Part shown: positions 1-64,000 of the stretch, in pieces | How positions within the stretch are numbered: position 1 is the stretch's first letter | Layout: each line of letters begins with the position of its first letter | The notes under the pieces: model-generated | What the model was told of the DNA's origin: nothing | The model's input: only the letters and a program-made list of their open reading frames with translations | Database searches by the model: none | From: an uncultured archaeon | Lineage (GTDB): Archaea; Thermoproteota; Nitrososphaeria; Nitrososphaerales; Gagatemarchaeaceae | DNA length: 64,000 nucleotides | Assembly (NCBI GenBank): GCA_963817525.1 | Contig: CAWFOU010000001.1 | Location: 736,001-800,000, forward strand | Direction: 5' to 3' | Translations under genes and position numbers: made by a program

Positions 1-163
1 GCCCGGGACACGAATTCTTTTCCGTGTCAGTGAGTGAGCCCGTGGAATTCGGTAGTCCCCAGATTGGGCCATCCTACCGAGTCAACGGTCCCAAGGGCTC
101 TCTGCCGTTAAAAGCCGCACAGCGCTTCTGGCGCGTTCACCTTGGCGGAAAAGCAGGAGTTCG

Positions 164-1387
164 TCAGGATCCCGAGGTCGCAGCTCGAGGCCTGGATCGA
201 GGAGCTGTCTGCACTTCGGGAGGGGCTCGCCCCGGCGCAAACTCCCTCATCTGCTCCTCAAGGCGGGCGATCCTCTCGCCGTACTCGGCCTTGACCGCCT
301 TTTCCTTCTCGTCCCGCTCCCTCTCCCTCTCCTTCAGCAGCAGCAACTCGAGCTGGATGTCCTTCCTCTCCTTCTCGCGCTCCTCCTTCTCTTTGGTCAG
401 CTCCTTCCTCGCCTGCTCCGCCTCGGATATCGTCAGGAAGGGTACCGCCTTCAGGTACTCCTGCTCCAGGTGGTCGAGCGTCGGCTTGTAGTAGGCCATC
501 CTGTGGCCCAGGAGCACCTCCTGGTCTTCCCACCTCAGCCCCGCCCTGCTCATCTGCGTCTTCGCGAACTTCCTGAACCCGTGGGCGCTCTTGAACTCGC
601 CCTTCACGTCCGTCGACTTTAGCCCGGAGCAGAGCCAGGCGCGGCGCAGGATGTTCTTGACGACCATCCCCGCGAGGGGGTGGGCTATGTCCGGGGCGAT
701 CTTCTGCTTGTCGTACCTCACGCCGTAGTCCCACTTGTCCCTGACCAGGGGCGACTCTGGATTGACCTTCTCCCCCACCAGCTCTCTCTCCGCCCTGTAC
801 CTCCTCCAGGCCTCCGCCGCCTCCGGCGAGACGAGGGTGACGTACTCTTCTGGCTCGCCCCTGTAGATGGTGATGGCCCCGACCCCGGACTCCCTCAGCA
901 AGAGGTGCCCCACCTTCAGCCAGGACCAGGCCCCCACCCTGAACCCGCCCGAGGCCATCGCGAGGACGATGAAGGCCAGCCGGTTGTCCTGCCCCTCGAG
1001 CACCTTCCTCACCTCCTCCACCGTGGGCGCCCTGTCCACGCCGACGTACCTCACGGGCGGCACCTTCCTCCTGATGATCTTCCAGTCGAGGTTGTACCCG
1101 TACTCCTCGCAGAAGGCCTTGACGTTGGAGACCCTGTTGGAGATCGTGGCCCCCGTGAACTTGTCCCTGCTGGCGATGATGTAGCCGACCAGGAGCTCCT
1201 TGGCCTTCGCCGGGTCGAGGGAGAGGAATGAATCAGGGTCGGGGCCAAGGACCTTCTTGATGCTCGACTCGTAGGTGACCCTGGTCGCCTCAGACCTGAG
1301 GCTGGCGATGAAGGCCTCGAACTTCGTCGTCGCGGTCGTGGTGGCGGTCACGGAAGACACAAGGTGCCCAGAGTATATTAGAACCAA
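164..1387 (-). CDS. Tyrosine recombinase/integrase (true start probably GTG near 1351-1360)
   Basis: Catalytic motifs SGGFR, HGFRK, LLGH and a downstream Tyr (MAYY); C-terminal coiled coil. Confidence 0.9.
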   Translation of the reverse strand: MVLIYSGHLVSSVTATTTATTKFEAFIASLRSEATRVTYESSIKKVLGPDPDSFLSLDPAKAKELLVGYIIASRDKFTGATISNRVSNVKAFCEEYGYNLDWKIIRRKVPPVRYVGVDRAPTVEEVRKVLEGQDNRLAFIVLAMASGGFRVGAWSWLKVGHLLLRESGVGAITIYRGEPEEYVTLVSPEAAEAWRRYRAERELVGEKVNPESPLVRDKWDYGVRYDKQKIAPDIAHPLAGMVVKNILRRAWLCSGLKSTDVKGEFKSAHGFRKFAKTQMSRAGLRWEDQEVLLGHRMAYYKPTLDHLEQEYLKAVPFLTISEAEQARKELTKEKEEREKERKDIQLELLLLKERERERDEKEKAVKAEYGERIARLEEQMREFAPGRAPPEVQTAPRSRPRAATSGS

Positions 1388-1401
1388 TTCTTGGGATAAA
1401 A

Positions 1402-2310
1402 TGGCACAACGAGCACGCGGAGCTGGTAAAGTCGGTCGGGGGGCAGGTCCTCTCGCCGGGGAAGGACGACTTTGCGATAAACCCGATGGACATGGGGCCG
1501 GGGACGGAGCCCGCGGAGCACGTGGAGATGGTCACGGACATATTCTCCGACACCTACCACTTCACCCACCCCCAGGCCTACATGTTCAGGAACGCGCTGC
1601 AGCGCTGCCTGAGCGAGGCGGCGGACAGGGAGGTCCCGACGCTGGCCTCCCTCGTGGGCACGATAGAGAGCTATCCCCTAAGGTCGGCGTACGACAACGA
1701 GACCAAGGTCGCGCTGCTGAGGAGGCTCGTGCCCTTGACCCAGGGGCACGTCGGGCGCGCGTTCAACTCCCCCTCCAGCCACACGGTGGACGAGCTCCTC
1801 GACAAGGTCCTCTGCGTCGAGCTCGGGAACATCAGGGAGACGCTCTCCAGGGGCATCTTCGCCGACATACTCCTGAAGCTGGTCTACGAGATGAGGGTAG
1901 CGAGGAAGGCCAGGATGGAGCACATCACGATGATCGAGGAGGCGCGCAACATCGCGCCCGTGAGGAGGGAGGAGGACCCGCCGAGCGTTGGGGAGAGGAT
2001 GATATCGGAGCTCAGGAAGTTCGGCGAGTCGATGCTCTTCGTCGCCCAGTTCCCGACCCAGGTGGCCCCGGAGGTCGTCAAGAACTCGGGAGTGAGGATA
2101 ATCCACAGAGTCGCCTGGGCGGAGGACCTCAGGCTCGTGCGCGACTCGCTCAACCTCACCCAGGAGCAGCTCGCGTACGTCTCGAACCTGGGCGTAGGGG
2201 AGGCGGTCGTGAGCCTGACCAGGCTGCAAAAGCCGGTGCTCGTTCAGGTCGAGGCGGGAAGCTCCCTGTCGCCCGCGAGGAGGGACCTCAACTTGCTCGA
2301 AGAGTCGTAG
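1402..2310 (+). pseudogene. HerA/FtsK-like P-loop ATPase, 5'-truncated
   Basis: Open frame from 1402 reads WHNEH..FAINPMD; IEEARN (Walker B), ELRKFG (Arg finger) and VAQFP are present; Walker A is missing. Confidence 0.75.
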
Positions 2311-2822
2311 CTCAGGGTCCAGTCGATCCAAGCCCGGGTCGAGGGAGGACGCTTGGTCGGCCCCGCCGCCTCCGCGTCCCTAGCGAGCGCCCTGGCGACC
2401 TTCCCCGGCGGTGCGGTGGTGGTGTCGTACTCGTGGACGAGGGCGCTCCCGAACCTCCTTACGCACTCGTCGAGGACGACCCCGATGAGCTCGGCCTCCA
2501 CGTTCTCGGTGACCTTGGGGGCGGGATAGCCCCTCTTCAGCAGCCTCCCGCGGAGCACCGCTGGCTCGCACCTCAGGACGGCGACGAAACTAGCCTCTGG
2601 CTTCCTGAGAACATGGGGGAGAAGGTGCCCAAAGATGACGCCGCGGGGAGGGTCGAGCTCGAGGAGCCTGCGCCGCAGGAGGGCCGTGTCGACATCGCCC
2701 TCGACCTTCGCGAGCATGTTGACAGGAATCGGCGGCGGGAGCCCCATCACCTTCGCCACGATAGGGGCGACCGTCTTCTTCCCCGTCCCGGGGGTCCCGG
2801 ATATGCCGACCATCCCTAGCAT
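2244..2822 (-). CDS. Archaeal AK6/Fap7-type adenylate kinase
   Basis: ISGTPGTGKKT P-loop, GHL motif, RGY..KVTENVEAE. Confidence 0.85.
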   Translation of the reverse strand: MLGMVGISGTPGTGKKTVAPIVAKVMGLPPPIPVNMLAKVEGDVDTALLRRRLLELDPPRGVIFGHLLPHVLRKPEASFVAVLRCEPAVLRGRLLKRGYPAPKVTENVEAELIGVVLDECVRRFGSALVHEYDTTTAPPGKVARALARDAEAAGPTKRPPSTRAWIDWTLSYDSSSKLRSLLAGDRELPAST

Positions 2823-2862
2823 GGGGATTCGGCCGGGCGGGCGGTAAAAATGGCTATCGCGC

Positions 2863-3411
2863 CTAGGCGGTCTTCAGCATCTCGAGGTACTTCTTCCTGA
2901 GCTTCGAGACCTTGGGGCGGATCACGAAGAGGCAGTAGGGCTGCAGCGGGTTCTTCTTGTAGTAGCCCTGGTGGTAGCCTTCGGCCGGGTAGAACGACTC
3001 GAAGGGCTTCACCTCGGTGACGGCCTTCGCGTCCCAGACGCCAGAGTCGTCGATCTCCTTGATGGCGTCCTCTGCCGCCCTCTTCTGCTCCTCGTTGCGA
3101 TAGAGCACGATGGAACGGTATTGCGTCCCCACGTCGTTGCCCTGCCTGTCCTTTGTGGTGGGGTCGTGCAGCGTGAAGAAGACGTGCAGGAGCTCGCGCA
3201 GGGAGACCACGCTGGGGTCGAACGTTATCTGGGCGACCTCCGCGTGGCCGGTCGACCCCGAGCACACCTGCTCGTACGACGGGCTCGGGACGCTCCCTCC
3301 CGAGTAGCCCGAGACGACCTGCTCGACGCCCTTCAAGTCGGCGAAGACGGCGTCCACGCACCAGAAGCAGCCCCCGCCGAGCGTTATGACCTCGTTCTTT
3401 GAAGACGACAC
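2863..3411 (-). CDS. msrA: Peptide-methionine (S)-S-oxide reductase
   Basis: GGGCFW, GHAE, QGNDVGTQYRS, AEGYHQ. Confidence 0.97.
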   Translation of the reverse strand: MSSSKNEVITLGGGCFWCVDAVFADLKGVEQVVSGYSGGSVPSPSYEQVCSGSTGHAEVAQITFDPSVVSLRELLHVFFTLHDPTTKDRQGNDVGTQYRSIVLYRNEEQKRAAEDAIKEIDDSGVWDAKAVTEVKPFESFYPAEGYHQGYYKKNPLQPYCLFVIRPKVSKLRKKYLEMLKTA

Positions 3412-3456
3412 TTCAGTGAATGTTGGCAGGTCCCGGGCTATAATCCTTGTTCATAA

Positions 3457-4434
3457 TTAGGCGCGGCAGGCGCCCCCGCCCGCGACTCGGAGGCTCTTCC
3501 CGTTCAGGTCGACCACGCCGACGCGCATCCCGTCCCACGCCGGGACGACCGACGGCAGCGAGGCGGTGACCTGGCCGGCCCCCGTTCCCTCCGTCTTGAG
3601 CCTGCACGTGAGGATCTCGCCCGGCAGCTGGACGTGGAGGTCCCTCCCGTCCACCCCCTGCTTGTAGAACGGGCTCTGCCTAAAGCCGAAGGTGACCGAG
3701 TCCTTGAGCTGGAAGCTTCCGTCGTCCATCCACGAGACCTTGTCGAGGTCCTTGAGCTCGACTCCCTTGAGGGAGAGCCCGACCCTGAGGCCCCTCCCCA
3801 CGGTCTGCTGGTCCTCGTCGCTAACCTGGATCCCCCTCACCTCGGCCAGCTTACCTTCGGCGCTCGGGATCAGACGAAGCTCGTCGTGGACGCTGACCGT
3901 CCCCCCGAGCACAAAGCCCAGGACGACCACGCCCACGCCCTTCACGCTGAACGCCCTGTCGATGTAGATCAGGGTCCCCTTCGGGGGCACGTTCGGCCCC
4001 GCCTTTACCGCGGAGAGGTCGAACACCGACGACTTTGAGCTTCGGCTGCTCGCGGGATACCCCTCGAGCCTGGTCCCTTTGAAGTACGAGCCTATTGCGG
4101 ACGGTGGCTCCTCGTCGACCGCGACGATAGAGCCGTCGAGGCCGAACGCGTCCAGGATGACCGCGAGCTCCCCGTCGGGCGCGGAGATCCTGCCGAACTT
4201 CGGGAGGACGTATATGGCATAGTCCGAGATGGAGGCGATCCGGGAGTAGCCCTGGACCTTGTCTGGGAACTGCGCGTCCTCCAGGAAGGAGTAGCTTATC
4301 CCCGCATCGACCCTCCGGTGCACGACCATCGCTCCCTCCGCCTCGCTCTTCTTCGTGACCGGCCCCAGGAGGCCTGCCTTCGCCCCCGCGTCCGTCCCGA
4401 ATACTCCGACTATCCTGCCTTCCAGCTCTCCCAA
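3457..4434 (-). CDS. SelB-like/EF-Tu domain-II protein with degenerate G domain
   Basis: IDRAFSVKGVGVVVLG and RVGLSLKG motifs; no GxxxxGKT. Confidence 0.75.
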   Translation of the reverse strand: MGELEGRIVGVFGTDAGAKAGLLGPVTKKSEAEGAMVVHRRVDAGISYSFLEDAQFPDKVQGYSRIASISDYAIYVLPKFGRISAPDGELAVILDAFGLDGSIVAVDEEPPSAIGSYFKGTRLEGYPASSRSSKSSVFDLSAVKAGPNVPPKGTLIYIDRAFSVKGVGVVVLGFVLGGTVSVHDELRLIPSAEGKLAEVRGIQVSDEDQQTVGRGLRVGLSLKGVELKDLDKVSWMDDGSFQLKDSVTFGFRQSPFYKQGVDGRDLHVQLPGEILTCRLKTEGTGAGQVTASLPSVVPAWDGMRVGVVDLNGKSLRVAGGGACRA

Positions 4435-4456
4435 CCCTCGAACCGTCTCAAGGACG

Positions 4457-5713
4457 TTACCCCCTCGGCCGCCTCTCCTTAATCAAAGCGGATAGGTACC
4501 AGAGGTTCAGTCCCGAGAACGTCAGCCCCTCGGCGTATAGCAGGACGTTCCTCAGCTGCCCCGTGGAGGCGATGATGCTCGCCTCGAGCTGGAGGGCGTT
4601 GGGATAGACCGGGGAGAGGAACCTGATGAGGAGGACGTTGTTGGTGACGATGGCCGCGAGGACGACGGCCGAGACCGCGTAGAAGAGCCTCATCCTCCCT
4701 GGGTTCCAGAGAGAGGCGTCCACGAGGAGCAGGGCGAGGAGGTAGATGGAGTACTGTTCGTTGACCTGGCCGCGGACTAGTAGGAACGTCAGGGTTATGA
4801 CGAGCAGGGACTGCACCACGCCTCTGTCGGAGTCGGAGCCGAACCAGGTGCGCGCGGCGAGGCTCGCCACGACCACGGCAGGTATCCAGAGGTAGGCGCC
4901 CCAGTTTATGACGCTGTAGAACGTCGAGTTGGAGACCACGTTCAGGCTGTTGAGGAACACCCATGTCCCCCAGAGGGAAAGGGGGAACCCGTAGACGTGC
5001 AGCGTGTTCTCGAGGGTGCTGATGACCGTGTAGTGCAATCCCGTGACGGGCCAGCCCGCGAGGTAGACGATCACCGCGGTGGAGAGCACCGGCACGCCGA
5101 GGGCGATCGCGAAGTTCGCCCACCTCCTCTCCCTGGAGAAGGACAGTGGCAGGATGTAGATCACGGGGATGGATTTTACGAAGGTCGCGAGACCGCTCCA
5201 CGCCGACCTTGCCTTTCCCGCGGGCGCGAGGAGGGCGAGCATGACGAGGGACATCGCCATCGAGTCGAAGGTCCCCCAAATCGAGGAGATGATTATCGTG
5301 ATTGGGGAGAAGAGCCACAGAGCCATGACCTTCGGGGCGAGCTCCGGGTTCTGCCTCCTCACGTAGAGGAACAGGAGGAACGCCAGCAGCACGTCGGCGA
5401 ATATTATCGGCTGCTTCAGGAGGAAGTAGTAGACGAACCTGTCGCCGAATCCCACCCCGGAGTAGAGCTCGTATATCGCTCCCAGGAGGAGTGGCCAGAA
5501 CGGGAGGTAGCCGATTGCTGCGTTGCTGCCGTTGCCAAAGTCGTTGGCGAAGGTCACCCCCGGCGCGGGTGGCAGCGGCGCGTAGGGGCTGAGCCCCCTC
5601 ACCACCCAGTAGCCGGTCCTCACCCATACCTCAAAGTCGAAGGGGTGGCCCGTCCAGAAGCTGAAGACCTCGCGCACGAGGATCCCCAACACGAGGAGCG
5701 TCCTGACCCTCAT
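4457..5713 (-). CDS. Polytopic GT-C membrane glycosyltransferase (GT87/PIG-M-like)
   Basis: About 10 TM segments; GHPFD, YLPFW, KQP..AD and WGTFD motifs. Confidence 0.7.
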   Translation of the reverse strand: MRVRTLLVLGILVREVFSFWTGHPFDFEVWVRTGYWVVRGLSPYAPLPPAPGVTFANDFGNGSNAAIGYLPFWPLLLGAIYELYSGVGFGDRFVYYFLLKQPIIFADVLLAFLLFLYVRRQNPELAPKVMALWLFSPITIIISSIWGTFDSMAMSLVMLALLAPAGKARSAWSGLATFVKSIPVIYILPLSFSRERRWANFAIALGVPVLSTAVIVYLAGWPVTGLHYTVISTLENTLHVYGFPLSLWGTWVFLNSLNVVSNSTFYSVINWGAYLWIPAVVVASLAARTWFGSDSDRGVVQSLLVITLTFLLVRGQVNEQYSIYLLALLLVDASLWNPGRMRLFYAVSAVVLAAIVTNNVLLIRFLSPVYPNALQLEASIIASTGQLRNVLLYAEGLTFSGLNLWYLSALIKERRPRG

Positions 5714-5851
5714 CGACTCACCCCGAGACCCGAGCGCACGGACGCGTCGAGGCACCCGTTGGATCGCTTTCCAAGTGCGTCCGACCAACGGTCGAAGGGG
5801 CATGGTACTTGAACTTGACACACCGGCGGGCGGTCGGGCTCATGCCGGGCC

Positions 5852-7216
5852 TCAGGCGCGGGCCGGGGACGCAGCGGAGGGTGGGCCGCTCCGTGTCTTT
5901 CGACGGCGGACCTCCAGCAGCCTAGCGGCGAAGAGGCCCGCGAGTATCGCCCCGTCGATCACCCCGAACTCTATTGCGTTGGAGCTCAGGGCCAGCGCGC
6001 CCGGGGCGCCGGGGGTGACCAGTGCGGTGGAGGAGGTGGCGGAGGCGGATGACGAAACCGAGGTCGTGGTAGAGAAATCGGAAGGAGGGGTGATGACCGC
6101 AACCGTGTTGTCGTCCACGTCGGCCACGAAGACCTCCCCCTTGGAGGAGTCGTACGCGAGGGCGAAGGGGCCCGGCCCGACGACGACCGTCCCGAGGACA
6201 GAGTCGGTAGTGTCGGAGATCACCGAGGTGGTGTTGTCTTGCGAGTTGGCGACGAACATCTCTCCGTTCGAGGGGTCGTACGCGAGGGCGTCGGGCCCTT
6301 CACCTACCTCCACGCTGGCGATTATCGAGTCGTTCGAGCTCGAGATGACCGTGACCGTGCTCCCGCCGATGTCCGCGACGAAGACGTCTCCAGTGACGGG
6401 GTCGTACGCGAGGGCGATGGGCTCGGTCGCCGACTCCCTGAACCCGCCGCCCTGGCCGGCCGCCGCCGCCAAGGTCAGCGAAACGGTCTTGAGGACAGAG
6501 TCGTTCGCGTCGGAGATGATTGAGACGCTCCCGTTCCCAAAGTTCCCGACGAAGACCTCTCCCGTGGAGGGGTCGTAGGCGAGGGCGCGCGGGGTGTCCA
6601 CGCCCAGGAAGCTTGAGACGCCGACGGTCACCGTCGCCACCGCCTTGTCGGTGGAGTCGGAGATGACCGAGATGGTGTCGTCGTTGTGGTTGGCCACGAA
6701 GACCTCCCCCTTGGAGGAGTCGTATGCTAGGGCGATGGGTCCTGACCCGACGGGAATCGTCGCCACTACCTCGTTGGTGGCGTCTGAGATGACGGAGACG
6801 CTGGAGTTCCCGTTGTTCGCCACGAAGACCTCCCCTTTGGCGGGGTCGTAGGCGAGGGCAAAGGGGTCTATGCCAACCGGGATGGTTGCGACGACCGAGT
6901 CATTCGAGTCGGAGATGACGGTGACCGTGTTGTCCTGATAGTTGGCGACGAAGACCTCTCCTTTGAGGGGGTCATACGCCAGGGCGACGGGGCCGGGGGT
7001 CTTGACCGTCGCGACGACGGCGGACGGAGCGCCAGCGGCCCCGGCGAGGAGGGCGGAAGGCGCCAGGAGCGACGCGATGAGAAGTGCCGCGACGAGCGCC
7101 GGGCCTGGACCCCGAAGCACACTCCTACGGGTCAATCTGGAGCAAAATCGTGCCGCCCGATATAGATGTATCATCAGCTCACCGCCAGGAGCGGGCGTCT
7201 CCCACCCCTGCCGCAC
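5852..7216 (-). CDS. YVTN/YncE-type beta-propeller surface protein
   Basis: Seven repeats of P.ALAYDP..GEVFVAN....TVSVIS; signal peptide; S/T linker and C-terminal TM. Confidence 0.85.
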   Translation of the reverse strand: MRQGWETPAPGGELMIHLYRAARFCSRLTRRSVLRGPGPALVAALLIASLLAPSALLAGAAGAPSAVVATVKTPGPVALAYDPLKGEVFVANYQDNTVTVISDSNDSVVATIPVGIDPFALAYDPAKGEVFVANNGNSSVSVISDATNEVVATIPVGSGPIALAYDSSKGEVFVANHNDDTISVISDSTDKAVATVTVGVSSFLGVDTPRALAYDPSTGEVFVGNFGNGSVSIISDANDSVLKTVSLTLAAAAGQGGGFRESATEPIALAYDPVTGDVFVADIGGSTVTVISSSNDSIIASVEVGEGPDALAYDPSNGEMFVANSQDNTTSVISDTTDSVLGTVVVGPGPFALAYDSSKGEVFVADVDDNTVAVITPPSDFSTTTSVSSSASATSSTALVTPGAPGALALSSNAIEFGVIDGAILAGLFAARLLEVRRRKTRSGPPSAASPARA

Positions 7217-7389
7217 AGGCCTTTTCCTGCTTTGTAGTCACGCTCTATAAGATGTAATAACGAAAGGCTCCCGGATACGCCGGCTATAACGAAATGAGTC
7301 AATCCGAAACGACCCTGACCCATTCACCTGGCTTCGAATCCATGACACCAACTTTCTACTCACCAGCCAGAAGCCGCCGCACGTTGTAG

Positions 7390-7830
7390 TTATCCCGGCT
7401 TCTTGGTGTTGAACGAAGCAGAACTCTCTCTCCTGATTTCTTTGACGACATCCAGGTCAGAGTCGTCAGAGACCAGAGAATCCACTGTCTTACCAATAGC
7501 CGAGGTCACGTGTATTGCATCTCTCGGCGCAATATTGTATTGTGAAAGCAGGCGCTGGGCGGACCGGATGACCTCCTCCGAGGTCGCTACAAACCGCAGA
7601 TTTGGATAGGAAACGAGCTTCTCGCCCGCCTGAATCGAGTCTGCTCTCCCAAGAACTCGTCTTACCACCCACACGACTTCATCCCAAGTCAGGGTCGAGG
7701 TGTACGCCGTCACCTCGCCTCTCTCCACGGCAGCGAGTACCTTCTTTGAATTCGTAGCTTCCGAAGAGCGCTCGTAGATCACTGGAGAGATGAATATGTT
7801 CGAGTCAATGTAGATGCTTTTGGCGTCCAA
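7390..7830 (-). CDS. vapC: VapC PIN-domain toxin
   Basis: YIDSNIF, TWDEV, PRDAIH, SDDSDL. Confidence 0.9.
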   Translation of the reverse strand: MDAKSIYIDSNIFISPVIYERSSEATNSKKVLAAVERGEVTAYTSTLTWDEVVWVVRRVLGRADSIQAGEKLVSYPNLRFVATSEEVIRSAQRLLSQYNIAPRDAIHVTSAIGKTVDSLVSDDSDLDVVKEIRRESSASFNTKKPG

Positions 7831-8065
7831 GTCGTTCCTCCTCCAGTAGTTTCTTGATGTTCACTGCGTGGTCGAGTTTTCGGGAGTATGTCGTCGTGAA
7901 ATAGTCGACGTAATTCTCCGTAGGGGGACCTGCTCTCCTTATCATGACCGTCCCACTTTTCGCTTCGACGACCACCTCCGTCCCCTCCTTTATCCCGGTC
8001 TGCTCCCTTATGGTCTTGGGAATTACTATCTGGCCCTTCTCCCCGACCTTCATCCGGCTTTTCAT
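7805..8065 (-). CDS. vapB: AbrB/MazE-type antitoxin
   Basis: KVGEKGQIVIPKTIRE; overlaps the vapC start. Confidence 0.9.
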   Translation of the reverse strand: MKSRMKVGEKGQIVIPKTIREQTGIKEGTEVVVEAKSGTVMIRRAGPPTENYVDYFTTTYSRKLDHAVNIKKLLEEERLGRQKHLH

Positions 8066-8190
8066 ACATGTAGTTGGAAGTATAACTATCTTTTATACTT
8101 TCTAAGGCGCTGCTGAACCGGTTCCAGAGCGGGCGTGGCCTCGCAAAAAGGAGCGCGGATTCCCGGCGCATGACATGCGGAAGAATCATA

Positions 8191-8230
8191 GTGCCTCGGC
8201 CGGGAGTGGAACCCCCATATGGGTGCTTTT
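8191..8230 (-). repeat. Degenerate direct copy of tRNA-Glu 3' end (att-like site)
   Basis: GTGCCTCGGCCGGGAGTGGAACCC versus ATGCCCCGGCCGGGATTTGAACCC at 9239-9262. Confidence 0.8.
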
Positions 8231-8388
8231 CAACTCGTGAGACTTGTCAGGAACCCACTTCTTCCATGCTAAAGGTATGCGGTCCATGCGCTGCCTCGGG
8301 GTATCGTCGAACGGACTGACCTTTTCGCCTCCTCCACGAAAATTGGTCGGAAAGAGGTATTCAACCCACTGGAACGACTTGGTCACGG

Positions 8389-9156
8389 TCACTCGTTGGG
8401 GAAGCTCACGTCGACATAGGTGGCAGGCGCCGAGATTTCCAATGACTGTAGATGGAAGCCAATAGAAATGCATAGGCTAGGTCCCCCGACCGCACGAGAA
8501 AAGTCCGAGGCATTGACCTCAGCCGCGGAGTAGCCGACCGCGAGCGGAAGGTAATAGCAGCCGCTGAAGCCCTGGAACGACCGGTCGAGAAACCCTGTCG
8601 TCCCAGGCACGGGCTCGACCAAGTAGTCTACCGTGAACGTGGAGTTCTGAGGGATCTCCGTAAGATTCTCGGAGGGAGGAATTACGCTTAGTTGAAAGGA
8701 ACTATTGTCGTTCTCAAACTCACCTCCTGGTCCGTAGTCACCAATCCCGATGCTGTTGCCGAGCGTTCCGTTCGGGAAGTTTTTGGCCAATTGGGGATTG
8801 GTTACGATATACGTAAGTCGTACGCAGAAGGTCGCTCCAGAATAGGGGATCACGAGCGCGGGTAAGGTGCTTGTGAAGTTCCCCGTATTGGTGAAGTTCG
8901 AATAAGTAGCGGGACCGACGGGCACGCTGTGAAAGGCCCCGCAATGGACGGAGGACGTCTCTACGAGGGTTGTCGTCGAGGTGACCGTGGAGTTCGACTG
9001 GGTCGTGATCATCGCCGTGCTCGAGACCGTAGCGGTAAGTGTCCCTGTCTGCCGGACGCCGGTCCCCGCCAGGTACCCTGCGCCAAGGCTCGCAATCACG
9101 AGGATCACGATCAGGCCCACCAGGGCTTCGCTCCGCATCGCTCCCCGGAAGCGCAA
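8389..9156 (-). CDS. Membrane-anchored secreted protein with Thr-rich stalk
   Basis: N-terminal TM, poly-Thr tract, several NxS/T sequons. Confidence 0.7.
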   Translation of the reverse strand: MRFRGAMRSEALVGLIVILVIASLGAGYLAGTGVRQTGTLTATVSSTAMITTQSNSTVTSTTTLVETSSVHCGAFHSVPVGPATYSNFTNTGNFTSTLPALVIPYSGATFCVRLTYIVTNPQLAKNFPNGTLGNSIGIGDYGPGGEFENDNSSFQLSVIPPSENLTEIPQNSTFTVDYLVEPVPGTTGFLDRSFQGFSGCYYLPLAVGYSAAEVNASDFSRAVGGPSLCISIGFHLQSLEISAPATYVDVSFPNE

Positions 9157-9239
9157 GACGGGTGGGGCGCCTATTCAACCCCTGGGTAGAATGTTCTATC
9201 TCCCGTTTGGGCATGAGGTTATTTGAGAATCAATATGGA

Positions 9240-9314
9240 TGCCCCGGCCGGGATTTGAACCCAGGTCACTACCTCGAGAGGGTAGTATGCTTGGCCGGAC
9301 TACACCACCGGGGC
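9240..9314 (-). tRNA. tRNA-Glu (CTC)
   Basis: Cloverleaf GCCCCGG...CTACC-CTCTCGA-GGTAG...TTCAAAT...CCGGGGC-A. Confidence 0.95.
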
Positions 9315-9356
9315 GCATGCAAGCGCCCCATCAAGACCGGATTAAAAGTTAAGTTG

Positions 9357-9581
9357 CTACTGCGTCTTCAGCACGGCCTTGGCCGCGAGCTTGACGTCCG
9401 AGGGCTTCACGGTCTTCCTCCCCGCGTGCTTCGCGAATTCCGTCGCCTGCCTCGCGATCTGGAGCCCCACCTCCTCGAGCACAACGCGGAGCTCGATAGC
9501 CGCGTCGTCTCCCACTCGCTCGGCGCCCGCCTTCTTAATGAGGCGATAGACCGCGGCCAACCCGAACTCAGACTCGGACAT
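9357..9581 (-). CDS. Archaeal histone (HMf family)
   Basis: [11 protein letters not shown]...[14 protein letters not shown]. Confidence 0.95.
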
Positions 9582-9777
9582 GCTGACGATTTTGACTGAT
9601 GCGCGGTTAATTATTAAACCTTTGGACTAAAATGTTTGCAACCTTGCTCTGTTAGCATTCTCTCGCGGTCTTCTTGCCGATTGGAAGCGTGGCGGCAGCG
9701 GTAGCTGACTTTAGGCCCTAATACCACGAAATCGACCTTACAATGGATATATCAGGCCTCTGCGGCGTATTAGGATT

Positions 9778-10527
9778 ATGCCTTCCAGCGAGCCCAACGC
9801 GCTTTGGGACGCCCACGTTCACCTCCCGGCATACCCAGACCCGGAGGCGGTGGTTTCCAGCGCCGCGAGGAGGGGGATGCGGCTCGCCTTGGTCTGCGTC
9901 GCCCCGGCCGAGGCGGCACCCAGCCTAGATCTCCGGACGAGGCACCCCAACATCCTGAAGTGCTTCGTGGGAGTGCACCCCTCGGAGGCCGCATCCTCGC
10001 CTCGCGCTCTGGAAGAGCTGTCACCGTTCTGGGATGCCGCCGACGGGGTCGGGGAGGTCGGGCTCGACCCAAAGTATTCCGAGGTCTCCGCTTCGAGCGC
10101 CCAGATGAGGCTGTTTAGGGGGCAGGTGGAGGTCGCGGCGCGGACGAAGAAGCCCATCCAGGTCCACTCGAGGGGAGCGGAGGCCGCCTGCATAGACGTT
10201 CTCGACGGATACCCGATGGGCCCGGTGCTCATGCACTGGTTCGAGGGCGAGGAGGTCATCGGGCGGGTGCTCTCGCGGGCGCGAACCTACGTCTCGTTCG
10301 GGCCGGCCCTACTGTATTCGAAGAAGCTCCAGCGGGTCGCGTTGCGCTGCCCACCTGAGACCGTCCTCGTCGAGAGCGACGGGCCGGTGACCTTCGCCGC
10401 CCTGGGAGGCCCCCAGGGGCCGGGGCTGGTCCCCAGCGTGGCGTTTCGGCTGGCCGAGCTGTGGGGGAGGAGCTTCGACGAGGCCGCCGTGCAGCTCTCC
10501 TCGAACGCGAAGGGCTATTTTGGGTAA
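9778..10527 (+). CDS. tatD: TatD-family nuclease
   Basis: DAHVHL, GVHP, GEVGLD, VHSR, MHWF, VESDGP. Confidence 0.92.
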   Translation: MPSSEPNALWDAHVHLPAYPDPEAVVSSAARRGMRLALVCVAPAEAAPSLDLRTRHPNILKCFVGVHPSEAASSPRALEELSPFWDAADGVGEVGLDPKYSEVSASSAQMRLFRGQVEVAARTKKPIQVHSRGAEAACIDVLDGYPMGPVLMHWFEGEEVIGRVLSRARTYVSFGPALLYSKKLQRVALRCPPETVLVESDGPVTFAALGGPQGPGLVPSVAFRLAELWGRSFDEAAVQLSSNAKGYFG

Positions 10528-10565
10528 AAAGGTTATCTCCACCCTCGCGGGGGGGCCTTCGAGAC

Positions 10566-10811
10566 ATGGACAGAGTTCGCAGGCTATCCCAGGAGATACT
10601 CCAAAAGTACCCCGGGATGTTCGGGACCGATTACACGGCCAACAAGACGCAGCTTGCGAAGATCGCGACCGTCCATTCCAAGATGATACGCAACAAGCTG
10701 GTCGGGAAGATAACCAAGGCAATGATAGCCGCCAACGCGGAGAAGGAGGAGGCCGCGGAGGCAGCCGCGCCGCCGACCGAGCCCGCACAAATCGAAGCAG
10801 AGACGGCGTGA
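10566..10811 (+). CDS. rps17e: 30S ribosomal protein eS17
   Basis: F.TDY..NK...SKMIRNKLVGKIT. Confidence 0.9.
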   Translation: MDRVRRLSQEILQKYPGMFGTDYTANKTQLAKIATVHSKMIRNKLVGKITKAMIAANAEKEEAAEAAAPPTEPAQIEAETA

Positions 10812-10873
10812 CGCCATCCCCTGGCTTCGAGCCCTCGCGCAAGCCATAAACCCGGCCGGCTAGCCGACAGGCA

Positions 10874-11146
10874 GTGGGGACGATGATACACCTGAAGTTC
10901 TTGGGGCACATCAAGACGAGCATGGGCTCCGAGGAGGCCGACGTCCCCGGGGACGGCATCAGCGTGGACGAGCTCTTCGCGCTCCTCCTCTCTGACAAGC
11001 CCGCCCGGCTCGACCACGGGTTCACAAAGTACAACACCCTAGTGGTGATCAACGACGAGGAGGTCGTCTCGGCCTCGGCGCAGAGGGGCAGGCGCCTGCG
11101 GGACGGCGACTCGGTGCTCCTGGTGCCATTCTCGCACGGAGGCTGA
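10874..11146 (+). CDS. MoaD/ThiS/SAMP ubiquitin-like protein
   Basis: Beta-grasp pattern, C-terminal GG. Confidence 0.9.
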   Translation: MGTMIHLKFLGHIKTSMGSEEADVPGDGISVDELFALLLSDKPARLDHGFTKYNTLVVINDEEVVSASAQRGRRLRDGDSVLLVPFSHGG

Positions 11147-11157
11147 GGCGAGGAGAC

Positions 11158-11619
11158 TTGCGAGAGGGCCAGTTCCACTCTGCCTGCTGGGAGGTCGAGG
11201 CCGACCCCGCAGAGATAGAGCCCCTCCTCGCAAAGACGAGGGAGAAGAGCCCCGGGGTCATCCTACAGGTCGTCGGGGCAGAGAGGGCCCCCAACCCGAG
11301 GGCGGTCGAGCTGATCGCCGCCCAGACCCTGAGTGCTACAAGGTCGGGAGCGACGCTCGCCGAGAAGCCCGAGCTAGACCTGCTGCTCCGCCTCGCGGGG
11401 ACGAGGCAGATAGGCGAGGCCTTCGCGAGGGTGGGCTACAAGTCGAGCGCGAAGAGGCTCTTCATGGTCGCCGCGTGCGAGGGTGGTGGGGCAGCGCTGC
11501 GGAGCCTGAGCAAGAGGCTGGCAGGCGACGGGAGGTTCAAGGAGGTACCGCGGACGGAGATGGGCGAGGCCGACCTCGATATGGTGGAGCGCGCGGCACT
11601 TCTTTCCGCCGGGCTCTAG
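11158..11619 (+). CDS. cgi121: KEOPS subunit Cgi121
   Basis: ELDLLLRLAGTRQIGEA. Confidence 0.85.
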   Translation: MREGQFHSACWEVEADPAEIEPLLAKTREKSPGVILQVVGAERAPNPRAVELIAAQTLSATRSGATLAEKPELDLLLRLAGTRQIGEAFARVGYKSSAKRLFMVAACEGGGAALRSLSKRLAGDGRFKEVPRTEMGEADLDMVERAALLSAGL

Positions 11620-12128
11620 GAAGAACGCTTCAGTTTCGTGATGCTCAATATCTCGTCGGGCCTCGCGACCGACATGGCCGTGTACTCGCCGAGGACCTCT
11701 ACGTCGAAGACCTTGTCCGGAGAGTTCAGGTTGACCTTGCGGTCGACGACCCCCGCTATGGTGTCGATGAGCTCCTTCCTTGAGACGGGGGAGTCTCTCT
11801 CAGTGATGTCGATCCTGAAAGACTCCCCTGGAAGGACCTGAGCCGCGATCTGGGCCGCGGCCTCCTTTATCTGCTCGAGGTGGGTGTCCACCACTACGTC
11901 GACAGGGATCAGCCTCTGGATGTAGTGGACCCTGAACGGCTCCGACCTCACATAGTCCCTCATGAAGGCGATGAAGTCCCTCGAGTTCTCTATCTCGATC
12001 TCCAGGATGCCGTCGAACCCGGCCTTTTCGATGTGGAGCTTCCTGTGGCCCCTCTGCAGGGCGATCTCCTTGAACTCGGCGGAGGCCTTCGCCTCGCTCC
12101 CCTTCTGCGAGGTGACCAATAGGTTCAA
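11616..12128 (-). CDS. THUMP-domain RNA-binding protein
   Basis: SFRIDI..R, KVNLNSPDK.F.VEVLG. Confidence 0.85.
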   Translation of the reverse strand: MNLLVTSQKGSEAKASAEFKEIALQRGHRKLHIEKAGFDGILEIEIENSRDFIAFMRDYVRSEPFRVHYIQRLIPVDVVVDTHLEQIKEAAAQIAAQVLPGESFRIDITERDSPVSRKELIDTIAGVVDRKVNLNSPDKVFDVEVLGEYTAMSVARPDEILSITKLKRSS

Positions 12129-12739
12129 GCGCCCAACTCACCCTCCTGAATCCTGACCGACCCCTCCCTTAAAACCTCGACAGTGCCTCCGGAGACTTTT
12201 ACCACCGTCGACTCCTTGCCGTTCAGCTCCCCGCCGTCAATCACGAGCTGCACCCTGCCGCCCAGAGACTTCACCACCTGCGCCGCGGTTCGGCACGAGG
12301 GCTCCCCTGAGAGGTTTGCACTGGTCCCCGTGATCGCGCCGCCTACCTTCCCGGAAAGAGCGAGGCAGACAGGGCTGTCAGGCACCCTCACCCCGAGGAA
12401 CCCGCTCCCCTGGTCCAAGAGGCTCGAGAGGCCGCCCTTCTTCTTGAGCGGGGCGACTATGGTGAGCGCGCCGGGCCAGTGGAGCTCGGCGAGCTTCCGC
12501 GCCACGCCGTTGAGGACCACGAGAGCCTCCGCTGCCGCCGAATCGGTGCACAGCAACGGGACTGGCTTCGCCTGCCGGTCCTTGGCAGCGAAAAGGCGGC
12601 CCACCGCCTTGTCGCTCGTGGGGTCGCAGCCAAGGCCGTATACCGTGTCGGTCGGGATGGCCACCACGCCTCCGTTCTTGACGATGCGTGCCGCCTCGGC
12701 GACCGCCTTGGGCCCCGCGGGGATGCATCGGACTGTCAT
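12125..12739 (-). CDS. tsaC: Threonylcarbamoyl-AMP synthase (TsaC/Sua5 YrdC domain)
   Basis: PTDTVYGL, WPGALT, TSANLSG. Confidence 0.92.
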   Translation of the reverse strand: MTVRCIPAGPKAVAEAARIVKNGGVVAIPTDTVYGLGCDPTSDKAVGRLFAAKDRQAKPVPLLCTDSAAAEALVVLNGVARKLAELHWPGALTIVAPLKKKGGLSSLLDQGSGFLGVRVPDSPVCLALSGKVGGAITGTSANLSGEPSCRTAAQVVKSLGGRVQLVIDGGELNGKESTVVKVSGGTVEVLREGSVRIQEGELGA

Positions 12740-12870
12740 CTGGTCGGCGGTCGTTTCGGGGCGCAGTTAAGCTGTTTGGCCGGTCGGGGGGTCTCGGCGC
12801 GAGGCGCAGGGTCGGGTGCCGGGACTCGATTTATACCCCCTCCCGGACGGAGGCCCTCGGACCGCACCGC

Positions 12871-13545
12871 ATGTCGCCCCGGACATTCATCGTTAACTTC
12901 AAGAACTATCCCGAGGTCATGGGCGAAGGCTCCCTCCGGCTCGCGAAGGCCGCGGCAGGCCTTAGCTGGGAGTTGGGGATCGACGTGGTGGTGGCCCCTC
13001 CCACCCCGATGCTCCACACGGTCGCCTCCACAGTGAAGATCCCGGTCTTCGCGCAGAGGGCGGATCTCGGCGAGCAAGGCAAGAGCACGGGGGCCACGAT
13101 CCCAGAGTCCATCAAGGCGGCCGGGTGCGCGGGCTCCCTCCTGAACCACAGCGAGTCGAGGGTCCCTCTCGAAGTCCTGGGGCAGACCATGGAGAGGATG
13201 AGGGGGATCGGGCTGACGAGCTGCGCCTGCGCCGAGACAACGGAGGAGGCCGTCGCGATAGCCGCCCTGATGCCGGAGTACCTCGCCATAGAGCCCCCCG
13301 AGCTCATCGGGACCGGCAGGGCGGTCTCCAAGGCAAGGCCGGAGCTGCTCACAGAGACCGCCCAGGCGCTCAAGGCCTCGGGGTTCAGGGGAACGCTTCT
13401 CTGCGGGGCGGGGATCGTCACCGCCGACGACGTGGCCGCGGCGATCAGGCTCGGCACTCAGGGGATCCTGGTCGCGAGCAGCGTCGTGAAGGCCCAGGAC
13501 TGGCCCGCCAAGCTCAGGGAGCTCGGCACCGCAATGCACGTCTGA
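12871..13545 (+). CDS. tpiA: Archaeal-type triosephosphate isomerase
   Basis: VNFKNY, LNHSE, IEPPELIG, LCGAGI. Confidence 0.96.
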   Translation: MSPRTFIVNFKNYPEVMGEGSLRLAKAAAGLSWELGIDVVVAPPTPMLHTVASTVKIPVFAQRADLGEQGKSTGATIPESIKAAGCAGSLLNHSESRVPLEVLGQTMERMRGIGLTSCACAETTEEAVAIAALMPEYLAIEPPELIGTGRAVSKARPELLTETAQALKASGFRGTLLCGAGIVTADDVAAAIRLGTQGILVASSVVKAQDWPAKLRELGTAMHV

Positions 13546-13609
13546 TCGCCGACGGCCGCCGACAAGCCGGAAACCTGTAAATACAAACCGGAAGCCCGTC
13601 ACCTCGCAA

Positions 13610-14866
13610 TTGTCCCAAAGGAAGCCCGACGCATTCGCGAACGCCCTGGAGCAGCTCAGGATAGCCGCAGAGGAGCTCAAGCTCGAAGACGGGATACACC
13701 GTCTGCTCCGCGAGCCGAAGAAGGTGATCAGGGTGACATTCCCCGTGAAGATGGACGACGGAAAGACCAGGATATTCAAGGGATACCGGGTGCAATACAA
13801 CGATGCGAGGGGCCCGTTCAAGGGAGGGATCAGGTACCACCCCCAGGTCTCCCTCGACGAGGTGAAGGCGCTCGCTGCCTGGATGACGTGGAAGTGCAGC
13901 ATCGCGGACATCCCGTTCGGCGGGGCCAAGGGAGGGGTGGTCTGCGACCCCAAGCGCATGTCGCAGGGGGAGCTCGAGAGGATGACCCGGAGGTACACGG
14001 CGGCGCTGGGTGACTCCATCGGTCCCGACGTCGACATCCCTGCCCCTGACGTCTACACCAACGCCCAGACGATGGCGTGGATCCTCGACACCTACAGCCA
14101 GATGAGGGGGCGCATGATCCCCGCGGTGGTTACGGGCAAGCCGGTCTCGCTGGGAGGGTCGCTGGGCAGGGAGGCCGCGACGGGGAGGGGGGCGGCCATC
14201 TGCACACGAGAGGCGGCCAAGATCAATAGGCTCACGCTCAAGGGTGCTTCCTTCGCCGTACAGGGATACGGCAACGTGGGCTCGAACTACGCGGTGGTGC
14301 TCGAGGAGCTGGCGGGGTCCAGGATGGTCGCCGTGAGCGACTCAAGGGGCGGGATCTATAACAAGAGGGGTCTTGACGCCAAGAAAGTCCTCGCGCACAA
14401 GGAGAAGACGGGCTCGGTGGTGGGCTTCCCGGGGGCCGAGGAGGTCTCCAACGAGGAGGTCCTGAAGACTGAGTGCGACGTGCTGTGCCCCGGCGCGTTC
14501 GAGAACGTCATCACCTCCGACGTGGCGAAGGGGGTGCGCGCAAAGATGATCATAGAGGCCGCCAACGGCCCGACGACCCCGGAGGCTGACAAGGTCCTCG
14601 ACAAGAACAAGGTCTTCCTCGTGCCCGACATCCTCGCCAACTCGGGTGGCGTGATGGTGAGCTACCTCGAGTGGGTCCAGGACCTCGAGAGGCTCCGCTG
14701 GACCGAGGAGGAGGTGAACAGCATGCTCGAGACCAAGATGACTGGGGCGTTCGCGCAGGTGCACAAGGAGGCGACGTCGAGGGGCGTCTCGATGAGGACA
14801 GGCGCGCTCGTCGTCGGCGTGAGCAGGGTGGCGGACGCGGTGCGGACACTCGGCATCTGGCCGTAA
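13610..14866 (+). CDS. gdhA: Glutamate dehydrogenase
   Basis: GPFKGGIRYHP, GGAKGG, DIPAPDV, QGYGNVG, EAANGP. Confidence 0.96.
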   Translation: MSQRKPDAFANALEQLRIAAEELKLEDGIHRLLREPKKVIRVTFPVKMDDGKTRIFKGYRVQYNDARGPFKGGIRYHPQVSLDEVKALAAWMTWKCSIADIPFGGAKGGVVCDPKRMSQGELERMTRRYTAALGDSIGPDVDIPAPDVYTNAQTMAWILDTYSQMRGRMIPAVVTGKPVSLGGSLGREAATGRGAAICTREAAKINRLTLKGASFAVQGYGNVGSNYAVVLEELAGSRMVAVSDSRGGIYNKRGLDAKKVLAHKEKTGSVVGFPGAEEVSNEEVLKTECDVLCPGAFENVITSDVAKGVRAKMIIEAANGPTTPEADKVLDKNKVFLVPDILANSGGVMVSYLEWVQDLERLRWTEEEVNSMLETKMTGAFAQVHKEATSRGVSMRTGALVVGVSRVADAVRTLGIWP

Positions 14867-14875
14867 GGCCCTCGG

Positions 14876-15901
14876 CTACCTGACCCCAGAGAACGAGTTC
14901 GCTATGGAGTGCAGGTGGGTGTCGACCAGCTTCTGGGCGAGGGCTCCCCCGATCTTGACCGGGACGACCTCGTTGCCCTTGAGCGCGACCATCACCCCGA
15001 ACTTGCCCTGCTTGATCATCTCCGCGGCGGCGACCCCGAACCTGGTGGCGAGGACGCGGTCGTAGGCACTGGGCGCCCCTCCCCTCACTATGTGGCCTAG
15101 CACCACCTCGCGCGTCTCCAGCCCGGTCCTCTTCTCGATCTCCTTGGCGATGAGCTGCCCCACCCCGCCGAGGATCGGGTTCCCGAACGCGTCGACGGCG
15201 CCGCCCTTGGTCACCTTGGTTCCCTTGGCCTTGGCGCCCTCGGCGACGACCACGAGCGAGAACCTTTTCCCGCTCTTCCACCTCTTGGTAAGCGTCTTGC
15301 AGACTTCGGCGATGTCGAAGGGCTTCTCCGGGAGCAGGACGACGTGCGCGCCCGAGGCTATCCCCGCGTATGCGGCGACCCAGCCCGCGTCCCTGCCCAT
15401 CACCTCGACGACGATGACCCTCTCGTGCGACAAGCCCGTCGTCTTGACCCTGTCGATGCACTCCACCGCCACGTTGACCGCGGAGTCGAACCCGAAGGTA
15501 AAGTCGGTGCTAGAGAGGTCGTTGTCCATGGTCTTGGGGACGCCCACCACCTTGATCCCCATCTCGGAGAGCTTGTGGGCGACGCCGAGCGTGTCGTTCC
15601 CGCCTATCGCCACGAGGCAGTCCAGCCCGAGCTTCTTGATGCTCGCGACCACCTTCTCCGGGCCTCCCTCCATCTTGAACGGGTTGGTCCTCGAGGTGAG
15701 GAGGAACGTCCCCCCTACGCCGACGAGCTCGTCTACCATCTCGTAGGTTATCTTCCTGCCTGCCGGCTCGATGAGCCCCTTCCACCCGCGCTCGATGCCG
15801 ACGACCTCGTAGCCGTATTTCTCAGCGCGAGCCACCAGCCCGCGGATCGTGGCGTTCAGGCCTGCGCAGTCCCCGCCGCCCGTCAATACACCGATCTTCA
15901 T
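14876..15901 (-). CDS. pfkA: PfkA-family phosphofructokinase, probably PPi-dependent
   Basis: TGGGDCAG, GGNDT, PKTMDND, EVMGR. Confidence 0.9.
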   Translation of the reverse strand: MKIGVLTGGGDCAGLNATIRGLVARAEKYGYEVVGIERGWKGLIEPAGRKITYEMVDELVGVGGTFLLTSRTNPFKMEGGPEKVVASIKKLGLDCLVAIGGNDTLGVAHKLSEMGIKVVGVPKTMDNDLSSTDFTFGFDSAVNVAVECIDRVKTTGLSHERVIVVEVMGRDAGWVAAYAGIASGAHVVLLPEKPFDIAEVCKTLTKRWKSGKRFSLVVVAEGAKAKGTKVTKGGAVDAFGNPILGGVGQLIAKEIEKRTGLETREVVLGHIVRGGAPSAYDRVLATRFGVAAAEMIKQGKFGVMVALKGNEVVPVKIGGALAQKLVDTHLHSIANSFSGVR

Positions 15902-15954
15902 GGTTTCTAGACGACCGGAGAAAACCGTGCTGTTATAATCGTTAACGTGCCTTC

Positions 15955-16990
15955 AGGCGTGTCGAATAACCCGACGATGCGCCATTTCTCGCCTCCAGGT
16001 CTTTCTGGCCTGCGTCCTCGCTACGGGTTCATCCCCACGAACAGGTTGTAGACGGACGCCTTGAGGAGCAGCTCGTTCACTATGCTGCTCCACTTCACGG
16101 ACGTTATGTGCTCCCCGAACGTCCTCTTGAAGGACGATATCGCGGACTCGACCCTCGCCCTGTTCCCGTACCCGCGCCTCGTCTTCCATCTCTCGTAGTC
16201 TCTCAGCTGCTCCATCGCTACGAGCTTCCTGGGCATGCACCCGTGCGCGTGCATCGAGGCGTTCTTCCTTACCTTGATGACGGGCTCTATCCCCTTGCGG
16301 TCGAGGTACCTGAAGATCTCCCTCGAGTCGTACGCGCCGTCACCCATCGCCCTCGTGACGTTCGCGCTCGACGACGCCCCCTCCACCAGAGGGACGAGCA
16401 TCCTCCCATCAGGGACGTCCTCCTTGGTCACCTCCATCGAGAGTATCTTCCCCGTCTTCACATCGACGGCGAGGTGGGCCTTGATGAACCCCCTCTTCAC
16501 CGCCCACTTCTGCCGTATCCACTCCCCGCGGTTCGAGACCTTGATGCCAGTGGAGTCAACCGCTATGGTGACGTCCTTTTCTGGGTCTACGTCCGGGTCG
16601 AGCTCGATCTTTACTCGCGATATCCTCCACCACATCGTGGTGTAGTCTGGGACCTTGAGGCCTTCTACGTGCCCCGCGAACATCCGGAGGAACCCTTCCA
16701 GCTCCCGGTACGGGAGCAGGTACACGTGGATGGCCGCGAGCATACTCATTAATGAGGCGGGATAGCGGTATCTTGCGCCCTCCTTCCCCTCGTTGAGCTT
16801 CCCTAGTTCTCTGCTCCATCCAGATAAAAAATCGGTGTCGAAGAGGAGCTCTCCCCTCCTCACGAGCGACTCGTTGTACTCCTTCCAGTTGCGCTTCTTC
16901 TTCTCGGGCATGAGAGAGTTGGATTCTCTCAATCCCATGAGAGAGCGGATGAAAGAAGCTTGACAGAGGAGTTAGTTATTCGACACAGTT
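15955..16990 (-). mobile_element. Complete IS5-family insertion sequence
   Basis: Inverted-repeat core GTGTCGAATAAC (15959-15970) / GTTATTCGACAC (16975-16986); 8-bp target duplication GTGCCTTC at 15947-15954 and 16991-16998. Confidence 0.92.
16021..16938 (-). CDS. IS5-family DDE transposase
   Basis: NWKEYNESLVRRGE, VDSTG, GDGAYD, Y..R.RVES..SSFK. Confidence 0.95.
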   Translation of the reverse strand: MGLRESNSLMPEKKKRNWKEYNESLVRRGELLFDTDFLSGWSRELGKLNEGKEGARYRYPASLMSMLAAIHVYLLPYRELEGFLRMFAGHVEGLKVPDYTTMWWRISRVKIELDPDVDPEKDVTIAVDSTGIKVSNRGEWIRQKWAVKRGFIKAHLAVDVKTGKILSMEVTKEDVPDGRMLVPLVEGASSSANVTRAMGDGAYDSREIFRYLDRKGIEPVIKVRKNASMHAHGCMPRKLVAMEQLRDYERWKTRRGYGNRARVESAISSFKRTFGEHITSVKWSSIVNELLLKASVYNLFVGMNP

Positions 16991-17038
16991 GTGCCTTCGG
17001 TTAATTTATATGGTCGGCCTCGGCGCGCCGAGGTCAAC

Positions 17039-17830
17039 ATGAACAACCGAGACTTCGCCGCGCCGTTCCTGAAGAACGGGCGCTGTTTGATCCTGGCGTA
17101 TGACCAGGGGTTGGAGCACGGGCCTACCGAGGACTTCAACGACCGGAACGCCGACCCGGCGTTCATCGTAGACATAGCCAACAAGGGTGGCTACACGGGG
17201 TTAGCGCTTCAGAAGGGGACCGCCGAGAAGTACTACGACGGAAAGACGCCCCTGATACTCAAGCTCAACGGCAAGAGCGTATTGGTGAAGGCCGAGCCCA
17301 TCTCGAGGCAGCACTGCTCGGTAAAGTACGCGCACGAGCTCGGCGCCAAGGGAGTCGGGTACACGATATTCCTCGGCAGCGGGCGCGAGTCGGAGATGGT
17401 CGCCGAATGGGGGCACATCCAGGAGGAGGCCCACGCCCTAGGGATGGGCGCAATCCTTTGGGTCTACCCAAGGGGCACGGGAGTCCCGACGGACACCAAC
17501 CCTGACATCGTGGCCTACGCCGCTCGCGCGGGCCTCGAGTTCGGGGCGGACATCGTCAAGATAAAGTACAGCGGCGACGCGAAGTCCTTCGCTTGGGCGG
17601 TCAAGTGCGCCGGCAAGGCCAAGGTCGTGATGTCGGGAGGGCCCAAGACCCCGACCGACGAGGGATTCCTCTCGCAGGTGAGCGGAACCATCGAGGCCGG
17701 AGGCGCAGGGCTGGCCGTGGGAAGGAACGTCTGGCAGCACCCGGAGCCGCTCAAGATTTCCGAGGCCCTCCGCAAGATCATCTTCGAGACAAAGGCCGTC
17801 ACGCCAGCGATGTCGTCTATCTCGCGATAG
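17039..17830 (+). CDS. fba: Class I (DhnA/archaeal) fructose-bisphosphate aldolase
   Basis: LAYDQGLEHGP, YPRG, GADIVKIKY, AVGRNVWQ. Confidence 0.92.
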   Translation: MNNRDFAAPFLKNGRCLILAYDQGLEHGPTEDFNDRNADPAFIVDIANKGGYTGLALQKGTAEKYYDGKTPLILKLNGKSVLVKAEPISRQHCSVKYAHELGAKGVGYTIFLGSGRESEMVAEWGHIQEEAHALGMGAILWVYPRGTGVPTDTNPDIVAYAARAGLEFGADIVKIKYSGDAKSFAWAVKCAGKAKVVMSGGPKTPTDEGFLSQVSGTIEAGGAGLAVGRNVWQHPEPLKISEALRKIIFETKAVTPAMSSISR

Positions 17831-17897
17831 ACGAGACGACCTCTCTCCTCTCGCGGCCAGGAAGAAAGGATAAAGAGGGAGAGGACTCGGCGAGACT

Positions 17898-18283
17898 TTG
17901 GAGGAGCGAGGCCCTCGAAGATATTCATCATCGACATCGACGGGACCATCTCCGAGCACATCAGGAACGAGGACGGGATAGAGAGGATGAGGGTCGCGAA
18001 GCCCTACCCGGATGTCATCCTGGAGATCAACAAGTGGTACGAGCTGGGGCACTACATCTGCTTCTTCACCGCTCGGACGACCGAGCACGAGCCGGTGACG
18101 CGGGAATGGCTCAAGAAGCACAATGTCTCGTACCACCAGCTCATCATGAACAAGCCGAGGAAGCTCCCTCCGTACACCGAGTACCACTTCATCGACGACG
18201 CGCACGTGAAGGCGACCACCTTCAAGGGAAAGATCACACCCTTCGTAAGGAAGAAGGTGGAGATCGAGGTCTTCGAGGAATAG
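17898..18283 (+). CDS. Small HAD-superfamily phosphatase (start codon unclear)
   Basis: IFIIDIDGT from 17921, FFTAR, MNKPR, FIDD. Confidence 0.75.
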
Positions 18284-18327
18284 CCGCGTATCGCCACCGA
18301 GAGCGTTTTATACTCAAATCCGGCATC

Positions 18328-18639
18328 GTGAAGGGCGTGTCCCTCCCGAAGCTCCAAACGGGGCTTGAAAAACTGGAAGCACAGATTTCCGAGATGCATT
18401 CCGAGGTCAGGCGGATATCGGAGCAGATTCGGACCAACAGGGGCGAGACGAACACGAAGTTCGAGTCCACGGCGCAGGACCAGCAGGCGAAGCATACCGC
18501 CGTCCGGTCCGACCTAGGGGCGGTGCGAGGCGACCTCAACACCATGAGGTCGGAGACTTCGATGAAGCTGAACTCCCTCGAGAAGCGGCTCATGGGGCTC
18601 GAAGAGAGCCTGAAGAGCCTCGAGAAGAGCCTAAAGTGA
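18328..18639 (+). CDS. Coiled-coil hypothetical protein
   Basis: Heptad pattern; TTTTATA box upstream. Confidence 0.55.
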   Translation: MKGVSLPKLQTGLEKLEAQISEMHSEVRRISEQIRTNRGETNTKFESTAQDQQAKHTAVRSDLGAVRGDLNTMRSETSMKLNSLEKRLMGLEESLKSLEKSLK

Positions 18640-18643
18640 GGCT

Positions 18644-18910
18644 CTAGGTCCCGGAGTAGGTTCCCCGGGCCTCGACCGGGGTCAGGCATTCGACCGCGAC
18701 GAAACCGCACCTCACGCAGATGGCCAGGACCTTCGGCACCAGAGAGAGATTCTTGACGTAGTCCCACTCGAGCTTGTCCAGGTCGTCGGGGACGATGACA
18801 GGAGGGTTCTCGAGGAAGTCGAGGTTCGTGCCGCAGTTCGGGCACGCCTTTCCGATGAGGGCGAGGGTGGAACTCGGCTTGCTCCTCTCCGCTGGCTGCT
18901 CGGCTTTCAA
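18644..18910 (-). CDS. Zinc-ribbon hypothetical protein
   Basis: CPNC...CVRC. Confidence 0.65.
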   Translation of the reverse strand: MKAEQPAERSKPSSTLALIGKACPNCGTNLDFLENPPVIVPDDLDKLEWDYVKNLSLVPKVLAICVRCGFVAVECLTPVEARGTYSGT

Positions 18911-18962
18911 CTCGCCCGCCTAGACCGATCTTGCGCCGTCGCGATAAAAAGTTCCGCGGCGA

Positions 18963-19910
18963 CTACTTGCTGAGCAGTCTCCACGACATCACGATGCCCA
19001 CGACGGAGAAGAACGCCGCGAACCCTATGGCGACGGAGAAGTCGACCCACAGCGCGTACGTCCCTGTCGCCCCTATCAGGAGTTGGCGTATCGCGTCGAT
19101 GCAGTAGCTGATTGGGTTGACCTTCACCACGTCCTGGAGCCACGCGGGCATTATCTTGACCGGGAAGAGGGCGTTGCTCGCGAATAGCAGCGGGAGGTTG
19201 AGGAGGTTGATTATGGCCATCTGGGTCTGCCAGTTGCTCGACCTCAGCGAGAGCATGACGAACAGGCCCGAGAGCCCCATCGCCACCAGGAAGATGACCA
19301 CGAAGGTCCCGGCGATCCCGAGGACGCTGAGGTGGCTCGTGTCCATGCCCAGGGCTATGCCGATGAAAAGGACGACCACGGCCTGGATGAGCGAACGCCC
19401 CACGCTCTGGAAGATCTTCGCCATCACGATGGTTCCCCTGCTGATCGGCGTGCTCAGCGCCTTGTTCATGAAGCCGAACCTCCTGTCCCAGACCACAGAC
19501 ATCCCGCTGAACGCCGAGTTGAAGACGACGATGAACACGAGCATCCCACACACGAGGTACGAGAAGTAGCTCGTCGTCCCGAAGAAGCTCAGGAGGGCCG
19601 CGTTTACCGCGGCCTGGCTCGCCCCGCTCGCCCCTGCCCCCGCGGTGATGAAGGAGCCGAAGTTCAGGGCCTTGCCGAACAGTCCCATCCATATCACAGG
19701 CTGGATGAGGGAGATGATGAGCTGGTACGGGTTCGTGTACCACTTCCTCAGGTCCCGTTTGGTGAGCGCCCACAGGCCGTGCATGGGACTCTTGTTGATC
19801 TTCGGGGTAGGCATGGACACGACGTCGTGGGTGGCCGGCGCTGCGGTCGGCTCCAGCTTCGCGTCCTGCGCCGCCGCCTCCTTGATTGTCGACCTTTCGC
19901 TCTCTACCAA
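18963..19910 (-). CDS. ABC-2 type exporter permease (DrrB-like)
   Basis: Six TM segments, WDRRFGF, NPISY. Confidence 0.9.
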   Translation of the reverse strand: MVESERSTIKEAAAQDAKLEPTAAPATHDVVSMPTPKINKSPMHGLWALTKRDLRKWYTNPYQLIISLIQPVIWMGLFGKALNFGSFITAGAGASGASQAAVNAALLSFFGTTSYFSYLVCGMLVFIVVFNSAFSGMSVVWDRRFGFMNKALSTPISRGTIVMAKIFQSVGRSLIQAVVVLFIGIALGMDTSHLSVLGIAGTFVVIFLVAMGLSGLFVMLSLRSSNWQTQMAIINLLNLPLLFASNALFPVKIMPAWLQDVVKVNPISYCIDAIRQLLIGATGTYALWVDFSVAIGFAAFFSVVGIVMSWRLLSK

Positions 19911-19925
19911 ACCAATCTACCCCGC

Positions 19926-20960
19926 TTAGGACCTCGCGGTCGACATCGTCCTTCTCTGGCTCATCATGGCCCACCTGTTGGTCTCCTCTTCCCTCAGGGT
20001 GCGGCCGGTGAGCTCGAGGTACGCCTCGTCGAGGGTCGGCCTCGAGAGCGAAATCTTCGAGACGTGGAGCCCCTTGGACCGGATGAGGTCGATTATCGCC
20101 GGGGTGGCCTCCGCTCCGTCGTCCGCTTTTATGCGGTAGTCGTTCCCCGTCTTGGTGACGTCCTTCACCAGGTCTACCTTCGCTATCTCTGGCGAGAGGT
20201 CGGCGCCCGCCTCTTTCACCCCGAGGAGGATCACGTCTCCGCCGACGCTGGCCTTGAGCTCGTCTGGGGTCCCTATTTTCACGATGTGCCCGTGGTCGAT
20301 GATCGCGATCCTGTCGCAGAGGGAGTCAGCCTCCTCGAGGTAGTGGGTGGTCAGGAAGAGCGTCATGTTGTAGTCCTGCTTGAGCTGGCGGATGTACTTC
20401 CAGACCGCGGTGCGCGTCTGGACGTCGAGGCCCAAGGTGGGCTCGTCCAGGAAGAGCAGCTTAGGGTAGTTGATGAGGCCGCAGGCCAGCTCGAGCCTCC
20501 TGCGCATCCCTCCCGAGAAGGTGCTGACCTTCCTCTTCGCGGCGTCCTGGAGCTCAACGAGCTGGAGGAGCTCTGCTGCGTGGCGCGTCGAGTCGCTACG
20601 CGGAATCCCATACATGTCCCCGCAGAGGATGATGTTCTCGTAGCCGGTCATGTCCTCGTCCGCCGTATAGTCTTGTGGGACGACCCCCACATTCCTCCGG
20701 ACGTCGTTCGCCTGCTTGTGGACGTCGTAGCCGCAGACCTCGGCCCTGCCCGAGGTGGGGGGGAGGAGCGTCGTGAGCATGTTGATGGTGGTGCTCTTCC
20801 CCGCGCCGTTGGGCCCGAGGAACCCGAAGATCTCCCCCTGCCTGATCTCGAAGCTGATGTTGTCCACCGCTCTTTGCTGCCCGAAGCTCTTAGAGAGCCC
20901 CTCCACCTTGACTATCGGGGAGCTACTGTCCCCGCCCGTCTTGCTTTGCTCGGTGATCAT
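19926..20960 (-). CDS. ABC exporter ATPase (DrrA-like)
   Basis: GPNGAGKS, FSGGMRRR, LDEPT, THYLEEAD. Confidence 0.93.
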   Translation of the reverse strand: MITEQSKTGGDSSSPIVKVEGLSKSFGQQRAVDNISFEIRQGEIFGFLGPNGAGKSTTINMLTTLLPPTSGRAEVCGYDVHKQANDVRRNVGVVPQDYTADEDMTGYENIILCGDMYGIPRSDSTRHAAELLQLVELQDAAKRKVSTFSGGMRRRLELACGLINYPKLLFLDEPTLGLDVQTRTAVWKYIRQLKQDYNMTLFLTTHYLEEADSLCDRIAIIDHGHIVKIGTPDELKASVGGDVILLGVKEAGADLSPEIAKVDLVKDVTKTGNDYRIKADDGAEATPAIIDLIRSKGLHVSKISLSRPTLDEAYLELTGRTLREEETNRWAMMSQRRTMSTARS

Positions 20961-21580
20961 TCTCGCATGACCCTTGATCTCGCGCCATACCGCAATCCCG
21001 GCGAGGCGGGCCTTTGCCTGAGGCCCCTGAGCTGGCCCTGGGTCCAGTCCAGCTGCCTCTCCAGGTTCAACGAGTACTCGCGTAGCATAAAGTCCATGTC
21101 GTTGCGGGAGATCGAGTCCCTCCTCGCCTCCATCAACTCCTTTGTCATCTCGAACTGCTTCTTCGAGCCCTCGACAAACATGCTGCTGAAGCCGGCGGGA
21201 TCGAGGAGGTCGTAGAAGAGCCGCCGCATCGCCGCCCATCTCTCCCAAGAGATTGCGAACATCTGGCCTCGCTCCTTCATCTCGTCCAGGCCCTTGGACG
21301 TGATGCTGTACACTCGGCGGTTGTCCGAAGAGCCCCTCTGGTCGGTTATGATGTAGCCGTCCGCGAGGAGCCTCTTGAGCACCGGGTAGACGGAGCCCAC
21401 GCCAGGCCTCCATGTCCCGTTGGTCTTCCCCTCGATATCCTGCAGTATCTCGTAGCCGTGCTTCGGCTTGACGGAGATGCTGTGGAGGATGTAGTGAAGC
21501 AGAAGCCCCCTCGGCGCTCCCTTCAGTTCCGTGAGCGGAGCGCAGTCATTCGCCACTGACTTGGTCTTGCGGACAGACAT
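20957..21580 (-). CDS. PadR-family regulator
   Basis: HGYEI, W.P..GSVYP.L, RRVYSIT.KG. Confidence 0.92.
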   Translation of the reverse strand: MSVRKTKSVANDCAPLTELKGAPRGLLLHYILHSISVKPKHGYEILQDIEGKTNGTWRPGVGSVYPVLKRLLADGYIITDQRGSSDNRRVYSITSKGLDEMKERGQMFAISWERWAAMRRLFYDLLDPAGFSSMFVEGSKKQFEMTKELMEARRDSISRNDMDFMLREYSLNLERQLDWTQGQLRGLRQRPASPGLRYGARSRVMRE

Positions 21581-21661
21581 TGACGGGCGGCGTCCGGCCG
21601 AGGATTATTTACGTATATCGCGTTTGATATAGTGAAGATAGTGAACGCGGAGGGGCCACGG

Positions 21662-24016
21662 TCAGGGCGCGAAGGAAGGAGGCGCATCTTGCGGGCTGCT
21701 GCCCCAGCTCGAGGCGTTGGCGCCCAAGGTAAAGTCGAGAGTCGCTCCGCCTTGTACGGCGGACCACGGAAGCCACAGACTGCTCGTCGGGTTTCCGTCG
21801 AGATCGAGGCTCTGCACGTATGGGTTGCCGACCGCGGCGTTCGTCGCGTCGACCTGGAGCATGCGCCCTCCGGAGAGGCTGACCGTCATCGAGGAGAAGA
21901 GCGGGCTGCCGATCACAAAACCCCCGACCCCGGGGATCTCGGGGTAGAGTCCCATCGCGGCGAAGATGTACCAGGAGGACATCTCTCCGCCGTCGTCGTT
22001 CCCGGGCATGCCACCTGGAGTGTCTGACCAGAGCTGGGTCTCGATCTCCCTGACGACCTCCTGGGTCTGCGCGGGGGCCTGGGCGAAGTCGTACTCCCAA
22101 GGGACCTCGACGGTGGGCTCGTCGCCAATCCAGCAGTACATGCTCGACGGCCCGGCGTTCAGCGCGGTGAGGAAGTTGTCGAGACGCGCGACCGCCGTCG
22201 AGTTGCCGCCCATGAGGTTGAACAGACCGGCAAGGTCGAACGGGACCATCCAAGTGTACTGCGCCGAGTCGCCCTCCTCGTAGCCGTTCTCGCTCGTGGG
22301 AGAGAACCCCTGCCCCCAGCTCCCGTTCGCGTCCCTGGGCTGGACGAATCCGCTAGCTGTGTCGAAGACGTTCTCCCAGTCGGCCGACCGCTGAAGGTAA
22401 GTGTTGTAGTAGCCAGTGTCACCGAGGGCATTCGCGAACTGGGCGATCGCAAAGTCGTCGGTGGCGTATTCCAGCGTCTCGGACGCGGTGGCGAGACCTA
22501 GGAGGGTGTCGTTGGGAAGGTACCCCAGCTTGACGTAGTACGAGTAGCCTTCGCGCTCCTGAGACTGCCCGTTGACCATGGCCTGAAGGGCCGCCGCGGC
22601 ATCGAAGTTGGTGGCTCCGAACGCGTAGGCGTCCTCTATCAGCGGGTCACCGTCGTCGCCGCTCATCCCGTGGGAGTCGGCGTTGGCCTGCTCCCAGCGC
22701 GGGAGGGCGCCGTCCCCCTGCTGCGCATCGTTGACGAGCGACTGGGCGATGTCGCTCGCGATGGACGGAGCCAGGATAGAGAGGAACTGCATGTGGGTGC
22801 GGTAGTCATCCCAGCTGTTGATGTTCTCGAACTGGACGTGGCCCGCAGTCACCGTGTGCACCTTCCCGTCGAATCCGATGTACTGTCCGTTGGCGTCGCT
22901 GAAGATGTTGGGCTGGAAGAACGAGTGGTATAGAGCGGTGTAGAGGGTCACGGTCTGGTTCTGCGTCCCTCCCTGCACATGGACGGTGTTCAGCAGGTCG
23001 TTCCACATGGATGCGGTGCTCTCCGCCACGGAGGTGAGGTTGAAGTCTGCGTATTCCGCGGCGAGGTTGAGCTTGGCGTTCGCCACGCTCACGAAGGAGA
23101 TCGCCACCTGGACGTCGACCACCGGGTTCGACATGGTGTCGAAAACGAGGAAGGCGCCGACGTTCTGCCCTTGGCTGCCGCTGTAACTGGGGTAGAGCTT
23201 CGCCGCATTCCAGACGCCGTAGCTCGAGAACGGGCGGTCGAACTTGGCCGCGAAGTAGATCTCATAGGGGTTGCTGCCGCAGCCCACCGTGCTCCCGGCC
23301 AAGCCCGTCACCTCATCCTGCGCGGGGATGACGGTCACGTTGGAGTTGGTGTTCCCATTCACGCTGCCCCCGGCGTTGATTATCATGGTCGAGGAGATCG
23401 AGGGGGGGTAGACGAACCGCCCCACTCCGGTGTGCGGGGTGGCGCTCAGCTCGGCAGTGACGTTGGGGCCTTCGAGGTGCACCTCGTAGTAGCCTGGGCG
23501 CGCCACCTCGCTGCTGTGCGAGAAGCTGGAGTAGTAGAGCGAGGCGTTGGTCACCGGGGAGACCGTGAAGTCGCCCACGTAAGGCATGAAGGGAACGTCC
23601 TGGTACACCTCGCACCCCCTGCCGCTGAAGTGTGTGAGGCTCAGGTCCTTGATGACAGAGTCGCCGTAGTAGTAGCCCCCCGGAGGATTCGAGATGGTGT
23701 CGGGGCTCCACTGGACCATCCCCATGGGATAGGCCGCCCCGGGGAAGACGTCGCCGTCGCACGCCCCTCCGCACGGGTAGGGGAAGCTGTTCCCCGTGCC
23801 GATGAACGGGTTTACGAACTGGGTGATGTTCTCGGTGGGCGACAGGCCGGTGGGGAAGGCGCTGCTCAGCGAAGATCCTGACGGAGCGCTCACCTCGACG
23901 GAGTTGCTCAGGCTATAGTCCACGACGACCCCGAGGAGCAGCCCGATGACTAGGGCCGCGAGGAAGACTGCGCCGCGCCGCCCGACTCTGCGCGACAAAC
24001 TCCAAAGACCAAGCAC
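21662..24016 (-). CDS. GH92 alpha-1,2-mannosidase with N-terminal membrane anchor
   Basis: VNPFIGT, PMGMVQWSPDT, SETLEYA, PGNDDGGEMSSW. Confidence 0.92.
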   Translation of the reverse strand: MLGLWSLSRRVGRRGAVFLAALVIGLLLGVVVDYSLSNSVEVSAPSGSSLSSAFPTGLSPTENITQFVNPFIGTGNSFPYPCGGACDGDVFPGAAYPMGMVQWSPDTISNPPGGYYYGDSVIKDLSLTHFSGRGCEVYQDVPFMPYVGDFTVSPVTNASLYYSSFSHSSEVARPGYYEVHLEGPNVTAELSATPHTGVGRFVYPPSISSTMIINAGGSVNGNTNSNVTVIPAQDEVTGLAGSTVGCGSNPYEIYFAAKFDRPFSSYGVWNAAKLYPSYSGSQGQNVGAFLVFDTMSNPVVDVQVAISFVSVANAKLNLAAEYADFNLTSVAESTASMWNDLLNTVHVQGGTQNQTVTLYTALYHSFFQPNIFSDANGQYIGFDGKVHTVTAGHVQFENINSWDDYRTHMQFLSILAPSIASDIAQSLVNDAQQGDGALPRWEQANADSHGMSGDDGDPLIEDAYAFGATNFDAAAALQAMVNGQSQEREGYSYYVKLGYLPNDTLLGLATASETLEYATDDFAIAQFANALGDTGYYNTYLQRSADWENVFDTASGFVQPRDANGSWGQGFSPTSENGYEEGDSAQYTWMVPFDLAGLFNLMGGNSTAVARLDNFLTALNAGPSSMYCWIGDEPTVEVPWEYDFAQAPAQTQEVVREIETQLWSDTPGGMPGNDDGGEMSSWYIFAAMGLYPEIPGVGGFVIGSPLFSSMTVSLSGGRMLQVDATNAAVGNPYVQSLDLDGNPTSSLWLPWSAVQGGATLDFTLGANASSWGSSPQDAPPSFAP

Positions 24017-24219
24017 GCCCCGCGTTATATAATTCTAGAGAGCGACCATCTTCCCTCTCCTGTGCGTGTTCTCGCTATCGTGAGGCGCCTCGGAAGACAG
24101 CTCGACCAAGAGAGATTCAGCTGTAGACAAACCCGCGACACGAGAACAAGCGCACTTCGACCGATGTCTTGGTAAATTCGGCCCGAGGACTTAATTTGCT
24201 CTGACCGCACTGGCGCGGC

Positions 24220-25491
24220 GTGGCTGTCGCGACGATCGAGCTGGCGTTGACCGCGTTCGTGGCAGTCATGCTTCTCTCGCAGATCCTCTCGCTCAAGGCC
24301 AAGGTGCCGTACACGCTAATCCTGGTGTTCGTCGGCGTCGGGATTACGGCGCTGGCAACGGTCCCCTCATTGGGTTCGAACTCGGTCACGGACACGGTGC
24401 AAGGCGTGATCTCGCAGATGGGCTCCTTCTACACCACCCTAGTGGAAGGGGGCCTCTTCGTGGGCCTCGTCGTCCCGCCTCTGATCTTCGAGGCTATGGT
24501 GCACATCAAGGCTCCGGACTTGAGAGCCGTTATCAGACCCTCGGTCGTGCTCGCCACGGCTGGCGTGGTCGTCGCCACAATCGTTGGAGGATTGGTCCTC
24601 TGGCAGTGGGCGGGGTTGTCGTTTACTGTCTCCTTTCTTTTTGCTGCAATCGTAGCGCCAACCGATGTCGTGACCGTGCTCGAGGTTTTTCGCCGCGCTG
24701 ACGTCCCTTCAGAGCTCGCCACGCTCATGGACACGGAGGCGGCGTTCAACGACGCGACCGGCATCGTCATCTTCACGCTCGTTCTTTCGTCGATAGGGCT
24801 GTCGAGAGTCTCCATCCTCTCGGGTCTCTCCGTCTTTGGTTTCACCACGTTGGGAGGCGCCGTTGTCGGTTTCCTGATCGCCTTCGCGGCCAGAAGAGTC
24901 AGTAATTCAATCCAGGACAAGATGGCAACTGTGATTCTTACCATCTCGGCGGTCTATGGTTCCTATGTGTTCGCGAGCGGGGTTGGCGCCTCTGGACTAA
25001 TCGCCGTTGCGGTGGTCGGTCTGTACTTCGGCAACGTGACCATGAAGGCGGCGATGGGGCAGGAGACGCGAGACGCCGTGCTCTTCTTCTGGCAGATAGC
25101 GGCGTTCATCGGGACCTCGGTAGCCTTCCTCCTAATCGGATTCGAGACCAACCTTGTCATCCTCTCCCAATCGTTCTTCCTGATCATAACGGCATTTCTG
25201 GTGGTAACCCTGGCCAGAGCCGCCTCGGTATATCCCATACTCGCCATCTTCAATCAGGTTCGCGAAAAGATCCCCATCGTTTGGAGCAACGTGGCCATGT
25301 TGGGCGGTGTACGAGGGGCTCTCTCGATCGCACTTGCAGCATCCCTGACTGGGTCGGCTGTTGTCTCGGGTTCTGACGTCCGCACCATCACTACGATGGT
25401 TTTCGGTGTGGCCTTCTTGTCGATTGCGATTCAAACACCCTTACTGTCGCGGTACATCAAGAGAAAGTTTGGGAACCAGCAACTGTCCTGA
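24220..25491 (+). CDS. CPA1 (NhaP-like) cation/H+ antiporter
   Basis: PPLIFEA, PTDVV, EAAFNDA, GGVRGALS. Confidence 0.92.
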   Translation: MAVATIELALTAFVAVMLLSQILSLKAKVPYTLILVFVGVGITALATVPSLGSNSVTDTVQGVISQMGSFYTTLVEGGLFVGLVVPPLIFEAMVHIKAPDLRAVIRPSVVLATAGVVVATIVGGLVLWQWAGLSFTVSFLFAAIVAPTDVVTVLEVFRRADVPSELATLMDTEAAFNDATGIVIFTLVLSSIGLSRVSILSGLSVFGFTTLGGAVVGFLIAFAARRVSNSIQDKMATVILTISAVYGSYVFASGVGASGLIAVAVVGLYFGNVTMKAAMGQETRDAVLFFWQIAAFIGTSVAFLLIGFETNLVILSQSFFLIITAFLVVTLARAASVYPILAIFNQVREKIPIVWSNVAMLGGVRGALSIALAASLTGSAVVSGSDVRTITTMVFGVAFLSIAIQTPLLSRYIKRKFGNQQLS

Positions 25492-25519
25492 GCTGTTCCA
25501 CTTTCCCAAAGTCGAGGGC

Positions 25520-26251
25520 CTACTTCCACTTCGTTAGTATCTCCTCTCTGTGGAAGGAGGCTGTCGAGACGAAGAAGAGCAGCGCGTCCACCGCGACCAA
25601 GGCTCCCGCGATTATCACCAGGTTGGTGGCGTCTCCCAGGTTGATCAAGTTCAGTTCTCCGGCGACGTACACCCCAATGAATGGAACGGCTGTCAGCCCC
25701 CCGAGTTGTTGTCCAGCCCTGACGTCGGTCACCCTCGAGGACATGATTACGCTCATCTGTACGCTCATCAACAGCGCGAGCGGAAGAAGCAACAGTATGA
25801 CGATGGCCGAATTCCAGTCCGGGAAGTAGTAGTAACCAAGCTTGCCCTTGGTGGTCAGGTCCATGAGAAGCATGAAGAGCGCGGATCCCCCCAGCGTCGT
25901 GGCCAGCGGTGGAAGGAAGGCGGTCATGCCCTTTCCGAGCAGTATCTCGCCGTCCGTCGTCGGCGTCGCAAGCAGCGGCTCGAGGCTCTTCTCGACCTTT
26001 TCGCCGGCGATGGTGTAGGATGCTATCGGAGTAGAGAGATACGAGCCCAGGATGACGTAGAAGAAGAGGAACGCAGGTAGCAGGACCATCAGCTCTGCGG
26101 GGGACTTCCTCTGGCCGACGAAGCCTATGACCGCGGGGATGAGAATGGCGACGAAAAGCGGAATGAAGACCAGCAAATAGACGATGCCCTTCTTCTTGCG
26201 GATAGTCTTGAAGTCCTTCGCCGCTATGATCCAGGACTGGGAGAGCCGCAC
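25520..26251 (-). CDS. ABC-2 family permease (copy 1)
   Basis: AGEKVEKSLEPLLATP..DGEILLGK...REEILTKWK. Confidence 0.88.
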   Translation of the reverse strand: MRLSQSWIIAAKDFKTIRKKKGIVYLLVFIPLFVAILIPAVIGFVGQRKSPAELMVLLPAFLFFYVILGSYLSTPIASYTIAGEKVEKSLEPLLATPTTDGEILLGKGMTAFLPPLATTLGGSALFMLLMDLTTKGKLGYYYFPDWNSAIVILLLLPLALLMSVQMSVIMSSRVTDVRAGQQLGGLTAVPFIGVYVAGELNLINLGDATNLVIIAGALVAVDALLFFVSTASFHREEILTKWK

Positions 26252-26254
26252 GGT

Positions 26255-26345
26255 CCTTAACTTTCCCCTTCCCTCACCAGCTTCGTGTAGACGTCTTCAA
26301 ACGAGAGGCCGGATCTCTTCGTGAGATTTTCAGGTTCAACCATCC
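26255..26345 (-). pseudogene. Remnant 3' end of the cognate ABC ATPase
   Basis: Reads ..GLSFEDVYTKLVR.., matching the C-termini of the ATPases at 50279 and 60409; the rest is deleted. Confidence 0.7.
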
Positions 26346-26373
26346 ACCGGCATCACCGATGACGTGCCCCGCT

Positions 26374-26652
26374 CTACATACCCGCGCCTGAGCTCTGGAT
26401 AGGCTTGCCATCCACGAGCACGGTGAGTTTTCTCCCAAAGGCCCAGCGCGTCATTCCGAAGTCGACTTCGACCTTGTGGACCTCTGAACTCCCGACATCG
26501 AACGCGAACTTCTTCGCGCCGGGCGAGAAGAGGGATTCGTCAATGACCTTCTGGCCATCCACTTCGATACGGATTGTCTTCATGACCCGGTCGCTATCGA
26601 CTGTGAGCGAGTGCTTCTCCCCCTCGCCCACCTCGAACTTGGATTTTCCCAT
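26374..26652 (-). CDS. Small beta-rich hypothetical protein (paralog of 51232-51528)
   Basis: Near-identical protein sequence to 51232-51528. Confidence 0.75.
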   Translation of the reverse strand: MGKSKFEVGEGEKHSLTVDSDRVMKTIRIEVDGQKVIDESLFSPGAKKFAFDVGSSEVHKVEVDFGMTRWAFGRKLTVLVDGKPIQSSGAGM

Positions 26653-26840
26653 GGCCTTCCAAAGGGTCGAAGCGGATATAAGAAGTCTAAAAAGTAAAAA
26701 TTTTGTACCTGTGGCCGCATTTCATAATGTGGAAGCAGTAAGACAAAGAATGCACATGGTAGAGCCGAAATGATGGACTCGCTCAATAATCCAAAAAAAG
26801 CGGACCCAGGCGCTTAGCAAGCCGGTTGGGCGTGAAAAGT

Positions 26841-26882
26841 TGGCGGGCCCGGTAGGATTTGACCACTTCAGTGTTCACATCT
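26841..26882 (-). repeat. Direct copy of tRNA-Arg 3' end (att-like site)
   Basis: TGGCGGGCCCGGtagGATTTGA versus TGGCGGGCCCGGagaGATTTGA at 35183. Confidence 0.85.
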
Positions 26883-27051
26883 GCCAATCAAAAAGACCTG
26901 CGACGTCCAAGTCGACCATTGAACTTGGAGTAATCAGGTCGAGCCCGCCCAGTTCATATCAAAATCAACTGATCCCAAACCAATTGATTGGATTTATTTC
27001 AAACTCCTTGTGGGTTCGTCTGAACTCACCTTCTGCGACCTATTCTTAGCT

Positions 27052-27069
27052 ACTGTCTTTTTACTCACT
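27052..27069. promoter_or_regulatory. 18-bp putative HxlR operator; other copies at 29033-29050, 31349-31366 and 31441-31458
   Basis: ACTNTCYTTTTACTCACT occurs four times, always just upstream of genes. Confidence 0.65.
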
Positions 27070-27105
27070 CCCAAGTTATTAGTATGCTTAGTAAATCTCA
27101 ATCTT

Positions 27106-27414
27106 ATGGACTTCATAGTCGAGTTCGAACATTCGCCGGAATTTTGCCCGCATTCCAATACAGTGGCAAGGAAGCAATTTGAGGCAACCAGAAATCTATC
27201 CATGGCAAAGAAACTGGGCATAGAAGTGGTATTTGCGGGGATAGCAGTTCCGGAGCACAAGACCTTCATGGTTCTAAGGGCGTCGGATTTTAAGTCGGTA
27301 AGGAGTCTGTTCGTTAAAAGCGGAATTGTGCAAACAAACGATGTTAGGATTCGTATACTCGAATCTTTTGAGGAATTTGCAGAGGAGATCAAGTCTTCAA
27401 CTCCAATGTTCTAG
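27106..27414 (+). CDS. Small alpha/beta hypothetical protein
   Basis: Clean low-GC ORF; HSPEFCP motif. Confidence 0.65.
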   Translation: MDFIVEFEHSPEFCPHSNTVARKQFEATRNLSMAKKLGIEVVFAGIAVPEHKTFMVLRASDFKSVRSLFVKSGIVQTNDVRIRILESFEEFAEEIKSSTPMF

Positions 27415-27694
27415 ATGCATGACGAGGCTATCGAACATTGGCTTGAGATTTGGTGTGGGTTATTCAGGAAACCAGTAATGCCCGAGCGACCATCAGAAGG
27501 AGCACCATGGCAAGTTGCTCTAACTGGGACGACAATCTTGTTGCATGTTTCGAATCCATCCAACGGAAGTATAGAAGTCGAATCACAACAGCGCGACCAG
27601 GTTTACCTGTCAAACCCACGAATGAAGCACACTAGTCAATTGAATCTCGTGTCGCTGGATGACGGTACTGTAAGCAGGTCCGGCCCTTCAACTT

Positions 27695-28108
27695 CTATTG
27701 GGCCGAGTGAAACTCCTCGAGTATCGTGAACATTGGGTTGCCAGCCACCGTCTTTTCCACAGGAACCTCTTCCTGCAGCACGTCCCAATGCTCGACGACT
27801 GTATCGTTCTCAAATGGGAATATGTCTGCGCCCACAAGCGTTTTTGCCGTGCCCCCTACATAGCGGCCGTAAATCATGGCAATGTTTCCTTCAGCGAGGA
27901 CCACACTGGGCTCATAGCGCCGCCCCTCGGGGAGATTCTTAAGATAATTTCGCAATCCGTCCCGCTTGTCGGGGATGAGAGGATTGTGCTGAACGTAATC
28001 TGGCGAGAACCACTTCTCCAGTGCAGTAAAGTCTCGTCTTGCATAAGCACTAGTCAATACTTCAACAATCGCGGACTTGTTGCGCGATTCGAACCCTGAG
28101 CCTATCAT
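27695..28108 (-). CDS. SnoaL/NTF2-like protein
   Basis: DYVQHNP, VEHWDVLQ. Confidence 0.85.
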   Translation of the reverse strand: MIGSGFESRNKSAIVEVLTSAYARRDFTALEKWFSPDYVQHNPLIPDKRDGLRNYLKNLPEGRRYEPSVVLAEGNIAMIYGRYVGGTAKTLVGADIFPFENDTVVEHWDVLQEEVPVEKTVAGNPMFTILEEFHSAQ

Positions 28109-28127
28109 CTGCTAAGTGGCCCCATGA

Positions 28128-28997
28128 TCAGGCCCTCGCCTTCACGGCGCTCGCCGAGGACCAGAGGATGAAGCGGTTGAGCCGCTCCGGATATAGCTCT
28201 AGCATCTCGTCATAAAGTTCTCTCGGCGTTGAACTTCTTCCGGCGAGAATGTCGAAATCACGGATATACTGCCGGGTCTCTTCGATGGCCTCGGGGCCGT
28301 TATCCGTCCCGGGCCGCTTGTGACCCGCTATCACAGCGCGGGGTTTGAGCGACTCGATCTTGTCCAAGGCCGAAATCCACTCGCTACGCCTCTGCGGATC
28401 CGACTCGGCGAGATACTGGTGGACGTCGTTGTATACGGCGTCACCCGCGACCACCAATCCAATCGACGGAACGTGCAGACACGTCGTGTCGTCCTTATCG
28501 CTGTGACCGAGTTCTACTGCAGTCAAACTATGTCCTTCCAGGTCGATAGTTTTCCCATCGAGTTCTTCAGCTATCTCGAGCCGGTCCGGTATCTGTCCAG
28601 GAAACATGCTCTTCCAGAAGCTCACCACTTCGGGAGAGACCTGCTGGCGCATTGCTTTGACTACGGCCGGGACGGCGACCACCTTTACGTTCGGAAAGCG
28701 GGCTCGGAGAGCCGAGGTGCCGAAGAAATGGTCACCGTGACCGTGCGTTATGTACACTGTCGTAAGTCTCTTGCCGCTATCAGCGACCCAATTTGCCAGG
28801 GTCTCACCCTGCTGGGAGGTGGTCGGGATATCGACGAGCACCGCATCTGTTTTGCCTGAAATGAGGGTCGACGAGGTAGGGGACCAGAACGTTTCCTTGA
28901 CTCCAGGCGGGGGATTGTTCGTGGCTATTGGGATCCCCGGGGTGACGAAGACGTCCCATCTTAATGGGACTTCCTGGTATTTGTTGTCGCGATCCAC
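28128..28997 (-). CDS. Metallo-beta-lactamase-fold hydrolase
   Basis: THGHGDH, AGD, AGH. Confidence 0.9.
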   Translation of the reverse strand: MDRDNKYQEVPLRWDVFVTPGIPIATNNPPPGVKETFWSPTSSTLISGKTDAVLVDIPTTSQQGETLANWVADSGKRLTTVYITHGHGDHFFGTSALRARFPNVKVVAVPAVVKAMRQQVSPEVVSFWKSMFPGQIPDRLEIAEELDGKTIDLEGHSLTAVELGHSDKDDTTCLHVPSIGLVVAGDAVYNDVHQYLAESDPQRRSEWISALDKIESLKPRAVIAGHKRPGTDNGPEAIEETRQYIRDFDILAGRSSTPRELYDEMLELYPERLNRFILWSSASAVKARA

Positions 28998-29050
28998 AAT
29001 TCAAAAAGCACGAAGTGTATTTATAACATGAAAGTGAGTAAAAAGACAGC

Positions 29051-29521
29051 TTGCAATCTCTGAGCCTAGAAAGCGAGTTCAGAAGAACGCACAAGAACTT
29101 GGAGACGAGGTACAAGAACGAGAATATCACGTACATGAATTGTCCTGTCGAGGCTTCTCTCGGAGTTTTGGGTAAGAAATGGACGATGGTGATCATCCGG
29201 GATATCGGTGTCTATGGGAGAGACAGGTTCAACCTCCTTCTCAAGTCATTGACTGGGATTCCTCCGAAGGTTCTCGCCACTCGGCTCAAGGAACTCCAGC
29301 AGGAAGGGTTCGTTACGAGAAACGCGGAGAAACGCGTTCCCCCTATGGTTGTAAGGTGGTCGCTCACGGAGAAGGGCATGGACGCGATAAGAATTGGGAT
29401 GATGCTCGCAGCTTTCGGGTCAAAATGGGATGCCGACACGGTATTCGAGGACAAGAAGCCTCGGAAGATGCTTGAGATCTTCAACCGAGAGGGAATGGAA
29501 CTGCTCATGAAGGACTTTTAA
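29051..29521 (+). CDS. HxlR-family regulator
   Basis: CPVEASLGVLGKKW, LATRLKEL, LTEKG. Confidence 0.9.
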   Translation: MQSLSLESEFRRTHKNLETRYKNENITYMNCPVEASLGVLGKKWTMVIIRDIGVYGRDRFNLLLKSLTGIPPKVLATRLKELQQEGFVTRNAEKRVPPMVVRWSLTEKGMDAIRIGMMLAAFGSKWDADTVFEDKKPRKMLEIFNREGMELLMKDF

Positions 29522-29599
29522 TCGATACTGGCTCTCGAAGCTCCGAACTTGTTCTGAATGGCTGAGTTTGTCGTGCTAAGCGGATGCTCCTAGAATCGG

Positions 29600-30451
29600 T
29601 CATTCGTTAAGAAAGATGCTCGCGTGTGACACGAACAGCTCCGGGTACTGAAACAGCGACGCGTGGCCGGAGTCTGGGAATAGGATGAGCTGCGCATCGG
29701 GGATGTGCTGAGCGAGCGTGAAAGAATTGACGGTCGGAATCATGATATCATGGCTTCCGTTCACGACCAGCGTCGGTTGAGTGATCGACCGGAGCTCAGC
29801 AAATCTTTCCCCTCTGGGCTCCAGCCACTCCCTTCTCGCCGCCTGCTGGGCCGCCATCGTCTGAGCTGAACTCGGGACATCGACGTCGGTCTTTCTACTA
29901 TGTCGACGTTCCCAGAAGGCCCTCCCGGCGGTCTGACCGCGCGGAGACGGGGAGAAGAACAGATACAGGAAGGCATCTAGACCGGTCTCGCCCGTAGAGG
30001 GGTCGGTCGAGGCTGCCAGGGGAGGGTAGTTTGTGTCCGACGACGGCTCGCCGTTGCGCGGACCGGTGCCCACGAGGAGAAGACGCCTGATGATTTTCGG
30101 GTGGCGAAGCGCCATAGTCTGAGCGATGTACCCGCCAATCGAGAATCCGAGGATGTCAACCAAGGAGAGTCCGAGGGCTCCAATGAAGTCGGAGGCATAA
30201 TCTCCCATCGCCTCGAACGTACTGGGCGTTTCACCGCTCGAACTCGCGACTCCTGCGTTATCGAATAAGATGACCTGGCGTTCCACGGCGAATCCGTCAG
30301 TGACAGCGGGATCCCAGTGGTCCATCCCGGCTCGGAAGTGCGGCATCAGGACCAGCGGCACTCCGACCTGTTTTCCGAACCGCCGATAGGCAAAACGGGT
30401 GCCATCCGCCTCTACGAACTGAGTCGGGGCGGTAACGTGCGTGCAGCTCAT
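29600..30451 (-). CDS. Alpha/beta hydrolase
   Basis: GFSIGG, D.MIP, SGH. Confidence 0.9.
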   Translation of the reverse strand: MSCTHVTAPTQFVEADGTRFAYRRFGKQVGVPLVLMPHFRAGMDHWDPAVTDGFAVERQVILFDNAGVASSSGETPSTFEAMGDYASDFIGALGLSLVDILGFSIGGYIAQTMALRHPKIIRRLLLVGTGPRNGEPSSDTNYPPLAASTDPSTGETGLDAFLYLFFSPSPRGQTAGRAFWERRHSRKTDVDVPSSAQTMAAQQAARREWLEPRGERFAELRSITQPTLVVNGSHDIMIPTVNSFTLAQHIPDAQLILFPDSGHASLFQYPELFVSHASIFLNE

Positions 30452-30458
30452 CTGGCCA

Positions 30459-31304
30459 TCAAGCGCCTAGAAACTCCGCTACATCGGCAGCGAACTCCGC
30501 GGCGTGCTGGAAAAGAAAGCCGTGCGCCGAGTCTGGATAGACTTTGATAGCGGATTGCGGTATCAGGCCCGCCAACAAATGCGAGTAGTGCGGGAGGATC
30601 ATCGGATCGCTGTCTCCGTTAACGATGAACACCGGCACGTCGATGGCGCACGCTTTTTGGAGTAACCCGTGGTTCGGAATCCCCCACTCGCAGACGGCGT
30701 CATACTGGCTCAAACGCGTCTCCCAGCTCACTGCCTTGTCTCGGTTTTCTTTTCTGGCATACATGCGGCCCAGCGCGCTCTTTCCCGATTGCCGGCTCGC
30801 CTCGGACGAAGTGAAGAAAACGCTCAGGTACTCTTCGGCGCTCGTCTCGGGTTTACCTACCGCCCCTATGACCTCTGGTGCCCAGCCGTGCATGCCCAGC
30901 GCGCCCTCCGGCGCCGAGGACGCCAGAACCAGCCTCCGCACTACGCCCGGCCGCAAGAGCGCAACTTCTTGTGCGACAAAGCTGCCGATGGAAAACCCGA
31001 GCAGGTCGACCTGCTTGAACCCCATCGAGGCAATGAAGGCCGTGGCCCCGTGTGCCATGTCCCTTATCGAGTGCGGGGTAGCGCCGGACGTGCCGCCCAC
31101 TCCGACGTTGTCGAACGCCACGACCCTGCGCACCGCGGCCAACGCGTCCACCAACGCCGGGTCCCAGCTGTCGAGGTTCCCTCTGAAATGCTGGAGGAGT
31201 ATCAGGGGCAAAGGTCCATTTCCTGCGTCCCGATAGGCGTATTCGACGCCGTTCGTTGCGCTGATTCGCTGGTTCGGAAGTTCGGAATAGGACTCGATTG
31301 TCAT
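30459..31304 (-). CDS. Alpha/beta hydrolase (paralog of its neighbour)
   Basis: HFRG, GFSIGS, SAHG. Confidence 0.9.
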   Translation of the reverse strand: MTIESYSELPNQRISATNGVEYAYRDAGNGPLPLILLQHFRGNLDSWDPALVDALAAVRRVVAFDNVGVGGTSGATPHSIRDMAHGATAFIASMGFKQVDLLGFSIGSFVAQEVALLRPGVVRRLVLASSAPEGALGMHGWAPEVIGAVGKPETSAEEYLSVFFTSSEASRQSGKSALGRMYARKENRDKAVSWETRLSQYDAVCEWGIPNHGLLQKACAIDVPVFIVNGDSDPMILPHYSHLLAGLIPQSAIKVYPDSAHGFLFQHAAEFAADVAEFLGA

Positions 31305-31501
31305 TTCGGTTCTCCTTCCGTAGGAAGGCGTCTCGTAATAAGTAAGAAAGTGAGTAAAAGGAAAGTTTGCCTCCATTCCCTTCGAAAGTTCGAAGGGGCG
31401 ACGAGCCCAAGGAAAATACGCGCTTGCACCGTGCTGGGTAACTATCCTTTTACTCACTTTCTCATTTAATACGCAAATTCCTGAAGCAGACGGCGATAAA
31501 T

Positions 31502-32206
31502 ATGGCGCAGAAAGGTTCTCAGGTCAAGAACGTAGTTCTAGTACACGGCGCATGGGCAGATGGCTCCTCTTGGAGCGATGTGATCGAGAAGCTCCAGGAC
31601 AAGGGCTACAAGGTCAGCGCGCCTCAGTTTCCGATGAGTTCGCTGGCAAACGATGTCGCCCGGCTGCGCCAGGTGCTCGCTCTGCAAGATGCCCCGACCA
31701 TCGTCGCCGGCCATTCCTACGGCGGTCAAATCATGACCGCTCTCGGCACAGACGCCCAGAATGTGGTCGGTCTCGTCTACATCGCCGCGTTCGGAATAGA
31801 CCAAGGGGAGTCACTCGGCAAACTGTCTCAGGGACCTCCAACCCCAGCGCTTGCGCACGCATCCGTGGACAAACAGGGCTTCATGTGGCTGTCGGAGGAC
31901 GACTTTGTCAACCACTTCGCGGCCGACGTTAATCATAAAAAGGCGAAGGTCATGTTTGCCGTTCAGCAAGCCTTGTCGGCGACGGCCTTCACGGACGTCA
32001 TGAGCGTCCCGGCTTGGAAATCTATGCCATCATGGTATATGGTCGCCACTAAGGATCAGGCAATCCCACCCGATGCCGAACGGATGTTCGCCAAGCGCAT
32101 GGGCGCAATCGTCGTCGAAGTGCAGTCGAGTCATGTGGCCATGACGTCGCACCCGAAAGAGACGGCCGAGCTGATTGAGAGGGCTGCAATAGCGACAGGC
32201 AAGTAA
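31502..32206 (+). CDS. Alpha/beta hydrolase
   Basis: VHGAW, GHSYGG, D.AIP, SSH. Confidence 0.9.
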   Translation: MAQKGSQVKNVVLVHGAWADGSSWSDVIEKLQDKGYKVSAPQFPMSSLANDVARLRQVLALQDAPTIVAGHSYGGQIMTALGTDAQNVVGLVYIAAFGIDQGESLGKLSQGPPTPALAHASVDKQGFMWLSEDDFVNHFAADVNHKKAKVMFAVQQALSATAFTDVMSVPAWKSMPSWYMVATKDQAIPPDAERMFAKRMGAIVVEVQSSHVAMTSHPKETAELIERAAIATGK

Positions 32207-32361
32207 GGCTGACCACTGTCAGGGATGCTCAAGATCTGGTTGATCAGCTTCGCTCTGGTCCTCCGTCCTCGTGCCTTCCCCATAAGGAACCAGAGTTGGA
32301 GACGGAGGTCCGGGACATCCTTCATACAGGTTTGCGGGGCGTCCCGCCCAACCCCCATGAT

Positions 32362-32868
32362 TTAGTCGGCCTCGGCGAGGGCTCGGAGCAAGTCCGCGTT
32401 CTTCGGTCGATCCGGCGCATTCCTACCAACGTAGCTGTAACGCACGATTCCCCTTCCATCGATTACGAATGCCGACGGCTTCGGCAGTCGGCTTATCCCT
32501 CTCGCCTTTAGCGCCTCAGGCACGTTGGCATCCAGCACCCCATACCTCTCAATCGAGCCGAAGGAGGCATCACTTAGCAATACGAACGGAAGTTGCAGCT
32601 TCTTCAGGAAGTCTTTCCCTTTCTCTACCTCCTCACCGCTGACAGCGACCACCACGGCATTCAATCCTTCGAACTTCTCGTAGTCCCTGGCGATTGCAGC
32701 TAGCTGCTCGTTGCAGAAAGGACACCAGCCGCCGCGGTAGAATAGAAGGACTGCCTTCCTTCCACCAATCAGGCTGCTCAGTCGTACTTTTTTCTCAGAC
32801 AAGTCGCGAGCTTCAAAGTCGGGGGCGGACTCCCCCACCTGGACCTTAGCGATGTTCTCTTTTTCCAT
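32362..32868 (-). CDS. AhpC/TSA peroxiredoxin-like protein
   Basis: APDF, FYRGGWCPFC. Confidence 0.88.
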   Translation of the reverse strand: MEKENIAKVQVGESAPDFEARDLSEKKVRLSSLIGGRKAVLLFYRGGWCPFCNEQLAAIARDYEKFEGLNAVVVAVSGEEVEKGKDFLKKLQLPFVLLSDASFGSIERYGVLDANVPEALKARGISRLPKPSAFVIDGRGIVRYSYVGRNAPDRPKNADLLRALAEAD

Positions 32869-32933
32869 GGTTTCCTTCGTATTCTAGGTATCAAAAGGAA
32901 AGTATTAAAAGAGCAAAGTGTCAGGGGTGACAC

Positions 32934-33308
32934 ATGCGAGGAACCATGACGATTGACGCCTCGATCTGTCCTATCGTGGCTACAATGAAGATTTTAGGGA
33001 ACGAATGGAATATGATTGCCATCAGGTACCTGCACGACCAACCGATGAAGTATAACCAGCTCAGGCGTGCAATGGGCAGTGTGAGCTCAAAGACTCTCTC
33101 GCGCTCGCTCAAGCACTTGGCGAAGGAGGAGATTGTCGAGAGGAGAGTCCTTGAGACGTCGCCGATCTCAGTTCAATATTCCCTGACCGAAAGAGGGCAG
33201 GAGTTGAGTGAGGCGCTCTATGAAATGAAGAGTTGGGGCAGCAAGTGGTTAACCCCCAGAACCCTCCAAGAGGCGAAGGCCCTCGGCACTGACCGAGCCA
33301 AGCGCTGA
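32934..33308 (+). CDS. HxlR-family regulator (paralog of 40799-41134)
   Basis: CPIVATMKILGNEW, SLTERG. Confidence 0.9.
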   Translation: MRGTMTIDASICPIVATMKILGNEWNMIAIRYLHDQPMKYNQLRRAMGSVSSKTLSRSLKHLAKEEIVERRVLETSPISVQYSLTERGQELSEALYEMKSWGSKWLTPRTLQEAKALGTDRAKR

Positions 33309-33533
33309 CGATGATGTCGAAGCTCGGAGCGACTGCCCTTGAATTTCAAAGCACAAAGGGGTGGGTGGATTCCGGGCGTATCCTTGGATCTGCCCCGATA
33401 GGTATGGAGTACCGCCTCACAGGAGGGGCATGGAGATGAGCGGGGCTCTCTACGAGATGAAGAAGTGGGGGAGGAAGCGGCTCGCGCGGAAGGGACTCCC
33501 GACCGCCATGCTCGCGACCTAGGAGGGACCGGA

Positions 33534-34980
33534 ATGAAGCAATACGACCTGATAATCGTGGGCAGCGGCTCAGCCATGAACATCGTCGACCTCATGATCG
33601 AGAGGAATCCAAAGATCAAGATTGCTGTGATAGACAAGGACGAGCCTGGGGGGATCTGCCTCACCAGGGGCTGCATCCCATCCAAGATAATGGTCTACCC
33701 TGCGGAACTCGTCAGGACGCTCGACGGAGCCGAGGTGCTGGGGTTGGACGTCGAGGTCAAGGGCGTGAGCTACGACAAGATCATGAGGAGGATGAGGTCG
33801 CTCATCGACAAGGACATCGAATCGATAAGGGAACGCCTCTCAAACTCCGAGAACATCGACTATTATCACGCACAGGCTGAGTTCATCGCGCCCTATCAGA
33901 TTAGCGTGGAAGAAGAAACCATCGTAGGCAACATGATCTTCCTGGGGACGGGCTCCAGGGCGGTCATCCCCGAGATCAAGGGCCTCGATTCCGTCGGCTA
34001 TCAGACCAGCGACTCGATAATACGCATGGAGATGAAGAACCTGCCCGGCAGCATCGCCATAGTCGGCGCCGGCTATATCGGGGCGGAGTTCGGGCACTTC
34101 TTCGCCGCGCTGGGCTCCAAGGTTACGATCATAGGCCGGAATCCCCAATTCCTGCCGGGCGAAGAACCGGAGATTTCAGTCCTCGCCGCGCGCGACATGG
34201 GAAAGCACATGGGAATCATGACCAATTGCGAAGCGCCCGAGGTGCGACTGCTGGACAACGGTATCAAGACCCTGGAGGTCTTCGACCGTCGAACCTCGAA
34301 GACGGTCAGCGTCGAGGCAGAGGAGATCCTTGTGGCCGCGGGGAGGGGTCCCACAAACGACATCCTGAGGCCAGAGGAGGGCGGCGTGAGGACAACGAAG
34401 GAGGGCTGGATAGAGGTGAACGAATTCCTAGAGACGTCCCAGCCGAATGTCTGGGCTCTCGGGGACTCGCATGGGAAATACCTTTTCAGGCACGTGGCCA
34501 ACTACGAGTCCGAGGTACTCTACGAGAACGCCGTCTTGAAGAGGAAGGTCCAGCTAGATTATCATACCCCATGCCGTGTTCACTTATCCCGAGGTCGCCA
34601 GCGTGGGATTGAGGGAGAAGGAGGCTGTGGAGAAGTACGGGGAAAGCGGAGTTCTCATTGGCTTTCACAGGTTCGAGGACACGGCAAAGGGCGAGGCGAT
34701 GGGCGTCAAGGACTACTTCGTGAAGGTCTTGCTCAAGAGGGATTCGCGGATAATACTTGGCGCGCACATCATAGGTCCGCACGCCTCAATCCTGATTCAG
34801 GAAATCATCAATCTGATGTACACAGACGACAGGAGCTCTCAGCCTATGCAGGACGCGATTCACATCCATCCGTCGCTGAGCGAGGCGGTCCAGTGGGCTT
34901 TCGGCTCTCTGATGAATCCACACGAGTATCATCACGCACTTGAGCATTACGGCCTTGCCGGTCACCCCGAATCTGCTTAG
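33534..34980 (+). pseudogene. Dihydrolipoamide dehydrogenase/mycothione reductase-like flavoprotein, frameshifted near 34566
   Basis: GGICLTRGCIPSK, GAGYIG; C-terminus (FTYPEVA...IHPSLSE) continues in another frame. Confidence 0.85.
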
Positions 34981-35182
34981 CTTGTCAAAGGGATATTGAA
35001 ATCGCCGGGTTGTTCGCAAACTTGAGAGCAACCATAGCCCGAAGGGGCTTGGTAATTCATCCAGGCCGACCCAAAGCTGGCAGACTAATCGGCACAACCA
35101 AGGTATAGAAATACGCGAGACAACCTGCATCGCCCTATGGCATCAGACGCGAAGTTCGAATCCGACCCTGGGTATGTAATGA

Positions 35183-35261
35183 TGGCGGGCCCGGAGAGAT
35201 TTGAACTCTCGACCCTCGGCTTCGGAGGCCGATGCCCTGATCCGTGCTAGGCTACGGGCCC
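35183..35261 (-). tRNA. tRNA-Arg (CCG), CCA encoded
   Basis: GGGCCCG...TCGGC-CTCCGAA-GCCGA...TTCAAAT...CGGGCCC-G-CCA. Confidence 0.95.
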
Positions 35262-35380
35262 TGGCCTGACAGGGCCGCCTACTCTAGTTATGTCTTGGGG
35301 CGGCGTCCAACCCTCGCAGGTCAGACGCAGGGCCTATAGCACGGGATAAATGGGCACACGTCGCGGGGCAGAGCTACACT

Positions 35381-37306
35381 TTGAAGTTTAGGGAGTTCGA
35401 GGCCGAGGTAAGGGGCGCGATTCTTGCGGCCGCGGAGGGGAAGGGCTACAAGCTCGCGGAGGTCGAGCTTCTCCGCCCACCCAACCCCGAGCTCGGCGAC
35501 GTCTCGAGCCCTGTCGGTCTCAGGATCGCGAGGGAGGCCCGGAAAGCCCCAGGAGTGATCGCCCAGGAGATCGCCGAGACCGTCGGCGCGAACGCGAAGA
35601 GCTGGCGTCTGATAGGCGGGGTCGAGGCCCACGACTCTGGGTACGTGAACTTCCGCACCAACTGGGGCCTCTTCGCGTACGAGCTCCTCCAGTCGGTGCT
35701 CAAGCCGGCAGGCGGCCTCCTCTCGCTGGACGCTCCCGGGGACAGGAAGCGCGTAGCCATCGAGCACACCAACGTCAACCCGAACAAGGCGCTCCACATC
35801 GGCCACGCGAGGAACCTCGTCCTTGGAGACTCCCTCGTCAGGACGATGAAGAGGCTGGGGCACGAGGTCCAGACTCTCAACTATATCGACGACTCGGGAG
35901 CCCAGGTAGCGGACGTCATCGTCGGGCTCAAGTTCCTGGGCTTCTCAGACCAAGCGCCGGATGGCGTCAAGTTCGACGCCTACTGCGGGGACGTCGTGTA
36001 CACCAAGGTGAACCAGGCGTACGAGAGGGACCCCTCGCTGAAGGAGAAGCAGCGTCTGGTCCTGAAGGAGATAGAGAAGGGGACCGGGGAGCTAGGACAG
36101 TACGCAGAGAAGATAGTCTCGAGGATCCTCGCGGCCCAGCTGGAGACGTGCTGGAGGCTGGGTGCCAGGTACGACCTCCTGAACTGGGAGTCCCACATCC
36201 TGAGGACGGGGATGTGGAAGGACGTCTTCGAGGAGTTGAAAGCGAAGGGCATAGCCGTGCTCGAGACGGAGGGAGAGAACGCGGGCTGCTGGGTGGTGAA
36301 GGACAAGGAGCTCGGGGAGGACAAGGTTTTGGTGAGGTCGGACGGCACGGTCCTCTATGTCGCGAAGGACATCCCCTATGCCGCGTGGAAGATAGGGCTC
36401 GTCGCAGACCGGTTCACATATCGCGTGTACGGCACCCAGCCCGACGGGAGCACCCTCTGGAGCACGGCCGGCGAGCTGACGGGAGAGGGGGGAGCGCCCT
36501 CGCACCCGAAGTTCGGCGGGGCTGACCTAGCCATCTCGGTAATCGACTCGAAGCAGACCAGGCTACAGAAGGTGGTCAGCAAGGTCCTCGGGCGGATGGA
36601 TGGGAAGGAGAACGAGAGGTACCTGCACAGGGCCTACGAGGTGGTCGCCCTCTCCAAGAGGTCGGCGGAGAGCCTGGGCATCACCGTCGAGAAGGAGTTC
36701 GTCCACATGCAGGGAAGGAAGGGGATCTACATCAACGTCGACACGATGCTCGACGCGTTGAGGGACAAGTCCTTCGAGGAGACGAAGAGGAGGAACCCCG
36801 AGAGGGGAGACGAGTGGTTAGACTCTGTCGCCGACGTACTGGCGGTGGCCGCGTTCAGGTTCGAGCTGGTCAAGCAGGACCCCGACAAGATCATCGCGTT
36901 CGACCTGGAGTCATCCCTCAGGCTGCAGGGGGACACGGGCCCCTACCTGCTCTACAGCTTCGCCCGCGCCAGCAGGATGCTCGCGAAGTCCGGGGCGACC
37001 GACCCGAAAGTGACCGAGGAGACGGCGGGAAAGCTAACGCACCCGAAGGAAGTATCTTTGCTCAAGCTGATTTCCGTATACGACAAGTCCGTCCTCGAGG
37101 CGGAGCACTATCTTTCGCCAAAGGAGGTGGCCACGTACGCCCACTCCCTCGCGGCGACCTTCAGCGAGTTCTACGAGGCGGTCCAGGTCAACAGCGAGCC
37201 CGACCTCGGCCTCCGGGACGCGAGGCTCGCGATGATCCAAGTGTTCAGGGAGATCCTCAAGGACGCGCTGACGCTCTTGGGCATCGGGGCTCTCGAAGAG
37301 ATCTGA
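35381..37306 (+). CDS. argS: Arginine--tRNA ligase
   Basis: NPNKALHIGH, MQGRKG, GDTGPYLLY, DALR-type C-terminus. Confidence 0.96.
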   Translation: MKFREFEAEVRGAILAAAEGKGYKLAEVELLRPPNPELGDVSSPVGLRIAREARKAPGVIAQEIAETVGANAKSWRLIGGVEAHDSGYVNFRTNWGLFAYELLQSVLKPAGGLLSLDAPGDRKRVAIEHTNVNPNKALHIGHARNLVLGDSLVRTMKRLGHEVQTLNYIDDSGAQVADVIVGLKFLGFSDQAPDGVKFDAYCGDVVYTKVNQAYERDPSLKEKQRLVLKEIEKGTGELGQYAEKIVSRILAAQLETCWRLGARYDLLNWESHILRTGMWKDVFEELKAKGIAVLETEGENAGCWVVKDKELGEDKVLVRSDGTVLYVAKDIPYAAWKIGLVADRFTYRVYGTQPDGSTLWSTAGELTGEGGAPSHPKFGGADLAISVIDSKQTRLQKVVSKVLGRMDGKENERYLHRAYEVVALSKRSAESLGITVEKEFVHMQGRKGIYINVDTMLDALRDKSFEETKRRNPERGDEWLDSVADVLAVAAFRFELVKQDPDKIIAFDLESSLRLQGDTGPYLLYSFARASRMLAKSGATDPKVTEETAGKLTHPKEVSLLKLISVYDKSVLEAEHYLSPKEVATYAHSLAATFSEFYEAVQVNSEPDLGLRDARLAMIQVFREILKDALTLLGIGALEEI

Positions 37307-37431
37307 GCGAGCGAGTCCTCGCCGCCCGGTTCGACCTGTCAGAGCGGTCTGTCCCTGTGCAGCGGCTGATTTTTATATGTAGAGGGTTTCTCATTTTAGC
37401 CATGTATCCGCCGCAGAGGATTATCACGAAC

Positions 37432-37716
37432 ATGTCGAGACAGCACGTAGACCAGGCGATAGAAGAGCTCGAGCAGTCCATCGAGGTGGACAGGACGGAG
37501 ATCGGTCATTATCAGATTCTCGAGGAGATGCTATCTGCGGCTTCTCTAAAGGCCGTTGGCGGAGGGAAGGCGCCGATGGGGCTGGACCTTGCCCTCCGCG
37601 AAAGGCAACAGGCCAGGGGCGCGCTTCAAGGGCTCAGGCAGCTAGAATACGATGAAATCAACAAGAAGCAAGAGGTGTTGAGCTTCTTCACCAGGCTCAG
37701 AGCCTACGTGACCTGA
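37432..37716 (+). CDS. Helical hypothetical protein
   Basis: Clean ORF downstream of TTTTATAT box. Confidence 0.5.
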   Translation: MSRQHVDQAIEELEQSIEVDRTEIGHYQILEEMLSAASLKAVGGGKAPMGLDLALRERQQARGALQGLRQLEYDEINKKQEVLSFFTRLRAYVT

Positions 37717-37831
37717 TTCGCTTTCGGTGCCACCGCGGCCCTTGTTAACTCCGTGTCGTCGAACCGCAGAATTGAGGAACGAGCATGGCAAGCTAAAAAG
37801 CCCGGTTTCTGGGGCCGTGACTCGCACTAGC

Positions 37832-37904
37832 AGCCCGTTCGTCTAGTGGTCAAGGATAGGGGCCTCTGGAGCCTCTGACCCAGGTTCGAATCCTGGACGG
37901 GCTA
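37832..37904 (+). tRNA. tRNA-Gln (CTG)
   Basis: AGCCCGT...GGGGC-CTCTGGA-GCCTC...CCAGG-TTCGAAT-CCTGG-ACGGGCT-A. Confidence 0.96.
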
Positions 37905-38051
37905 TCTCTCCAATTCCTGCTCTTTTTGCACTTTGTGGTCTGATTCAGGTCGCGCTTGCCCGAAGGAGTCCGCGCGGACCGTCGGTTTGTTGATTCCAGA
38001 ACATGTTACCACACACCTTAATTTCGACCATGCATTCCAGGAGAGGTTGCA

Positions 38052-39362
38052 ATGGATGTCGATTCCCAAAGAGGTATCGGCAAATCTGCCGGTCTTGCCG
38101 TAGCCGCCGCCCTTCTCGTTATCGCCGGGCTCATAGCTTTCGCAGGGACCACGAAAACTCCAGCAAGCATCTCTTCCAATCAATCGTCCCCCGCTTCGAG
38201 GGCCAGTCAATTCACGTTCTTCAATTCAACAGTCTCTCTGGACGGCCTACAACTTGGCGTGGCTCTGAATACGACGTCACTTCCGGCAGGCCAAGGTTTG
38301 TCAGCCGATGTGTATCTCACGAACACTCTGCCCAGGAACATCTCGCTCCCCGCGAATCTCACAGCCTTCGGGGGGGATTCGACCCTCGAGTCTTTGGGCC
38401 GTGGCTATCAGTGCGATGGGGCGGGGCTTCTGGGCGTACTCAATTTTGGAGTTTACCGGGGACACTATACCGCAGAGAATTTCTCACAGGAGCCCGCTCC
38501 TCTCTTGATGGAGGCTCCTGTTCCTGGCAGTTGTCCAAACCCGTACTACTACGTCCAATCGCAAACTCAGGGTTTTGAATTTGCGCCAAACAGCGACATG
38601 GCCACGCTTTCAGGGCAGAAGACGACTGAGATGCATCTCACTCTCCAAAGTATCAACTTCACAGCGGTTCCATACACGTTCTGCTGTGAGACGATTATTC
38701 AGAACGGATCGACAACGACTTCGCGAAGTGGAATGGACCTTGGAGGGTCATGGTCGCCCTCCGAGGGCGCTAGAGGTTACTGGACGATGCCCCCTAACGG
38801 CACCGCCATCCCTTCATTTGGAGGAAGCAACATACTTCAGACCGTTAATCAGGTCCACGACCTCTATCACGAGTTCGGCCCGGGTCTCTATACGATTGTG
38901 GCGGAGGACTTTTGGAACCAGACCGCGTTCGCGTATTTTGGGGTCCACCCCAACTCTTCCTCTTCGACAATCGCTTGCTTCGAAACAGGGTTCCCTTCAA
39001 CCATCTCCGTAAGGCTCGTTCAAGACGCAACGTTGCAGCCTGCACAAGGGGTTCATGTCTTCGCTTACGAATTGAACCCTTGCGGTGCGTCGAATCAGGT
39101 AGACCTTGGCGTCACGAACTCCACTGGGTATGCTCCTATTCAGCTGAACTGGAACGGAAAATACACCGTCGAAGTCGACTACAATTCCCAAACAATCTTT
39201 GGTTTCTCAGGTCAATCTTTCAATCTACCGACGCTTGACACCCTGAGCGTCCCGTCAGGGATTGTAACAGAACAGACCAACGGTTGCCTGCCAGATGCTT
39301 GTCTCCCATACACGACGACGACAACGGCTAACATCACCACTGCTCTACCGGGCGGTCCTTGA
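38052..39362 (+). CDS. Membrane-anchored secreted protein, Ser/Thr-rich with paired cysteines
   Basis: N-terminal TM, many NxS/T sequons. Confidence 0.7.
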   Translation: MDVDSQRGIGKSAGLAVAAALLVIAGLIAFAGTTKTPASISSNQSSPASRASQFTFFNSTVSLDGLQLGVALNTTSLPAGQGLSADVYLTNTLPRNISLPANLTAFGGDSTLESLGRGYQCDGAGLLGVLNFGVYRGHYTAENFSQEPAPLLMEAPVPGSCPNPYYYVQSQTQGFEFAPNSDMATLSGQKTTEMHLTLQSINFTAVPYTFCCETIIQNGSTTTSRSGMDLGGSWSPSEGARGYWTMPPNGTAIPSFGGSNILQTVNQVHDLYHEFGPGLYTIVAEDFWNQTAFAYFGVHPNSSSSTIACFETGFPSTISVRLVQDATLQPAQGVHVFAYELNPCGASNQVDLGVTNSTGYAPIQLNWNGKYTVEVDYNSQTIFGFSGQSFNLPTLDTLSVPSGIVTEQTNGCLPDACLPYTTTTTANITTALPGGP

Positions 39363-39426
39363 CTGGATGGATTAGTACCTATTCGGGTGCGAACAACGTT
39401 CAGGCGAAGATACCACCAATGAGTGT

Positions 39427-39475
39427 CAAATTCCACGTAAAAGCCCCTGAACAGGTGCAGCTCCTGGGCGGCCTA
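39427..39475 (+). repeat. Cassette boundary site 1 (class A, degenerate core)
   Basis: CAAATTCCACGTAAAAGCCCCTGAACAGGTGCAGCTCCTGGGCGGCCTA. Confidence 0.85.
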
Positions 39476-39617
39476 TTTTCTGTTGGCGCTCTGGTGGTGC
39501 CGAATGGAGTTCTGCTCCGGAGTGGGCACTTCTCGAGTCTTCCCGGTCCGACTCTGCCAAATCGAGTAAGGAGACTCTAACGTTCGGTTTTCGGACGCCT
39601 ACTCAGCTGATGGGATC

Positions 39618-40040
39618 CTACGTCGCTAATGGATCGACAAACTTCATCTCACGACTTTTGAACCGCAAGCTCTGAAGGCTCAGCAGATCCTGATCGTGGG
39701 TCAGCATCGTTTCGATTCCGTTCCTGAGGTAGCAACCTACAATCAGAGCGTCTCTTCCCCCCAAGTTGAGCTTTGTTCCCAAGTCCAACGAAAAAAGCGA
39801 AACCGTCTTGGTGAGATTGAAGAAGACTGTCCGCCGGTCCTTGACGAGCGTACGAAGTTTCAATCGCCCGTCTGCAGGTGACATTCCTCTCTTGAATACC
39901 AGGGTATGATATGATTCATGTACCACGGTAGGGTTTAGCGCCCAAGCTTGGGTTGACAAGATGGAGTCTCTAGCTTTCACGTGCTCGTCGGTTGTTGGAT
40001 CCAAGGCGTGGACTAGGATGCTGGAATCTATGCCATTCAC
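39618..40040 (-). CDS. vapC: VapC PIN toxin
   Basis: IDSSIL, VHE, GRDAL, THDQD. Confidence 0.88.
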   Translation of the reverse strand: MNGIDSSILVHALDPTTDEHVKARDSILSTQAWALNPTVVHESYHTLVFKRGMSPADGRLKLRTLVKDRRTVFFNLTKTVSLFSLDLGTKLNLGGRDALIVGCYLRNGIETMLTHDQDLLSLQSLRFKSREMKFVDPLAT

Positions 40041-40276
40041 TTAGCTCGCCAGATTTCTTTGATTTCATCTTCTTTGACCAGCTGCGGCTTCCTCGTTCTC
40101 TTAGGGTCCCAAGACATCGTCTCGCGGAGCGAATCCTCTGTTTCCTTTGCCTTTTTCACGGTGACAAAGCCCTTCTCCTTCTTGAACGTGACTACGCTGC
40201 CTTCCACTAGACCCAATTCATCGGCGATGTCCTTGGGTAGCACTACCCTTCTCTTGTCGTCCAGGATAGAGGTCAT
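40037..40276 (-). CDS. vapB: AbrB-type antitoxin
   Basis: LDDKRRVVLPK.I...LGL.EG. Confidence 0.88.
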   Translation of the reverse strand: MTSILDDKRRVVLPKDIADELGLVEGSVVTFKKEKGFVTVKKAKETEDSLRETMSWDPKRTRKPQLVKEDEIKEIWRAK

Positions 40277-40501
40277 GTCCCACCACATCCGGTGGGACAA
40301 ACTAATATGTGTTTAGGCGCTCCTGCTACCCGGCCAGAGCATCCACGACAGCCAGACCCTGGTCAAGGGTCCGATCAACGCCAACCATGAATACCCTCTC
40401 ACCATCTACGGCGCCCTCCCCCAGGAGGATTGATTTCTCCTATACAGTGATGATACAAATCTAGGCACCGAGTTGAAACTCAGCAGCACCTCAGAGGAGT
40501 G

Positions 40502-40551
40502 CAAATTTCCGCCTAATAGCCCCTAAACAGGTGCAGCCCCTGGATGGGCTA
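40502..40551 (+). repeat. Cassette boundary site 2 (class A)
   Basis: CAAATTTCCGCCTAATAGCCCCTAAACAGGTGCAGCCCCTGGATGGGCTA. Confidence 0.92.
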
Positions 40552-40798
40552 CCTATTTTGACCTCTATTGGTCAAAAGAGACAGCGTTGACGCTGTTACT
40601 AGGTAAAATGCCACAGATTCGGGTCATTTCACAACCAGAGCCACGAACTAGACGATTTCATCCTCACCGAGACAATGGATTCGAACCTTACTGAGGGATG
40701 AAGCCATCTCGAATCCGAAGAGGCCCGCCCCTGAACGCGTTTTCAAAGCGGATTCCGGGAAAGCTCTTGCCCACCCTATTCTTCCAAGTTGCAAGACT

Positions 40799-41134
40799 CT
40801 ACTTCGTAACACCTGGGTTCTTGGACATCAGCCATCGCTCGCCCCAGGACTTCATTTCGTATAGGGAATCGCTCAACTCGCGGCCCCTCTCAGTCAAGGA
40901 GTATTGGACTGAGATTGGCGATGTCTCCAAGACCCTCCTCTCGAGGATGTCTTGCTCTGCCAGGTGCTTGAGCGATCGTGAAAGCGTCTTGGAGCTCACG
41001 TTCCCCATCGCACGCCTGAGCTGGTTGTACTTCAAAGGCTCGTCATGAAGGTACCTGATAGCGATCATGTTCCATTGGTTGCCAAGCATCTTCATCGTCG
41101 CCACTGCAGGGCATATTGACGCATCGACGTGCAT
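40799..41134 (-). CDS. HxlR-family regulator
   Basis: Closely similar to 32934-33308. Confidence 0.9.
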   Translation of the reverse strand: MHVDASICPAVATMKMLGNQWNMIAIRYLHDEPLKYNQLRRAMGNVSSKTLSRSLKHLAEQDILERRVLETSPISVQYSLTERGRELSDSLYEMKSWGERWLMSKNPGVTK

Positions 41135-41302
41135 TGTCACCTCAGGTTTGTGTCGTGTTCTCCGTGTCGCCTTCTGTGTGATTTCGTTTAGAACCCTCCC
41201 TTTGTACTGCCTGGAGCCGGGGTCGCCACGCAGTGCCTGCATAACAATACGGTGCGGCTGAGGGGGCCGGCCGCCTTGCGAGCGATGGCTACCCAACCGG
41301 CA

Positions 41303-41935
41303 TCAACGTTCTGGCGCCGCATTTTCACGCCGCGGCAGGAGCATCAAGTCGGCCGCCTCTTCGGCATCCCTGAGAAGCGTCTTGCGCGGCGTGCCTATCA
41401 GCGCACCCATGGTAAGGCCACGAGCAAAATCAACGACCTGGCTTGCGCGGATGGCCACGGGAAAGTCGGACGGGATTTCGCCCGCGCTCATCGCGTCCCG
41501 GAAACGACCTTCCACTAGTCCTACGGCGTGAGCGGCCGCGTTCTGTAGGAACTGCCGGACCTCAGCATCGTTCACGAGCGGCGCGACGCACTCGAGAAGA
41601 CATCCGCGAGCTGATCCCTCCTGGGTCGCGGTTTCTACGGCGTTCCTCATGAAGGCGGCGAGCGAGTCGCGAAGAGTGCGCGGCGAGAGGAGTGCCTTCG
41701 CAGCGAGAGCCCCTTTCGTCTCTGCGTACGCCCTAAGGGCGCGCAAGAACAACGTCCGCTTGTCTCCGAAGACGGAATACAGGCTCGGCCGTCCCACGCC
41801 CATCCCTGCGACGAGGTCGTCGATCGTCACTCCGTCGTAGCCCTTCGACCAGAATACCTGGATCGCCTTTTCCAGCGCGAACCTCTCATCGAAGCTGCGC
41901 GGCCGTCCACGCGGCCTGGCGTCATTTTGCAACAT
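41303..41935 (-). CDS. TetR-family regulator
   Basis: RGRPRSFD, FWSKGY, SLYSVFGDK. Confidence 0.93.
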   Translation of the reverse strand: MLQNDARPRGRPRSFDERFALEKAIQVFWSKGYDGVTIDDLVAGMGVGRPSLYSVFGDKRTLFLRALRAYAETKGALAAKALLSPRTLRDSLAAFMRNAVETATQEGSARGCLLECVAPLVNDAEVRQFLQNAAAHAVGLVEGRFRDAMSAGEIPSDFPVAIRASQVVDFARGLTMGALIGTPRKTLLRDAEEAADLMLLPRRENAAPER

Positions 41936-42208
41936 TTAGTTTAAATCTCCTGGAGAAGGCCATCGCACCGATATAAAAACCGAATAGTTCGTAATTAGCA
42001 AGCTTACCCTGGCCTCGCGGGGCCTCACGACTCGACCTTCACCGTTTACCACGGAGGCGCCCATGGAACATTCGATCGCACTCGTCACCGGTCGGCGCAA
42101 AACGCCGGAAGGCCTACAAGATTGCCGAGTTCGTTGAGGGTGACTCACCGGTGCCGTCAACGCACTTAGCTCATCAGATCAAGTGTCGACGCATTTCGCG
42201 TACTGCTT

Positions 42209-42967
42209 TCAGAGTTGCGACGCACCGCCATCGACCGGAAGTTCGGCACCGGTGGTGAAGGTCGCGTCGAATGCGAGGAAGAGAACGGCCTTCGCAATTT
42301 CCTCCGGCATCCCAAAGCGCTTCATCGGATTAGTAGCGATCGCCTGCTCCCTGACATGGGCGGCCACGCCTTTCTCGGGAAACACTTTGCCGATGATCGG
42401 CGTGTCGATGGGACCGGGCGTTACCGCATTGACGCGAATCTCCCGAGGCAGAAGCTCAGCGGCGAGCACGCGAGCAAATGAGCGCAGCGCGGCCTTGGAC
42501 GCTGCGTAGGTCGCTTGGTTGGGACTTCCCTTGACGTTTGCGATGGAGGTCGTGAGGACGACGGCGCCCCCCCGGTTTATCAGCGGCGCGAACTTCTGCA
42601 CCGCGAAAAACGGTCCTTTGGCGTTCAGATCGAACATCTCGTCGTACATGGCCTCGGTCGTGTTTTCGAGAGGGGCAAAGAGGGCAAATCCGGCGTTGGC
42701 GAAGAGCAGGTCGAAGGTGCCGAACTCGGCCTTCACCCGAGAGGCGAGGGCGTCGATGTCCTTCAACGAGCGCGCGTCGCTGGGAACCACGATGGCGTCC
42801 TTTCCAATCTCTTTCTGCGCCGATTCCAGGCCGGCGTGTGACCGCCCCGTCACCAGAACACGCGCACCCCCATCGAGGAGCATCTTCGCCGTGGCGAGCC
42901 CGCTGCCGCTGGTGCCGCCAGTGATCACGACTTTCTTTCCTTGGTACCGTTCCATGTGAGTTGTCAT
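42209..42967 (-). CDS. Short-chain dehydrogenase/reductase
   Basis: TGGTSGSG, ANAG, YAASK, PGPIDT. Confidence 0.94.
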   Translation of the reverse strand: MTTHMERYQGKKVVITGGTSGSGLATAKMLLDGGARVLVTGRSHAGLESAQKEIGKDAIVVPSDARSLKDIDALASRVKAEFGTFDLLFANAGFALFAPLENTTEAMYDEMFDLNAKGPFFAVQKFAPLINRGGAVVLTTSIANVKGSPNQATYAASKAALRSFARVLAAELLPREIRVNAVTPGPIDTPIIGKVFPEKGVAAHVREQAIATNPMKRFGMPEEIAKAVLFLAFDATFTTGAELPVDGGASQL

Positions 42968-43045
42968 TGCGAGGTTAGGGTTGCTTTGCCTAATAATTAA
43001 CTGTTTAGTATGATAATCTCACGCGGAGGCCGCTGTCAAGGAATG

Positions 43046-43086
43046 TTTGAACTAGTTATTTCCATTTTGGAACTAGTTATTTCAAA
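43046..43086. promoter_or_regulatory. Tandem imperfect palindromes, putative TetR operator
   Basis: GAACTAGTTATTTC occurs twice upstream of the SDR gene. Confidence 0.5.
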
Positions 43087-43135
43087 ATACCTTAGGACCC
43101 CGAGACCTGCCGGGCCCGCCATCGGCCGAAGACTG

Positions 43136-43185
43136 CAAAATTCCACCTAAAAGCCCCTAAACAGGTGCAGCCCCTGGACGGGCTA
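43136..43185 (+). repeat. Cassette boundary site 3 (class A)
   Basis: CAAAATTCCACCTAAAAGCCCCTAAACAGGTGCAGCCCCTGGACGGGCTA. Confidence 0.95.
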
Positions 43186-43289
43186 ACTTATCTCCTCAAT
43201 TCCGCCTCTATTCGCGATTCTGAGCATAAATGAGGCCACGCTATCCCCAAGAGCGCATATTGTTGCCCTGAGATGAAATGCTGGACATA

Positions 43290-43317
43290 GGTTCTTTGCG
43301 CCTCCGCCGGGGCATTT
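43290..43317 (+). repeat. 28-bp direct repeat resembling the tRNA-Glu 3' end (second copy 44138-44165)
   Basis: GGTTC(T/A)TTGCGCCTCCGCCGGGGCATTT. Confidence 0.85.
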
Positions 43318-43356
43318 CGCTCGCACGCGAGCGCTCAGACACAATGGATTTCGTAA

Positions 43357-44031
43357 TTATCCGCAGGTGTTGTAGACAGTGTTGATTTCGCCGAAGATCC
43401 AAGTCTCGTTAGAGATGAGCCAAGCACCCCCGACATCGACATATGAGGCGCCCAACCTTACGCTTTCTGCCCAAGGTTGAGTAAGATTCGCACCGCTAGA
43501 AAAAGCCGTGATGGTAGGACCGGATTCGCTTCCCTGCGCGTTGAACGTAGAATTCACGGTAGTTTCCCCCTTGACATTTGCAAAGACTCCAGGGCTAAAG
43601 TCCGTGAAGTTCATGGTGCCGGAGCGTGTCGAGTTGAACATCACATGATACAAGATGTTGATGTTGTAGATACCTGCGTATGCCCCGCTAAAGCCGTTAG
43701 GACTGCATACGAGATTGAGCGTCGCGTTGCTTTCATATTGGGCAACCAGCGCAGTCACATTTTGTGACTGTTCGCTCTGGAGGTGAGCGGCAAAGGCGCT
43801 CATGACCTCCTGGCTGGAGTTAATCGTCAACGTGGTCGTGCTCACCATGATTGTAGTCTGCGTGTTTGTTTGGTCAACCGTCGTAGTAGTAGTTCTGATT
43901 GAACCTGGACTGACGAGAGAGTAGGCGATTCCCGCGCCGATCAGCAGTCCGACGAACAGCAGGGCGACGGCAGTACGACCGACAGCGCGATGAGCGGTCT
44001 TGCGGGCCATCCGAACGTCGGTCCTGAGCAT
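43357..44031 (-). CDS. Membrane-anchored protein with Thr stalk and possible NTF2-like domain
   Basis: TM segment, TTTTT tract, ...GGAWLISNETW. Confidence 0.7.
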   Translation of the reverse strand: MLRTDVRMARKTAHRAVGRTAVALLFVGLLIGAGIAYSLVSPGSIRTTTTTVDQTNTQTTIMVSTTTLTINSSQEVMSAFAAHLQSEQSQNVTALVAQYESNATLNLVCSPNGFSGAYAGIYNINILYHVMFNSTRSGTMNFTDFSPGVFANVKGETTVNSTFNAQGSESGPTITAFSSGANLTQPWAESVRLGASYVDVGGAWLISNETWIFGEINTVYNTCG

Positions 44032-44200
44032 ATGCCCGGCCCCATTAATACGGTTCGACAGAATGTTCGAGAGGCCCTGCCCGAGCTCCGCTACGCTTTG
44101 TCTAAAATGAAGTTGCAGGGCAATCGCCCATCATAAGGGTTCATTGCGCCTCCGCCGGGGCATTTACCCGTTTTCGCCCTGAACCCGACTATGGCAGCGC

Positions 44201-44250
44201 CAAATTCCCGCGTAAAAGCCCCTAATCAGGTGCAGCCCCTGGACGGGCTA
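44201..44250 (+). repeat. Cassette boundary site 4 (class A)
   Basis: CAAATTCCCGCGTAAAAGCCCCTAATCAGGTGCAGCCCCTGGACGGGCTA. Confidence 0.95.
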
Positions 44251-44477
44251 CCTATTTTAGCCTCTGTTTGCCTTATACGCCATGATTTACACTAATCCCT
44301 CGTAGAAAGCTTCAATTCGACTATATCACGATTCGATTTTCGGGACGACGCGTACCCAGCGCCGTCTTACGTGAGAGCCTACTCTCAATATTCATAAGAT
44401 TTCATAGTGCCGTGATTCTTAAAAATTGTTTCGTGAGCAACATCTCTATCCTTCGCCTTCTCTCTCCTACGACCAGC

Positions 44478-46988
44478 TCATGGCGAGGCAACACTGGCCG
44501 ATGGGGCGGGAGGGCTCTGAGGAAGCTGGACCTTCTTCGTTCCAGTGACTCCGACATCGCGATTCAGCCTCCCGTAGAATGGGACCTTCAAGAAGTCCGT
44601 AACGAGGAAGGATACCAACGTGTAACCCCAGACGAACCCTGCCAGCTTCCATCCCATTGCGGGAAGCAGGATGCCGTAGACCGTGATTATCGTCGCCGTC
44701 AGCTGCGTGAGTACGACCGCGAGGAGCAACACCTTCGCAGGCCTTACCGACCAGAATCGCCCCTTCGTCCTTGCCACAAAGAGCTCGAGGTGCCCGGCCA
44801 CGGAGAGCTTCAAGTATATGAACGACTGGAGGACGAGCGGGTTCAGGTGCAGGACGTCCAGCCCGATGATGAGTATCCCGAAGGACGACGCCGTCCCGAT
44901 GCCTCCCAGGAACGACGAGATTGTCAGGAGCGTGCGCATGTTCCACTTCTCGGGCTTCTTCGAGATCTTGACGTTGTCATAGGCTATCGTCATGATTGGC
45001 ATGTCGTTGAGGAGGGCCAGAAGGACAATCATCAGCGCTGTGACAGGATACAGCTGAAAAACGATGATCGAGAACGAGATGAAGAAGAGGACCCTGAACG
45101 TCTCGCTGATGCGATAGATCGCGTAGTTGGTCATGCGCTGGAATATCTCCCGGCTCGAGGTGACGGCGTCGATGATCACGGAGAGGCCGGGCTTCGTCAG
45201 GACCACGGCCGCGGCTGACTTCGCCGCGTCGGTGGCTCCCGCCACCGCTATCCCACAGTCGGCCTTCTTCAGCGCCGGGGCGTCGTTGACCCCGTCGCCG
45301 GTCATGCTGACGATGTGGCCCTTCTTCTGGAGGAGCTCGACGATCTTGTACTTGTGCTCAGGGAACACCTCGGCGAAGCCGTCGACGCCTTCTATCGCCG
45401 CCTCCGCTTCGCTATCCGACTTGCCGAGGATTGACGACGAGGTGACTATGTTGGTGCCCAGCCCCACCTCTCGGGCCACCTCCTTCGCGATGGCCACGTG
45501 GTCGCCGGTTACCATCTTGACGGTAATGCCCATGGACTGCGCGGTCTTGATCGTCGCGGCGGAGTCCTCCCGCGGCGGGTCGGTGAGCGCGACGAGCCCT
45601 ACGAACTTCCACTCCTCCCCGCCGTCGGTCTTGGCCACGCCGAGGGCCCGGTACCCCTTCTCGGCGAAGCCGACGACGTCTTGATTCACGGGGCCCTCGA
45701 CGCCCTTGTCGTGCACCAGAGCCAGGACGACCTGAGGCGCCCCCTTGGTCACCTGGAACCCGGGGCCGTCCTTGCCTTGGGCGGTCGCCTCTGTCCGCTT
45801 CGAGACGGGGTCGAACGGCTTGAACGATGAGACTTTGTAGCTCGATATCGAGGCGGGAACCCCGTCTAGGATCTTGGCCTTCGCGATGATCGCGTCATCG
45901 ATAGGGTCTTTGTCCTCGGCCCGCGAGGCTAGAGACGCGTACAGCAGGACATCGTTCACGGTGTACTTTTCGAAGGTCTTCATCTCGCCCACGGTAAGCT
46001 CGTTCTTCGTTATCGTGCCCGTCTTGTCCGCGCACAGGATGTCCACGCCGGCCATCTCGTCTATGGCGACCAGCTTGCTGACTATGGCCTCCTTCTTCGC
46101 GAGAGCCGACGCACCTACAGTCATGCAGACCGAGAGCACGGCCGGCATCGCCGCCGGGATTGCTGCGACGATGAGGACCAGCCCGAACTGTAGGATGTCG
46201 AGCGGCGCTTGGTTGCGCAGGAGCCCGACTATCGACGTGGCCGTCACCATCGCTATGGCGAGCGCGATGAGATAGTCGCCGATCTTCACCACCGCCCCTT
46301 GGAAGTGGCTCTTGGTGTGCGCCTCCTCGACCAGCCTCGTAGTCCGCCCGTAGAAGGTCTTCATCCCAGTAGTGACGACGAGCGCGTTCATCTCGCCCTG
46401 CCGGACGATCGAGGAGGAGAACGCGACGTCGCCCGAATGCTTCTCCACTGGCAGGGACTCCCCTGTCAGCGCCGATTCGTCGATCTGGAGGTACGCGCCG
46501 TCGACGAGCTTCGTGTCCGCTGGGACGATGTTGCCGAGTCGCAGGCGGACGATGTCCCCCGGTACGAGTTCCTTTGCGGGCAGGTCGGCCCACTTCCCGT
46601 CCCGCAGCACTTTTGCGGTGAGTGCCAGTCTCTTCTTCAGAAGCTCTATCTCGTTGTTGGCCTTGTTCTCCTGCCAGGACCTCACGATGACGTTCACGAC
46701 CAAGAGGGCGCCGATGATGACGAGGTCGTCCCAGTTCTTCAACACCGCCGAGATGACCGCCGCCGCCTCTATCATCCACGGAATCGGTCCCCAAAAATAG
46801 CGGAGGATAGCGACGATTGGGGCGCGCTTCTTCTCGGTTATCTCGTTCGCTCCGTACTGCTGGAGTCTATTGGCTGCTGCTGAAGCGGAGAGCCCTTTTT
46901 CGCTCGTCGCAAGTCTCTTGAACAGTTCCGCGATCGGAAGATCCTTTTCCTCAGCGGGAGTTACGTCGGTCAAGTCAGCTGCCCGCAC
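44478..46988 (-). CDS. P3A-type plasma-membrane H+-ATPase
   Basis: YFWGPIPWMIEAAA, TGES, IPAAMPAV, DKTGT, KGAP, TGDGVNDAP, LLND. Confidence 0.94.
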   Translation of the reverse strand: MRAADLTDVTPAEEKDLPIAELFKRLATSEKGLSASAAANRLQQYGANEITEKKRAPIVAILRYFWGPIPWMIEAAAVISAVLKNWDDLVIIGALLVVNVIVRSWQENKANNEIELLKKRLALTAKVLRDGKWADLPAKELVPGDIVRLRLGNIVPADTKLVDGAYLQIDESALTGESLPVEKHSGDVAFSSSIVRQGEMNALVVTTGMKTFYGRTTRLVEEAHTKSHFQGAVVKIGDYLIALAIAMVTATSIVGLLRNQAPLDILQFGLVLIVAAIPAAMPAVLSVCMTVGASALAKKEAIVSKLVAIDEMAGVDILCADKTGTITKNELTVGEMKTFEKYTVNDVLLYASLASRAEDKDPIDDAIIAKAKILDGVPASISSYKVSSFKPFDPVSKRTEATAQGKDGPGFQVTKGAPQVVLALVHDKGVEGPVNQDVVGFAEKGYRALGVAKTDGGEEWKFVGLVALTDPPREDSAATIKTAQSMGITVKMVTGDHVAIAKEVAREVGLGTNIVTSSSILGKSDSEAEAAIEGVDGFAEVFPEHKYKIVELLQKKGHIVSMTGDGVNDAPALKKADCGIAVAGATDAAKSAAAVVLTKPGLSVIIDAVTSSREIFQRMTNYAIYRISETFRVLFFISFSIIVFQLYPVTALMIVLLALLNDMPIMTIAYDNVKISKKPEKWNMRTLLTISSFLGGIGTASSFGILIIGLDVLHLNPLVLQSFIYLKLSVAGHLELFVARTKGRFWSVRPAKVLLLAVVLTQLTATIITVYGILLPAMGWKLAGFVWGYTLVSFLVTDFLKVPFYGRLNRDVGVTGTKKVQLPQSPPAPSASVASP

Positions 46989-47721
46989 TGCCCTGCCTAG
47001 CCTTCTTATTGGTGATGACCATTAAAAGGCGCCGATTGCCCGACACCGCGAAAAAAATACGCAATAAGAAAAAGCAGTGCGGGACGGGGTATTGCGATAT
47101 CTTCCGAACAAATTCTATTTGTCTTGTGGCGGGTCTACCTTGACAGGCTTGGGCTTTTGCTCAGGGCTCGCGTCCCGTCTGGCATTGGCCTGAGAGCGGT
47201 CCGCAGTCCCTGACACACCCGGACCGCCAATAAAGCCGCTCTCAAAGGCTTGTGTGGGTTCCTTAGGATCGGAGTTGTCGTCTCGGGTCGTCGGTGCGAC
47301 GGTCGGCTCACCGCCGCCGGATTGCGAGCCAGGTTCGGGCCTCAATCAGGATAGCCGATGTCTGCGACCTTGCCTACCTTGTCTGCTTCCTCGTTCCTGC
47401 TCCAATAAGTCTGCTGCTCCTTCGCGAGGTCCTCGGCGTCCTTCTGCCTCTGCGAGCGTTGTGCCATGGCGTCATCAGCCTGACCCCGGCATAGCTTGCT
47501 ATGTCTTGATTGCTGTGGGATGATGCTCTGAAAGCTCGCCACGGTGTTTTCGCGGCATTCCTACAGAAGAGACAACGTGTCAGAACCGGCCCTCGAGCAA
47601 ATATTGTCATAAGGGCTTTCCTAAGCTAGCGTCCCAAGGGACCTCCACGCAAACTTGCAATCGTTTCAACAAGCTGGGAGAGAATAGAACCACTCCGGGG
47701 TAAACCCGGCCGGGTGGATGT

Positions 47722-47771
47722 CAAAATCGGCTCTAGAAGCCCCTAAACAAGGTCAGCCCCCGGACGGGCTA
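47722..47771 (+). repeat. Cassette boundary site 5 (class A)
   Basis: CAAAATCGGCTCTAGAAGCCCCTAAACAAGGTCAGCCCCCGGACGGGCTA. Confidence 0.88.
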
Positions 47772-47830
47772 TTTCCTGTGTAATGCTGGTATCTCTTTCG
47801 ATATTAGGAAGCATAATGCTCCCTTCGGTC

Positions 47831-48511
47831 ATGGGTCAGAAAGAGAGGAGAACACAGTCATCGCCCATCAAGGGAAAGCTCATCACCGAGACCTTCGACT
47901 TTGACGGTGGTCGGCAGGTAACCGTGTACCTGCCGCCGGTTCAGGCCGAGGCTGTCGTATTCGCGGGTGACGGCCAGTTGATCTCACAGTGGGGGCGGTG
48001 TCCTCGAGGGAGCCGACGTTGGGCCGACAATGATTGTCGGTGTCCACCGGAAGGACGACGAGATGCTGCGGCTCCACGAGTACTCGCCGGTCTTTGACGC
48101 AGAACGGTTCGCGGCACACGAGAAGTTCTTCATCGAAGACGTCCGCCATTGGGTGCGGACGCGTTTCGGAGTCGCGCTGCTCGCCGAACGCACGGCGGTG
48201 CTAGGCGTCTCCGCGAGTGGAGAGCTCGCCCTCGCCATGGGGATTCGACATCCCGATATCTACGGTTCGGTCTTCTGCGCTTCGCCGGGTGGAGGATACC
48301 GACCGCCTGCCGTGATGCCGAATTCACTCCCGCGCGCGTACCTTGTCGCCGGCAAGTTGGAGCCATTCTTCCTCGCGAACGCGACCCGTTGGGCGGTAGC
48401 GTTGCGCGGCGCGGGTGCGGACGTCGTCATGACTGAGCGCGTCGGTTCGCACGGCGGCGCGTTTTGGGGGATGAGTTCCCGCTGATGGTGGCCTGGGCGT
48501 TTGGACGCTGA
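47831..48511 (+). pseudogene. Putative esterase (alpha/beta hydrolase), frameshifted
   Basis: VYLPP...DGQ, GVSASG, HGG spread over frames; shifts at G-runs near 47990 and 48468. Confidence 0.75.
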
Positions 48512-48524
48512 TGGAGTCGTGGGA

Positions 48525-48561
48525 CAAATCGAACCAAAAGCCCCGAATCCTAGACGGGCTA
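48525..48561 (+). repeat. Cassette boundary site 6 (hybrid of class A arm and tRNA T-loop)
   Basis: CAAATCGAACCAAAAGCCCCGAATCCTAGACGGGCTA. Confidence 0.8.
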
Positions 48562-48593
48562 CAGGTTTATGTACTAGCGGGAAAGTAAATGGG

Positions 48594-48845
48594 ATGGGAA
48601 TTCTGATGGGCGAGGCAGTCATAGACGAGCGAGGAAGGATAGTGATTCCGAACGAGATAAGGTCAGAACTCAAACTGAGACCCGAGCAGAAACTCAGGAT
48701 ATCCAGGAAAGGGAAGGATCTGCTGCTTTCGCCGGAGGTAAGTGCGGACGAGTTCATTTCAGAGCTGAGAGGCTGCGTGCACGGCTCGAAGATCAAGCCC
48801 GCCGACCTCAAGAACATCTGGGGTGTCGGCCATGCTCACCATTGA
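48594..48845 (+). CDS. vapB: AbrB-type antitoxin
   Basis: IDERGRIVIP.EIR. Confidence 0.9.
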   Translation: MGILMGEAVIDERGRIVIPNEIRSELKLRPEQKLRISRKGKDLLLSPEVSADEFISELRGCVHGSKIKPADLKNIWGVGHAHH

Positions 48846-49245
48846 CACGAACATCTGGGCCTACTACTTGGACAGTGACTGTTCGGAGCATCGATCGGTC
48901 GTCGGACCGGTGGAGAAGGCCCTCAGGTCAGAGCAGATAGCGATAAACACAATAATCGTGATGGAATTGGCCCACTTTCTCGTCAAGAGCCTTGGAGCTC
49001 CGATAGGCGGAGAGAAGTTGGACGAGTTCCTTCGATTCCCGCTGGTCATCACGGACTTTGATTACCGGCACGCCCTCGGCGCAATAGAGATGCTGAAGAA
49101 GTACTCGCACTTGGGCATCGGGGGCAGGGACGCAACGCTCTTGGCCATGATGGACGGCGCCGGCGAAAAGAGGATAATGACTCACGACGAACCGCTGAAG
49201 AAGGTCGACTGGATCGAATCTATCGACCCAGTCAAACTGGCCTGA
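48832..49245 (+). CDS. vapC: VapC PIN toxin
   Basis: IDTNIW, VME, GRDATL, THD. Confidence 0.9.
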   Translation: MLTIDTNIWAYYLDSDCSEHRSVVGPVEKALRSEQIAINTIIVMELAHFLVKSLGAPIGGEKLDEFLRFPLVITDFDYRHALGAIEMLKKYSHLGIGGRDATLLAMMDGAGEKRIMTHDEPLKKVDWIESIDPVKLA

Positions 49246-49253
49246 GACGGCGC

Positions 49254-49303
49254 CAAATTCCCGCCTGAAAACCCCTAAACAGGTGCAGACCCTGGATGGG
49301 CTA
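49254..49303 (+). repeat. Cassette boundary site 7 (class A)
   Basis: CAAATTCCCGCCTGAAAACCCCTAAACAGGTGCAGACCCTGGATGGGCTA. Confidence 0.92.
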
Positions 49304-49532
49304 CCTATTTTAGCCTCTGTTTGCCTAATCCGCCATGATTTACACTAATCCTTCGTAAAAAGCTTCAATTCCAACTATATCACGATTCGGTTGTTGGGAC
49401 GACACGTACGCAGCGCATTCGGGGGCAGGCCCCGTCGGGCCCGCTGTCATTCCTCAATTTTTACTCTATTTGCGTAGAACGGCCAGATTCTGCCCTGTCA
49501 AGAGCAAAACGTCCAATCATTGACCATATTTT

Positions 49533-50282
49533 TTACTTCCATCGCGTCAGTATCTCTTCCCTGCGGAAGGTAGCCCTCGCTGCGATAAACAGAATCAGGT
49601 CACCCGCGAGCAGTGCCCCCGCGATGAGAAGCAGGCTATTAGTGACGCCGAGGTTGACCAGGTTGATCTCGCCCCCGACGTATATCGCTATGAAGGGGGC
49701 TGCCGCCACTGCGCCGAGCTGCTGCGCGATCCGGACGTCGCTCACTCTCGACGAAACTATCACGTTCCACTCCACGCTCAGCACGACCGCGAGAGGGACC
49801 ATCAGGAACAAGACAATCCAAGAGTTCAAGGTTGGAAAGAAGTAGTAGCCCAGCTTGGGCTCGGTGACCAGATCCATCAGGGCCATGAAGATGACCGACC
49901 CGCTCAGGATCGCGGCCATCGGCGGCAGGAACGCCGAAATCCCTTTGCCGAGCAGGATCTCGCCGTCGGTCACTGGGGCCGCCAGGAGCCGATCGAGGCT
50001 CTTCTCCAGCTTCTCGCCCACTATGCTGTACGACGCAATGTAGGTTGGTATCACGCCAGAGAGCATCAAGAAGAAGAATTGGAACGCGGGCAGAAGTACG
50101 GTCAGTTCCTGCGGTGATGTTCGCTGGCTGGCCGCTCTGAAGTGTTCCAAGTAGTAGATTACTGCAGGGAATAGGATACCTACCATTACGGGTACGAAGA
50201 AAGTGAGGTAGAGTATGTTCTTCTTCCTCAAGAATACCTTGAAGTCCTTCGATGCTATGATCCACGACTTTGCGAGTCTCAT
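49533..50282 (-). CDS. ABC-2 family permease (copy 2)
   Basis: VGEKLEKSL..LL..P..DGEILLGK. Confidence 0.88.
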   Translation of the reverse strand: MRLAKSWIIASKDFKVFLRKKNILYLTFFVPVMVGILFPAVIYYLEHFRAASQRTSPQELTVLLPAFQFFFLMLSGVIPTYIASYSIVGEKLEKSLDRLLAAPVTDGEILLGKGISAFLPPMAAILSGSVIFMALMDLVTEPKLGYYFFPTLNSWIVLFLMVPLAVVLSVEWNVIVSSRVSDVRIAQQLGAVAAAPFIAIYVGGEINLVNLGVTNSLLLIAGALLAGDLILFIAARATFRREEILTRWK

Positions 50283-51202
50283 GTGTCGCCGCGCCTCACA
50301 AGTTTCAGGTACGTGTCCTCCAAGCTCGATCCTACGGTCGTGACAGACCTGACTTGGCCTCCGGCACTATAGATAGCGTCAGAGATGACCACATTCTCGG
50401 TGTCCGGGTCTTTCACGTCGACGGTCAGCGTGTTGCCATCAACGGTCATGTTATTGAGAGGCAGCTTCCTCAGCGCAGCCAGGACCGCGTCGGTCATCTG
50501 CACGAGCTGAATCACCGTCTTCCTCCCGCTTACCGAACGCTCCAGCTCTTGCGGCGTTCCCATCGCCATCAGCTTCGTGTTCAGGATGGCAATCCTGTCG
50601 CAGATCCTCTGGGCCTCGTCAAGATTGTGCGTGTTTAGGAAGATGGTCCGCTTCTCCTTCTTAAGCTCCAGGATGAAGTCCCTCACGGTCTTTGCCGCCT
50701 CGGGGTCGAGGTTCGCTGTGGGCTCGTCCATGAAGAGCACCTGCGGCTCGTGGACGAGGGCGCACGCAATCCCGAGCTTCTGCTTCATCCCTTTCGAGTA
50801 CGTTCCAACAGTGACGTCCCTCTTCTCCCAGAGCCCTAGCATCGTGAGGAAGCGCTGTATGCTCTCCTTCCTCTGCGCCTCCGTGCGGTCGTAGAGCTTC
50901 CCGTAAAAATCCAAATTGTCGTAGGCGCTGAGGTCGTCATAGAGCCCTACGCTATCGGGCACCATTCCTATCACCTTCCTTAGCTTCAGCGCGTCGGCCT
51001 CTTTTCCCACCTCATACCCGGCGACGCTCGCCTCACCGCTTGTCTTCGAGATCAGGCAGCAGAGCATCCGCACCGTGGTAGTCTTCCCCGCCCCGTTGGG
51101 CCCGAGGAAGCCGAAGACCTCCCCATCGTCGACGCGGAGGGTCACGCCATCGACTGCGGTCAGGTCGCCGAACTTCTTGGTAAGGTTCTCGGTCTCAATC
51201 AA
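50279..51202 (-). CDS. ABC ATPase
   Basis: GPNGAGKT, YSKGMKQK, MDEPT. Confidence 0.93.
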   Translation of the reverse strand: MIETENLTKKFGDLTAVDGVTLRVDDGEVFGFLGPNGAGKTTTVRMLCCLISKTSGEASVAGYEVGKEADALKLRKVIGMVPDSVGLYDDLSAYDNLDFYGKLYDRTEAQRKESIQRFLTMLGLWEKRDVTVGTYSKGMKQKLGIACALVHEPQVLFMDEPTANLDPEAAKTVRDFILELKKEKRTIFLNTHNLDEAQRICDRIAILNTKLMAMGTPQELERSVSGRKTVIQLVQMTDAVLAALRKLPLNNMTVDGNTLTVDVKDPDTENVVISDAIYSAGGQVRSVTTVGSSLEDTYLKLVRRGDT

Positions 51203-51231
51203 ACTGCGTCACCGATGAGAAGTGCCCCGCT

Positions 51232-51528
51232 CTATTTGCCCGCGCTAGAACTCTGTACAGGCTTGCCATCCACGAGCACGCTGATTTTTCTCCCAAAGGC
51301 CCAGCGCGTCATTCCGAGGTCGACTTCGACTTTGTGGACCTCTGAACTCCCGACGTCGAAGGCGAACTTTTTCGCGCCAGGCGATAAGAGGGATTCGTCG
51401 ATGACCTTCTGGCCATCCAATTCGATACGGATTCTCTTCATGACCTGATTGGCATCGACCGTGAGAGCGTGCTTCTCCCTCTCGCCTACCTCGAAACTAG
51501 ACTTTCCCACGGGTTTCGAAATAGTCAA
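51232..51528 (-). CDS. Small beta-rich hypothetical protein
   Basis: Paralog of 26374-26652. Confidence 0.75.
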   Translation of the reverse strand: MTISKPVGKSSFEVGEREKHALTVDANQVMKRIRIELDGQKVIDESLLSPGAKKFAFDVGSSEVHKVEVDLGMTRWAFGRKISVLVDGKPVQSSSAGK

Positions 51529-51627
51529 AGCGGATATAAAAAGTCCGAAAGGTACAAGTTTTGTACCTATAGCCGCATCTTATATTGTGGAAGCAGTAAG
51601 ACAAAGAATGAAGATGCCAGAGCCGAA

Positions 51628-52305
51628 ATGATGGATAATGGAGCGGTCGATGCCGCTCCCTCTGAAGTGAGGCGCGCGGTCAAACGAGCCATTCTCCTCA
51701 ACGAATACTTGCTTCGCCGAGCTTGGGGTGTGCTGTTCCTCGCACTTTCGTTCTCAATGTTCCTTTCGACCTTTGGAACGCCTATCGTTGACTCGCTGGA
51801 GTCAGTCGGGGCCGCAAGCACCCTACCAATCAACGTGATTGCGAGCGGCTGCGCCGTGATTGCCATCCTCTGGGCGTTCAAACGAGTGCGAAACTCCGCG
51901 GAAATCACCCACCCCGAAGGCGACCGAGCTTGGTCAAGGCTGCTTGGTTACCGCTTTGTCGTGCCTCTGTGGATCGCATTCGACGCAGCCGCGATTTTGA
52001 CGTTCGCGCTTGCAAGAAGCCAAGTTCCGCTGGTTCTCTTTTTGGTGCACCTTGGACTGGCCGTCTACCTGTATTACGCCCTAAGACTCTCTTTTTCGAA
52101 GAGGATCCCTGGAGAGGCTGTTATCGCAATAGCTTCGCTCTCGTTGGGTAGCATCGCGTCAATCGCTTTGCTGTCAATTACCGCGAGCGCTGGGCCGTAC
52201 GTGCTCCTCGCGGGGGGCACGATTCTCACTTGGACCTTCTCCGGAATCTACGCGCGTACCAGACCTATTCCAGAATTCGAGGAGGAGCGTACCGGGCTTG
52301 AATGA
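51628..52305 (+). CDS. Multi-pass membrane protein
   Basis: About six hydrophobic segments; overlaps the next gene. Confidence 0.7.
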   Translation: MMDNGAVDAAPSEVRRAVKRAILLNEYLLRRAWGVLFLALSFSMFLSTFGTPIVDSLESVGAASTLPINVIASGCAVIAILWAFKRVRNSAEITHPEGDRAWSRLLGYRFVVPLWIAFDAAAILTFALARSQVPLVLFLVHLGLAVYLYYALRLSFSKRIPGEAVIAIASLSLGSIASIALLSITASAGPYVLLAGGTILTWTFSGIYARTRPIPEFEEERTGLE

Positions 52306-52657
52306 CGACGAAATCAGCAAACGGGATTATGACAAGACCGCCAAGGATGAGACGATTAGATCGCTAAATGAGCAGCTCGGCGACTCGGCCCTCAAATCGT
52401 CCGCTCGAATCCTGATACTGGTGTTGCTCGCACAGGCTCGAAGGATGAGCTCAGTAGAACTAAGGACGCTCACAGGACTGGGAAAGGGGAGCCTCGAGAA
52501 CCACCTGAATAAGCTTGAGAGCTTCGGTTATGTCAAGGTAAGCAACGCAAAGTCCCTAGGAGCAAGGGGTTCTCCAAGGCAAATCGTCGAGATTACTGAG
52601 AATGGACTAGGTGTTTGTCGCGCTCTTGTGAGAAGCATCTCGAGTTTGGCTCTCTGA
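52298..52657 (+). CDS. Winged-HTH regulator (ArsR/MarR-like)
   Basis: R..IL..L, GSL..HL.KLE..GYV, ITENG. Confidence 0.85.
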   Translation: MNDDEISKRDYDKTAKDETIRSLNEQLGDSALKSSARILILVLLAQARRMSSVELRTLTGLGKGSLENHLNKLESFGYVKVSNAKSLGARGSPRQIVEITENGLGVCRALVRSISSLAL

Positions 52658-52699
52658 TAATCGCCACCGCTACGATGTCTACCAATGAGCGGGTCCTTT

Positions 52700-52738
52700 G
52701 GATTCGTACCTGATGAGGTGCAGCCCCTGGACGGGCTA
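52700..52738 (+). repeat. Cassette boundary site 8 (class B)
   Basis: GGATTCGTACC-TGATGA-GGTGCAGCCCC-TGGACGGGCTA. Confidence 0.92.
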
Positions 52739-53002
52739 TCTCCTCATTTTGCGCCCCATTTAGCCCACCCGATTTAATACACACTTTTCACAGGCGACAC
52801 GCTTAATTATCTGACCATAGTGGTAATCCGACCAAGAATCCTGTTCCTTTTCAACTGCATGAGAGAATGGATTCGAACCCCGGCATACGGACGATTCCGT
52901 CGAGCCGTCTCAGAACCTGCCGGGCCCGCCACAAATATCTCCCCGGGCTGGATTCGAACTTCCCGCATTGCAACCAGGTTGCGCAAGAGATATTCTTGAC
53001 GA

Positions 53003-53733
53003 CTATAGTATGTTCAGGTCGCTCGCTGCATGATAAGATGGAACCAACGGACGGAATCCGAGACTACGAATTTTTTGAGCGCTAACCAGGCCGCTCCAAG
53101 GGTTTGTCAAAGGAGTCACTGGATCTGCAAGCTTCGCGGTTTGACCCGTCAGGCGGATGACCTCTTGGAGAGTAATCGGCGAGTCATCGGCGACGTTGCA
53201 TATCTCACCGCCCATTGCAGAGACACCCATTGCCAGCTTCACGGCTTGTGCTATGTCCAGATGGTGCACCATATGCAACCTAAATGCCGGATGCAGATTC
53301 ATCCGCTCAAAATACGGAATCGATTCCGGCAGATGCGGGTCCCCAGCGCCGTATACGAAAACGAAGCGCAGGATCCGAACGTCAAGTTGTTTCGCCGCGT
53401 GCATGCCGAGTAAGAGTTTTTCCGAAGACGCCTTGCTCGCGGGGTAGGCAGCCGATGGACTAACGTGATCGCTTTCTAGGCCAGGCGCGGCCTCATTGTT
53501 GTAAACATTGCTAGTGCTTGAAAAAACAAAACGGATCCCTGTGTTAATTTGCGAAGCCGCTTCGGCTAAATTTCTTGTGCCGACCTCGTTAACACTTTTG
53601 ATCTTTTCAAAATCCTGACTGCGAAAGAAAGCCGCAAGGTGCACTACGGTGTCAACGCCGTCAAGGGCGCTCTGCAGGCTTTCACGCTGCAGGATGTCGC
53701 CCATGAAAGTCTCCGCCCCTTTGGCTTTGGCCT
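53003..53733 (-). pseudogene. NAD-dependent epimerase/dehydratase, 5'-truncated
   Basis: VHLAA, YPASK; Rossmann GxxGxxG motif absent. Confidence 0.8.
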
Positions 53734-54125
53734 TCCTTACGGTCTCGTGAACCGGCTCCTCAAACCATTCGGTCTGACTCGAAGCTCCTGGTCCGTCCTC
53801 TACCAGGTCAACGGAACCGGGCGAATCTCTCAGAAGGCGCTTCAGGAGGACCTTGGCATAGAATCAGGAAGCATGGCCATAGTTGTAGACGGCCTCGTCC
53901 GGAAGGGTTGGCTTGGCCGGACCTCAAGTGAGAAGGACCGCCGCGCTAACGATCTGGAGCTCACTCCCAAGGGTGCCGGCGGTGGAAGACTGTCCCAGAC
54001 ATAGCTTCGGTCATGAGAAAGGAGATCATGCGTGGCGTCACGGAAGAAGAAGAGCAACTAGCAGTGGGGCCGTCCTGAAGAAGTGTTCCTCGAACCTCGC
54101 GAAGAGCATCGCTCAAACGGACTAA
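53734..54125 (+). pseudogene. MarR-family regulator remnant
   Basis: LKPFGLT, DRR...LELTPKG; no start, frameshifts. Confidence 0.75.
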
Positions 54126-54202
54126 TCGTCAGGGAACACCGTTGGAGCTGCCTTGGGAAGTATTGCATGAAGTAACGAGCTGTCCGCCCCGACGGGCAGA
54201 AT

Positions 54203-54241
54203 TGATTCGTACCTAATCAGATGCCGCCCCTGGACGGGCTA
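54203..54241 (+). repeat. Cassette boundary site 9 (class B)
   Basis: TGATTCGTACC-TAATCA-GATGCCGCCCC-TGGACGGGCTA. Confidence 0.9.
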
Positions 54242-54274
54242 ACTTGTTAGCTCAAAGCCTGTCGATTGGCTACC

Positions 54275-54646
54275 TTACATGACCCGGACTTTTGACTTTG
54301 GGAGAAACTTCAGGAAATCCTTGTCGCCAGTCCAGACCGTTGCGCCATACCTCTTGGCAGACGACGCAATAAGCGCGTCCAAGAGGTCTTCCTTGGTTGG
54401 CTTCATCCTCGCGGCTTCTTCTGCATCTGCCCTGATGAAAGGTGCGACCTCGACTCCCGCAATCTCGAGAAACTTGTCATAATTTGCTGAAGACATCTTG
54501 GCTGTGAAATATCCCCACAGGATTTGGAGGTGGCTTATCGCTGAGACATAGAGTTGTAAGCCTGTTCCCGACACCCGGAGCATCTCCGCGCGAGTGCTCT
54601 CCCTCTTCTCGTCGCTAAGAATCGAAGTGTCTAGAAAGACCTTCAA
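54275..54646 (-). CDS. vapC: VapC PIN toxin
   Basis: FLDTSIL, DALIA, TGDKDF. Confidence 0.88.
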   Translation of the reverse strand: MKVFLDTSILSDEKRESTRAEMLRVSGTGLQLYVSAISHLQILWGYFTAKMSSANYDKFLEIAGVEVAPFIRADAEEAARMKPTKEDLLDALIASSAKRYGATVWTGDKDFLKFLPKSKVRVM

Positions 54647-54887
54647 TCAAACCAGACCTCGCTTGCCTGATGTGGCTCTTGATCTTGCTCATGTCCCCGG
54701 CTAGGTTGTCAAGCGCCGCCAGAACCATTTCCACATCAACGTCAGAACCAGAGACCTTCTTGATCATGATCCGTTCGTCTCGCGTCTCCTCGAACACCAC
54801 GCTGTCCCCTGGCTTGATCCCGGTCCTCTCGGCGATCCTCTTTGGAATTGTCACCTGCATCTTCCGCGTGACTTGGTACTGCCTCAT
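54615..54887 (-). CDS. vapB: AbrB-type antitoxin
   Basis: VTRKMQVTIPK.I....GIKPGD. Confidence 0.9.
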   Translation of the reverse strand: MRQYQVTRKMQVTIPKRIAERTGIKPGDSVVFEETRDERIMIKKVSGSDVDVEMVLAALDNLAGDMSKIKSHIRQARSGLIEGLSRHFDS

Positions 54888-54995
54888 AGTACTACTTTCT
54901 TACTGTCAGCTGGTATAAAAAGACCCACCCCAGTCGTGGCATGAAAGCCAGGTTGCTCGGCATAGAGGGACTTGCGGCCCTCGGTCATGCGAGCA

Positions 54996-55045
54996 CAAAT
55001 TTCCGGCTAAAAGCCCCTAAACAGGGTCAGCCCCTGGACGGGCTA
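54996..55045 (+). repeat. Cassette boundary site 10 (class A)
   Basis: CAAATTTCCGGCTAAAAGCCCCTAAACAGGGTCAGCCCCTGGACGGGCTA. Confidence 0.93.
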
Positions 55046-55199
55046 TTCGCTCAATTGCGCCTCCGTTGACCGAACGCCGCAGTAATCTTACTATAATGTG
55101 CGTTTAGCGGTCACAACCTATCTGTCAAATCTGTGAGCAAAAGAAACCTTGGCAATGGCGCACATAATATTTATAAGCACGCATATTATATGCATGCAT

Positions 55200-55586
55200 A
55201 TGCAATCCGAAATAAGGTACAAGTTGGGAATGATAACTCTGTTCTGTAGACACGTTGCCGAGACTAAGAGTTTCTACATCAATAAGCTGGGGCTGACTGA
55301 GATAAGAGAAATGACCTCACCTACTTTCGCCACTTTGATGACCAACGGGGGCAGCTTGATAGGTCTGCAAGATGTCAAGACGTCTCTGGGTGGACAAACG
55401 AGTACTCACGGTGAAGTGGAACTTGGACTAGAAGTCGAGGATGTCGACGCGACATACGAGAAGTGGAAGGAAAACAACTCTGAAGTGACCTCGCCTCCTG
55501 TCGATCTCCCCTTTGGGCGCACCTTTCAGGGAAAGGACCCTGAGGGACATCTGCTTCGGATATACAATACAAAGAAGCGTCAGTAG
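55200..55586 (+). CDS. VOC/glyoxalase family protein
   Basis: FY...LGL, VEDVDA.Y, PFG.....DPEG. Confidence 0.9.
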   Translation: MQSEIRYKLGMITLFCRHVAETKSFYINKLGLTEIREMTSPTFATLMTNGGSLIGLQDVKTSLGGQTSTHGEVELGLEVEDVDATYEKWKENNSEVTSPPVDLPFGRTFQGKDPEGHLLRIYNTKKRQ

Positions 55587-56044
55587 TGGTGATAACAACG
55601 AAGCGAGAGGATACGAAATACTGGATTATCGTCGCATCCAGGGACCACGTTCAAAGAGGCGTGGAGGAAGGCATCTGTCAGACCTGTCACGGTAGGGGGG
55701 CACCATTGAGGAGGATGAGTGAGGGAGACTGGGTCGTATTCTATTCATCGAAGGAAAGATATGATGGTGTTGAGAAGTGCAGGAAATTCACGGCAATCGG
55801 GAAAGTTAAGAATGACCTTGTCTATCAGGTTCGAATGAACGAAGATTTCGCTCCTTTCCGTCGGAGTGTAGAGTTCTTTCCCTCCTCGGAGGTCCAGATT
55901 GAGCCGCTGATTCCATTTCTTTCTTTCATCGCGAACAAGAAGTCATGGGGATACGTATTCAGGTTCGGCCTGACCCAGATTCCCAGAAACGATTTCCTGG
56001 CGATTGCTTCGAGAATGCTTCCGGCCCTTCAGGAGGTAGTTTAG
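55586..56044 (+). CDS. EVE-domain protein
   Basis: YWI.VASRDHV, CHG, GD.VVFYS, WG..FRFG. Confidence 0.88.
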   Translation: MVITTKREDTKYWIIVASRDHVQRGVEEGICQTCHGRGAPLRRMSEGDWVVFYSSKERYDGVEKCRKFTAIGKVKNDLVYQVRMNEDFAPFRRSVEFFPSSEVQIEPLIPFLSFIANKKSWGYVFRFGLTQIPRNDFLAIASRMLPALQEVV

Positions 56045-56048
56045 GGGA

Positions 56049-56546
56049 TTGGAGGGCAAACGCCCGGTCAAGTTTTCCAAGGCAAGGCCCGAGGAGAGCC
56101 CGGGTTACATGTTCTGGCAGACGAGCAATCTGTGGCAGCGGAAGATGGTCAAGGCGCTGAAGCCTACAGGCCTGACGCCTGTGCAGTTAGTTCTCCTGGC
56201 GGGGGTGGCCTGGCTCGAACGGGGATCCGAGCCAATAAGCCAAGTCAGGTTGGCCCGTCAGGCAAAGACCGACGTGATGATGACCTCTCAGGTACTCAAA
56301 AAACTGGAATCTAGGGGGCTGGTGAGCAAGAGACCAAGTGAATCAGATACCAGAGCTAACGCCATCACATTGACAGAAAAGGGGGCAGAGAAGGTCGCGA
56401 AAGCATTGATAATCGCGGAGAAAGTTGACTCGGACTTTTTCCAGCCTTTGGAAGGGAAGCATGACGAGTTCCTGACGGCGCTGGGAGCATTGACCAAAGC
56501 AAACGACCATGAGGGAACAAAAAATGACATTTCACCACAAGAATAG
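56049..56546 (+). CDS. MarR-family regulator
   Basis: SPG...WQ, GLT.VQ, DTRA..I.LTEKG. Confidence 0.9.
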   Translation: MEGKRPVKFSKARPEESPGYMFWQTSNLWQRKMVKALKPTGLTPVQLVLLAGVAWLERGSEPISQVRLARQAKTDVMMTSQVLKKLESRGLVSKRPSESDTRANAITLTEKGAEKVAKALIIAEKVDSDFFQPLEGKHDEFLTALGALTKANDHEGTKNDISPQE

Positions 56547-56642
56547 TTCTTGCAAGGAGAGCTCAAGTCGGCCGCCGCCTCGTGGGTTCGTCACCTGTCA
56601 TCGTGACTTCCGATGGCCCGCCACCTAAACATCACGATGTGT

Positions 56643-56681
56643 GGATTCGCACTTGAATAGGTGCGGCCCCTGGACGGGCTA
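56643..56681 (+). repeat. Cassette boundary site 11 (class B)
   Basis: GGATTCGCACT-TGAATA-GGTGCGGCCCC-TGGACGGGCTA. Confidence 0.92.
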
Positions 56682-56716
56682 TCTTCTTAATTCTAACTTG
56701 GCGTGGGGCGTGTCGC

Positions 56717-57193
56717 ATGGCCGCAGTTCGGAAGAAGAAGGCGTACGAGAAGTATGCTTGGGTAATCCCATTCGTGATGGGGCTATTTTTCATGCTCTCG
56801 ATGGCCGTGACCTTCCTTTCGCCAGTAATCCTCACCGGTGCCGAGGGCGCCGTCGAGAGCCTCACAGGACTGACGTTTTCCCAGTTGGCCGCGTCGAATC
56901 CAGGCGTCGCCAACTACATTTACCATCTCATCAGAATCCTCGCGATCTTCAGCTCAGGTCTCGGGGCCTTCTTCGCGGTCGTATCGGCGACGGCCTACAG
57001 GAGGGGAGAATTGTGGGCCTGGTACCTGACGTAGGTCGTCCCCGTGCTCTTCCTGCTCGACATTGCCAATGACTATGTCGCGTTTGGATATGTGGACGTT
57101 AGTTCGATGTTCATTGTCGCGATTTTGGTCCTTGGTCTCCTCCTACCCTACAGAAAGTTCTTCCCCATGAAGCAGCCTTCGGACGCTTCATAG
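56717..57193 (+). pseudogene. Four-TM membrane protein with in-frame TAG at 57032
   Basis: Hydrophobic frame continues after the stop (..WAWYLT*VVPV..LLLPYRKFF). Confidence 0.7.
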
Positions 57194-57232
57194 CCGGTAT
57201 CGCCTTCGCGGGCGCCTGCGCCCTGCCAAGAT

Positions 57233-58217
57233 CTAGGCACGGGGACTCTCGTGGCCAATCGTGATGACCACGTTTCCTGCCTTCTTCCCTGTGTCCACAT
57301 ACGCGTGAGCCTCTGCGATCCTTTCCAGAGGATACTCCCTATCGATCACTGACCTTACCTTTCCGGATTCGATGAGGTCTTTCAGGAAGGCCATGTCTTC
57401 GGGCTTGTACGAGGCCGCCCCGCCGATCACTCTCTTGCCTCCCGAACCTAATAGCTTTCGAAGAAGTTGCGACAATCCCGGGTTCCCCATGAGATAGAAT
57501 CCGTTCTCCTTTGTCGACCTCAAGCATGTGGAGAAGGGAGCCTTGCCGATGACGTCAAAGATGACATCGTATGTCTCGCCGTTCTCACCAAAGTCGTCCT
57601 TGGCATAGTCTATGACCTTGTCTGCGCCTATGGACCGGAGCATGTCCAGTTTTCCGTCCGAGTCGACCGCCGTCACTTCCGCCCCTGACGACTTGGCAAT
57701 CTGCACGGCAACGGTGCCTATGCTCCCGCCAGCCCCGATGATCAAGACCTTCTGTCCCATCTGGATTTTCGCCATTCTGAGGAAGTGCACCGCGTGCAGC
57801 CCCCCAAGGGGCATCGCCGCAGCTTCTTCGTAGGTCATGTTGGGAGGTTTCGTCGATATCAGTCCCTTTGCGGGCAGGCAGTCATATTCAGCATAGGCGC
57901 CCAGGTGGAAGCCGGTCAGAGCGAAGACCTGGTCGCCCGCTTTGAACCTGCTGACGTTTGTGCCCACAGATTCGACCTCTCCGGCCAACTCTTGCCCCAA
58001 GATTGCCCTTCTCGGTCCTCGCAACCCAAACCCTATTCGCGCTGCCAGCCACAACAAGATGGGCATCTTGAATCTTCGAATCTCGCAGTCCCCCCATAGT
58101 CACCGTTGTCGCGTGAACCCTGACCAGCACTTCATCGGCCTTGGGTCTGGGTGTCTCGACCTCTCTGAGCTGAAGGACCTCAGAAGGCCCATATCTCGTG
58201 CACACTACTGCTTTCAA
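57233..58217 (-). pseudogene. MDR/quinone oxidoreductase-like protein, frameshifted near 58090
   Basis: MKAVV..YG; GAGGSIG, GNVVI in a second frame. Confidence 0.8.
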
Positions 58218-58338
58218 CTGATGAAACGCGATTGCCGTCCGCCCCTATATGGGGTCGGTCCTCTCCCGGCTGTCGCCCATGCCGAGCCTTTTGAGAGTCG
58301 TCTGCCTTTGTGGAATCTAGATTTTCCCTAGAGCAGAT

Positions 58339-58377
58339 GGATTCGCGCCTATTCAGGAGCAGCCCATGGACGAGCTA
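58339..58377 (+). repeat. Cassette boundary site 12 (class B, degenerate)
   Basis: GGATTCGCGCC-TATTCA-GGAGCAGCCCA-TGGACGAGCTA. Confidence 0.85.
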
Positions 58378-58596
58378 TTTCCGCTCGCGCGGTAGGGACT
58401 GCTGGATAGAGTTCTCCTCCGGAGTGGGGACTTTTCGAGTATGCCAAGTCCGAGTGAGGAGATTCTGGCCCTAAGCATTCGGCCTTCAAAGTCCTACTCA
58501 GCTTGGGATTTTGTGTCGCTAACGCATCGACGAACTTCGTCTCACGATCTTTGAACCGCAACCCCTGGAGGCTTACCAGCAGCCTACGAGCTCACT

Positions 58597-59580
58597 TTAC
58601 GATACTCCCGGAGTGACTGACGTTACAACCGAAGTTGCGGTTGTTACGGGCGTTGCAATGGCCGCTGCCGCGCCTGGTATCATGTCGAATGTCTCATATA
58701 CTGTGATCTCCCCTTCTCTCACTTCAATGATGGAACCCTCCAGCGGCCTCAAGGTGTCCGGGATGTGGAAGTGTAGCTCTCCGCCTAGCGGGAGTTGAAC
58801 CTCGTACTTAGGAGCCCCATTACCGTCGATGGTGAAGAGTCGCTCCCCTTTGCAGTACACGGTGCACAGCTGTAGCTGCCTGTTGCGTCCTTTGACAACG
58901 AGTGCAAACTCGCTGGCAGGATAGGGCGACACGACTGGCTCTCTTATGACTTCCAGCGTGATGTCTAGGTACAGCTTCATATCCGTGAGGACCATCACCT
59001 GATCGCCCGTCTTGACCTCGGCTCCCTCCTCGTCGTTGGGGTAGACGACGAAACGGCCCGCTCCCGTTACCCTCTCGATCCTTCCTTTGACGATCTTTGA
59101 CTCGGAGGTTATGACCGTCGTACCGTCTTTCTGAACCACCTCCATTATGGGCTGTTCCAGTTTGACTCCTTGCGCGGCGGCGGTCGGGCTCATCGCGACG
59201 AAGTCATCAATCTTCTTCAGTATCTTCTTCTCAACCTCCACGTTCCAAAGCATCTCCCCGACATCAAGGGGCAGGAATAGTTCAGAAATCAGCAGAGTCT
59301 CTACGGTGGCGACGCCTATGTTCTGGACCCATTTGCCTATCCCCACCCTTACCGAGAAGTTGTTCGGCTCCCCCTGGATCAGTATATCGAGAGCCCTTTC
59401 AGAAGTAATTACTTCCCTGAGGAAACCGCCCTTCTGTGCCTGTATCAACATGCCTCCCTGAGTGGCCCTCGGGGTTTGGAGCTTGAAACCATCATCCTGG
59501 AGATAACGGACTATGCGGTCCCTAAGTCCGACCAGATCGGTATTTCTTCCTTGATATCGGACAGTCTTGTCGGCTAACAT
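58597..59580 (-). CDS. Hypothetical protein, probably two domains
   Basis: 327-aa ORF with normal composition; no motif recognised. Confidence 0.65.
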   Translation of the reverse strand: MLADKTVRYQGRNTDLVGLRDRIVRYLQDDGFKLQTPRATQGGMLIQAQKGGFLREVITSERALDILIQGEPNNFSVRVGIGKWVQNIGVATVETLLISELFLPLDVGEMLWNVEVEKKILKKIDDFVAMSPTAAAQGVKLEQPIMEVVQKDGTTVITSESKIVKGRIERVTGAGRFVVYPNDEEGAEVKTGDQVMVLTDMKLYLDITLEVIREPVVSPYPASEFALVVKGRNRQLQLCTVYCKGERLFTIDGNGAPKYEVQLPLGGELHFHIPDTLRPLEGSIIEVREGEITVYETFDMIPGAAAAIATPVTTATSVVTSVTPGVS

Positions 59581-59662
59581 GCTCTCTGGCCACCATTGAT
59601 ATCAACGGCTAAGTGCATCTAGCAACAATCTTCTAGAATGAAAGGCCGAGCCCTCGAGAGTC

Positions 59663-60412
59663 TCATTTCCACTTTGTTAGTATCTCTTCCCTCTTGAAGG
59701 TGGCGATGCTCAGATAGAAGAGGAGCAGGTCTGCCACCAGGAAAATGCCTGACATGATGAGCAGATTGATCGTGGTCAATTGAATCACCCCGATCTCCGT
59801 CAGCACGTAGATGATGAAGAAGGGGAAGACCATCACTCCGGTTATCTGCTGCACGCTTCGAACGTCGTTGGCGCGTGCGGATAGGATGACGGTCAGCTCG
59901 ACTGAGAGAATGCTAGCGAGCGGCGCGAGGACGAGTAGGCTCACTCCGAAGCTCCAGTTTGGATAGTAGAGATAGCCTAGCCCGGCGTGAGTGACTAGGT
60001 CTATCAGGACCATGAAGACTACCGAGCTAGCCCAGATCGCGGCAATCGGCGGGATGAACGAAGCGATGCTCTTTCCCAGCAGAATCTCACCGTCCGTCAT
60101 GGGAGTTGCAAGCAGCGGTTCGAGGCTCTTCTGGATCTTCTCGCCGACTATACTGTACGAGGCAATTCCAGCCGGGAGACTCGCCGCTAAGATCACATAC
60201 CAAAACGAAAACGCGTTCAGAAACGGGGCAACGGATGCTGATATGGCCCCTGTGCCAGCGACGCTTTCGATCGCAACAAGTACCGCGGGAAATCCCAATG
60301 CAACACCGAATGGGGACACCATCGTAGCGTAGAGGACCCCCTTCCTCCTCTTGAAAATCTCAAAATCCTTCGACGCGACCGACCACGCGTTCTGCAGGTC
60401 CACTTCTCTCAC
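59663..60412 (-). CDS. ABC-2 family permease (copy 3)
   Basis: VGEKIQKSLEPLLATP...REEILTKWK. Confidence 0.88.
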   Translation of the reverse strand: MREVDLQNAWSVASKDFEIFKRRKGVLYATMVSPFGVALGFPAVLVAIESVAGTGAISASVAPFLNAFSFWYVILAASLPAGIASYSIVGEKIQKSLEPLLATPMTDGEILLGKSIASFIPPIAAIWASSVVFMVLIDLVTHAGLGYLYYPNWSFGVSLLVLAPLASILSVELTVILSARANDVRSVQQITGVMVFPFFIIYVLTEIGVIQLTTINLLIMSGIFLVADLLLFYLSIATFKREEILTKWK

Positions 60413-61329
60413 TGGCTCCTGACCAGTTTCAGGTACACGTCCTCCAGGGTCGAACTCGCCTCCGTGACGAACTGGATACGGCCTCCCGCGGTTACGATTG
60501 CACTCATAATGTCAGGGTTCTCCTTCTCAGGATCACCCACCCCTATGACGAGCTTGTTGCCCTCGCCCACCTCGACGCCTCCGGTTGCGACCATCTTCGC
60601 TGCAGATATGATCACGTTGTTGACGCTCTCGAGCTTGACCACAATCTTCCGGCCGCTGGCCGACCGTTCGAGGTCTGCCGGGGTGCCCAGGGCCATCAGC
60701 TTGGTGTTCAGAATCGCGATCCTGTCGCAGATCCTCTGTGCCTCGTCGAGATTGTGCGTGTTGAGGAAGATGGTCTTCTTCTCCTTCTTCAGGTCGAGTA
60801 TGAAGTCCCTGACCGTCTTGGACGCTTCCGGGTCGAGGTTGGCAGTAGGCTCGTCCATGAACAAGACCTGCGGATCGTGAATGAGAGCGCGCGCTATGGC
60901 GAGCTTCTGCTTCATCCCCTTGGAGAAGGTTCCTGCCGCCAGATCCTTCTTATCCCATAAACCAAGCAGCTTGAGGAAGTATTCTATCCTCTCACTTCTC
61001 TTCGGTTCTTCGACCTTGTAGTATCTGCCGTAGAAATCCAAGTTCTTGTACGCGGTGAGTTCCTCGTACAGACCAACGTTGTCCGGAACCAGTCCTATGA
61101 CTCTCCTGATTTTTGGTTGATCTGAGCTTTTTCCGATGTCGTATTCCCCAATCTTGGCGGTACCGCTCGTCTTCGATATCAGACATGTCAGCATTCGTAC
61201 AGTGGTGGTCTTCCCGGCGCCATTGGGTCCGAGAAACCCGAAGACTTCCCCATCGTCGACGCGGAGGGTAAGATCGTCGACTGCAGTAAGGTCCCCGAAC
61301 TTCCTCGTAAGGTTCTCGGTCTCAATCAA
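60409..61329 (-). CDS. ABC ATPase (paralog of 50279-51202)
   Basis: GPNGAGKT, FSKGMKQK, MDEPT. Confidence 0.93.
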   Translation of the reverse strand: MIETENLTRKFGDLTAVDDLTLRVDDGEVFGFLGPNGAGKTTTVRMLTCLISKTSGTAKIGEYDIGKSSDQPKIRRVIGLVPDNVGLYEELTAYKNLDFYGRYYKVEEPKRSERIEYFLKLLGLWDKKDLAAGTFSKGMKQKLAIARALIHDPQVLFMDEPTANLDPEASKTVRDFILDLKKEKKTIFLNTHNLDEAQRICDRIAILNTKLMALGTPADLERSASGRKIVVKLESVNNVIISAAKMVATGGVEVGEGNKLVIGVGDPEKENPDIMSAIVTAGGRIQFVTEASSTLEDVYLKLVRSQ

Positions 61330-61413
61330 CTTGAGTTGGTTTCGACTGTCCGCGAGATGTGATATATGAATTGAGGCACAGTATGGAAGCCTGACCACTC
61401 TAGTCGACCCCGC

Positions 61414-61452
61414 GGATTCGCACCTTGTTGGGTACCGACCCCGTCCGGCCTA
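61414..61452 (+). repeat. Cassette boundary site 13 (class B, strongly degenerate)
   Basis: GGATTCGCACC-TTGTTG-GGTACCGACCC-CGTCCGGCCTA. Confidence 0.65.
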
Positions 61453-61483
61453 TCGCTCCCTGTTCCCGATACAGCGGACCGCT

Positions 61484-61996
61484 TCAGCGCAGTCTCTTGA
61501 CCATGAATCGAAGTGCCACCTTGGCGCCTCCGACCCTCTCTACAGCCTTCCCGGACTCGGTGAATCCGGCCTTTCTGTAGAAACTGATTGCCCTCTCATT
61601 GGTCGCTTCCGTCTTCACGCGGACGGAATAGAACCCGCGCTTCCTCGCCGAGTCAAGGGCCTTGCGGAGGAGCCTCGATCCGACCCCCTTTCCGGTCGCA
61701 CCTTCCAGCACCGCTATGCCTGAGAGCTCCCCTTCCCTCGCTTCAACCTTTCTTATGCTGGAGAAGCCGATGATTCTTCGTTCCTCCTCAGCAACCATCA
61801 TCTGGATGGTGGGGGTGGCAAGTCTCTTTTTCAAGAACTCCTCGGAGGCGATTTCCCTGATTGCTCCATCCGTGGCCCCCGCGAACCCAAGCGCGCTGGC
61901 TCCCGCCTCCTTCCACGCCTCGACTAAGAAGACGGAAAGCTTCGAGACGTCGTTTGGTCTCGCTGGTCTTATCACAAGAGAGGTTGGTTTCTCCAT
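61484..61996 (-). CDS. GNAT acetyltransferase
   Basis: GKGVGSRLL, N.RA..FY.K.GF. Confidence 0.9.
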   Translation of the reverse strand: MEKPTSLVIRPARPNDVSKLSVFLVEAWKEAGASALGFAGATDGAIREIASEEFLKKRLATPTIQMMVAEEERRIIGFSSIRKVEAREGELSGIAVLEGATGKGVGSRLLRKALDSARKRGFYSVRVKTEATNERAISFYRKAGFTESGKAVERVGGAKVALRFMVKRLR

Positions 61997-62145
61997 CCTC
62001 AGAGGGTCAGGCGGCGGTTTCGCAACCAAACTGGGCCATCATAAGCCTCTCCGGAATTAAGGATTCTGACGGTCGAAGGGCACAAGTCCAAGAAAACCAC
62101 CGGTATGCTGTCCGATTCGACGCATTCAGGGCTAACTTGGAGACC

Positions 62146-62166
62146 AAACAGCCCCTGGACGGATAA
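62146..62166 (+). repeat. Cassette boundary site 14 (partial)
   Basis: AAACAGCCCCTGGACGGATAA. Confidence 0.65.
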
Positions 62167-62555
62167 TTGACTTCCGCACCGACATGAGATTGGCTCCGGA
62201 ACGGGGTACCGGGACAAATCGAATTGAATCGTGACAATCCTGGACACTAGCGCTCTTCCTGCCGAAAAGCGGCGCGTTTGGGAGCCGTTGAATGAACGGG
62301 GACACAACTGAGCCCTACTTGCCGATAGGATACGGGAGGGAGGCACCAGGCGAACGCGGCGGTCCAGACGGCCGTCCCGACGGGCCGACAGTGCTCGTAC
62401 CGCTGGTCTGGATACCGTGGGCTCAAAGATAGAACAGGAATCCGAATTCGTGCGCCACTCGGCTCATATGTCGGGAACTCGACCACAGACGGGGACGAAG
62501 ATGAGTTACCTCATGGCGCTTTCGGGGGAGCAACCCTAAGGGAGCCAAAGAATCG

Positions 62556-63710
62556 TTGGACCGAGCCTATTATTCAGCCCTGAACAAGACCAGTGTCTCC
62601 TGCAAGACCTGCGAAGTCACTGAGTCGTTCTACTCCAGCATGAGCGTCAAGAGGTTCAGGCTGGAGCATGTGGGTCACGAGGTGATTGACGGCGGCGTCT
62701 ACTTGCCGACAAACCCCAGACAGGATACCGAACACGCGGAAAAGGTGAGGTTGCTGAAGGTGCTGGTAGAGTTGGTCATGCTCCCATCCTACCCGAGTCC
62801 CGTCTTCACGATCACCGGGGTCAAGGACAATTTGAAGAACGCTTTCGTCCAGGTCGTTTCCCCGAGCCAACGCGACCAGGTCAGAGAGACCCTGGAGAAG
62901 GGCAAGTACTTGGATTCTGGTTCAAGCGACACGGTCTACGTCTGGGAGCCCAAGTCGATCAGCTTCTCGGAAGACGCGAACATGGCGATGAGCTTCGGTC
63001 ATTCCTCCGCCCTTGACCCAAATGTCGTCGATCCGCGTGCCTCCGCCGACGAGCATCCGCAGGACGACGCCCCTTCGGTCTCCGGGAACGGTCATGAGAT
63101 TCAGGTTTCTCTGTCCGGCGGGGAACAGACTGCGGTGGTGCTCAGCCAGCCCGCTCCTCGAGAGGCCCCAGTTCTCGATACCCCCGCTGCTCCCTCGGAT
63201 TCCGCGGCGCCTCCCCCTGAACCCGCCGCCTTGCCGGAGGCCGCTCCACAGACCCCGGCGCAAGAGAGCATTGACTCGGCTGCCGCGGTCCCTCTCCCTG
63301 AGACAGAAGCTCCCGCAACACCCTCGCCCGAGCCGGCGGAGGCGTCGATCCCGGCGGAGCCTGAAGGAAAAGAAGCGGACGCTATGCGCCCTGCCGAAGG
63401 CCAGCCAGACGCCAAGGTCGAGGACGACAAGTATCTCCTAGTCTCGCGGTCTTGGTACATCGAAGGGGGGTCCAAGAACATGGGAGAAGCCGTAAGGATC
63501 TCAAGGATCCTGAGGCCCTTCAGGTGGACGGTCGAGCCCGCGTACACCATCGGTGTCATGGTAGACGACATTCTCAGCGTGGAGACAGCAAACGGCGAGA
63601 TAGGCGGAGACATGACGAAGGAGGTTGAGGGGGCCGGGTACAAACTCGCCCGCGTCAGCGTGGTAAAGGGAAAGCCTGTCGCCTGGTTCAAGAAGGAGCG
63701 GGTGTCCTAA
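62556..63710 (+). CDS. Hypothetical protein with N-terminal CxxC..H..H motif and Pro/Ala/Glu-rich linker
   Basis: CKTC...EHVGH; low-complexity middle region. Confidence 0.65.
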   Translation: MDRAYYSALNKTSVSCKTCEVTESFYSSMSVKRFRLEHVGHEVIDGGVYLPTNPRQDTEHAEKVRLLKVLVELVMLPSYPSPVFTITGVKDNLKNAFVQVVSPSQRDQVRETLEKGKYLDSGSSDTVYVWEPKSISFSEDANMAMSFGHSSALDPNVVDPRASADEHPQDDAPSVSGNGHEIQVSLSGGEQTAVVLSQPAPREAPVLDTPAAPSDSAAPPPEPAALPEAAPQTPAQESIDSAAAVPLPETEAPATPSPEPAEASIPAEPEGKEADAMRPAEGQPDAKVEDDKYLLVSRSWYIEGGSKNMGEAVRISRILRPFRWTVEPAYTIGVMVDDILSVETANGEIGGDMTKEVEGAGYKLARVSVVKGKPVAWFKKERVS

Positions 63711-64000
63711 TGCGATTCCTGGGTCGGAGCCTTTGCTCGCCACTCTGAGTATTCCTCGAGGAACCGAAACCCCATCCGCTCGTAGATCGGTCTGCCCATC
63801 TCGGTCGCCTGGAGATAGCTGAGGGCGCAGCCGGCGCTTCTGCTGTCCTCGATGCCCCGCCAGGTCATCGATTCCCCGTACCCCCGGCGCCTGAACTCAG
63901 GAAGGGTGCTGACGAAATAGATTCCCGCGACTTCACCGGTCGTTATGCGCGTCGACGTCGCGACAGGCTTGTCCCCCACGTACCCGACGTAGCTAGAGCT
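63707..64000 (-). CDS. GNAT acetyltransferase, partial (runs off the window)
   Basis: V.TLPEFRRRGYG, LQAT.MG..IYERMGF. Confidence 0.88.
   Translation of the reverse strand, partial: SSSYVGYVGDKPVATSTRITTGEVAGIYFVSTLPEFRRRGYGESMTWRGIEDSRSAGCALSYLQATEMGRPIYERMGFRFLEEYSEWRAKAPTQESH

Follow-up and report, generated by a model that had tools for sequence, protein, structure and literature searches.

The DNA analysed here (the window) is a stretch of 64,000 nucleotides from the genome of an uncultured soil archaeon, a metagenome bin with 8.75% contamination. Downstream of a tRNA-Gln(CTG) gene on its plus strand lies a 24-kb array of 14 cassettes. Thirteen sites and one partial copy follow the tRNA in a single orientation throughout, and the final 13 nt of the tRNA, CCTGGACGGGCTA, form the core common to all sites. 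The features are as follows; the end coordinate of each of the 13 sites is the last A of GGGCTA.

37832-37904, plus strand: tRNA-Gln(CTG), the array anchor (ARAGORN, sequence).
37905-39475, plus strand: cassette 1, ORF 38052-39362 (+, 436 aa, no Pfam match); truncated type-B left arm 39369-39390, then type-A site 39427-39475.
39476-40551, minus strand: cassette 2, PIN toxin 39618-40040 (-) and MazE/AbrB-type antitoxin 40037-40300 (-), by Pfam; type-A site 40502-40551.
40552-43185, mixed strands: cassette 3, a mosaic, ORF 40698-41048 (+, no Pfam match), TetR 41303-41935 (-), SDR 42209-42967 (-); Arg-type core CCGGGCCCGCCA 43110-43121, then type-A site 43136-43185.
43186-44250, minus strand: cassette 4, ORF 43357-44031 (-, 224 aa, no Pfam match); type-A site 44201-44250.
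44251-47771, minus strand: cassette 5, P-type (E1-E2) cation ATPase 44478-46988 (-), by Pfam; degenerate type-A site 47722-47771.
47772-48561, plus strand: cassette 6, esterase fragment 48030-48485 (+), by Pfam; type-C site 48520-48561, with the tRNA-like loop (CGAAT) retained.
48562-49303, plus strand: cassette 7, VapBC-like pair of a MazE-type antitoxin and PIN 48823-49245 (+); type-A site 49254-49303.
49304-52738, mixed strands: cassette 8, ABC-2 permease 49533-50282 (-), ABC ATPase 50279-51202 (-), ORF 51469-52305 (+, no Pfam match), winged-helix regulator 52298-52657 (+); third-family core CCCGTCGGGCCCGC 49431-49444 and type-B site 52700-52738.
52739-54241, mixed strands: cassette 9, epimerase fragment 53003-53704 (-), MarR 53639-54004 (+); embedded Arg-type core 52920-52931 and type-B site 54203-54241.
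54242-55045, minus strand: cassette 10, PIN 54275-54646 (-), MazE-type antitoxin 54615-54887 (-); type-A site 54996-55045.
55046-56681, plus strand: cassette 11, glyoxalase/VOC 55149-55586 (+), EVE 55586-56044 (+), MarR 56049-56546 (+); type-B site 56643-56681.
56682-58377, minus strand: cassette 12, zinc-type (medium-chain) dehydrogenase 57233-58066 (-); type-B site 58339-58377.
58378-61452, minus strand: cassette 13, ORF 58597-59580 (-, no Pfam match), ABC-2 permease 59663-60412 (-), ABC ATPase 60409-61398 (-); degenerate type-B site 61414-61452.
61453-62166, minus strand: cassette 14, GNAT acetyltransferase 61484-62029 (-); partial core CAGCCCCTGGACGG 62149-62162, the final trace of the array.

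An earlier note on this DNA had described a one-orientation motif recurring at 14 positions behind the tRNA, always between genes and alignable to the tRNA 3' end without gaps. All 14 positions are matched in the sequence, every site is intergenic relative to the called ORFs, and the gap-free alignment is as claimed (AGGT-TCGAAT-CCTGGACGGGCTA in the tRNA, AGGT-GCAGCC-CCTGGACGGGCTA in the sites). A repeat search recovers the same pattern as families D1 (11 copies), D2 (7) and D8 (12), in register and all direct. With up to two mismatches, CCCTGGACGGGCTA has 13 matches in the window, all on the plus strand, where 0.62 are expected from shuffles and none of 100 shuffles attained 13; the degenerate sites ending at 39475 and 61452 need more than two mismatches and fall outside this count. 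One of the 13 matches is the tRNA itself, and another (38236-38249) lies inside an ORF and is probably due to chance. The array has a GC content of 0.556, against 0.607 on either flank.

Each site occupies about 40-55 nt at the tRNA-distal end of its cassette and consists of a left arm of three main types (A, B and C), a short palindrome (GCACCT-nnnn-AGGTGC or CCCCT-aaac-AGGGG) and the core AGCCC-CTGGAC-GGGCT-A, whose final 13 nt are the tRNA 3' end. Because the tRNA T-loop is replaced in most sites, the core is itself a dyad. In 77-100 of 100 sites its AGCCC/GGGCT pairs show complementarity. Watson-Crick pairing in the left palindrome amounts to 68% (23-36% in shifted controls), and one position covaries, being A-T in type B and C-G in part of type A. 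Background match probability reaches 0.87-0.98 within the core, compared with about 0.25 at 60 nt away. The 6 nt preceding the shared 13 nt are not the same in the tRNA as in most sites, which excludes an overlap region of the classical kind with the T-loop at its centre. Single-strand folds of the sites are no better than those of shuffles (z -0.5 to -1.8; 8 to 59 of 200 shuffles equal). We further note that the predicted folds include a small AGCCC..GGGCT hairpin, and that the type-A site reads like a tRNA acceptor/T-arm minihelix.

Pfam searches bear out most of the gene content that the earlier note had proposed, namely three PIN and MazE-type pairs, TetR with SDR, a P-type ATPase, an esterase fragment, two ABC-2 operons, an epimerase fragment with MarR, VOC-EVE-MarR, a zinc-type dehydrogenase and GNAT. 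The exceptions are the proposed HxlR (ORF 40698-41048), which has no match at E<=0.01, and the two proposed surface proteins (38052-39362 and 43357-44031), which have no Pfam match. Among the array ORFs scanned (all but ORF 56641-57072), none belongs to an integrase, transposase or replication family. The claim that the cassettes lack integrases holds far beyond the window, in array loci of relatives and metagenomes: phmmer and four-round jackhmmer searches with the genome's integrase family, covering ORFs of at least 80 aa in the window and in 74 loci (L001-L074), found none in any array. The only matches are at window positions 164-1387, 36 kb upstream of the array, and at L004:6604-8200, outside the array of that locus. 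The L004 gene, the one integrase-like gene near an array (that of the related genome G009), lies in a block syntenic with a site-free region of the present genome. The 282 ORFs of at least 100 aa in or near arrays contain PIN (21), ABC_tran (14) and MarR (8), and Phage_integrase is absent from the 25 commonest Pfam families of either ORF set (282 ORFs in or near arrays). Elsewhere in the genome there are about 15 tyrosine-recombinase-like genes or fragments, and neither Y1 transposases (Y1_Tnp) nor serine recombinases (Resolvase) were found in it. Two of its integrase-like genes adjoin a tRNA-Ile-type or tRNA-Trp-type core, and none has a Gln-type core beside it.

The earlier note had also tied the motif to tRNA-Gln. 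Indeed, 17 of the 18 matches (E<=10) to an nhmmer profile of the sites in the 2.8-Mb genome lie behind two tRNA-Gln genes, all on the plus strand. This profile together with a fuzzy scan restricts the site family to C1:773881-797452 and C1:83346-85478, the latter behind an intron-bearing tRNA-Gln(TTG) (tRNA read by eye), and the family is thus not a dispersed repeat. Within the genus, a site 23-mer with up to three mismatches is present in eight of 22 further genomes, invariably in one-strand clusters; none of 18 genomes from other genera has it. The exact site 18-mer is found in 51 metagenome stretches, 40 of which were judged with site context, with up to seven sites per stretch. Relatives (23-mer) and metagenome stretches (18-mer) yield 126 pooled distinct non-tRNA sites, of which 49 are type A, 35 type B, 13 type C and 29 other. 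tRNA-Gln(CTG) also heads the arrays of loci L002, L005, L007, L010 and L084.

Gene order in the array is not shared by relatives, which the earlier note had taken to matter for its reading. Two related genomes, G009 and G018, retain synteny on both flanks, with ArgRS and tRNA-Gln on the upstream side and the region from C1:804289 on the downstream side; between these flanks there are 14 cassettes here, three sites in G018 and two in G009. The arrays of relatives differ in cassette number, order and content, and in G018 the homologue of the cassette 14 GNAT gene is on the other side of the next gene.

The best-documented mobile unit of the array is VapBC cassette 7 (741 bp), which along its entire length (742 aligned nt) matches C1:83445-84185 of the tRNA-Gln(TTG) array at 99.5% identity and has copies in four other species that are 84-96% identical and have different neighbours. 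The homology begins directly after GGGCTA and stops at ..AGGTGC, and the upstream neighbours of the copies represent four different site types and a fifth, decayed one. ABC, TetR/SDR, esterase, ATPase and PIN cassettes are likewise common to other arrays in changed order. Cassette 13 has counterparts that are 87-89.5% identical in G012, G022, G014 and G009, cassette 6 is 86% identical to one cassette of the tRNA-Gln(TTG) array, and there are matches of 78% to cassette 10 (G012 and G006) and 75% to cassette 5 (G014 array). The mosaic cassette 3 shows 93% identity to part of the G009 array, and its segment 41263-43088 recurs with 97.8% identity at C7:984374-986198, where another site family borders the copy.

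The breakpoints, too, lie at the repeats; none of the three outcomes that the earlier note had named as refuting its reading was thus observed. Every mappable homology break is inside a site: homology is lost between -27 and +10 of the core end in 12 of 12 junction pairs with a shared left side and five of five with a shared right side, and the six VapBC copies agree. The cores of the two 99.5% identical copies differ on both sides, and in some other junction pairs the break is left of AGGTGC. With a crossover point that is not unique, homologous exchange or repeated events would fit as well as a single enzyme. The circular junctions and empty sites suggested by the earlier note were not encountered, nor were any other circular forms or excision joints, and metagenome contigs show no terminal redundancy. 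Two candidate joints in contigs are accounted for by the paralogous array. Five of the junctions are spanned, with 0-2 differences, by short contigs from four soil runs, though the source sample may be among these runs.

From these observations, the region probably consists of small mobile cassettes, non-autonomous and arranged in tandem at the tRNA-Gln(CTG) 3' end, that are moved in trans by site-specific recombination. Cassettes would be excised and inserted by conservative recombination, presumably through a circular intermediate, in which a cassette site would recombine with either the tRNA end or a second cassette site. The catalyst would most likely be a tyrosine recombinase whose gene resides elsewhere in the genome or belongs to a passing element. 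Crossing-over would occur inside the site, which would account for the inheritance of the cassette body as one unit that does not include the adjacent core. Serial insertion at the tRNA may have built the array; cassettes inserted or lost at internal sites would accord equally well with the comparison to G009. With the same modules in different orders in related species, the array gives the impression of a platform that gathers genes and lacks its own recombinase.

Homologous recombination could in principle suffice, with the conserved sites (40-80 nt) serving as portable homology through which the general machinery loses, duplicates and moves cassettes between arrays, and with no dedicated enzyme active today. 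Exchange points do not fall at a single phosphodiester bond but are scattered across some 30 nt of the site, which is consistent with this, as are the direct site orientation, which permits loop-out deletion, and the failure to find a cognate recombinase. We nevertheless consider it unlikely, as it leaves unexplained how each new cassette acquires its site and why the dyad core and palindrome are conserved well above their surroundings; moreover, the left junctions of the near-identical VapBC copies share just GGGCTA, which is too short.

Classical accretion and decay would make the intervals remnants of full integrative elements (virus, plasmid or cryptic) that entered tRNA-Gln by means of an integrase of their own and subsequently shed it along with most of their genes. 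Arrays that grew by repeated use of a single tRNA att site are described in PMC6563490 and 10.1101/2020.12.28.424599. The present genome has classical cases of its own, with integrase fragments directly beside tRNA-Leu(gag) and tRNA-Ile and long or short tRNA repeats nearby, and the tRNA-like T-loop TCGAAT is retained in 11 array sites. Yet this origin appears quite improbable, since the sensitive family profile detects no integrase remnant in any array locus and the 741-bp two-gene cassette has identical ends in six contexts and never extra genes. Decay would also not conserve the A, B and C left arms and the GCAGCC T-loop replacement across species and metagenomes. That the sites are a dispersed REP/MITE-like repeat or an RNA-level element (tRNA-like processing signals, terminators) frequent by chance here is most implausible despite the minihelix likeness and the hairpin noted above, because the family does not occur outside the two tRNA-Gln loci of the genome, keeps one orientation irrespective of that of neighbouring genes, folds no better than shuffles and marks the breaks in inter-genome homology.

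The known systems closest to the array include integrons. Toxin-antitoxin cassettes are common in large chromosomal integrons, and PIN accounts for 21 of the 282 ORFs here. The attC sites of integrons are conserved in structure, whereas what is conserved in the sites here is their sequence, and their single strands fold weakly. Integrons have been reported in Archaea (10.1101/2022.02.06.479319 / PMC9668308). Features that integrons share with the present array are the one-orientation arrangement of small cassettes, the site at one end and re-assortment between hosts. The array is not an integron, since its sites lack attC-like folding, no integrase (intI) flanks the attachment point, which is a tRNA gene rather than attI, and its cassettes carry their own regulators in both orientations.

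The CIMEs of streptococcal ICE accretion are att-flanked DNA without recombination genes that a related element's integrase mobilises in trans. They resemble the cassettes here in these respects but are one-off decay products of ICEs or IMEs and are not known to constitute a large family of tiny cassettes with a dedicated site or to form arrays of 14. IMEX are likewise integrase-free and site-specific and build tandem arrays; they use the host Xer tyrosine recombinase at dif, whereas the target here is a tRNA end, and the present genome has yielded no Xer/dif pair. The thaumarchaeal elements described in PMC6563490, from the same host phylum, also target tRNA 3' ends, form arrays by re-use of one site and have short att-type direct repeats (median 17 bp, against 13 nt here). 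In that account, however, each carries an integrase, including the smallest described (2.6 kb), whereas the 14 units here (0.7-3.5 kb) and all units of about 40 further loci have none, and the conserved site here has a left part that is not tRNA-derived. The tycheposon islands of Prochlorococcus, as portrayed in 10.1101/2020.12.28.424599, are similarly tRNA-anchored, with partial tRNA copies between elements, newer arrivals displacing older ones inward, and niche-type cargo that acts as a 'plug-in' cassette. Their hosts are bacteria, and by the same description tycheposons encode a tyrosine or large serine recombinase themselves, frequently together with replication genes, unlike the cassettes of this archaeon. 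Integrase-free genes in those islands are described as having ceased to belong to a functional element, whereas the integrase-free units here are themselves discrete, re-assorting entities.

Similar arrays occur at other tRNAs of the same genome, and a tRNA-Arg locus lies outside the array in the window:

35183-35261, minus strand: tRNA-Arg(CCG) (ARAGORN).
26841-26852, minus strand: second copy of the last 12 nt of tRNA-Arg(CCG), 8.3 kb downstream of that gene.

The flanks of this locus (26841-35261) resemble those of a tRNA-Arg(CCT) array on contig C8.

A repeat search of the window returned a single family of direct repeats downstream of tRNA-Gln(CTG), and the array that it marks out is a real and well-delimited feature. 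Fourteen cassettes, numbered 1 to 14 from the tRNA, follow the intact tRNA gene, and every site that bounds them is identical to the 3' end of the tRNA over 13 nt. Thirteen sites and one partial core form a one-orientation array, and reading of the sequence places them at the positions given by the earlier note.

37832-37904, + strand: tRNA-Gln(CTG), gene intact (ARAGORN)
39475, 40551, 43185, 44250, 47771, 48561, 49303, 52738, 54241, 55045, 56681, 58377 and 61452, + strand: site ends (sequence reading)
62149-62162, + strand: partial core (sequence reading)

The 14-mer CCCTGGACGGGCTA, allowing at most 2 mismatches, has 13 matches in the window, all on the + strand, against a shuffle expectation of 0.62 (0 of 100 shuffles reached 13). 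All sites lie between ORFs, as had been claimed, and most of the gene content that the earlier note assigned to the cassettes was recovered with Pfam in a scan that left out one small ORF (56641-57072); its 'HxlR' and 'surface protein' assignments did not find such confirmation. The G+C content of the array is 55.6%, compared with 60.7% on both flanks.

The source genome is a 2.82-Mb bin of 15 contigs (95% complete, 8.75% contamination), in which the window corresponds to C1:736001-800000. In a fuzzy scan across all contigs of the genome, copies that have the site context appear in just two places, the window array and C1:83356-85471, where a second array lies directly behind tRNA-Gln(UUG). 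Similarly, a profile built from 84 sites of the left-arm types A and B places 17 of its 18 matches at E<=10 in these two tRNA-Gln places, all on the + strand, so that the motif is not scattered through the genome. The two tRNA-Gln genes have their 3' ends in common, and since copies occur only behind them, the family is tied to these genes. The many dispersed, locus-independent copies of a MITE or REP-like repeat are not what we observe, nor does the genome have the Y1 HUH transposase of an IS200/IS605-type (PATE-like) system: Y1 transposase (PF01797) has no Pfam match in the 95%-complete assembly.

The sites extend to relatives within the genus. A 23-mer with at most 3 mismatches was found in eight of twenty-two other genomes of the genus versus none of eighteen genomes of other genera, always clustered on one contig and one strand, with 1 match for a reversed control pattern. 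Among 185,579 species genomes, the exact 18-mer is multi-copy only in three archaeal bins of this group, with seven additional single bacterial matches. In metagenome contigs the same 18-mer marks 51 stretches, 40 of them judged to hold the same kind of site by the arms present, with up to seven sites a stretch and tRNA-Gln itself in 6 of the 40. Viral contigs were scanned with three patterns, two of which (including the exact 18-mer) gave no match, while the nine matches to the third all lack site context. An order-wide 13-mer scan is uninformative on analogous arrays in other genera, since the tRNA-Gln ends differ there.

The arrays vary between flanks that do not. The upstream flank (tRNA-Arg, ArgRS and tRNA-Gln) and the downstream flank (C1:804289 onward) are syntenic in the genomes G009 and G018, and between them lie fourteen cassettes in the source genome (G000), three sites in G018 and two in G009. 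Identical gene order at tRNA-Gln, which would have spoken against mobile cassettes, is thus not found in these relatives. G009 also has a seven-site array at C2:195-210 kb (L003/L004) with no tRNA-Gln within 12 kb, both of its tRNA-Gln genes being on another contig. A gene beside that array (L004:3267-4439) is homologous to a gene 5 kb past the tRNA-Gln(TTG) array of G000, and its placement is therefore likely to reflect a rearrangement or a mis-join.

Cassettes were compared as intervals, all against all, and by alignment with their flanks. The VapBC cassette (cassette 7, 741 bp, 48562-49303) matches the second interval of the genome's own tRNA-Gln(UUG) array at 99.5% identity across its full length, and further copies in G018, G009, G008 and G014 are 84-96% identical. 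In all six copies the homology starts immediately 3' of GGGCTA and ends at ...CCCTAAAC-AGGTGC. What lies upstream varies between the copies: the neighbour ends in a type-A site in two cases, and in a type-C site, a type-B site, a tRNA-like remnant and a decayed site in one case each. Cassettes other than this one recur in a different order: the ABC operon cassette (87-89.5% identity in G012, G022, G014 and G009), TetR/SDR (93% in G009), the esterase cassette (86% in the second array), the P-type ATPase cassette (75% in G014) and the second PIN pair (78% in G012 and G006). Comparison of 130 nt on each side of 134 distinct sites (140 collected) yields twelve pairs with only the left flank in common and five with only the right, and in 17 of 17 pairs the homology stops between -27 and +10 of the core end, which bears out the expectation that breakpoints fall at the repeats. 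These are very probably discrete, re-assorting cassettes bounded by sites. Cassettes 5 and 8 differ in gene content and have about 113-137 nt alike (88-90%) at their tRNA-proximal ends (44251-44362 and 49304-49416), a stretch that could be a promoter or arm module.

We collected 126 distinct non-tRNA sites. Each consists of a left arm, a short palindrome and the core AGCCC-CTGGAC-GGGCT-A, and most can be assigned to one of three left-arm types; a few of the 29 others are the ends of intron-bearing tRNA genes.

Left-arm types of the collected sites
Type A, n=49: consensus CAAATTCCCGCCTAAAAGCCCCTAAAC
Type B, n=35: consensus GGATTCGCACCTAATC
Type C, n=13: consensus GGGACAAATCGAACC..., tRNA-like loop retained

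Types A and B have ...CAGG(T/G)GC-AGCCCCTGGACGGGCTA in common. The palindrome, GCACCT-nnnn-AGGTGC (six pairs around a four-base spacer), is 68% complementary over 100 sites, versus 23-36% in shifted controls; one of its positions covaries (A-T in type B, C-G in part of type A) and is mismatched in 25 type-A sites. The dyad AGCCC-CTGGAC-GGGCT is complementary in 77-100 of 100 sites. In 66 of the 126 sites the T-loop TTCGAAT of the tRNA has become (G/T)CAGCC, and it is because of this replacement that the core dyad exists. Judged from its sequence, the core may represent two half-sites around a 6-bp spacer in the style of tyrosine recombinases. Eight sites folded as single-stranded DNA give -6 to -9 kcal/mol, with z of -0.5 to -1.8 against shuffles; as they fold no better than shuffled sequence, the sites are not attC-like. 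A loosely conserved right arm (TCTCCTCAATTC...CTCTGTTTAC) opens many cassettes and is lacking from the VapBC cassette.

The exchange point itself is not sharp. The 99.5% identical VapBC copies differ at three core positions on each side, and in the triplet of loci L051/L064, L066 and L056/L073 the AGG(T/G)GC segment travels with the downstream cassette. These observations indicate exchange anywhere from the palindrome to GGGCTA, a spread that might reflect an extended overlap that can resolve in either direction, recurrent events at one site, or some homologous exchange in addition.

The claim that the array is free of integrases holds for every array locus. We searched ORFs of at least 80 aa in the window and in the loci L001-L074 by phmmer with seven integrases of the genome and by a four-round jackhmmer of the family, and the only matches are one ORF, 36 kb from the array on its upstream side, and one frameshifted L004 gene that lies outside the G009 array. 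The 282 ORFs of at least 100 aa in or within 3.5 kb of the arrays are instead rich in PIN (21), ABC_tran (14), MarR (8) and zinc dehydrogenases, and Phage_integrase is not among the 25 commonest Pfam families of either ORF set in or near the arrays. The neighbours of tRNA-Gln(CTG) are ArgRS and tRNA-Arg, with no intI. Pfam detects no serine recombinase in the genome, which has about fifteen tyrosine-recombinase-like genes or fragments. Alongside two of these lies a short core that matches the tRNA-Ile or tRNA-Trp 3' end, two integrase fragments directly adjoin the tRNA-Leu(gag) and tRNA-Ile genes, and none of the fifteen or so has a Gln-type core beside it. Those with no att core next to them include C7:342483-343745, C7:101975-103228, C7:676522-677820, C1:736167-737531, C8:22515-23940 and C9:3472-4608. 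Likewise, the genome, the three viral-contig scans and the extracted loci yielded no autonomous element bearing a Gln-type site.

Several candidate enzymes were considered and set aside. The nearest integrase-like ORF is as follows.

164-1387, - strand: ORF of 407 aa with a weak match to PF00589 (Phage_integrase, E 0.009), 36 kb from the array

This ORF was rejected because it is sporadic in the genus, its relatives (30-43% identity) being scattered over 11 of 22 genomes, and is absent with that query from six array-bearing genomes; it probably belongs to a separate integrated element close to tRNA-Thr/tRNA-Glu. The frameshifted integrase-like gene, which lies 4.5 kb from the G009 array, is one of a large family with members in 20 of 23 genomes, and its block is syntenic with C7:143.5-146.2 kb of G000, which has no Gln site. 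An ORF adjacent to a site in locus L024 encodes only a zinc ribbon. The 421-aa tyrosine recombinase at C7:342483-343745 (L075, L082) is syntenic in G009 and G018, with 83-89% nucleotide identity over several kb and no tRNA or att core nearby, and so looks like a resident enzyme rather than an element-borne one; it was rejected as the array enzyme because its close orthologues, limited to five genomes plus a sixth copy interrupted by a stop codon, do not follow the distribution of the arrays. PF00589 has no match in G006, G008 and G014, yet a divergent integrase-like family missed by Pfam is present in all three, so the blank is no evidence that these genomes lack a recombinase. By exclusion, the recombinase would act in trans, and we consider the explanation as a whole, including site-specific recombination in trans, to be likely.

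Set against known systems, the array is a variant form of integrative elements that target tRNA genes, and its outcome resembles that of an integron. CIMEs, which the integrase of a related autonomous element mobilises, and IMEX elements, whose site mimics the host dif and is recombined by the host Xer, set a precedent for elements that lack an integrase and move in trans, and like cis-mobilizable elements the cassettes are flanked by att-like sites and lack genes for recombination or transfer. With tandem tRNA-integrated elements they have in common direct repeats of the 3' part of a tRNA that is itself intact; in those elements, however, an integrase is or once was present in each, which is not the case here. 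One report on Thaumarchaeota describes short att sites as well as arrays that arise when a tRNA site is used repeatedly, and within its accessible part every such element has an integrase (PMC6563490). Tycheposon islands have partial tRNAs between elements and, in the portion of the work available, carry their own recombinase (10.1101/2020.12.28.424599). Tycheposons contain a recombinase of the tyrosine or large serine class, often together with replication genes, and in this the cassettes differ from them. Integrons are recognized by intI adjoining attI, by attC sites that are imperfect palindromes folding as single strands and conserved in structure, and by a one-orientation cassette array. 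The last of these features is found here, with one site for each cassette. There is, however, no intI at the attachment point, whose neighbours are ArgRS and tRNA-Arg, and the sites are conserved in sequence and fold no better than shuffles. The array thus has the architecture of an integron made from different parts, two of three defining features tested being absent. In the openly searchable literature (supplements and subscription journals being out of reach) we found no account of archaeal arrays in which integrase-free cassettes are anchored at a tRNA.

The earlier note had the cassettes inserted serially at the tRNA; direct signs of cassette movement were not seen among the assembled contigs of four soil runs or in the 51 metagenome stretches. 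The soil runs cover the stretch as short assembled contigs only, which bridge five junctions (44250, 47771, 49303, 52738 and 54241) with 0-2 differences, and this argues against mis-assembly. Parts of the stretch are without cover and depth peaks over the SDR/TetR genes, a pattern that is not interpretable. Two joints, 37904>48545 and 49286>52725 (with 'GG' between), were tried as cassette deletions and rejected, both being sequence of the tRNA-Gln(TTG) array (L001); because they match a paralogous array they say nothing on excision. Terminal redundancy, as expected of circular forms, was found in 0 of the 51 metagenome stretches.

Other site families occur in the same genome. At C8:68666-77388 (L085:2666-11388), three exact repeats of the last 16 nt of tRNA-Arg(CCT) lie downstream of that gene, and a related arrangement is seen at tRNA-Arg(CCG) in the window.

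C8:72582, 75981 and 77388: copies of the tRNA-Arg(CCT) end, spacing 3.8, 3.4 and 1.4 kb, with non-tRNA left arms, two alike
35183-35261, - strand: tRNA-Arg(CCG), its last 12 nt again at 26841-26852, 8.3 kb downstream

The C8 locus is a second cassette array with a different site family; its cargo comprises a GtrA-like protein, an amidohydrolase, an HTH_10 regulator, a MazF-like toxin and unknowns, with no integrase. The sequences after both tRNA-Arg(CCG) end copies resemble the flanks of the C8 array, and the 8.3 kb between this tRNA and its end copy contain no integrase-like ORF. A third family (...GAGAACCTGTTCAGGGGCGGGCCCCGTCGGGCCCGCTA; core CCCGTCGGGCCCGC) is found at C7:984286-986206, C7:152674-159949 and C1:1151250, with a three-site array at C7:152-160 kb; all three loci have an integrase-like gene, from a family that Pfam does not detect, at a distance of 1.5-7 kb. 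Third-family sites also flank a second copy, 97.8% identical, of the TetR-SDR module of cassette 3 (C7:984374-986198), and the Gln array itself contains Arg-type cores (CCGGGCCCGCCA) inside cassettes at 43110-43121 and 52920-52931 and a third-family core (CCCGTCGGGCCCGC) at 49431-49444. The copy between third-family sites and the foreign cores indicate that modules pass between site families, and the sequences suggest that the cassettes may be mosaics that passed through arrays of other specificity.

Integrons are the textbook platform for stockpiling and re-sorting single-gene cassettes, and their archaeal reach is only starting to be described. Here a similar outcome is approached by another route, with attachment at a tRNA end, sequence-conserved sites and no integrase in cis, in a long one-orientation array whose tiny, re-assorting cassettes hold many toxin-antitoxin pairs, transporters and regulators. 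We tentatively raise the possibility, which we hold with some doubt, of a chromosomal gene-capture platform, an integron analogue from other parts that would use several tRNA site families as a genome-wide accessory-gene system. The attachment point would be the tRNA gene, dedicated cassette sites would have evolved from the tRNA 3' end into a symmetric core and palindrome, and the enzyme would be a tyrosine recombinase resident in the genome, its gene lying apart from the array, with parallel site families (tRNA-Gln, tRNA-Arg and a third) exchanging gene modules in one genome. If the recombinase were found, the system would reveal a way in which accessory genes flow in abundant uncultured soil Nitrososphaerota, give a natural example in which cassettes without an integrase spread as a family and are not decay products, and provide a compact site/enzyme pair of possible use in engineering archaea. 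Island finders keyed to integrases would miss tRNA-linked 'integrase-free' islets, which can be a major part of the mobilome.

The second array also bears on the annotation of its tRNA. The gene for tRNA-Gln(UUG), whose identity was read by eye, lies at L001:5256-5369 (C1:83256-83369) and appears to have two introns, in the D-arm region and after position 37. It is missed or misread by ARAGORN in default mode and has no Rfam match at the gathering score in L001. A 'tRNA-Pyl' call of ARAGORN was rejected, as the intron mode reads the gene so called as tRNA-Arg. A free-standing LAGLIDADG_3 gene (L001:4509-5285, C1:82509-83285) ends inside or against the 5' end of this tRNA gene, and was dropped as a recombinase lead because it has no counterpart at other arrays. 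The G009 homologue of the tRNA is without introns, and its UUG anticodon loop is visible.

Follow-up and report, generated by a model that had tools for sequence, protein, structure and literature searches.

The tRNA-Gln locus

The window, which is the whole 64,000-nt stretch of DNA that was analysed, contains a tRNA-Gln(CTG) gene on the plus strand at 37832-37904 (ARAGORN; Rfam tRNA, 57.2 bits) that anchors an array of gene cassettes. There are 15 sites in one orientation, on the plus strand only and all downstream of this gene. Each site is a diverged copy of the 3' half of tRNA-Gln and closes with the 3' terminal 13-mer of the tRNA, CCTGGACGGGCTA (37892-37904, plus strand), which is the core of every site. 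The left arms preceding the cores fall into three classes, A, B and C, all of which align to the tRNA 3' half from the anticodon arm to the 3' end; in this manual alignment of the printed sequences, class C kept 17 nucleotides identical to the tRNA, and classes A and B kept 13. Within the whole 2.82-Mb genome, sites with arm and core were found only in this array and at a second locus, an intron-bearing tRNA-Gln(UUG) (C1:83.3-85.5 kb).

The sites delimit 14 gene-bearing cassettes of 0.7-3.5 kb each. The original prediction had the array end at 62166, but a terminal 85-nt unit follows on the plus strand (62167-62251), and since it carries a second, decayed class C site (62211-62251; arm from 62211, core position 62239-62251 with the first 7 nt kept), the array end moves to near 62251. 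The flank at 62423-63698 is homologous to the DNA directly after the last site in the related genome G034.

Cassette content

The cassettes, all in plus orientation, are numbered from the tRNA outward, each ending with the site of the same number. Cassette 1 (37905-39475) encodes a 436-aa protein with no family match (38052-39362, plus), includes a decayed class B arm, and ends in site 1, of class A, whose arm starts at 39426 and whose core (39463-39475) has 2 mismatches. Cassette 2 (39476-40551; class A, core 40539, 1 mismatch) carries, by Pfam, a vapBC pair on the minus strand (PIN, 39618-40040; AbrB/MazE-type, 40037-40300). Minus-strand genes for HxlR (40799-41296), TetR (41303-41935) and SDR (42209-42967) proteins occupy cassette 3 (40552-43185; class A, core 43173, 0 mismatches), and one for a 224-aa unknown protein (43357-44031, minus) occupies cassette 4 (43186-44250; class A, core 44238, 0 mismatches). 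Cassette 5 (44251-47771; class A, core 47759, 1 mismatch) codes for a P-type ATPase (44478-46988, minus). Then come a broken esterase gene (47786-48541) in cassette 6 (47772-48561), which closes with a class C site (arm from 48521, core 48549, 1 mismatch), and another vapBC pair in cassette 7 (48562-49303; class A, core 49291, 1 mismatch). In the latter, the PIN gene lies at 48823-49245 (plus) and the AbrB-type antitoxin in an ORF at 48501-48845; because this ORF begins ahead of the cassette boundary, the true start of the antitoxin lies downstream.

Cassette 8 (49304-52738; class B, core 52726, 0 mismatches) contains genes for an ABC-2 permease (49533-50282, minus), an ABC ATPase (50279-51202, minus), a 278-aa unknown protein (51469-52305, plus) and an HTH protein (52298-52657, plus). 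It is followed by cassette 9 (52739-54241; class B, core 54229, 0 mismatches), with an N-terminally truncated epimerase (53003-53704, minus) and a MarR protein (53639-54004, plus), and by cassette 10 (54242-55045; class A, core 55033, 0 mismatches), with a further vapBC pair, both genes on the minus strand (PIN, 54275-54646; AbrB-type, 54615-54887). The glyoxalase (55149-55586), EVE domain protein (55586-56044) and MarR (56049-56546) genes of cassette 11 (55046-56681; class B, core 56669, 0 mismatches) are all on the plus strand. Cassette 12 (56682-58377; class B, core 58365, 2 mismatches) holds a zinc-type alcohol dehydrogenase gene (57233-58066, minus), and cassette 13 (58378-61452; class B, core 61440, 4 mismatches) a VapC remnant (58514-58579) and genes for a 327-aa unknown protein (58597-59580, minus), an ABC-2 permease (59663-60412, minus) and an ABC ATPase (60409-61398, minus). 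The GNAT acetyltransferase gene (61484-62029, minus) of cassette 14 (61453-62166) precedes a core-like sequence (62154-62166, 3 mismatches) whose arm is not classifiable. The cargo is self-contained, comprising toxin-antitoxin pairs, regulator-enzyme pairs and transporters on either strand.

Site classes and their order

The class A arm motif had 8 matches at ≤2 mismatches, all on the plus strand, against 0.26 expected, and 8 was reached in 0/100 shuffles. Seven of these are the class A sites (cores at 39463, 40539, 43173, 44238, 47759, 49291 and 55033), and the eighth, at 48536, is a class C site, GGGACAAATCGAACC...GAAT plus core. With a core behind it, the class B arm (GGATTCGYACC) is present at 52700, 54203, 56643, 58339 and 61414. 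The A and B classes first described are both real, and a third, C, is also present at 48.5 and 62.2 kb. Class A was said to dominate near the tRNA, and its ranks (1-5, 7 and 10, with B at 8, 9 and 11-13) do show a non-random order here (exact one-sided p = 4/792 = 0.005, post hoc). Five arm-plus-core B sites lie at 52.7-61.4 kb, as had been claimed, but their restriction to the distal part is not strict, since a probable decayed class B arm adjoins the tRNA at 39369-39394; by manual count about 19/26 of its arm positions fit the class B consensus, and its core is lost.

This order had been read as a chronological record, in which the tRNA is the sole point of entry and each new cassette displaces older ones outward, making position a measure of age, and in which A and B represent two recombinases or lineages of different times. 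The A-proximal, B-distal order of the window is in favour of such a record, as is metagenome contig L066, where A sites are also followed by B. Other related arrays are arranged differently, however: contig C2 of G031 is reversed, with C and B proximal and A distal; G034 has B, A, an unclassed site without the class A arm motif, and B; and G017 has five full sites, all of class A, interspersed with two decayed B arms. The left-arm class is a property of the cassette preceding the site rather than of a period, as it was A for the vapBC cassette in 6/6 genome arrays, B for the ABC-transporter cassette in 5/5 arrays and C for the esterase cassette in 2/2, and was constant across arrays in six cassette families. 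Distinct cassette lineages are borne out by this persistence of class, whereas two recombinases active at different times are not, as class is intrinsic to the cassette and its order varies in relatives.

Decay of sites and genes

The last three sites first listed were correctly described as the most degenerate (cores with 2, 4 and 3 mismatches, versus 0-1 at sites 2-11), with site 1 as an exception (2 mismatches). Consistent with a record of age, the last four sites have the highest numbers of core mismatches, and the total mismatches of class B sites to their consensus climb with distance (3, 4, 5, 5 and 11 of 39). The decay gradient that had been proposed proved instead to be a step at the distal end: the Spearman rho of core mismatches against rank was 0.40 for the full set of sites (p 0.14) and -0.59 when only sites 1-11 were taken. 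Several observations argue against position as age, namely the degenerate site 1 and the decayed B arm beside the tRNA in the window, the tRNA-proximal position of the most decayed sites in G034 (3 mismatches) and G017 (5 and 2), and the flat relation of cassette GC to rank (rho -0.08, p 0.78).

Five broken genes had been counted, four of them beyond 52.7 kb. Three were confirmed: the esterase gene, in three frames compared with a 257-aa copy at the second locus; the VapC remnant, with only the last 22/140 residues; and the epimerase, of 233 aa compared with 283 aa in metagenome contig L061, with about 280 nt missing in the window. The alcohol dehydrogenase gene is probably frameshifted, judging from overlapping ORFs and a partial ADH_N match, and the count of five was not reproduced. 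Part of the array is thus fossil, given the decay of its distal sites and of several genes.

Cassettes in related arrays

Cassettes behave as discrete units, each bringing its own 3' site, and have been reassorted between arrays and between species. The most widely shared is cassette 7 (vapBC, 742 nt), which blastn detected with 84-99% identity, and with its ends at cores, in 6 arrays from 5 species, and which also occurs in 5 further metagenome contigs. One copy, at the second tRNA-Gln of the same genome, is 98.95% identical and represents recent copying within the genome. In two alignments, homology begins at the GGGCTA of the upstream core and continues through the class A arm and core of the cassette itself, where it stops, and the arms upstream of the copies are unrelated (class C, tRNA-like, B, A and degenerate A-like). 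At the tRNA-Gln(UUG) locus, cassette 6 has its counterpart in the second cassette (86% identity), and the order of cassettes 6 and 7 there is the reverse of that here. Part of cassette 3 (41226-43185) matches a segment of the G031 array at 93% identity, the match stopping precisely at the core; cassette 9 has 87-88% identity to its L061 counterpart, which is about 280 nt longer, and cassette 10 has 94% identity to an L061 cassette. The counterpart of cassette 13 is first after the tRNA in contig C3 of G031 and second in G030.

The first cassette was different in 8/8 tRNA-anchored arrays seen, which speaks for a record of age, and outward pushing is the model published for tycheposon islands, as set out in the accessible part of that preprint (bioRxiv 10.1101/2020.12.28.424599). 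Window cassettes with homologues in other arrays have ranks 3, 5, 6, 7, 8, 9, 10 and 13, and those without have ranks 1, 2, 4, 11 and 12, so that the distal cassettes are not the shared ones and the mean rank of the two groups is the same; the rank 14 GNAT gene is common with G034 only as a gene outside the G034 array. Relative to L061, moreover, the window has an extra mid-array cassette and one relocated cassette. Class order, decay, GC and shared-cassette ranks do not bear out a chronological record, and we regard it as unlikely. Entry at the tRNA with older units moving outward fares better, being an established model for tRNA islands that the decayed distal sites fit, without the ordered time record.

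General homologous recombination between conserved sites of 40-180 nt could shuffle cassettes with no site-specific enzyme. Sites 2, 4 and 7 have 137-180 nt in common at 64-88% identity, and module exchange between tandem elements has been proposed for archaea in the available text of PMC8371274. However, the arms upstream of the shared vapBC cassette differ in class, leaving a common core of ≤13 nt that is too short for homologous exchange, and every site has the same orientation and the same register relative to the tRNA end, making such an origin very unlikely.

Co-oriented exact-core clusters were present in 7/23 genomes of the genus and the core itself in 9/23. The class A arm was found in 11/97 genomes of the family, and in a second genus the core tracks the local tRNA-Gln end. 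Across 185,579 species, all matches to the three arm patterns were in MAGs of this genus, except for one class A match in a MAG labelled Nitrosopumilales. The same locus arrangement was seen in the four sequencing runs containing it. No circular or empty-site junction was found in the contigs examined, which are low-depth, from one study and with rare variants dropped; both joints are explained by the second locus.

Recombinase genes

No recombinase gene was found in the array. Recombinase families were matched by 0/40 window ORFs (Pfam) and 0/115 ORFs of relatives' arrays, and none of the 14 family-less array and flank ORFs had a recombinase match in PHROGs or NCBIfam. A tblastn search with six integrases of this genome gave nothing within 37.9-62.3 kb, and PF00589 had no match near the array on the array contigs of G015, G030, G031 and G034. 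The likeness originally drawn to attI or a CRISPR leader breaks on this one point, as there is no integrase beside any array. The genome has at least 8 tyrosine-integrase-like genes, plus a further family missed by Pfam, and no Y1 transposase or serine recombinase. No cognate integrase emerged among these: a tRNA-Gln-like site within 15 kb was found for 0/8 integrase genes checked in this genome, and a convincing one within 6 kb for 0/6 copies of the Pfam-missed family. No integrase is common to all array-bearing genomes; in G034 (three contigs), the one integrase detected is part of an element at glnA. The three arm patterns had 0 matches in a viral collection, which yielded no free or integrase-bearing element with these arms.

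This negative helper search, along with the decayed sites and broken genes, would suit an array of pure fossils, that is, remnants of full-size integrase-bearing elements that integrated at the tRNA, lost the integrase and most of their genes in place and were never mobile alone. Such an origin matches that stated for CIMEs in the accessible portion of PMC5704250, and integrase loss is reported for archaeal elements in that of PMC8371274. Independent decay would not be expected, however, to give a 742-nt cassette whose two ends are identical across 6 arrays from 5 species and in differing neighbourhoods, or a 98.95% identical copy at another tRNA gene of the same genome, and integrase fragments were seen in 0/155 ORFs and none by tblastn. 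We consider this origin distinctly unlikely.

Relation to known systems

Integrated elements of Thaumarchaeota and other archaea, with which the 'gene capture in archaeal chromosomes' of She et al. 2001 is grouped here, are among the closest known systems; a survey of those in Thaumarchaeota was reportedly seeded on integrases. The array may be regarded as a variant of tandem accretion, CIMEs and tycheposon islands. In the sections available of PMC5704250 (ICESt1/ICESt3 model), CIMEs are att-bounded units without integration or transfer genes of their own, stacked at the end of a target gene by site-specific integration that is thought to rely on the integrase of an incoming element. They are described as ICEs or IMEs of Firmicutes that have decayed, mostly with one or two at a site, whereas the archaeal array has up to 15 units of 0.07-3.5 kb and no trace of decayed integration or transfer genes. 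As the same unit with identical ends occurs in several species, the mobile unit appears to be the cassette itself. Prochlorococcus tycheposon islands share the tRNA anchor, partial tRNA copies, adaptive cargo and proposed outward pushing; according to the accessible text (bioRxiv 10.1101/2020.12.28.424599), tycheposons encode an integrase and, in most cases, a replication module, and pieces of integrase genes occur in the islands, whereas neither of the two is present here in any unit or remnant. In the available parts of PMC6563490 and PMC8371274, integrated archaeal elements have tRNA targets, short att cores (median 17 bp for Thaumarchaeota; PMC6563490), tandem integration with reuse of one site, and in some cases no integrase (PMC8371274). 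The survey in PMC6563490 describes, in the same parts, integrase-carrying and other full-size element classes; unlike the elements in these accounts, the array is made of multiple integrase-less cassettes of about 1 kb.

Integron arrays and CALINs, including archaeal ones, likewise have ordered small cassettes with their own site at one end and frequent toxin-antitoxin cargo (bioRxiv 10.1101/2022.02.06.479319, in the part available), and reshuffling by a tyrosine recombinase would be common to both systems in outline. An integron remnant, an attC cluster that has lost its integrase, would account for a site at each cassette 3' end and for cargo rich in toxin-antitoxin and acetyltransferase genes as in archaeal integrons, among which CALINs are common according to the same source. 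The sites here are tRNA-derived rather than attC hairpins, however, and nine of them folded as single-stranded DNA gave z-scores of -1.36 to +0.25, indicating no strong hairpin; genes occupy both strands and come with regulators of their own, and docking is at a tRNA gene, with no attI or intI. A CALIN is therefore extremely improbable.

Proposed mechanism

The array is likely a stack of integrase-less cassettes, built up and reshuffled at the 3' end of tRNA-Gln through site-specific recombination, with a tyrosine integrase acting in trans. Each unit starts just past a copy of the last bases of the tRNA and ends with a recombination site of its own, about 40-50 nt long, which is a diverged tRNA-Gln 3' half of family A, B or C whose last 13 nt are the tRNA end. 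Insertion, loss or movement of a cassette would be conservative site-specific recombination of its own site with the tRNA end or with any resident site, presumably through circular intermediates, and may continue today. Exchange would take place inside the 13-nt core: its first 7 bases would go with the upstream unit, and GGGCTA would be shared by the two sides. A tyrosine integrase encoded elsewhere is the most likely enzyme; its source could be a helper element that also uses this tRNA for integration, takes its neighbours along on excision and is as a rule missing from the host genome. As the same cassettes occur in other orders in related species, the stack behind tRNA-Gln in this soil archaeon appears to be a swap site for accessory genes and not a dated record.

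Structure of the tRNA-Gln array and its sites

The tRNA-Gln(CTG) gene at 37832-37904 on the + strand is intact (Rfam, 57.2 bits) and is followed by 14 gene-bearing cassettes, numbered here by their rank from the tRNA, each closed by a site consisting of a left arm and a 13-nt core. The core, CCTGGACGGGCTA, is the last 13 nt of the tRNA gene and is repeated downstream of it on the + strand only: copies with 0-2 mismatches begin at 39463, 40539, 43173, 44238, 47759, 48549, 49291, 52726, 54229, 55033, 56669 and 58365, and more degraded copies at 61440, 62154 and 62239. All 15 sites share a single orientation and their core is the tRNA end, so that the units are bounded by direct repeats beside an intact tRNA gene, as in islands inserted at tRNA genes. 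The class A arm motif was found eight times in the window against 0.26 matches expected, and within the 2.82-Mb assembly sites with both arm and core occur only in this array and at C1:83.3-85.5 kb. The G+C content of individual cassettes is 0.51-0.61, compared with 0.61 in the first 37 kb of the window. A low-GC stretch (0.48-0.59) was also observed at 24000-35000, upstream of the tRNA-Arg and ArgRS genes.

Three families of left arm were distinguished: class A, CAAATTCCCGCCTAAAAGCCCCTAAAC-AGGTGCAGCC; class B, GGATTCGYACCTAATC-AGGTGCRGCC; and class C, GGGACAAATCGWACC-N10-GAAT. When the sequences were aligned by eye, all three could be matched end to end with the 3' half of the tRNA, from the anticodon arm to the discriminator base, with differences falling mostly in the T loop and with the terminal 17 nt (class C) or 13 nt (classes A and B) identical to the tRNA. 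This plain alignment fits class A better than does a minihelix mimicking the acceptor and T-arm of a tRNA, for which the folds are weak. Nine 82-nt sites folded as single-stranded DNA gave no strong hairpins (z from -1.36 to +0.25, with 17-112 of 200 shuffled sequences folding equally well), and an Rfam search matched the tRNA alone. A loose right-arm consensus, tCTCCTCAATTC...GCTCTGTTT, is present in many sites and also in the downstream flank of the tRNA itself. Motifs resembling GGATTCGAACC at 40677, 43484 and 52869 were considered as additional class B sites and rejected, as the next 28 nt match the class B consensus only at chance level (19-21 mismatches).

A second tRNA-Gln locus and distribution among relatives

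The other locus in the same genome (G000) lies behind an intron-bearing tRNA-Gln(UUG) gene at C1:83290-83445 (L015:7290-7445 in the extracted locus). ARAGORN did not call this gene as tRNA-Gln, and with the -i option gave only a spurious intron-containing tRNA-Glu at the same end. The 3' end of the tRNA is duplicated 48 nt downstream (27 nt, four mismatches), before a vapBC cassette, and this duplicate is followed by a class A site and then a class C site. Four soil sequencing runs from one study contained 40-62% of the sampled words, and the source sample may be among them. Contigs from these runs span sites 4, 5, 7, 8 and 10 just as in the window. Two site-to-site joints, 37904>48545 and 49286>52725, were considered as deletions and rejected because both match the second tRNA-Gln locus. 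No excision products were found in the run contigs, all of low depth and from the one study, a result that weighs neither for nor against excision.

Clusters of co-oriented exact cores were found in seven of 23 genomes of the genus, and the core at all in nine; across the family, 11 of 97 genomes contain the class A arm. In a second genus the cores differ in step with the tRNA-Gln ends found there (CCTAGCCGGGCTA is one example). A search of 185,579 species with the three arm patterns returned only MAGs of this genus and one class A match in a MAG labelled Nitrosopumilales, and a viral collection gave no matches to any of the three. Approximately 12 arrays were examined: the window and second locus of G000, those of the related genomes G015 (two), G017, G022, G030, G031 (two) and G034, and the metagenome contigs L061 and L066. 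The comparison spans distant species, whose ArgRS genes are approximately 75-83% identical in nucleotide sequence. One relative, G033, has the same tRNA-Arg/ArgRS/tRNA-Gln neighbourhood and no array.

Cassettes are discrete units that reassort

The central result of this analysis is that the cassettes are discrete and that they reassort between arrays. Cassette 7 (48562-49303), which carries vapBC, is present at the second locus of G000 at 98.95% identity, in G034 (95%), G031 (93%), G017 (90%) and G022 (84%) by BLASTN, and on five additional metagenome contigs. Alignments of both ends showed that homology starts at GGGCTA within the upstream core, covers the class A arm and core belonging to the cassette itself, and goes no further, while the arms upstream of it differ in kind (class C, tRNA-like, B, A and degenerate A-like). 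From these limits we infer that the site at the 3' end belongs to the cassette and that the point of exchange lies inside the core. Site class was constant per cassette in all six families checked.

Position within the arrays varies. Cassettes 6 and 7 stand in inverted order at the second locus, the ABC cassette of rank 13 is first behind the tRNA on contig C3 of G031 and second in G030, and the TetR-SDR cassette ends in the same core in G031, at 93% identity. Four cassettes of the window recur on the metagenome contig L061 at 85-94% identity, partly rearranged, and there the vapBC and epimerase cassettes are not separated by cassette 8.

Several further similarities were noted. Two ABC-2 transporter gene pairs, at 49533-51209 and 59663-61336, are 10,127 nt apart and 73-78% identical in nucleotide sequence; they lie in separate cassettes, both closed by class B sites. 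Cassette 8 encodes an unknown protein (51469-52305) whose first 57 residues are matched at 65% identity by 26611-26781, in the low-GC stretch upstream of tRNA-Arg. The GNAT gene at 61484-62029 lies inside the last gene-bearing cassette, and its homologue in G034 (L035:6694-7241, 76% identical) lies outside the array, past the conserved flank gene.

The array as a chronological record

The original prediction read the array as a chronological record, in which new cassettes enter at the tRNA and push older ones outward, with class A sites proximal, class B sites distal and decay increasing with distance. Its facts are mostly as stated within the window, and distal decay was borne out: the four most distal cores are the most degraded, and the class B sites differ from their consensus at 3, 4, 5, 5 and 11 of 39 positions with increasing distance. 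The order of classes, decay and the gradients speak against the array as an ordered record. Class order is different in other arrays: the sites on contig C2 of G031 run tRNA-like, B-like, C, B, an unclassed site ending in a tRNA-like GAAT, C, A and A; those of G034 run B, A, unclassed (lacking the class A arm motif), B; and in G017 five full sites, all class A, are interspersed with two decayed B arms. In both G034 and G017 the most degraded sites are proximal to the tRNA. Within the window, the G+C content of cassettes did not change with rank (rho -0.08), core mismatches did not rise steadily with rank (rho 0.40, p 0.14), and class A arm divergence peaked at site 5 (9/37) and site 1 (8/37). 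Nor are the distal cassettes the shared ones: those at ranks 3, 5-10 and 13 are shared with other arrays and those at ranks 1, 2, 4, 11 and 12 are not. Distal decay is compatible with an old distal end without making the array an ordered record, and of all parts of the finding the chronological reading stands on the weakest ground.

Search for a recombinase

None of the 40 ORFs between 33.5 and 63.7 kb matched a recombinase in Pfam. The families represented included three vapBC pairs, HxlR, TetR, MarR and ArsR-type regulators, SDR, ADH, glyoxalase, an EVE protein, GNAT, a P-type ATPase and two ABC-2 transporters, and PHROGs and NCBIfam added no recombinase among the ORFs without a family. TBLASTN of six G000 integrases against the window gave no match in the array and a single match elsewhere, to a gene at 164-1387 on the - strand, 36 kb from the tRNA. 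No recombinase family was present among 115 ORFs in the arrays of relatives. Across the 40 window ORFs, the TBLASTN comparison and these 115 ORFs, the arrays were thus found to carry no integrase of their own, such as marks integrative elements at tRNA genes.

Elsewhere in G000 there are six PF00589 integrases on other contigs, together with more distant relatives and an integrase-like family that is negative in Pfam; Y1 transposases (PF01797, no matches) and serine recombinases are absent from the genome. No tRNA-Gln-like site was found within 15 kb of the eight G000 integrase genes checked for a cognate enzyme. Four candidates were weighed and rejected. No integrase of the genus is better conserved than I1 (C7:342483-343757; 86-97% protein identity in four relatives), as might be expected of an array enzyme acting in trans. 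However, I1 proved to be the integrase of an element at glnA, because it immediately follows the stop codon of glnA, whose end recurs as a 12-nt repeat at a distance of 14.7 kb, and G033, G030 and G015 have glnA loci without the I1 insertion. The insertion that begins with I1, in the interval C7:329129-343816 (locus L055), is probably a cryptic element targeting the glnA 3' end. The gene at 164-1387 encodes 407 aa, matches PHROG 1 'integrase' (E 5e-7) and is 27-29% identical to two G000 integrases; it is Pfam-negative and has no close orthologue in any relative bearing an array. The ORF at 62556-63710 was examined as a hidden recombinase; it belongs to the conserved right flank, is shared with G034 only, and has paralogues elsewhere in G000 and no family match.

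The fourth candidate, the Pfam-negative integrase-like family, was discovered through a gene adjoining the array on contig C2 of G031, where a frameshifted copy (L043:8604-10200) lies 4.5 kb past the proximal end. This is the only integrase-like gene within 5 kb of any of the approximately 12 arrays. One copy of the family is 97% identical between G000 and G031. The six copies in G000 (C7:144749-146154, C1:1153292-1154743, C7:999623-1001038, C7:691826-693190, C7:987753-988580 and C7:84174-84731) are not accompanied within 6 kb by any convincing tRNA-Gln-like site, and a core-like 13-mer inside one of them is a coincidence, as it encodes a conserved D-G-L motif.

Comparison with known systems

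Like CIMEs, which have flanking att sites and no integration or transfer genes, the units of the window are bounded by sites and carry no recombinase or transfer gene. CIMEs arise by decay of an ICE or IME and are mobilised in cis by a neighbouring integrated element; for the arrays, neither decayed mobility genes nor a helper was found. Integrons have an adjacent intI and attI, which sets them, and CALINs, apart from the window, where no integrase occurs from ArgRS (35381-37306) to the right flank and the anchor is a tRNA gene; in addition, attC sites are single-stranded hairpin palindromes, and the window sites are not attC-like by folding. Tycheposons carry an integrase and a replication module, whereas the array ORFs include no integrase, primase, helicase or polymerase family. 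In SSV-type elements the insert is flanked by int(N) and int(C), while the window junctions showed no integrase similarity by Pfam or TBLASTN; the class A arms contain stop codons in several frames. Non-autonomous elements of the IS200/IS605 type depend on a Y1 (HUH) transposase and subterminal hairpins, the former absent from G000 and the latter from the window sites.

Some features of the array have published precedents: short thaumarchaeal att cores (PMC6563490), tandem reuse of a tRNA att site and integrated elements without an integrase (PMC6563490, PMC8371274), and, in the CIMEs of Firmicutes, accretionary stacks of att-flanked units that lack mobility genes (PMC5704250). A term search of an archaeal integron preprint (bioRxiv 10.1101/2022.02.06.479319) found neither Thaumarchaeota nor tRNA, and the main text of a paper on Gagatemarchaeaceae genomics does not use the terms integrase, mobile genetic element, genomic island or toxin-antitoxin (PMC10640624). 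Among the papers brought up by searches on these themes, supplements aside, none described this type of array in Thaumarchaeota. The array is real and well delimited, and it resembles an integron or a CIME stack in its working but belongs to neither class. Its novelty lies in its scale, in the three site families derived from a tRNA, and in the clear reassortment at the level of the cassette across a genus of soil archaea.

Other tRNA genes and broader significance

The last 14 nt of tRNA-Glu(CTC), at 9240-9314 on the - strand, are copied with one mismatch 1,048 nt downstream (approximately 8192-8205), within a patch of low G+C content (0.55 at 7-9 kb), and this case looks like a one-unit insertion of the same kind. 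Copies of tRNA 3' ends are also found in G000 at tRNA-Arg-CCT (C8:68666-77388), Ser-GGA (C1:963931-976103), Leu-GAG (C7:390933-393514) and Ile-GAT (C7:1045843-1054179), each with one to three downstream copies of the last 14 nt, 0-2 mismatches and 1-11 kb apart; those of Arg-CCT are three and exact. No known integrase lies near these four genes. Units bounded by tRNA ends may be a genome-wide habit of G000.

A broader and more doubtful reading is that these archaea possess an independent, tRNA-based counterpart of the integron. A genus-wide pool of self-contained cassettes, each tagged by a degenerate tRNA-Gln 3' half, would be captured at tRNA-Gln genes and continually reshuffled by an unlinked or transient tyrosine recombinase, and the smaller repeat sets at the five other tRNA genes would be further cases. 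If this is true, surveys seeded on integrase genes overlook a whole layer of archaeal gene exchange; the cassettes are too small and too bare for methods that seek integrases. The case is large and well sampled, with 15 sites and approximately 12 arrays, and if the enzyme is found, the short tRNA-end core and 40-nt arm would make a compact archaeal recombination system. Soil Thaumarchaeota that do not oxidise ammonia are abundant and uncultured, and this locus is a concrete route by which they can gain and swap accessory genes, among them transporters, oxidoreductases, regulators and toxin-antitoxin pairs.

Follow-up and report, generated by a model that had tools for sequence, protein, structure and literature searches.

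Integrons are the textbook platform of gene capture, and to our knowledge, archaeal integrons have so far come to light solely through attC-type sites detected by bacterial models. The genus that hosts the locus described here consists of abundant, uncultured soil archaea, and the ecology of the lineage is poorly known. Clusters of attC sites without an integrase (CALINs) have been reported in Archaea, as set out in the main text of Ghaly et al. 2022 (PMC9668308), in which the words Thaumarchaeota, Nitrososphaer- and tRNA are absent. A second kind of related system is formed by elements that use tRNA or tmRNA 3′ ends as integration targets and pile up there in tandem, as described for thaumarchaeal integrated elements (Krupovic et al. 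2019, PMC6563490); further 3′-end integrators are described among archaeal tyrosine recombinases (PMC8371274) and tycheposons (10.1101/2020.12.28.424599). In the main texts of PMC6563490 and PMC8371274, the terms "rRNA" and "23S" occur 0 times. Our literature searches on archaeal integrons, Gagatemarchaeaceae, Thaumarchaeota integrated elements and tRNA cassette arrays returned no account of a system at the 23S end, and a search combining the 23S rRNA gene, attB and integrase returned no such element by title or by the opening of the abstract.

We analysed a 64,000-nt stretch of DNA from one member of this genus, hereafter the window. The 28-mer GGTTC(T/A)TTGCGCCTCCGCCGGGGCATTT was found twice in the whole window, both times on the + strand and with 27 of 28 positions identical, compared with no copies in 100 shuffles. 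A preliminary description of the locus had placed one gene between 28-bp direct repeats with one mismatch, and had placed this repeat pair inside the third and fourth tRNA-Gln sites; the coordinates confirm both points (Table 1). The tRNA-Gln-type array around the cassette comprises 12 sites (39436-61463), of which site 3 forms the outer boundary of the enclosing cassette, and a scan of positions 37000-64000 against Rfam gave no match besides tRNA-Gln. Read on the gene strand, repeat copy 1 is the 3′-terminal junction site of the cassette and copy 2 is the junction site upstream of it. Between the cargo stop codon and copy 1, the spacer imitates the terminal bases of the 23S rRNA in degenerate form (CATTTCGCTCGCACGCGAGCGCT versus CATTTCATTCACACGTTGAGCTAT), and it also holds a short palindrome. 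The half of the leader near copy 2 (~44082-44137) had 80-95% in common with the leaders at 12 other repeat copies by BLAST, and an AT-rich TATTAAT, possibly a promoter box, lies about 20 nt upstream of the ATG. The 87 nt to the left of copy 1 had been taken by eye for the truncated leader of a next cassette; we rejected this, as a profile built from 13 leaders (the window's own and the 12 BLAST matches) gave no match there at E ≤ 10.

The cargo protein combines a membrane anchor at its N terminus with a Thr/Ser-rich stalk and a domain of about 150 amino acids. No Pfam or NCBIfam family was found for this domain, and a SnoaL/NTF2-like fold (score 0.86, below the 0.9 level) is only a lead. The protein is one of a family present in multiple copies in the genus, relatives of which sit elsewhere in arrays of the 23S-type repeat described below. 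It had been likened to the product of the gene next to tRNA-Glu, and the two do share an anchor-plus-stalk architecture, but BLAST gave no similarity that would make them kin in sequence.

Table 1. Features of the nested cassette, its surroundings and the tRNA-Glu locus, in window positions.
Feature	Position	Strand	Remarks
Genuine tRNA-Glu(CUC) 3′-end direct repeat, GGGTTCCACTCCCGGCCGAGGCA	8192..8214	-	20/23, no indel, T-stem kept
tRNA-Glu(CUC)	9240..9314	-	Gene whose 3′ end was compared with the repeat
tRNA-Gln(CUG)	37832..37904	+	Anchor of the surrounding Gln-type array
tRNA-Gln-type site 3	43128..43188	+	Mimic of tRNA-Gln T-arm and acceptor end; narrower estimate 43146-43186
Repeat copy 1	43290..43317	+	nhmmer E = 1.3e-9, envelope 43276-43327
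Spacer, stop codon to copy 1	43318..43356	-	39 nt
Cargo gene	43357..44031	-	224 aa; between both 28-bp repeats
Cargo 5′ leader	44032..44137	-	
Repeat copy 2	44138..44165	+	nhmmer E = 1.3e-11, envelope 44118-44168
tRNA-Gln-type site 4	44193..44253	+	Starts ~28 nt past repeat copy 2; narrower estimate 44211-44251

To place the 28-mer, we compared it with the rest of its own genome. An exact 28/28 copy was found at C7:574152-574179, abutting the 3′ end of the 23S rRNA gene; copy 2 matches it at 28 of 28 positions and copy 1 at 27 of 28, and the exact 28-mers of this genome include another at C7:572794. At this anchor the 28-mer corresponds, as reverse complement, to the final 2-3 nt of the 23S rRNA followed by about 25 nt of trailer, and the trailer that it copies is the 3′ strand of the pre-23S processing stem. 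Pairing of the 23S 5′ leader with the trailer reached -66.8 kcal/mol versus -42.5 ± 4.4 kcal/mol for shuffled sequences (0 of 300 shuffles as good), and the corresponding pairing in a second genome, G007, reached -62.3 kcal/mol. We aligned the Rfam archaeal LSU model to its last position, which falls at C7:574179 in the window's genome and at L004:11839 in G007. The 23S gene extends in full to model position 2987 of 2987, and the first core follows immediately past its end. Against the 23S end plus trailer, copy 2 was 100% identical over 30 nt and copy 1 was 88.6% identical over 44 nt, a stretch that takes in the final 11 nt of the 23S. The cores of both window copies match the 25-26 nt past the 23S 3′ end wholly or almost wholly, and at copy 1 a degenerate 23S tail lies between the cargo stop codon and the core; the 23S-tail remnant beside copy 2 is short and weak.

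The same relation was seen elsewhere in the genus. The terminal repeat of the main array abuts the 23S 3′ end in 6/6 genomes (G000, G007, G009, G015, G018, G021), the weakly conserved flank of the repeat family is a copy of the last ~35-45 nt of the 23S, and longer 23S 3′ fragments (91, 161 and 102 nt) lie at the distal or satellite ends of arrays. In our view, the two 28-bp repeats likely represent copies of the junction site used by a family of cassettes whose anchor is the 23S rRNA 3′ end. The preliminary description had matched the ends of the repeat to the 3′ end of tRNA-Glu; a tRNA-Glu specificity of the site is contradicted by the exact 28-mer at the 23S 3′ end and by the different sequence of the true tRNA-Glu repeat (Table 1). 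Since the 28-mer copies the 23S end and not tRNA-Glu, the nested unit would be a 23S-type cassette inside a tRNA-Gln-type cassette. The proposal that the Gln cassette carries sites of a second specificity therefore holds as far as the nesting of distinct site families goes, while the specificity itself shifts from tRNA-Glu to the 23S end.

Next, we characterized the repeat family by its copy number, distribution and array structure. Allowing ≤6 mismatches, we found 23 copies of the 28-mer in the window's own genome (21 without the duplicate contig C13), and nhmmer gave 37 matches (32 without C13). The repeat pattern was present in 19 of the 22 other genomes of the genus and in 0 of 18 genomes outside it; the reversed pattern, which served as the control for this search, had 0 matches in every genome. 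Orientation within arrays was uniform (66/66, 51/51, 48/48, 39/39, 14/14, 13/13, 13/13, 13/13 and 8/8), with 66 copies in the largest array and array lengths of up to about 115 kb. The units between repeats (n = 262) had a median length of 1059 nt (IQR 730-1735), and their longest ORFs, from crude ORF calls, ran in the direction of the rRNA in only 167/259 cases (64%). A profile of 191 copies revealed a 25-nt core with a sharp edge away from the 23S and a gradual decay toward the 23S-tail side. The cargo of the G007 array included MazE/PIN, ParE, glyoxalases, methyltransferases, HxlR and many unknowns. The two window copies form a satellite within the tRNA-Gln array, on a contig other than that of the 23S array, and do not themselves make up a one-directional array starting at a 23S gene; they share one orientation, and the cargo has the orientation found in most array units. 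Both site families, 23S-type and tRNA-Gln-type, recur in sister genomes as separate arrays. The genomes with 23S-type arrays also carry tRNA-anchored arrays.

Comparison of arrays between genomes yielded 47 homologous unit pairs, and neither neighbour was homologous in 40/40 evaluable pairs. Homology of units starts and stops at cores, with the switch point inside the core. The repeat score declines with distance from the 23S in 5/6 arrays (p < 0.05 in 3), a weak polarity signal that is absent in G009. These comparative patterns suggest that units recombine core to core. A DNA search of the 22 sister genomes matched only the repeats, and neither the cargo gene nor the 87-nt flank. The two checks that the preliminary description had suggested, for an empty allele and for a copy of the cargo gene at a tRNA-Glu locus, came back negative in these 22 genomes and in the low-depth contigs of four soil-metagenome runs (Logan; one study, possibly the source samples). 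An excised form, an empty site or a joint was likewise not found in the 22 genomes or in the contigs of the four runs; because these contigs are low-depth, the missing joint does not amount to evidence of absence.

We propose that each unit (leader, gene, 23S-tail mimic and core) may be a mobile cassette, moved by site-specific recombination of core against core in a scheme akin to that of elements that integrate at a tRNA gene's 3′ end, of which they bring a copy. The recombinase would act in trans, a tyrosine recombinase being the likeliest candidate, and new cassettes would probably enter beside the 23S. The window would then contain one complete 23S-type cassette and the core of its predecessor, inside a tRNA-Gln-type cassette. 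This unit may have entered the Gln cassette by insertion at a solitary core, or it may have arrived as part of a 23S-type array.

The arrays resemble integrons, especially sedentary chromosomal integrons and CALINs, as these are portrayed in the main text of Ghaly et al. 2022 (PMC9668308), in being long and one-directional, in their mostly single-gene units of about 1 kb, in repeats that are more similar within a lineage, in the reshuffling of units between genomes, in a cargo where toxin-antitoxin pairs, small enzymes and unknowns abound, and in the frequent absence of an integrase nearby. Unlike integrons, they have a site that is a copy of the end of a stable-RNA gene, without an attC hairpin and, by inspection of the consensus, without GTTRRRY or RYYYAAC ends, and they start at the 23S rRNA gene and not at an attI beside intI. 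DNA folding of both strands of both window copies was not significant (z = 0.06, -0.19, -0.26 and 0.10), which excludes an attC-like hairpin mechanism, and the window repeats do not form a hairpin with R''/L''-L'/R' boxes. An adjacent IntI was not found either: PF00589 had no match on the window's contig, C1, and its sole match in G007, a single-contig genome, lies 36 kb from the array. With elements at tRNA and tmRNA ends, as far as their published main texts describe them, the arrays share incoming DNA that brings along a duplicate of the 3′ end of its target gene, and the reuse of one site, giving arrays with displaced gene-end fragments at the far end. Here, too, the putative att site duplicates the target's 3′ end and leaves the gene intact (23S complete, distal 23S fragments). 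The target, however, is the 23S rRNA end with its processing stem, and the 23S-type units are gene-sized, lack an integrase and number up to 66 per array; the window cassette encodes no integrase of its own beside its site.

A different reading, that of the preliminary description, is that the 28-mer is a tRNA-Glu-type secondary att site in the Gln cassette, through which a tRNA-Glu-specific integrase loads cargo and moves it between tRNA loci. We regard this as quite improbable, although the likeness behind it is real. The 28-mer and the 3′ end of tRNA-Glu(CUC) have GGTTC and the 10-mer GCCGGGGCAT in common, and only 31 of 200,000 random genomic 28-mers showed such a two-block likeness, a post hoc count in which some of the 31 are tRNA genes. 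The resemblance is rarer than chance and counts against the 23S-type explanation. The 10-mer is nominally enriched as well, with 3 window matches versus 0.21 expected, although the repeat itself accounts for two of them. In three genomes of the genus, 2, 7 and 3 copies of the repeat come after a tRNA-Glu(UUC) gene, an integrase conserved at 94-96% and a DnaJ-like gene (G000:C8, G012:C7 and G020:C86, respectively). In the window, the 255-aa gene next to tRNA-Glu(CUC) (8389-9156) shares the anchor-plus-stalk build of the cargo, and a real tRNA-Glu repeat comes after it; the tRNA and this repeat bracket the gene. Set against this, both the exact copy of the 28-mer and its colinear flank are found at the 23S 3′ end, the main arrays begin at the 23S in every one of the six genomes, and tRNA-Glu(CUC) lies on another contig or >1 Mb off in 7/7 genomes with mapped arrays. 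Aligned to tRNA-Glu, the 28-mer gives one 5-nt and one 10-nt block, with 3 nt inserted and no T-stem; length and T-stem are both retained in the true Glu repeat (20/23) and in the Gln sites. The 28-mer is thus neither an ungapped repeat of a tRNA 3′ end nor part of an array at that tRNA. The asymmetry of the conservation profile is opposite to that of a tRNA-sense reading, the repeats beside tRNA-Glu(UUC) are inverted relative to the tRNA, and other small arrays adjoin a tRNA-Trp and another integrase. The resemblance to tRNA-Glu does not define the 28-mer site; it would be a by-product of GC-rich stem sequence or, at most, a trace of a distant relationship between sites.

We also accord little probability to the possibility that the repeats are expression or RNA-processing signals (terminator, promoter, leader module or processing-stem decoy) and not recombination sites, their likeness being kept by selection or gene conversion and the arrays arising through ordinary duplication and gene turnover. 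The position of the core on the gene strand, at a median of 56 nt past the previous stop codon and 117 nt ahead of the next start, is consistent with such a role, as are the GGAGG and subsequent ATG that it holds and the fact that its anchor copy is a strand of a functional RNA stem. This ATG, however, is not conserved in about one third of the copies, and no conserved ORF begins there. The arrays are strictly one-directional while about 36% of the longest ORFs are reversed, the repeat copies carry just one strand of the stem, and they occur at unrelated loci too, for example within the window's tRNA-Gln array. The recurrence of cassettes across species with unrelated neighbours, in all 40 evaluable pairs and with homology that stops at cores, also speaks for recombination sites. 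Separately, we considered the core as a coding start (GGAGG, a spacer and ATG AAC CC on the reverse strand) and rejected it on account of the variable ATG and of ORFs that are short and unrelated.

Finally, it is scarcely credible that the nesting is a false join made at repeats of the tRNA-Gln array and a 23S-type array during assembly: the metagenome-assembled genome does have an estimated contamination of 8.75% and a duplicated contig (C13, part of C1), but the shared repeat spans just 28 bp, and separately built contigs from the four Logan runs, all of one study and possibly from the source samples, span the two outer joints without a single difference (43054-43388, 42973-43320, 43592-44500 and 44100-44250, bridged for example by contigs of 335 nt over the first interval and 1024 nt over the third), so that the nesting is not an artefact of this assembly alone.

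Returning to cassettes anchored at the 23S end, we can sketch a wider scenario, tentative and rather doubtful as a whole, in which the genus runs integron-like capture at this end, served in trans by tRNA-associated tyrosine recombinases, with cassettes crossing between rRNA and tRNA arrays. The integrase adjacent to tRNA-Glu(UUC) would be a candidate, the likeness to tRNA-Glu on the reverse strand would let one enzyme family use both sites, and the window would have caught one transfer between rRNA- and tRNA-anchored arrays. The arrays of swappable cassettes in this genus use a kind of site other than attC, namely a copy of the 23S end and processing stem. If the recombination that we infer is real, the ends of rRNA operons would be safe harbours for prokaryotic mobile DNA, and a large flexible gene pool of surface proteins, toxin-antitoxin pairs and small enzymes would be identified for this lineage. 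The nested case would then provide a way to ask how cassettes cross between platforms of differing specificity. The locus also carries a caution, as short matches to tRNA ends can mislead where GC-rich stems resembling acceptor stems occur elsewhere.

To look for candidate recombinases, we examined the cassettes and the surroundings of the arrays. No recombinase domain was found in the single gene of the window cassette, and none was found in the 78 ORFs scanned among the G007 array cargo. The tyrosine-recombinase family seen beside small arrays (C8-type) was detected in 11/23 genomes (E ≤ 1e-10), though not beside main arrays, and it was not found in G018, which carries arrays. Near the anchor in G007 is a 376-aa protein with few relatives (6 found). 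Its C-terminal GPD...EFK pattern may be PD-(D/E)xK nuclease-like, and the window's own genome has no homologue of this protein, which we set aside as a recombinase candidate. Nearby genes encode an AAA/VirB4-like ATPase (a weak match) and a DnaQ-like exonuclease. Among the five proteins of this G007 module, only the ATPase matched the window's own genome, at C7:694788-696341.

A pair of near-identical direct repeats flanking one gene, enclosed by two tRNA-Gln-type sites, had been read in the preliminary description as a second specificity nested in the first. The arrangement was confirmed by pattern search, the ORF and the contigs of four runs. When up to three mismatches were allowed, the 28-mer matched the window only at these two copies (0 in 100 shuffles), and both outer joints were covered without differences by separately built contigs from four soil-metagenome runs of one study. 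The nesting was correctly recognized; its inner member is a 23S-type unit inside a tRNA-Gln cassette. We find that this repeat serves as junction site for an integron-like cassette family that occurs across the genus and has its anchor at the 23S rRNA 3′ end.

Features of the repeat family and of the tRNA-Gln array (unprefixed positions refer to the window; G000 is the genome under study, with contigs C1, C7 and C8)
Feature	Location	Strand	Description
Repeat copy 1	43290-43317	+	GGTTCTTTGCGCCTCCGCCGGGGCATTT
Repeat copy 2	44138-44165	+	GGTTCATTGCGCCTCCGCCGGGGCATTT
Cargo ORF, 224 aa	43357-44031	minus	Flanked by copies 1 and 2
Gln sites outside the repeat pair	43146-43186 and 44211-44251		3′-end copies of tRNA-Gln(CUG), 2 of 12 such
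tRNA-Gln(CUG)	37832-37904		Followed by an array of 12 tRNA-Gln 3′-end mimics, to 61463
Profile-match cluster	C7:535994-574192		
Profile-match clusters	C7:593-594k and C7:665-668k		
Profile-match clusters	C1:355-358k, C1:541-546k, C1:729900		
Profile-match cluster	C8:20518 and C8:21866		
Profile-match cluster	Window pair		Copies 1 and 2
tRNA-Glu(UUC) locus	G000:C8:20518-23955 (L040); also L048 (G012:C7), L051 (G020:C86)		Intron-bearing tRNA, recombinase, DnaJ-domain membrane protein, small array
Second tRNA-Gln-like end and Gln-type site	G000:C1:83371 and 84133-84188		

The last copy in the main array of this genome (C7:574152-574179) is identical to window copy 2 at 28 of 28 positions, and the Rfam archaeal LSU rRNA model aligns over positions 1-2987 of 2987 at C7:574179-577845 (minus strand), with the 16S rRNA gene upstream. 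Matches to archaeal rRNA models, together with tRNAs that carry introns, are consistent with an archaeal genome. In the sister genome G007, the 23S alignment stops at position 11839 of locus L004, with the core immediately after. Read on the rRNA strand, the 23S end ...GUUCAGCCCGUCCACUACCUAUAGCUCAACGUGUGAAUGAA is followed by the trailer AUGCCCCGGCGGAGGCGCAAUGAACCC, which pairs with the leader directly before the 23S 5′ end (...GCCGUGCAUUGGGUUCGCGCAAGCAUCCGCCGGGGAUG). This duplex has an energy of −66.8 kcal/mol versus −42.5 ± 4.4 for shuffled trailers, none of 300 shuffles being as good; the G007 duplex scores −62.3. Because of the exact anchor copy, the end of the 23S alignment and the leader-trailer pairing, we conclude that the 28-mer, when reverse-complemented, spells the final 2-3 bases of 23S rRNA followed by the 3′ strand of the pre-23S processing stem. 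As the final positions of the model are unpaired, this boundary is accurate to about 3 nt.

From 191 copies in nine genome stretches, an ungapped profile yielded a 25-nt core (AGGGTTCATTGCGCCTCCGCCGGGG) with more than 1 bit per position. The profile edge is sharp away from the 23S gene and decays slowly on the other side, where the consensus CATTTCACCCACACGTTGGGCTATAGGTAGTGGACGGGGTGAAC is the 23S tail read backwards; using BLAST with the 23S end plus trailer, individual copies matched over up to 63 nt, 33 nt of it 23S. The terminal array copy abuts the 23S 3′ end in all six genomes with an array end examined (G000, G007, G009, G015, G018 and G021). Long 23S 3′ fragments were found at the distal end of the G018 array (91 nt, 98.9%), at the start of a second G018 array (161 nt) and near the distal array end in the genome under study (102 nt, 83%). 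This layout is as expected if incoming DNA were to carry a copy of the target gene's end and displace older copies outward. The 23S gene of G007 (L004 12286-14154) itself holds at least one group I intron (Rfam RF00028, 54.6 bits), a second partial match at about 12286-12350 and a LAGLIDADG-looking ORF; the 3667-nt 23S gene of the genome under study had no group I intron match.

Across this genome (a MAG of 2.82 Mb in 15 contigs, 95% complete with 8.75% contamination), the 28-mer had 23 copies at up to six mismatches, two being duplicates on contig C13, and the profile had 37 matches (32 without C13). Contig C13 (8.3 kb) duplicates the stretch C1:541270-545883, four repeat copies with identical match scores included, which suggests a redundant assembly or the presence of another strain in the bin. 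Of the 22 other genomes of this genus, 19 contained a 26-nt pattern (up to three mismatches), compared with none of the 18 genomes that represent other genera in the order; the reversed pattern was found nowhere. Array copies were co-oriented in G015 (66/66), G021 (51/51), G009 (48/48), G007 (39/39) and five further stretches, the exception being a three-copy cluster at C1:352-360k (one plus, two minus). Unit spacing had a median of 1059 nt (IQR 730-1735, n = 262).

The repeat had been labeled a tRNA-Glu-type site, and there is a real basis for this likeness. The tRNA-Glu(CUC) gene at 9240-9314 (minus strand) ends ...GGGTTCAAATCCCGGCCGGGGCA followed by T, so the GGTTC and GCCGGGGCAT blocks that it has in common with the 28-mer are real. 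A 10-mer shared with a tRNA end, counted over the last 28 nt (25 plus 3 downstream) of each of 27 tRNAs, occurred in 1811 of 200,000 random genomic 28-mers; with the upstream GGTTC added, this fell to 31, a post hoc count that in part reflects tRNA genes themselves. This rarity means that the likeness is not trivial. Nonetheless, the label is wrong, given the exact copy and colinear flank at the 23S gene. Aligning the 28-mer to the tRNA-Glu end needs a 3-nt insertion, the T-stem is absent, and the sharp profile edge lies opposite to where a reading in the tRNA sense would place it. In G007, G009, G012, G015, G018, G021 and G022, the main array and tRNA-Glu(CUC) are on different contigs or separated by more than 1 Mb. 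A genuine repeat of the tRNA-Glu(CUC) end does exist at 8192-8214 (minus strand; GGGTTCCACTCCCGGCCGAGGCA); it matches at 20 of 23 positions without gaps, retains the T-stem, has a similar flank downstream and obeys the rule of the Gln sites (stems kept, loop changed).

The stretch 8192-9314 (minus strand) is a true tRNA-Glu(CUC) cassette. Its ends bracket a single 255-aa anchor-plus-stalk gene (8389-9156); the genes that follow are a 136-aa ORF and one for a PIN-domain protein, and no integrase was found nearby.

A different glutamate tRNA is linked to the repeats by gene order. In G000:C8, G012:C7 and G020:C86, tRNA-Glu(UUC) is followed by a tyrosine recombinase, a DnaJ-like gene and two, seven and three repeat copies, respectively. 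The recombinase is 94-96% identical among the three genomes, though split into two ORFs (142 and 284 aa) in G000, and the repeat copies are inverted relative to the tRNA in all three loci. Its integrase family was found in 11 of 23 genomes (E ≤ 1 × 10−10), and other small arrays occur near a different integrase and tRNA-Trp (G021:C3 and G002:C25). We take the association of integrases with small arrays as a clue to which enzyme is involved; it does not define what the site is. A copy of the tRNA-Glu(UUC) 3′ end (…CCCGCCCGGGGCA) was also found at the start of contig C9 (G000:C9:35-4676), with shorter att-like repeats at C9:4664 and C1:3375 and a PF00589 integrase at C9:3838-4266. The arrangement resembles a conventional element that carries its own integrase at this tRNA, and it may represent the C8 locus in a variant strain.

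In its mode of working, the 23S-type system resembles both sedentary integrons (or CALIN) and tandem integration at tRNA gene ends, for which tycheposons, as outlined in a preprint (10.1101/2020.12.28.424599), serve as a comparison; by the tested features, it is a member of neither. Integron box sequences were absent from the repeat by inspection, there was no PF00589 match on contig C1, and the single-contig genome G007 had one, 36 kb from the array and beside a tRNA. The repeat showed no folding (z −0.26 to 0.10) and matched no Rfam family. A reverse-strand ATG in the repeat was rejected as a coding start since it is not conserved. Archaeal integrons have been described (Ghaly et al. 2022, PMC9668308), and 68 thaumarchaeal elements were assigned to tRNA genes (39), intergenic regions (15) and protein genes (14) (Krupovic et al. 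2019, PMC6563490). The main text of the latter has no occurrence of "rRNA"; the main text of a review of archaeal tyrosine recombinases (PMC8371274) has none of "rRNA," "23S" or "ribosomal RNA," and that of Sheridan et al. 2023 on Gagatemarchaeaceae none of "integron," "repeat," "mobile," "integrase," "cassette" or "genomic island." We found no description of a cassette family anchored at the 23S end in these main texts on archaeal integrons, Gagatemarchaeaceae, thaumarchaeal elements and recombinases; supplementary tables could list such sites.

Next, we compared all against all the 262 units obtained by cutting stretches at cores. Homology covering 60% or more of the interior of the shorter unit was found for 47 pairs from different genomes, one of these pairs being in fact the rRNA region. 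Neither neighbor was homologous in 40 of the 40 pairs with both neighbors judgeable; the other 7 had at least one neighbor missing. In high-identity pairs (for example G007-G015, 94.8% over 883 nt), likeness begins at one core and ends at the next. Where a core carries variant bases on its 23S-tail side, these go with the unit on that side, placing the switch point inside the core, in a coarse analysis of 16 and 14 pairs in ungapped columns. Repeat score dropped with distance from the 23S gene in five of six arrays (Spearman rho −0.20 to −0.61, p < 0.05 in three), with no trend in the G009 array; this gradient weakly suggests that new units enter adjacent to the 23S gene. By crude ORF calls, the longest ORF was co-directional with the rRNA in 167 of 259 units; in these, the median distance from the stop codon to the core was 56 nt, and that from the preceding core to the start was 117 nt.

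Scanning 78 ORFs of the G007 array, we found MazE/PIN pairs, ParE, PIN_2, glyoxalase-type proteins, methyltransferases, HxlR, RibD_C, AHSA1, an AlbA_2/Schlafen protein and many ORFs without a family; none had a recombinase domain. Both the recombination of units and its enzyme are what we infer. Directly beside the 23S-proximal repeat of G007 (L004, G007:C1:1586390-1591747) lies a five-gene module, to which a block in G021:C9 is homologous. The module encodes a wHTH-like protein, a P-loop ATPase of 658 aa whose VirB4/TraC-like matches are weak, a protein of 129 aa, a DnaQ-like 3′-5′ exonuclease and a 376-aa protein with a PD-(D/E)xK-like C-terminal pattern. This may be a defense system or the remnant of an integrated plasmid.

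Within the window, the nested unit reads on the gene strand from Gln site 4 through 28 nt of weakly 23S-tail-like sequence, the core of copy 2, a 106-nt leader, the gene, 39 nt with a partial 23S-tail mimic and the core of copy 1 to an 87-nt stretch and Gln site 3. The core-proximal half of the leader matches those beside 12 other repeat copies at 80-95%. A test of whether these 87 nt represent a truncated leader was negative. In all, the nested stretch holds a single complete 23S-type unit together with the core of what came before it. The unit may have arrived by core-against-core recombination at a solitary core that was already present in the Gln cassette; alternatively, part of a 23S-type array may have ended up as the content of such a cassette. 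No empty form was found in the 22 sister genomes or in the contigs of the four metagenome runs. Gln-type and 23S-type sites occurred together in 0 of 11 related loci checked, so the nesting appears unusual, within this small sample.

The cargo protein matched no Pfam or NCBIfam family. Its own family, anchored proteins of about 200 aa, had 9 matches in the genome, was found in 15 of 22 sister genomes (24-38% identity) and has several members inside 23S-type arrays. A protein-atlas look-up pointed to SnoaL/NTF2-like clusters (score 0.86), which is only a lead. The cargo had been called the same type as the gene beside tRNA-Glu; they share an architecture, with no detectable sequence similarity, and the same is true of the cargo and the gene beside tRNA-Gln.

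Finally, we characterized the surrounding tRNA-Gln array, to which arrays in G009:C2 and G008:C14 are similar. Its mimics keep the T-stem with a changed loop and fall into two upstream-arm classes (AAAAGCCCCTAAA... and TGGATTCG.ACCT...). Among the cargo are PIN/MazE pairs, HxlR+TetR+SDR, a P-type ATPase, two ABC-2 transporter pairs, GNAT and glyoxalase/EVE/MarR genes. Directly after tRNA-Gln, an ORF of 436 aa encodes a membrane-anchored protein and no integrase. Three paralogous ABC modules (ATPase plus ABC-2 permease; 25524-26660, 49537-51518 and 59667-61336) share 72-87% DNA identity, two of them lying within the array, 10,127 bp apart. Another tRNA-Gln-like 3′ end (GACCCAGGTTCGAATCCTGGCCGGGCTA) lies upstream of the window at a distance of 650 kb, and about 800 bp downstream of this end there is a Gln-type site; together they may form a further small Gln-type array at a Gln isoacceptor not cleanly called by tRNA finders.
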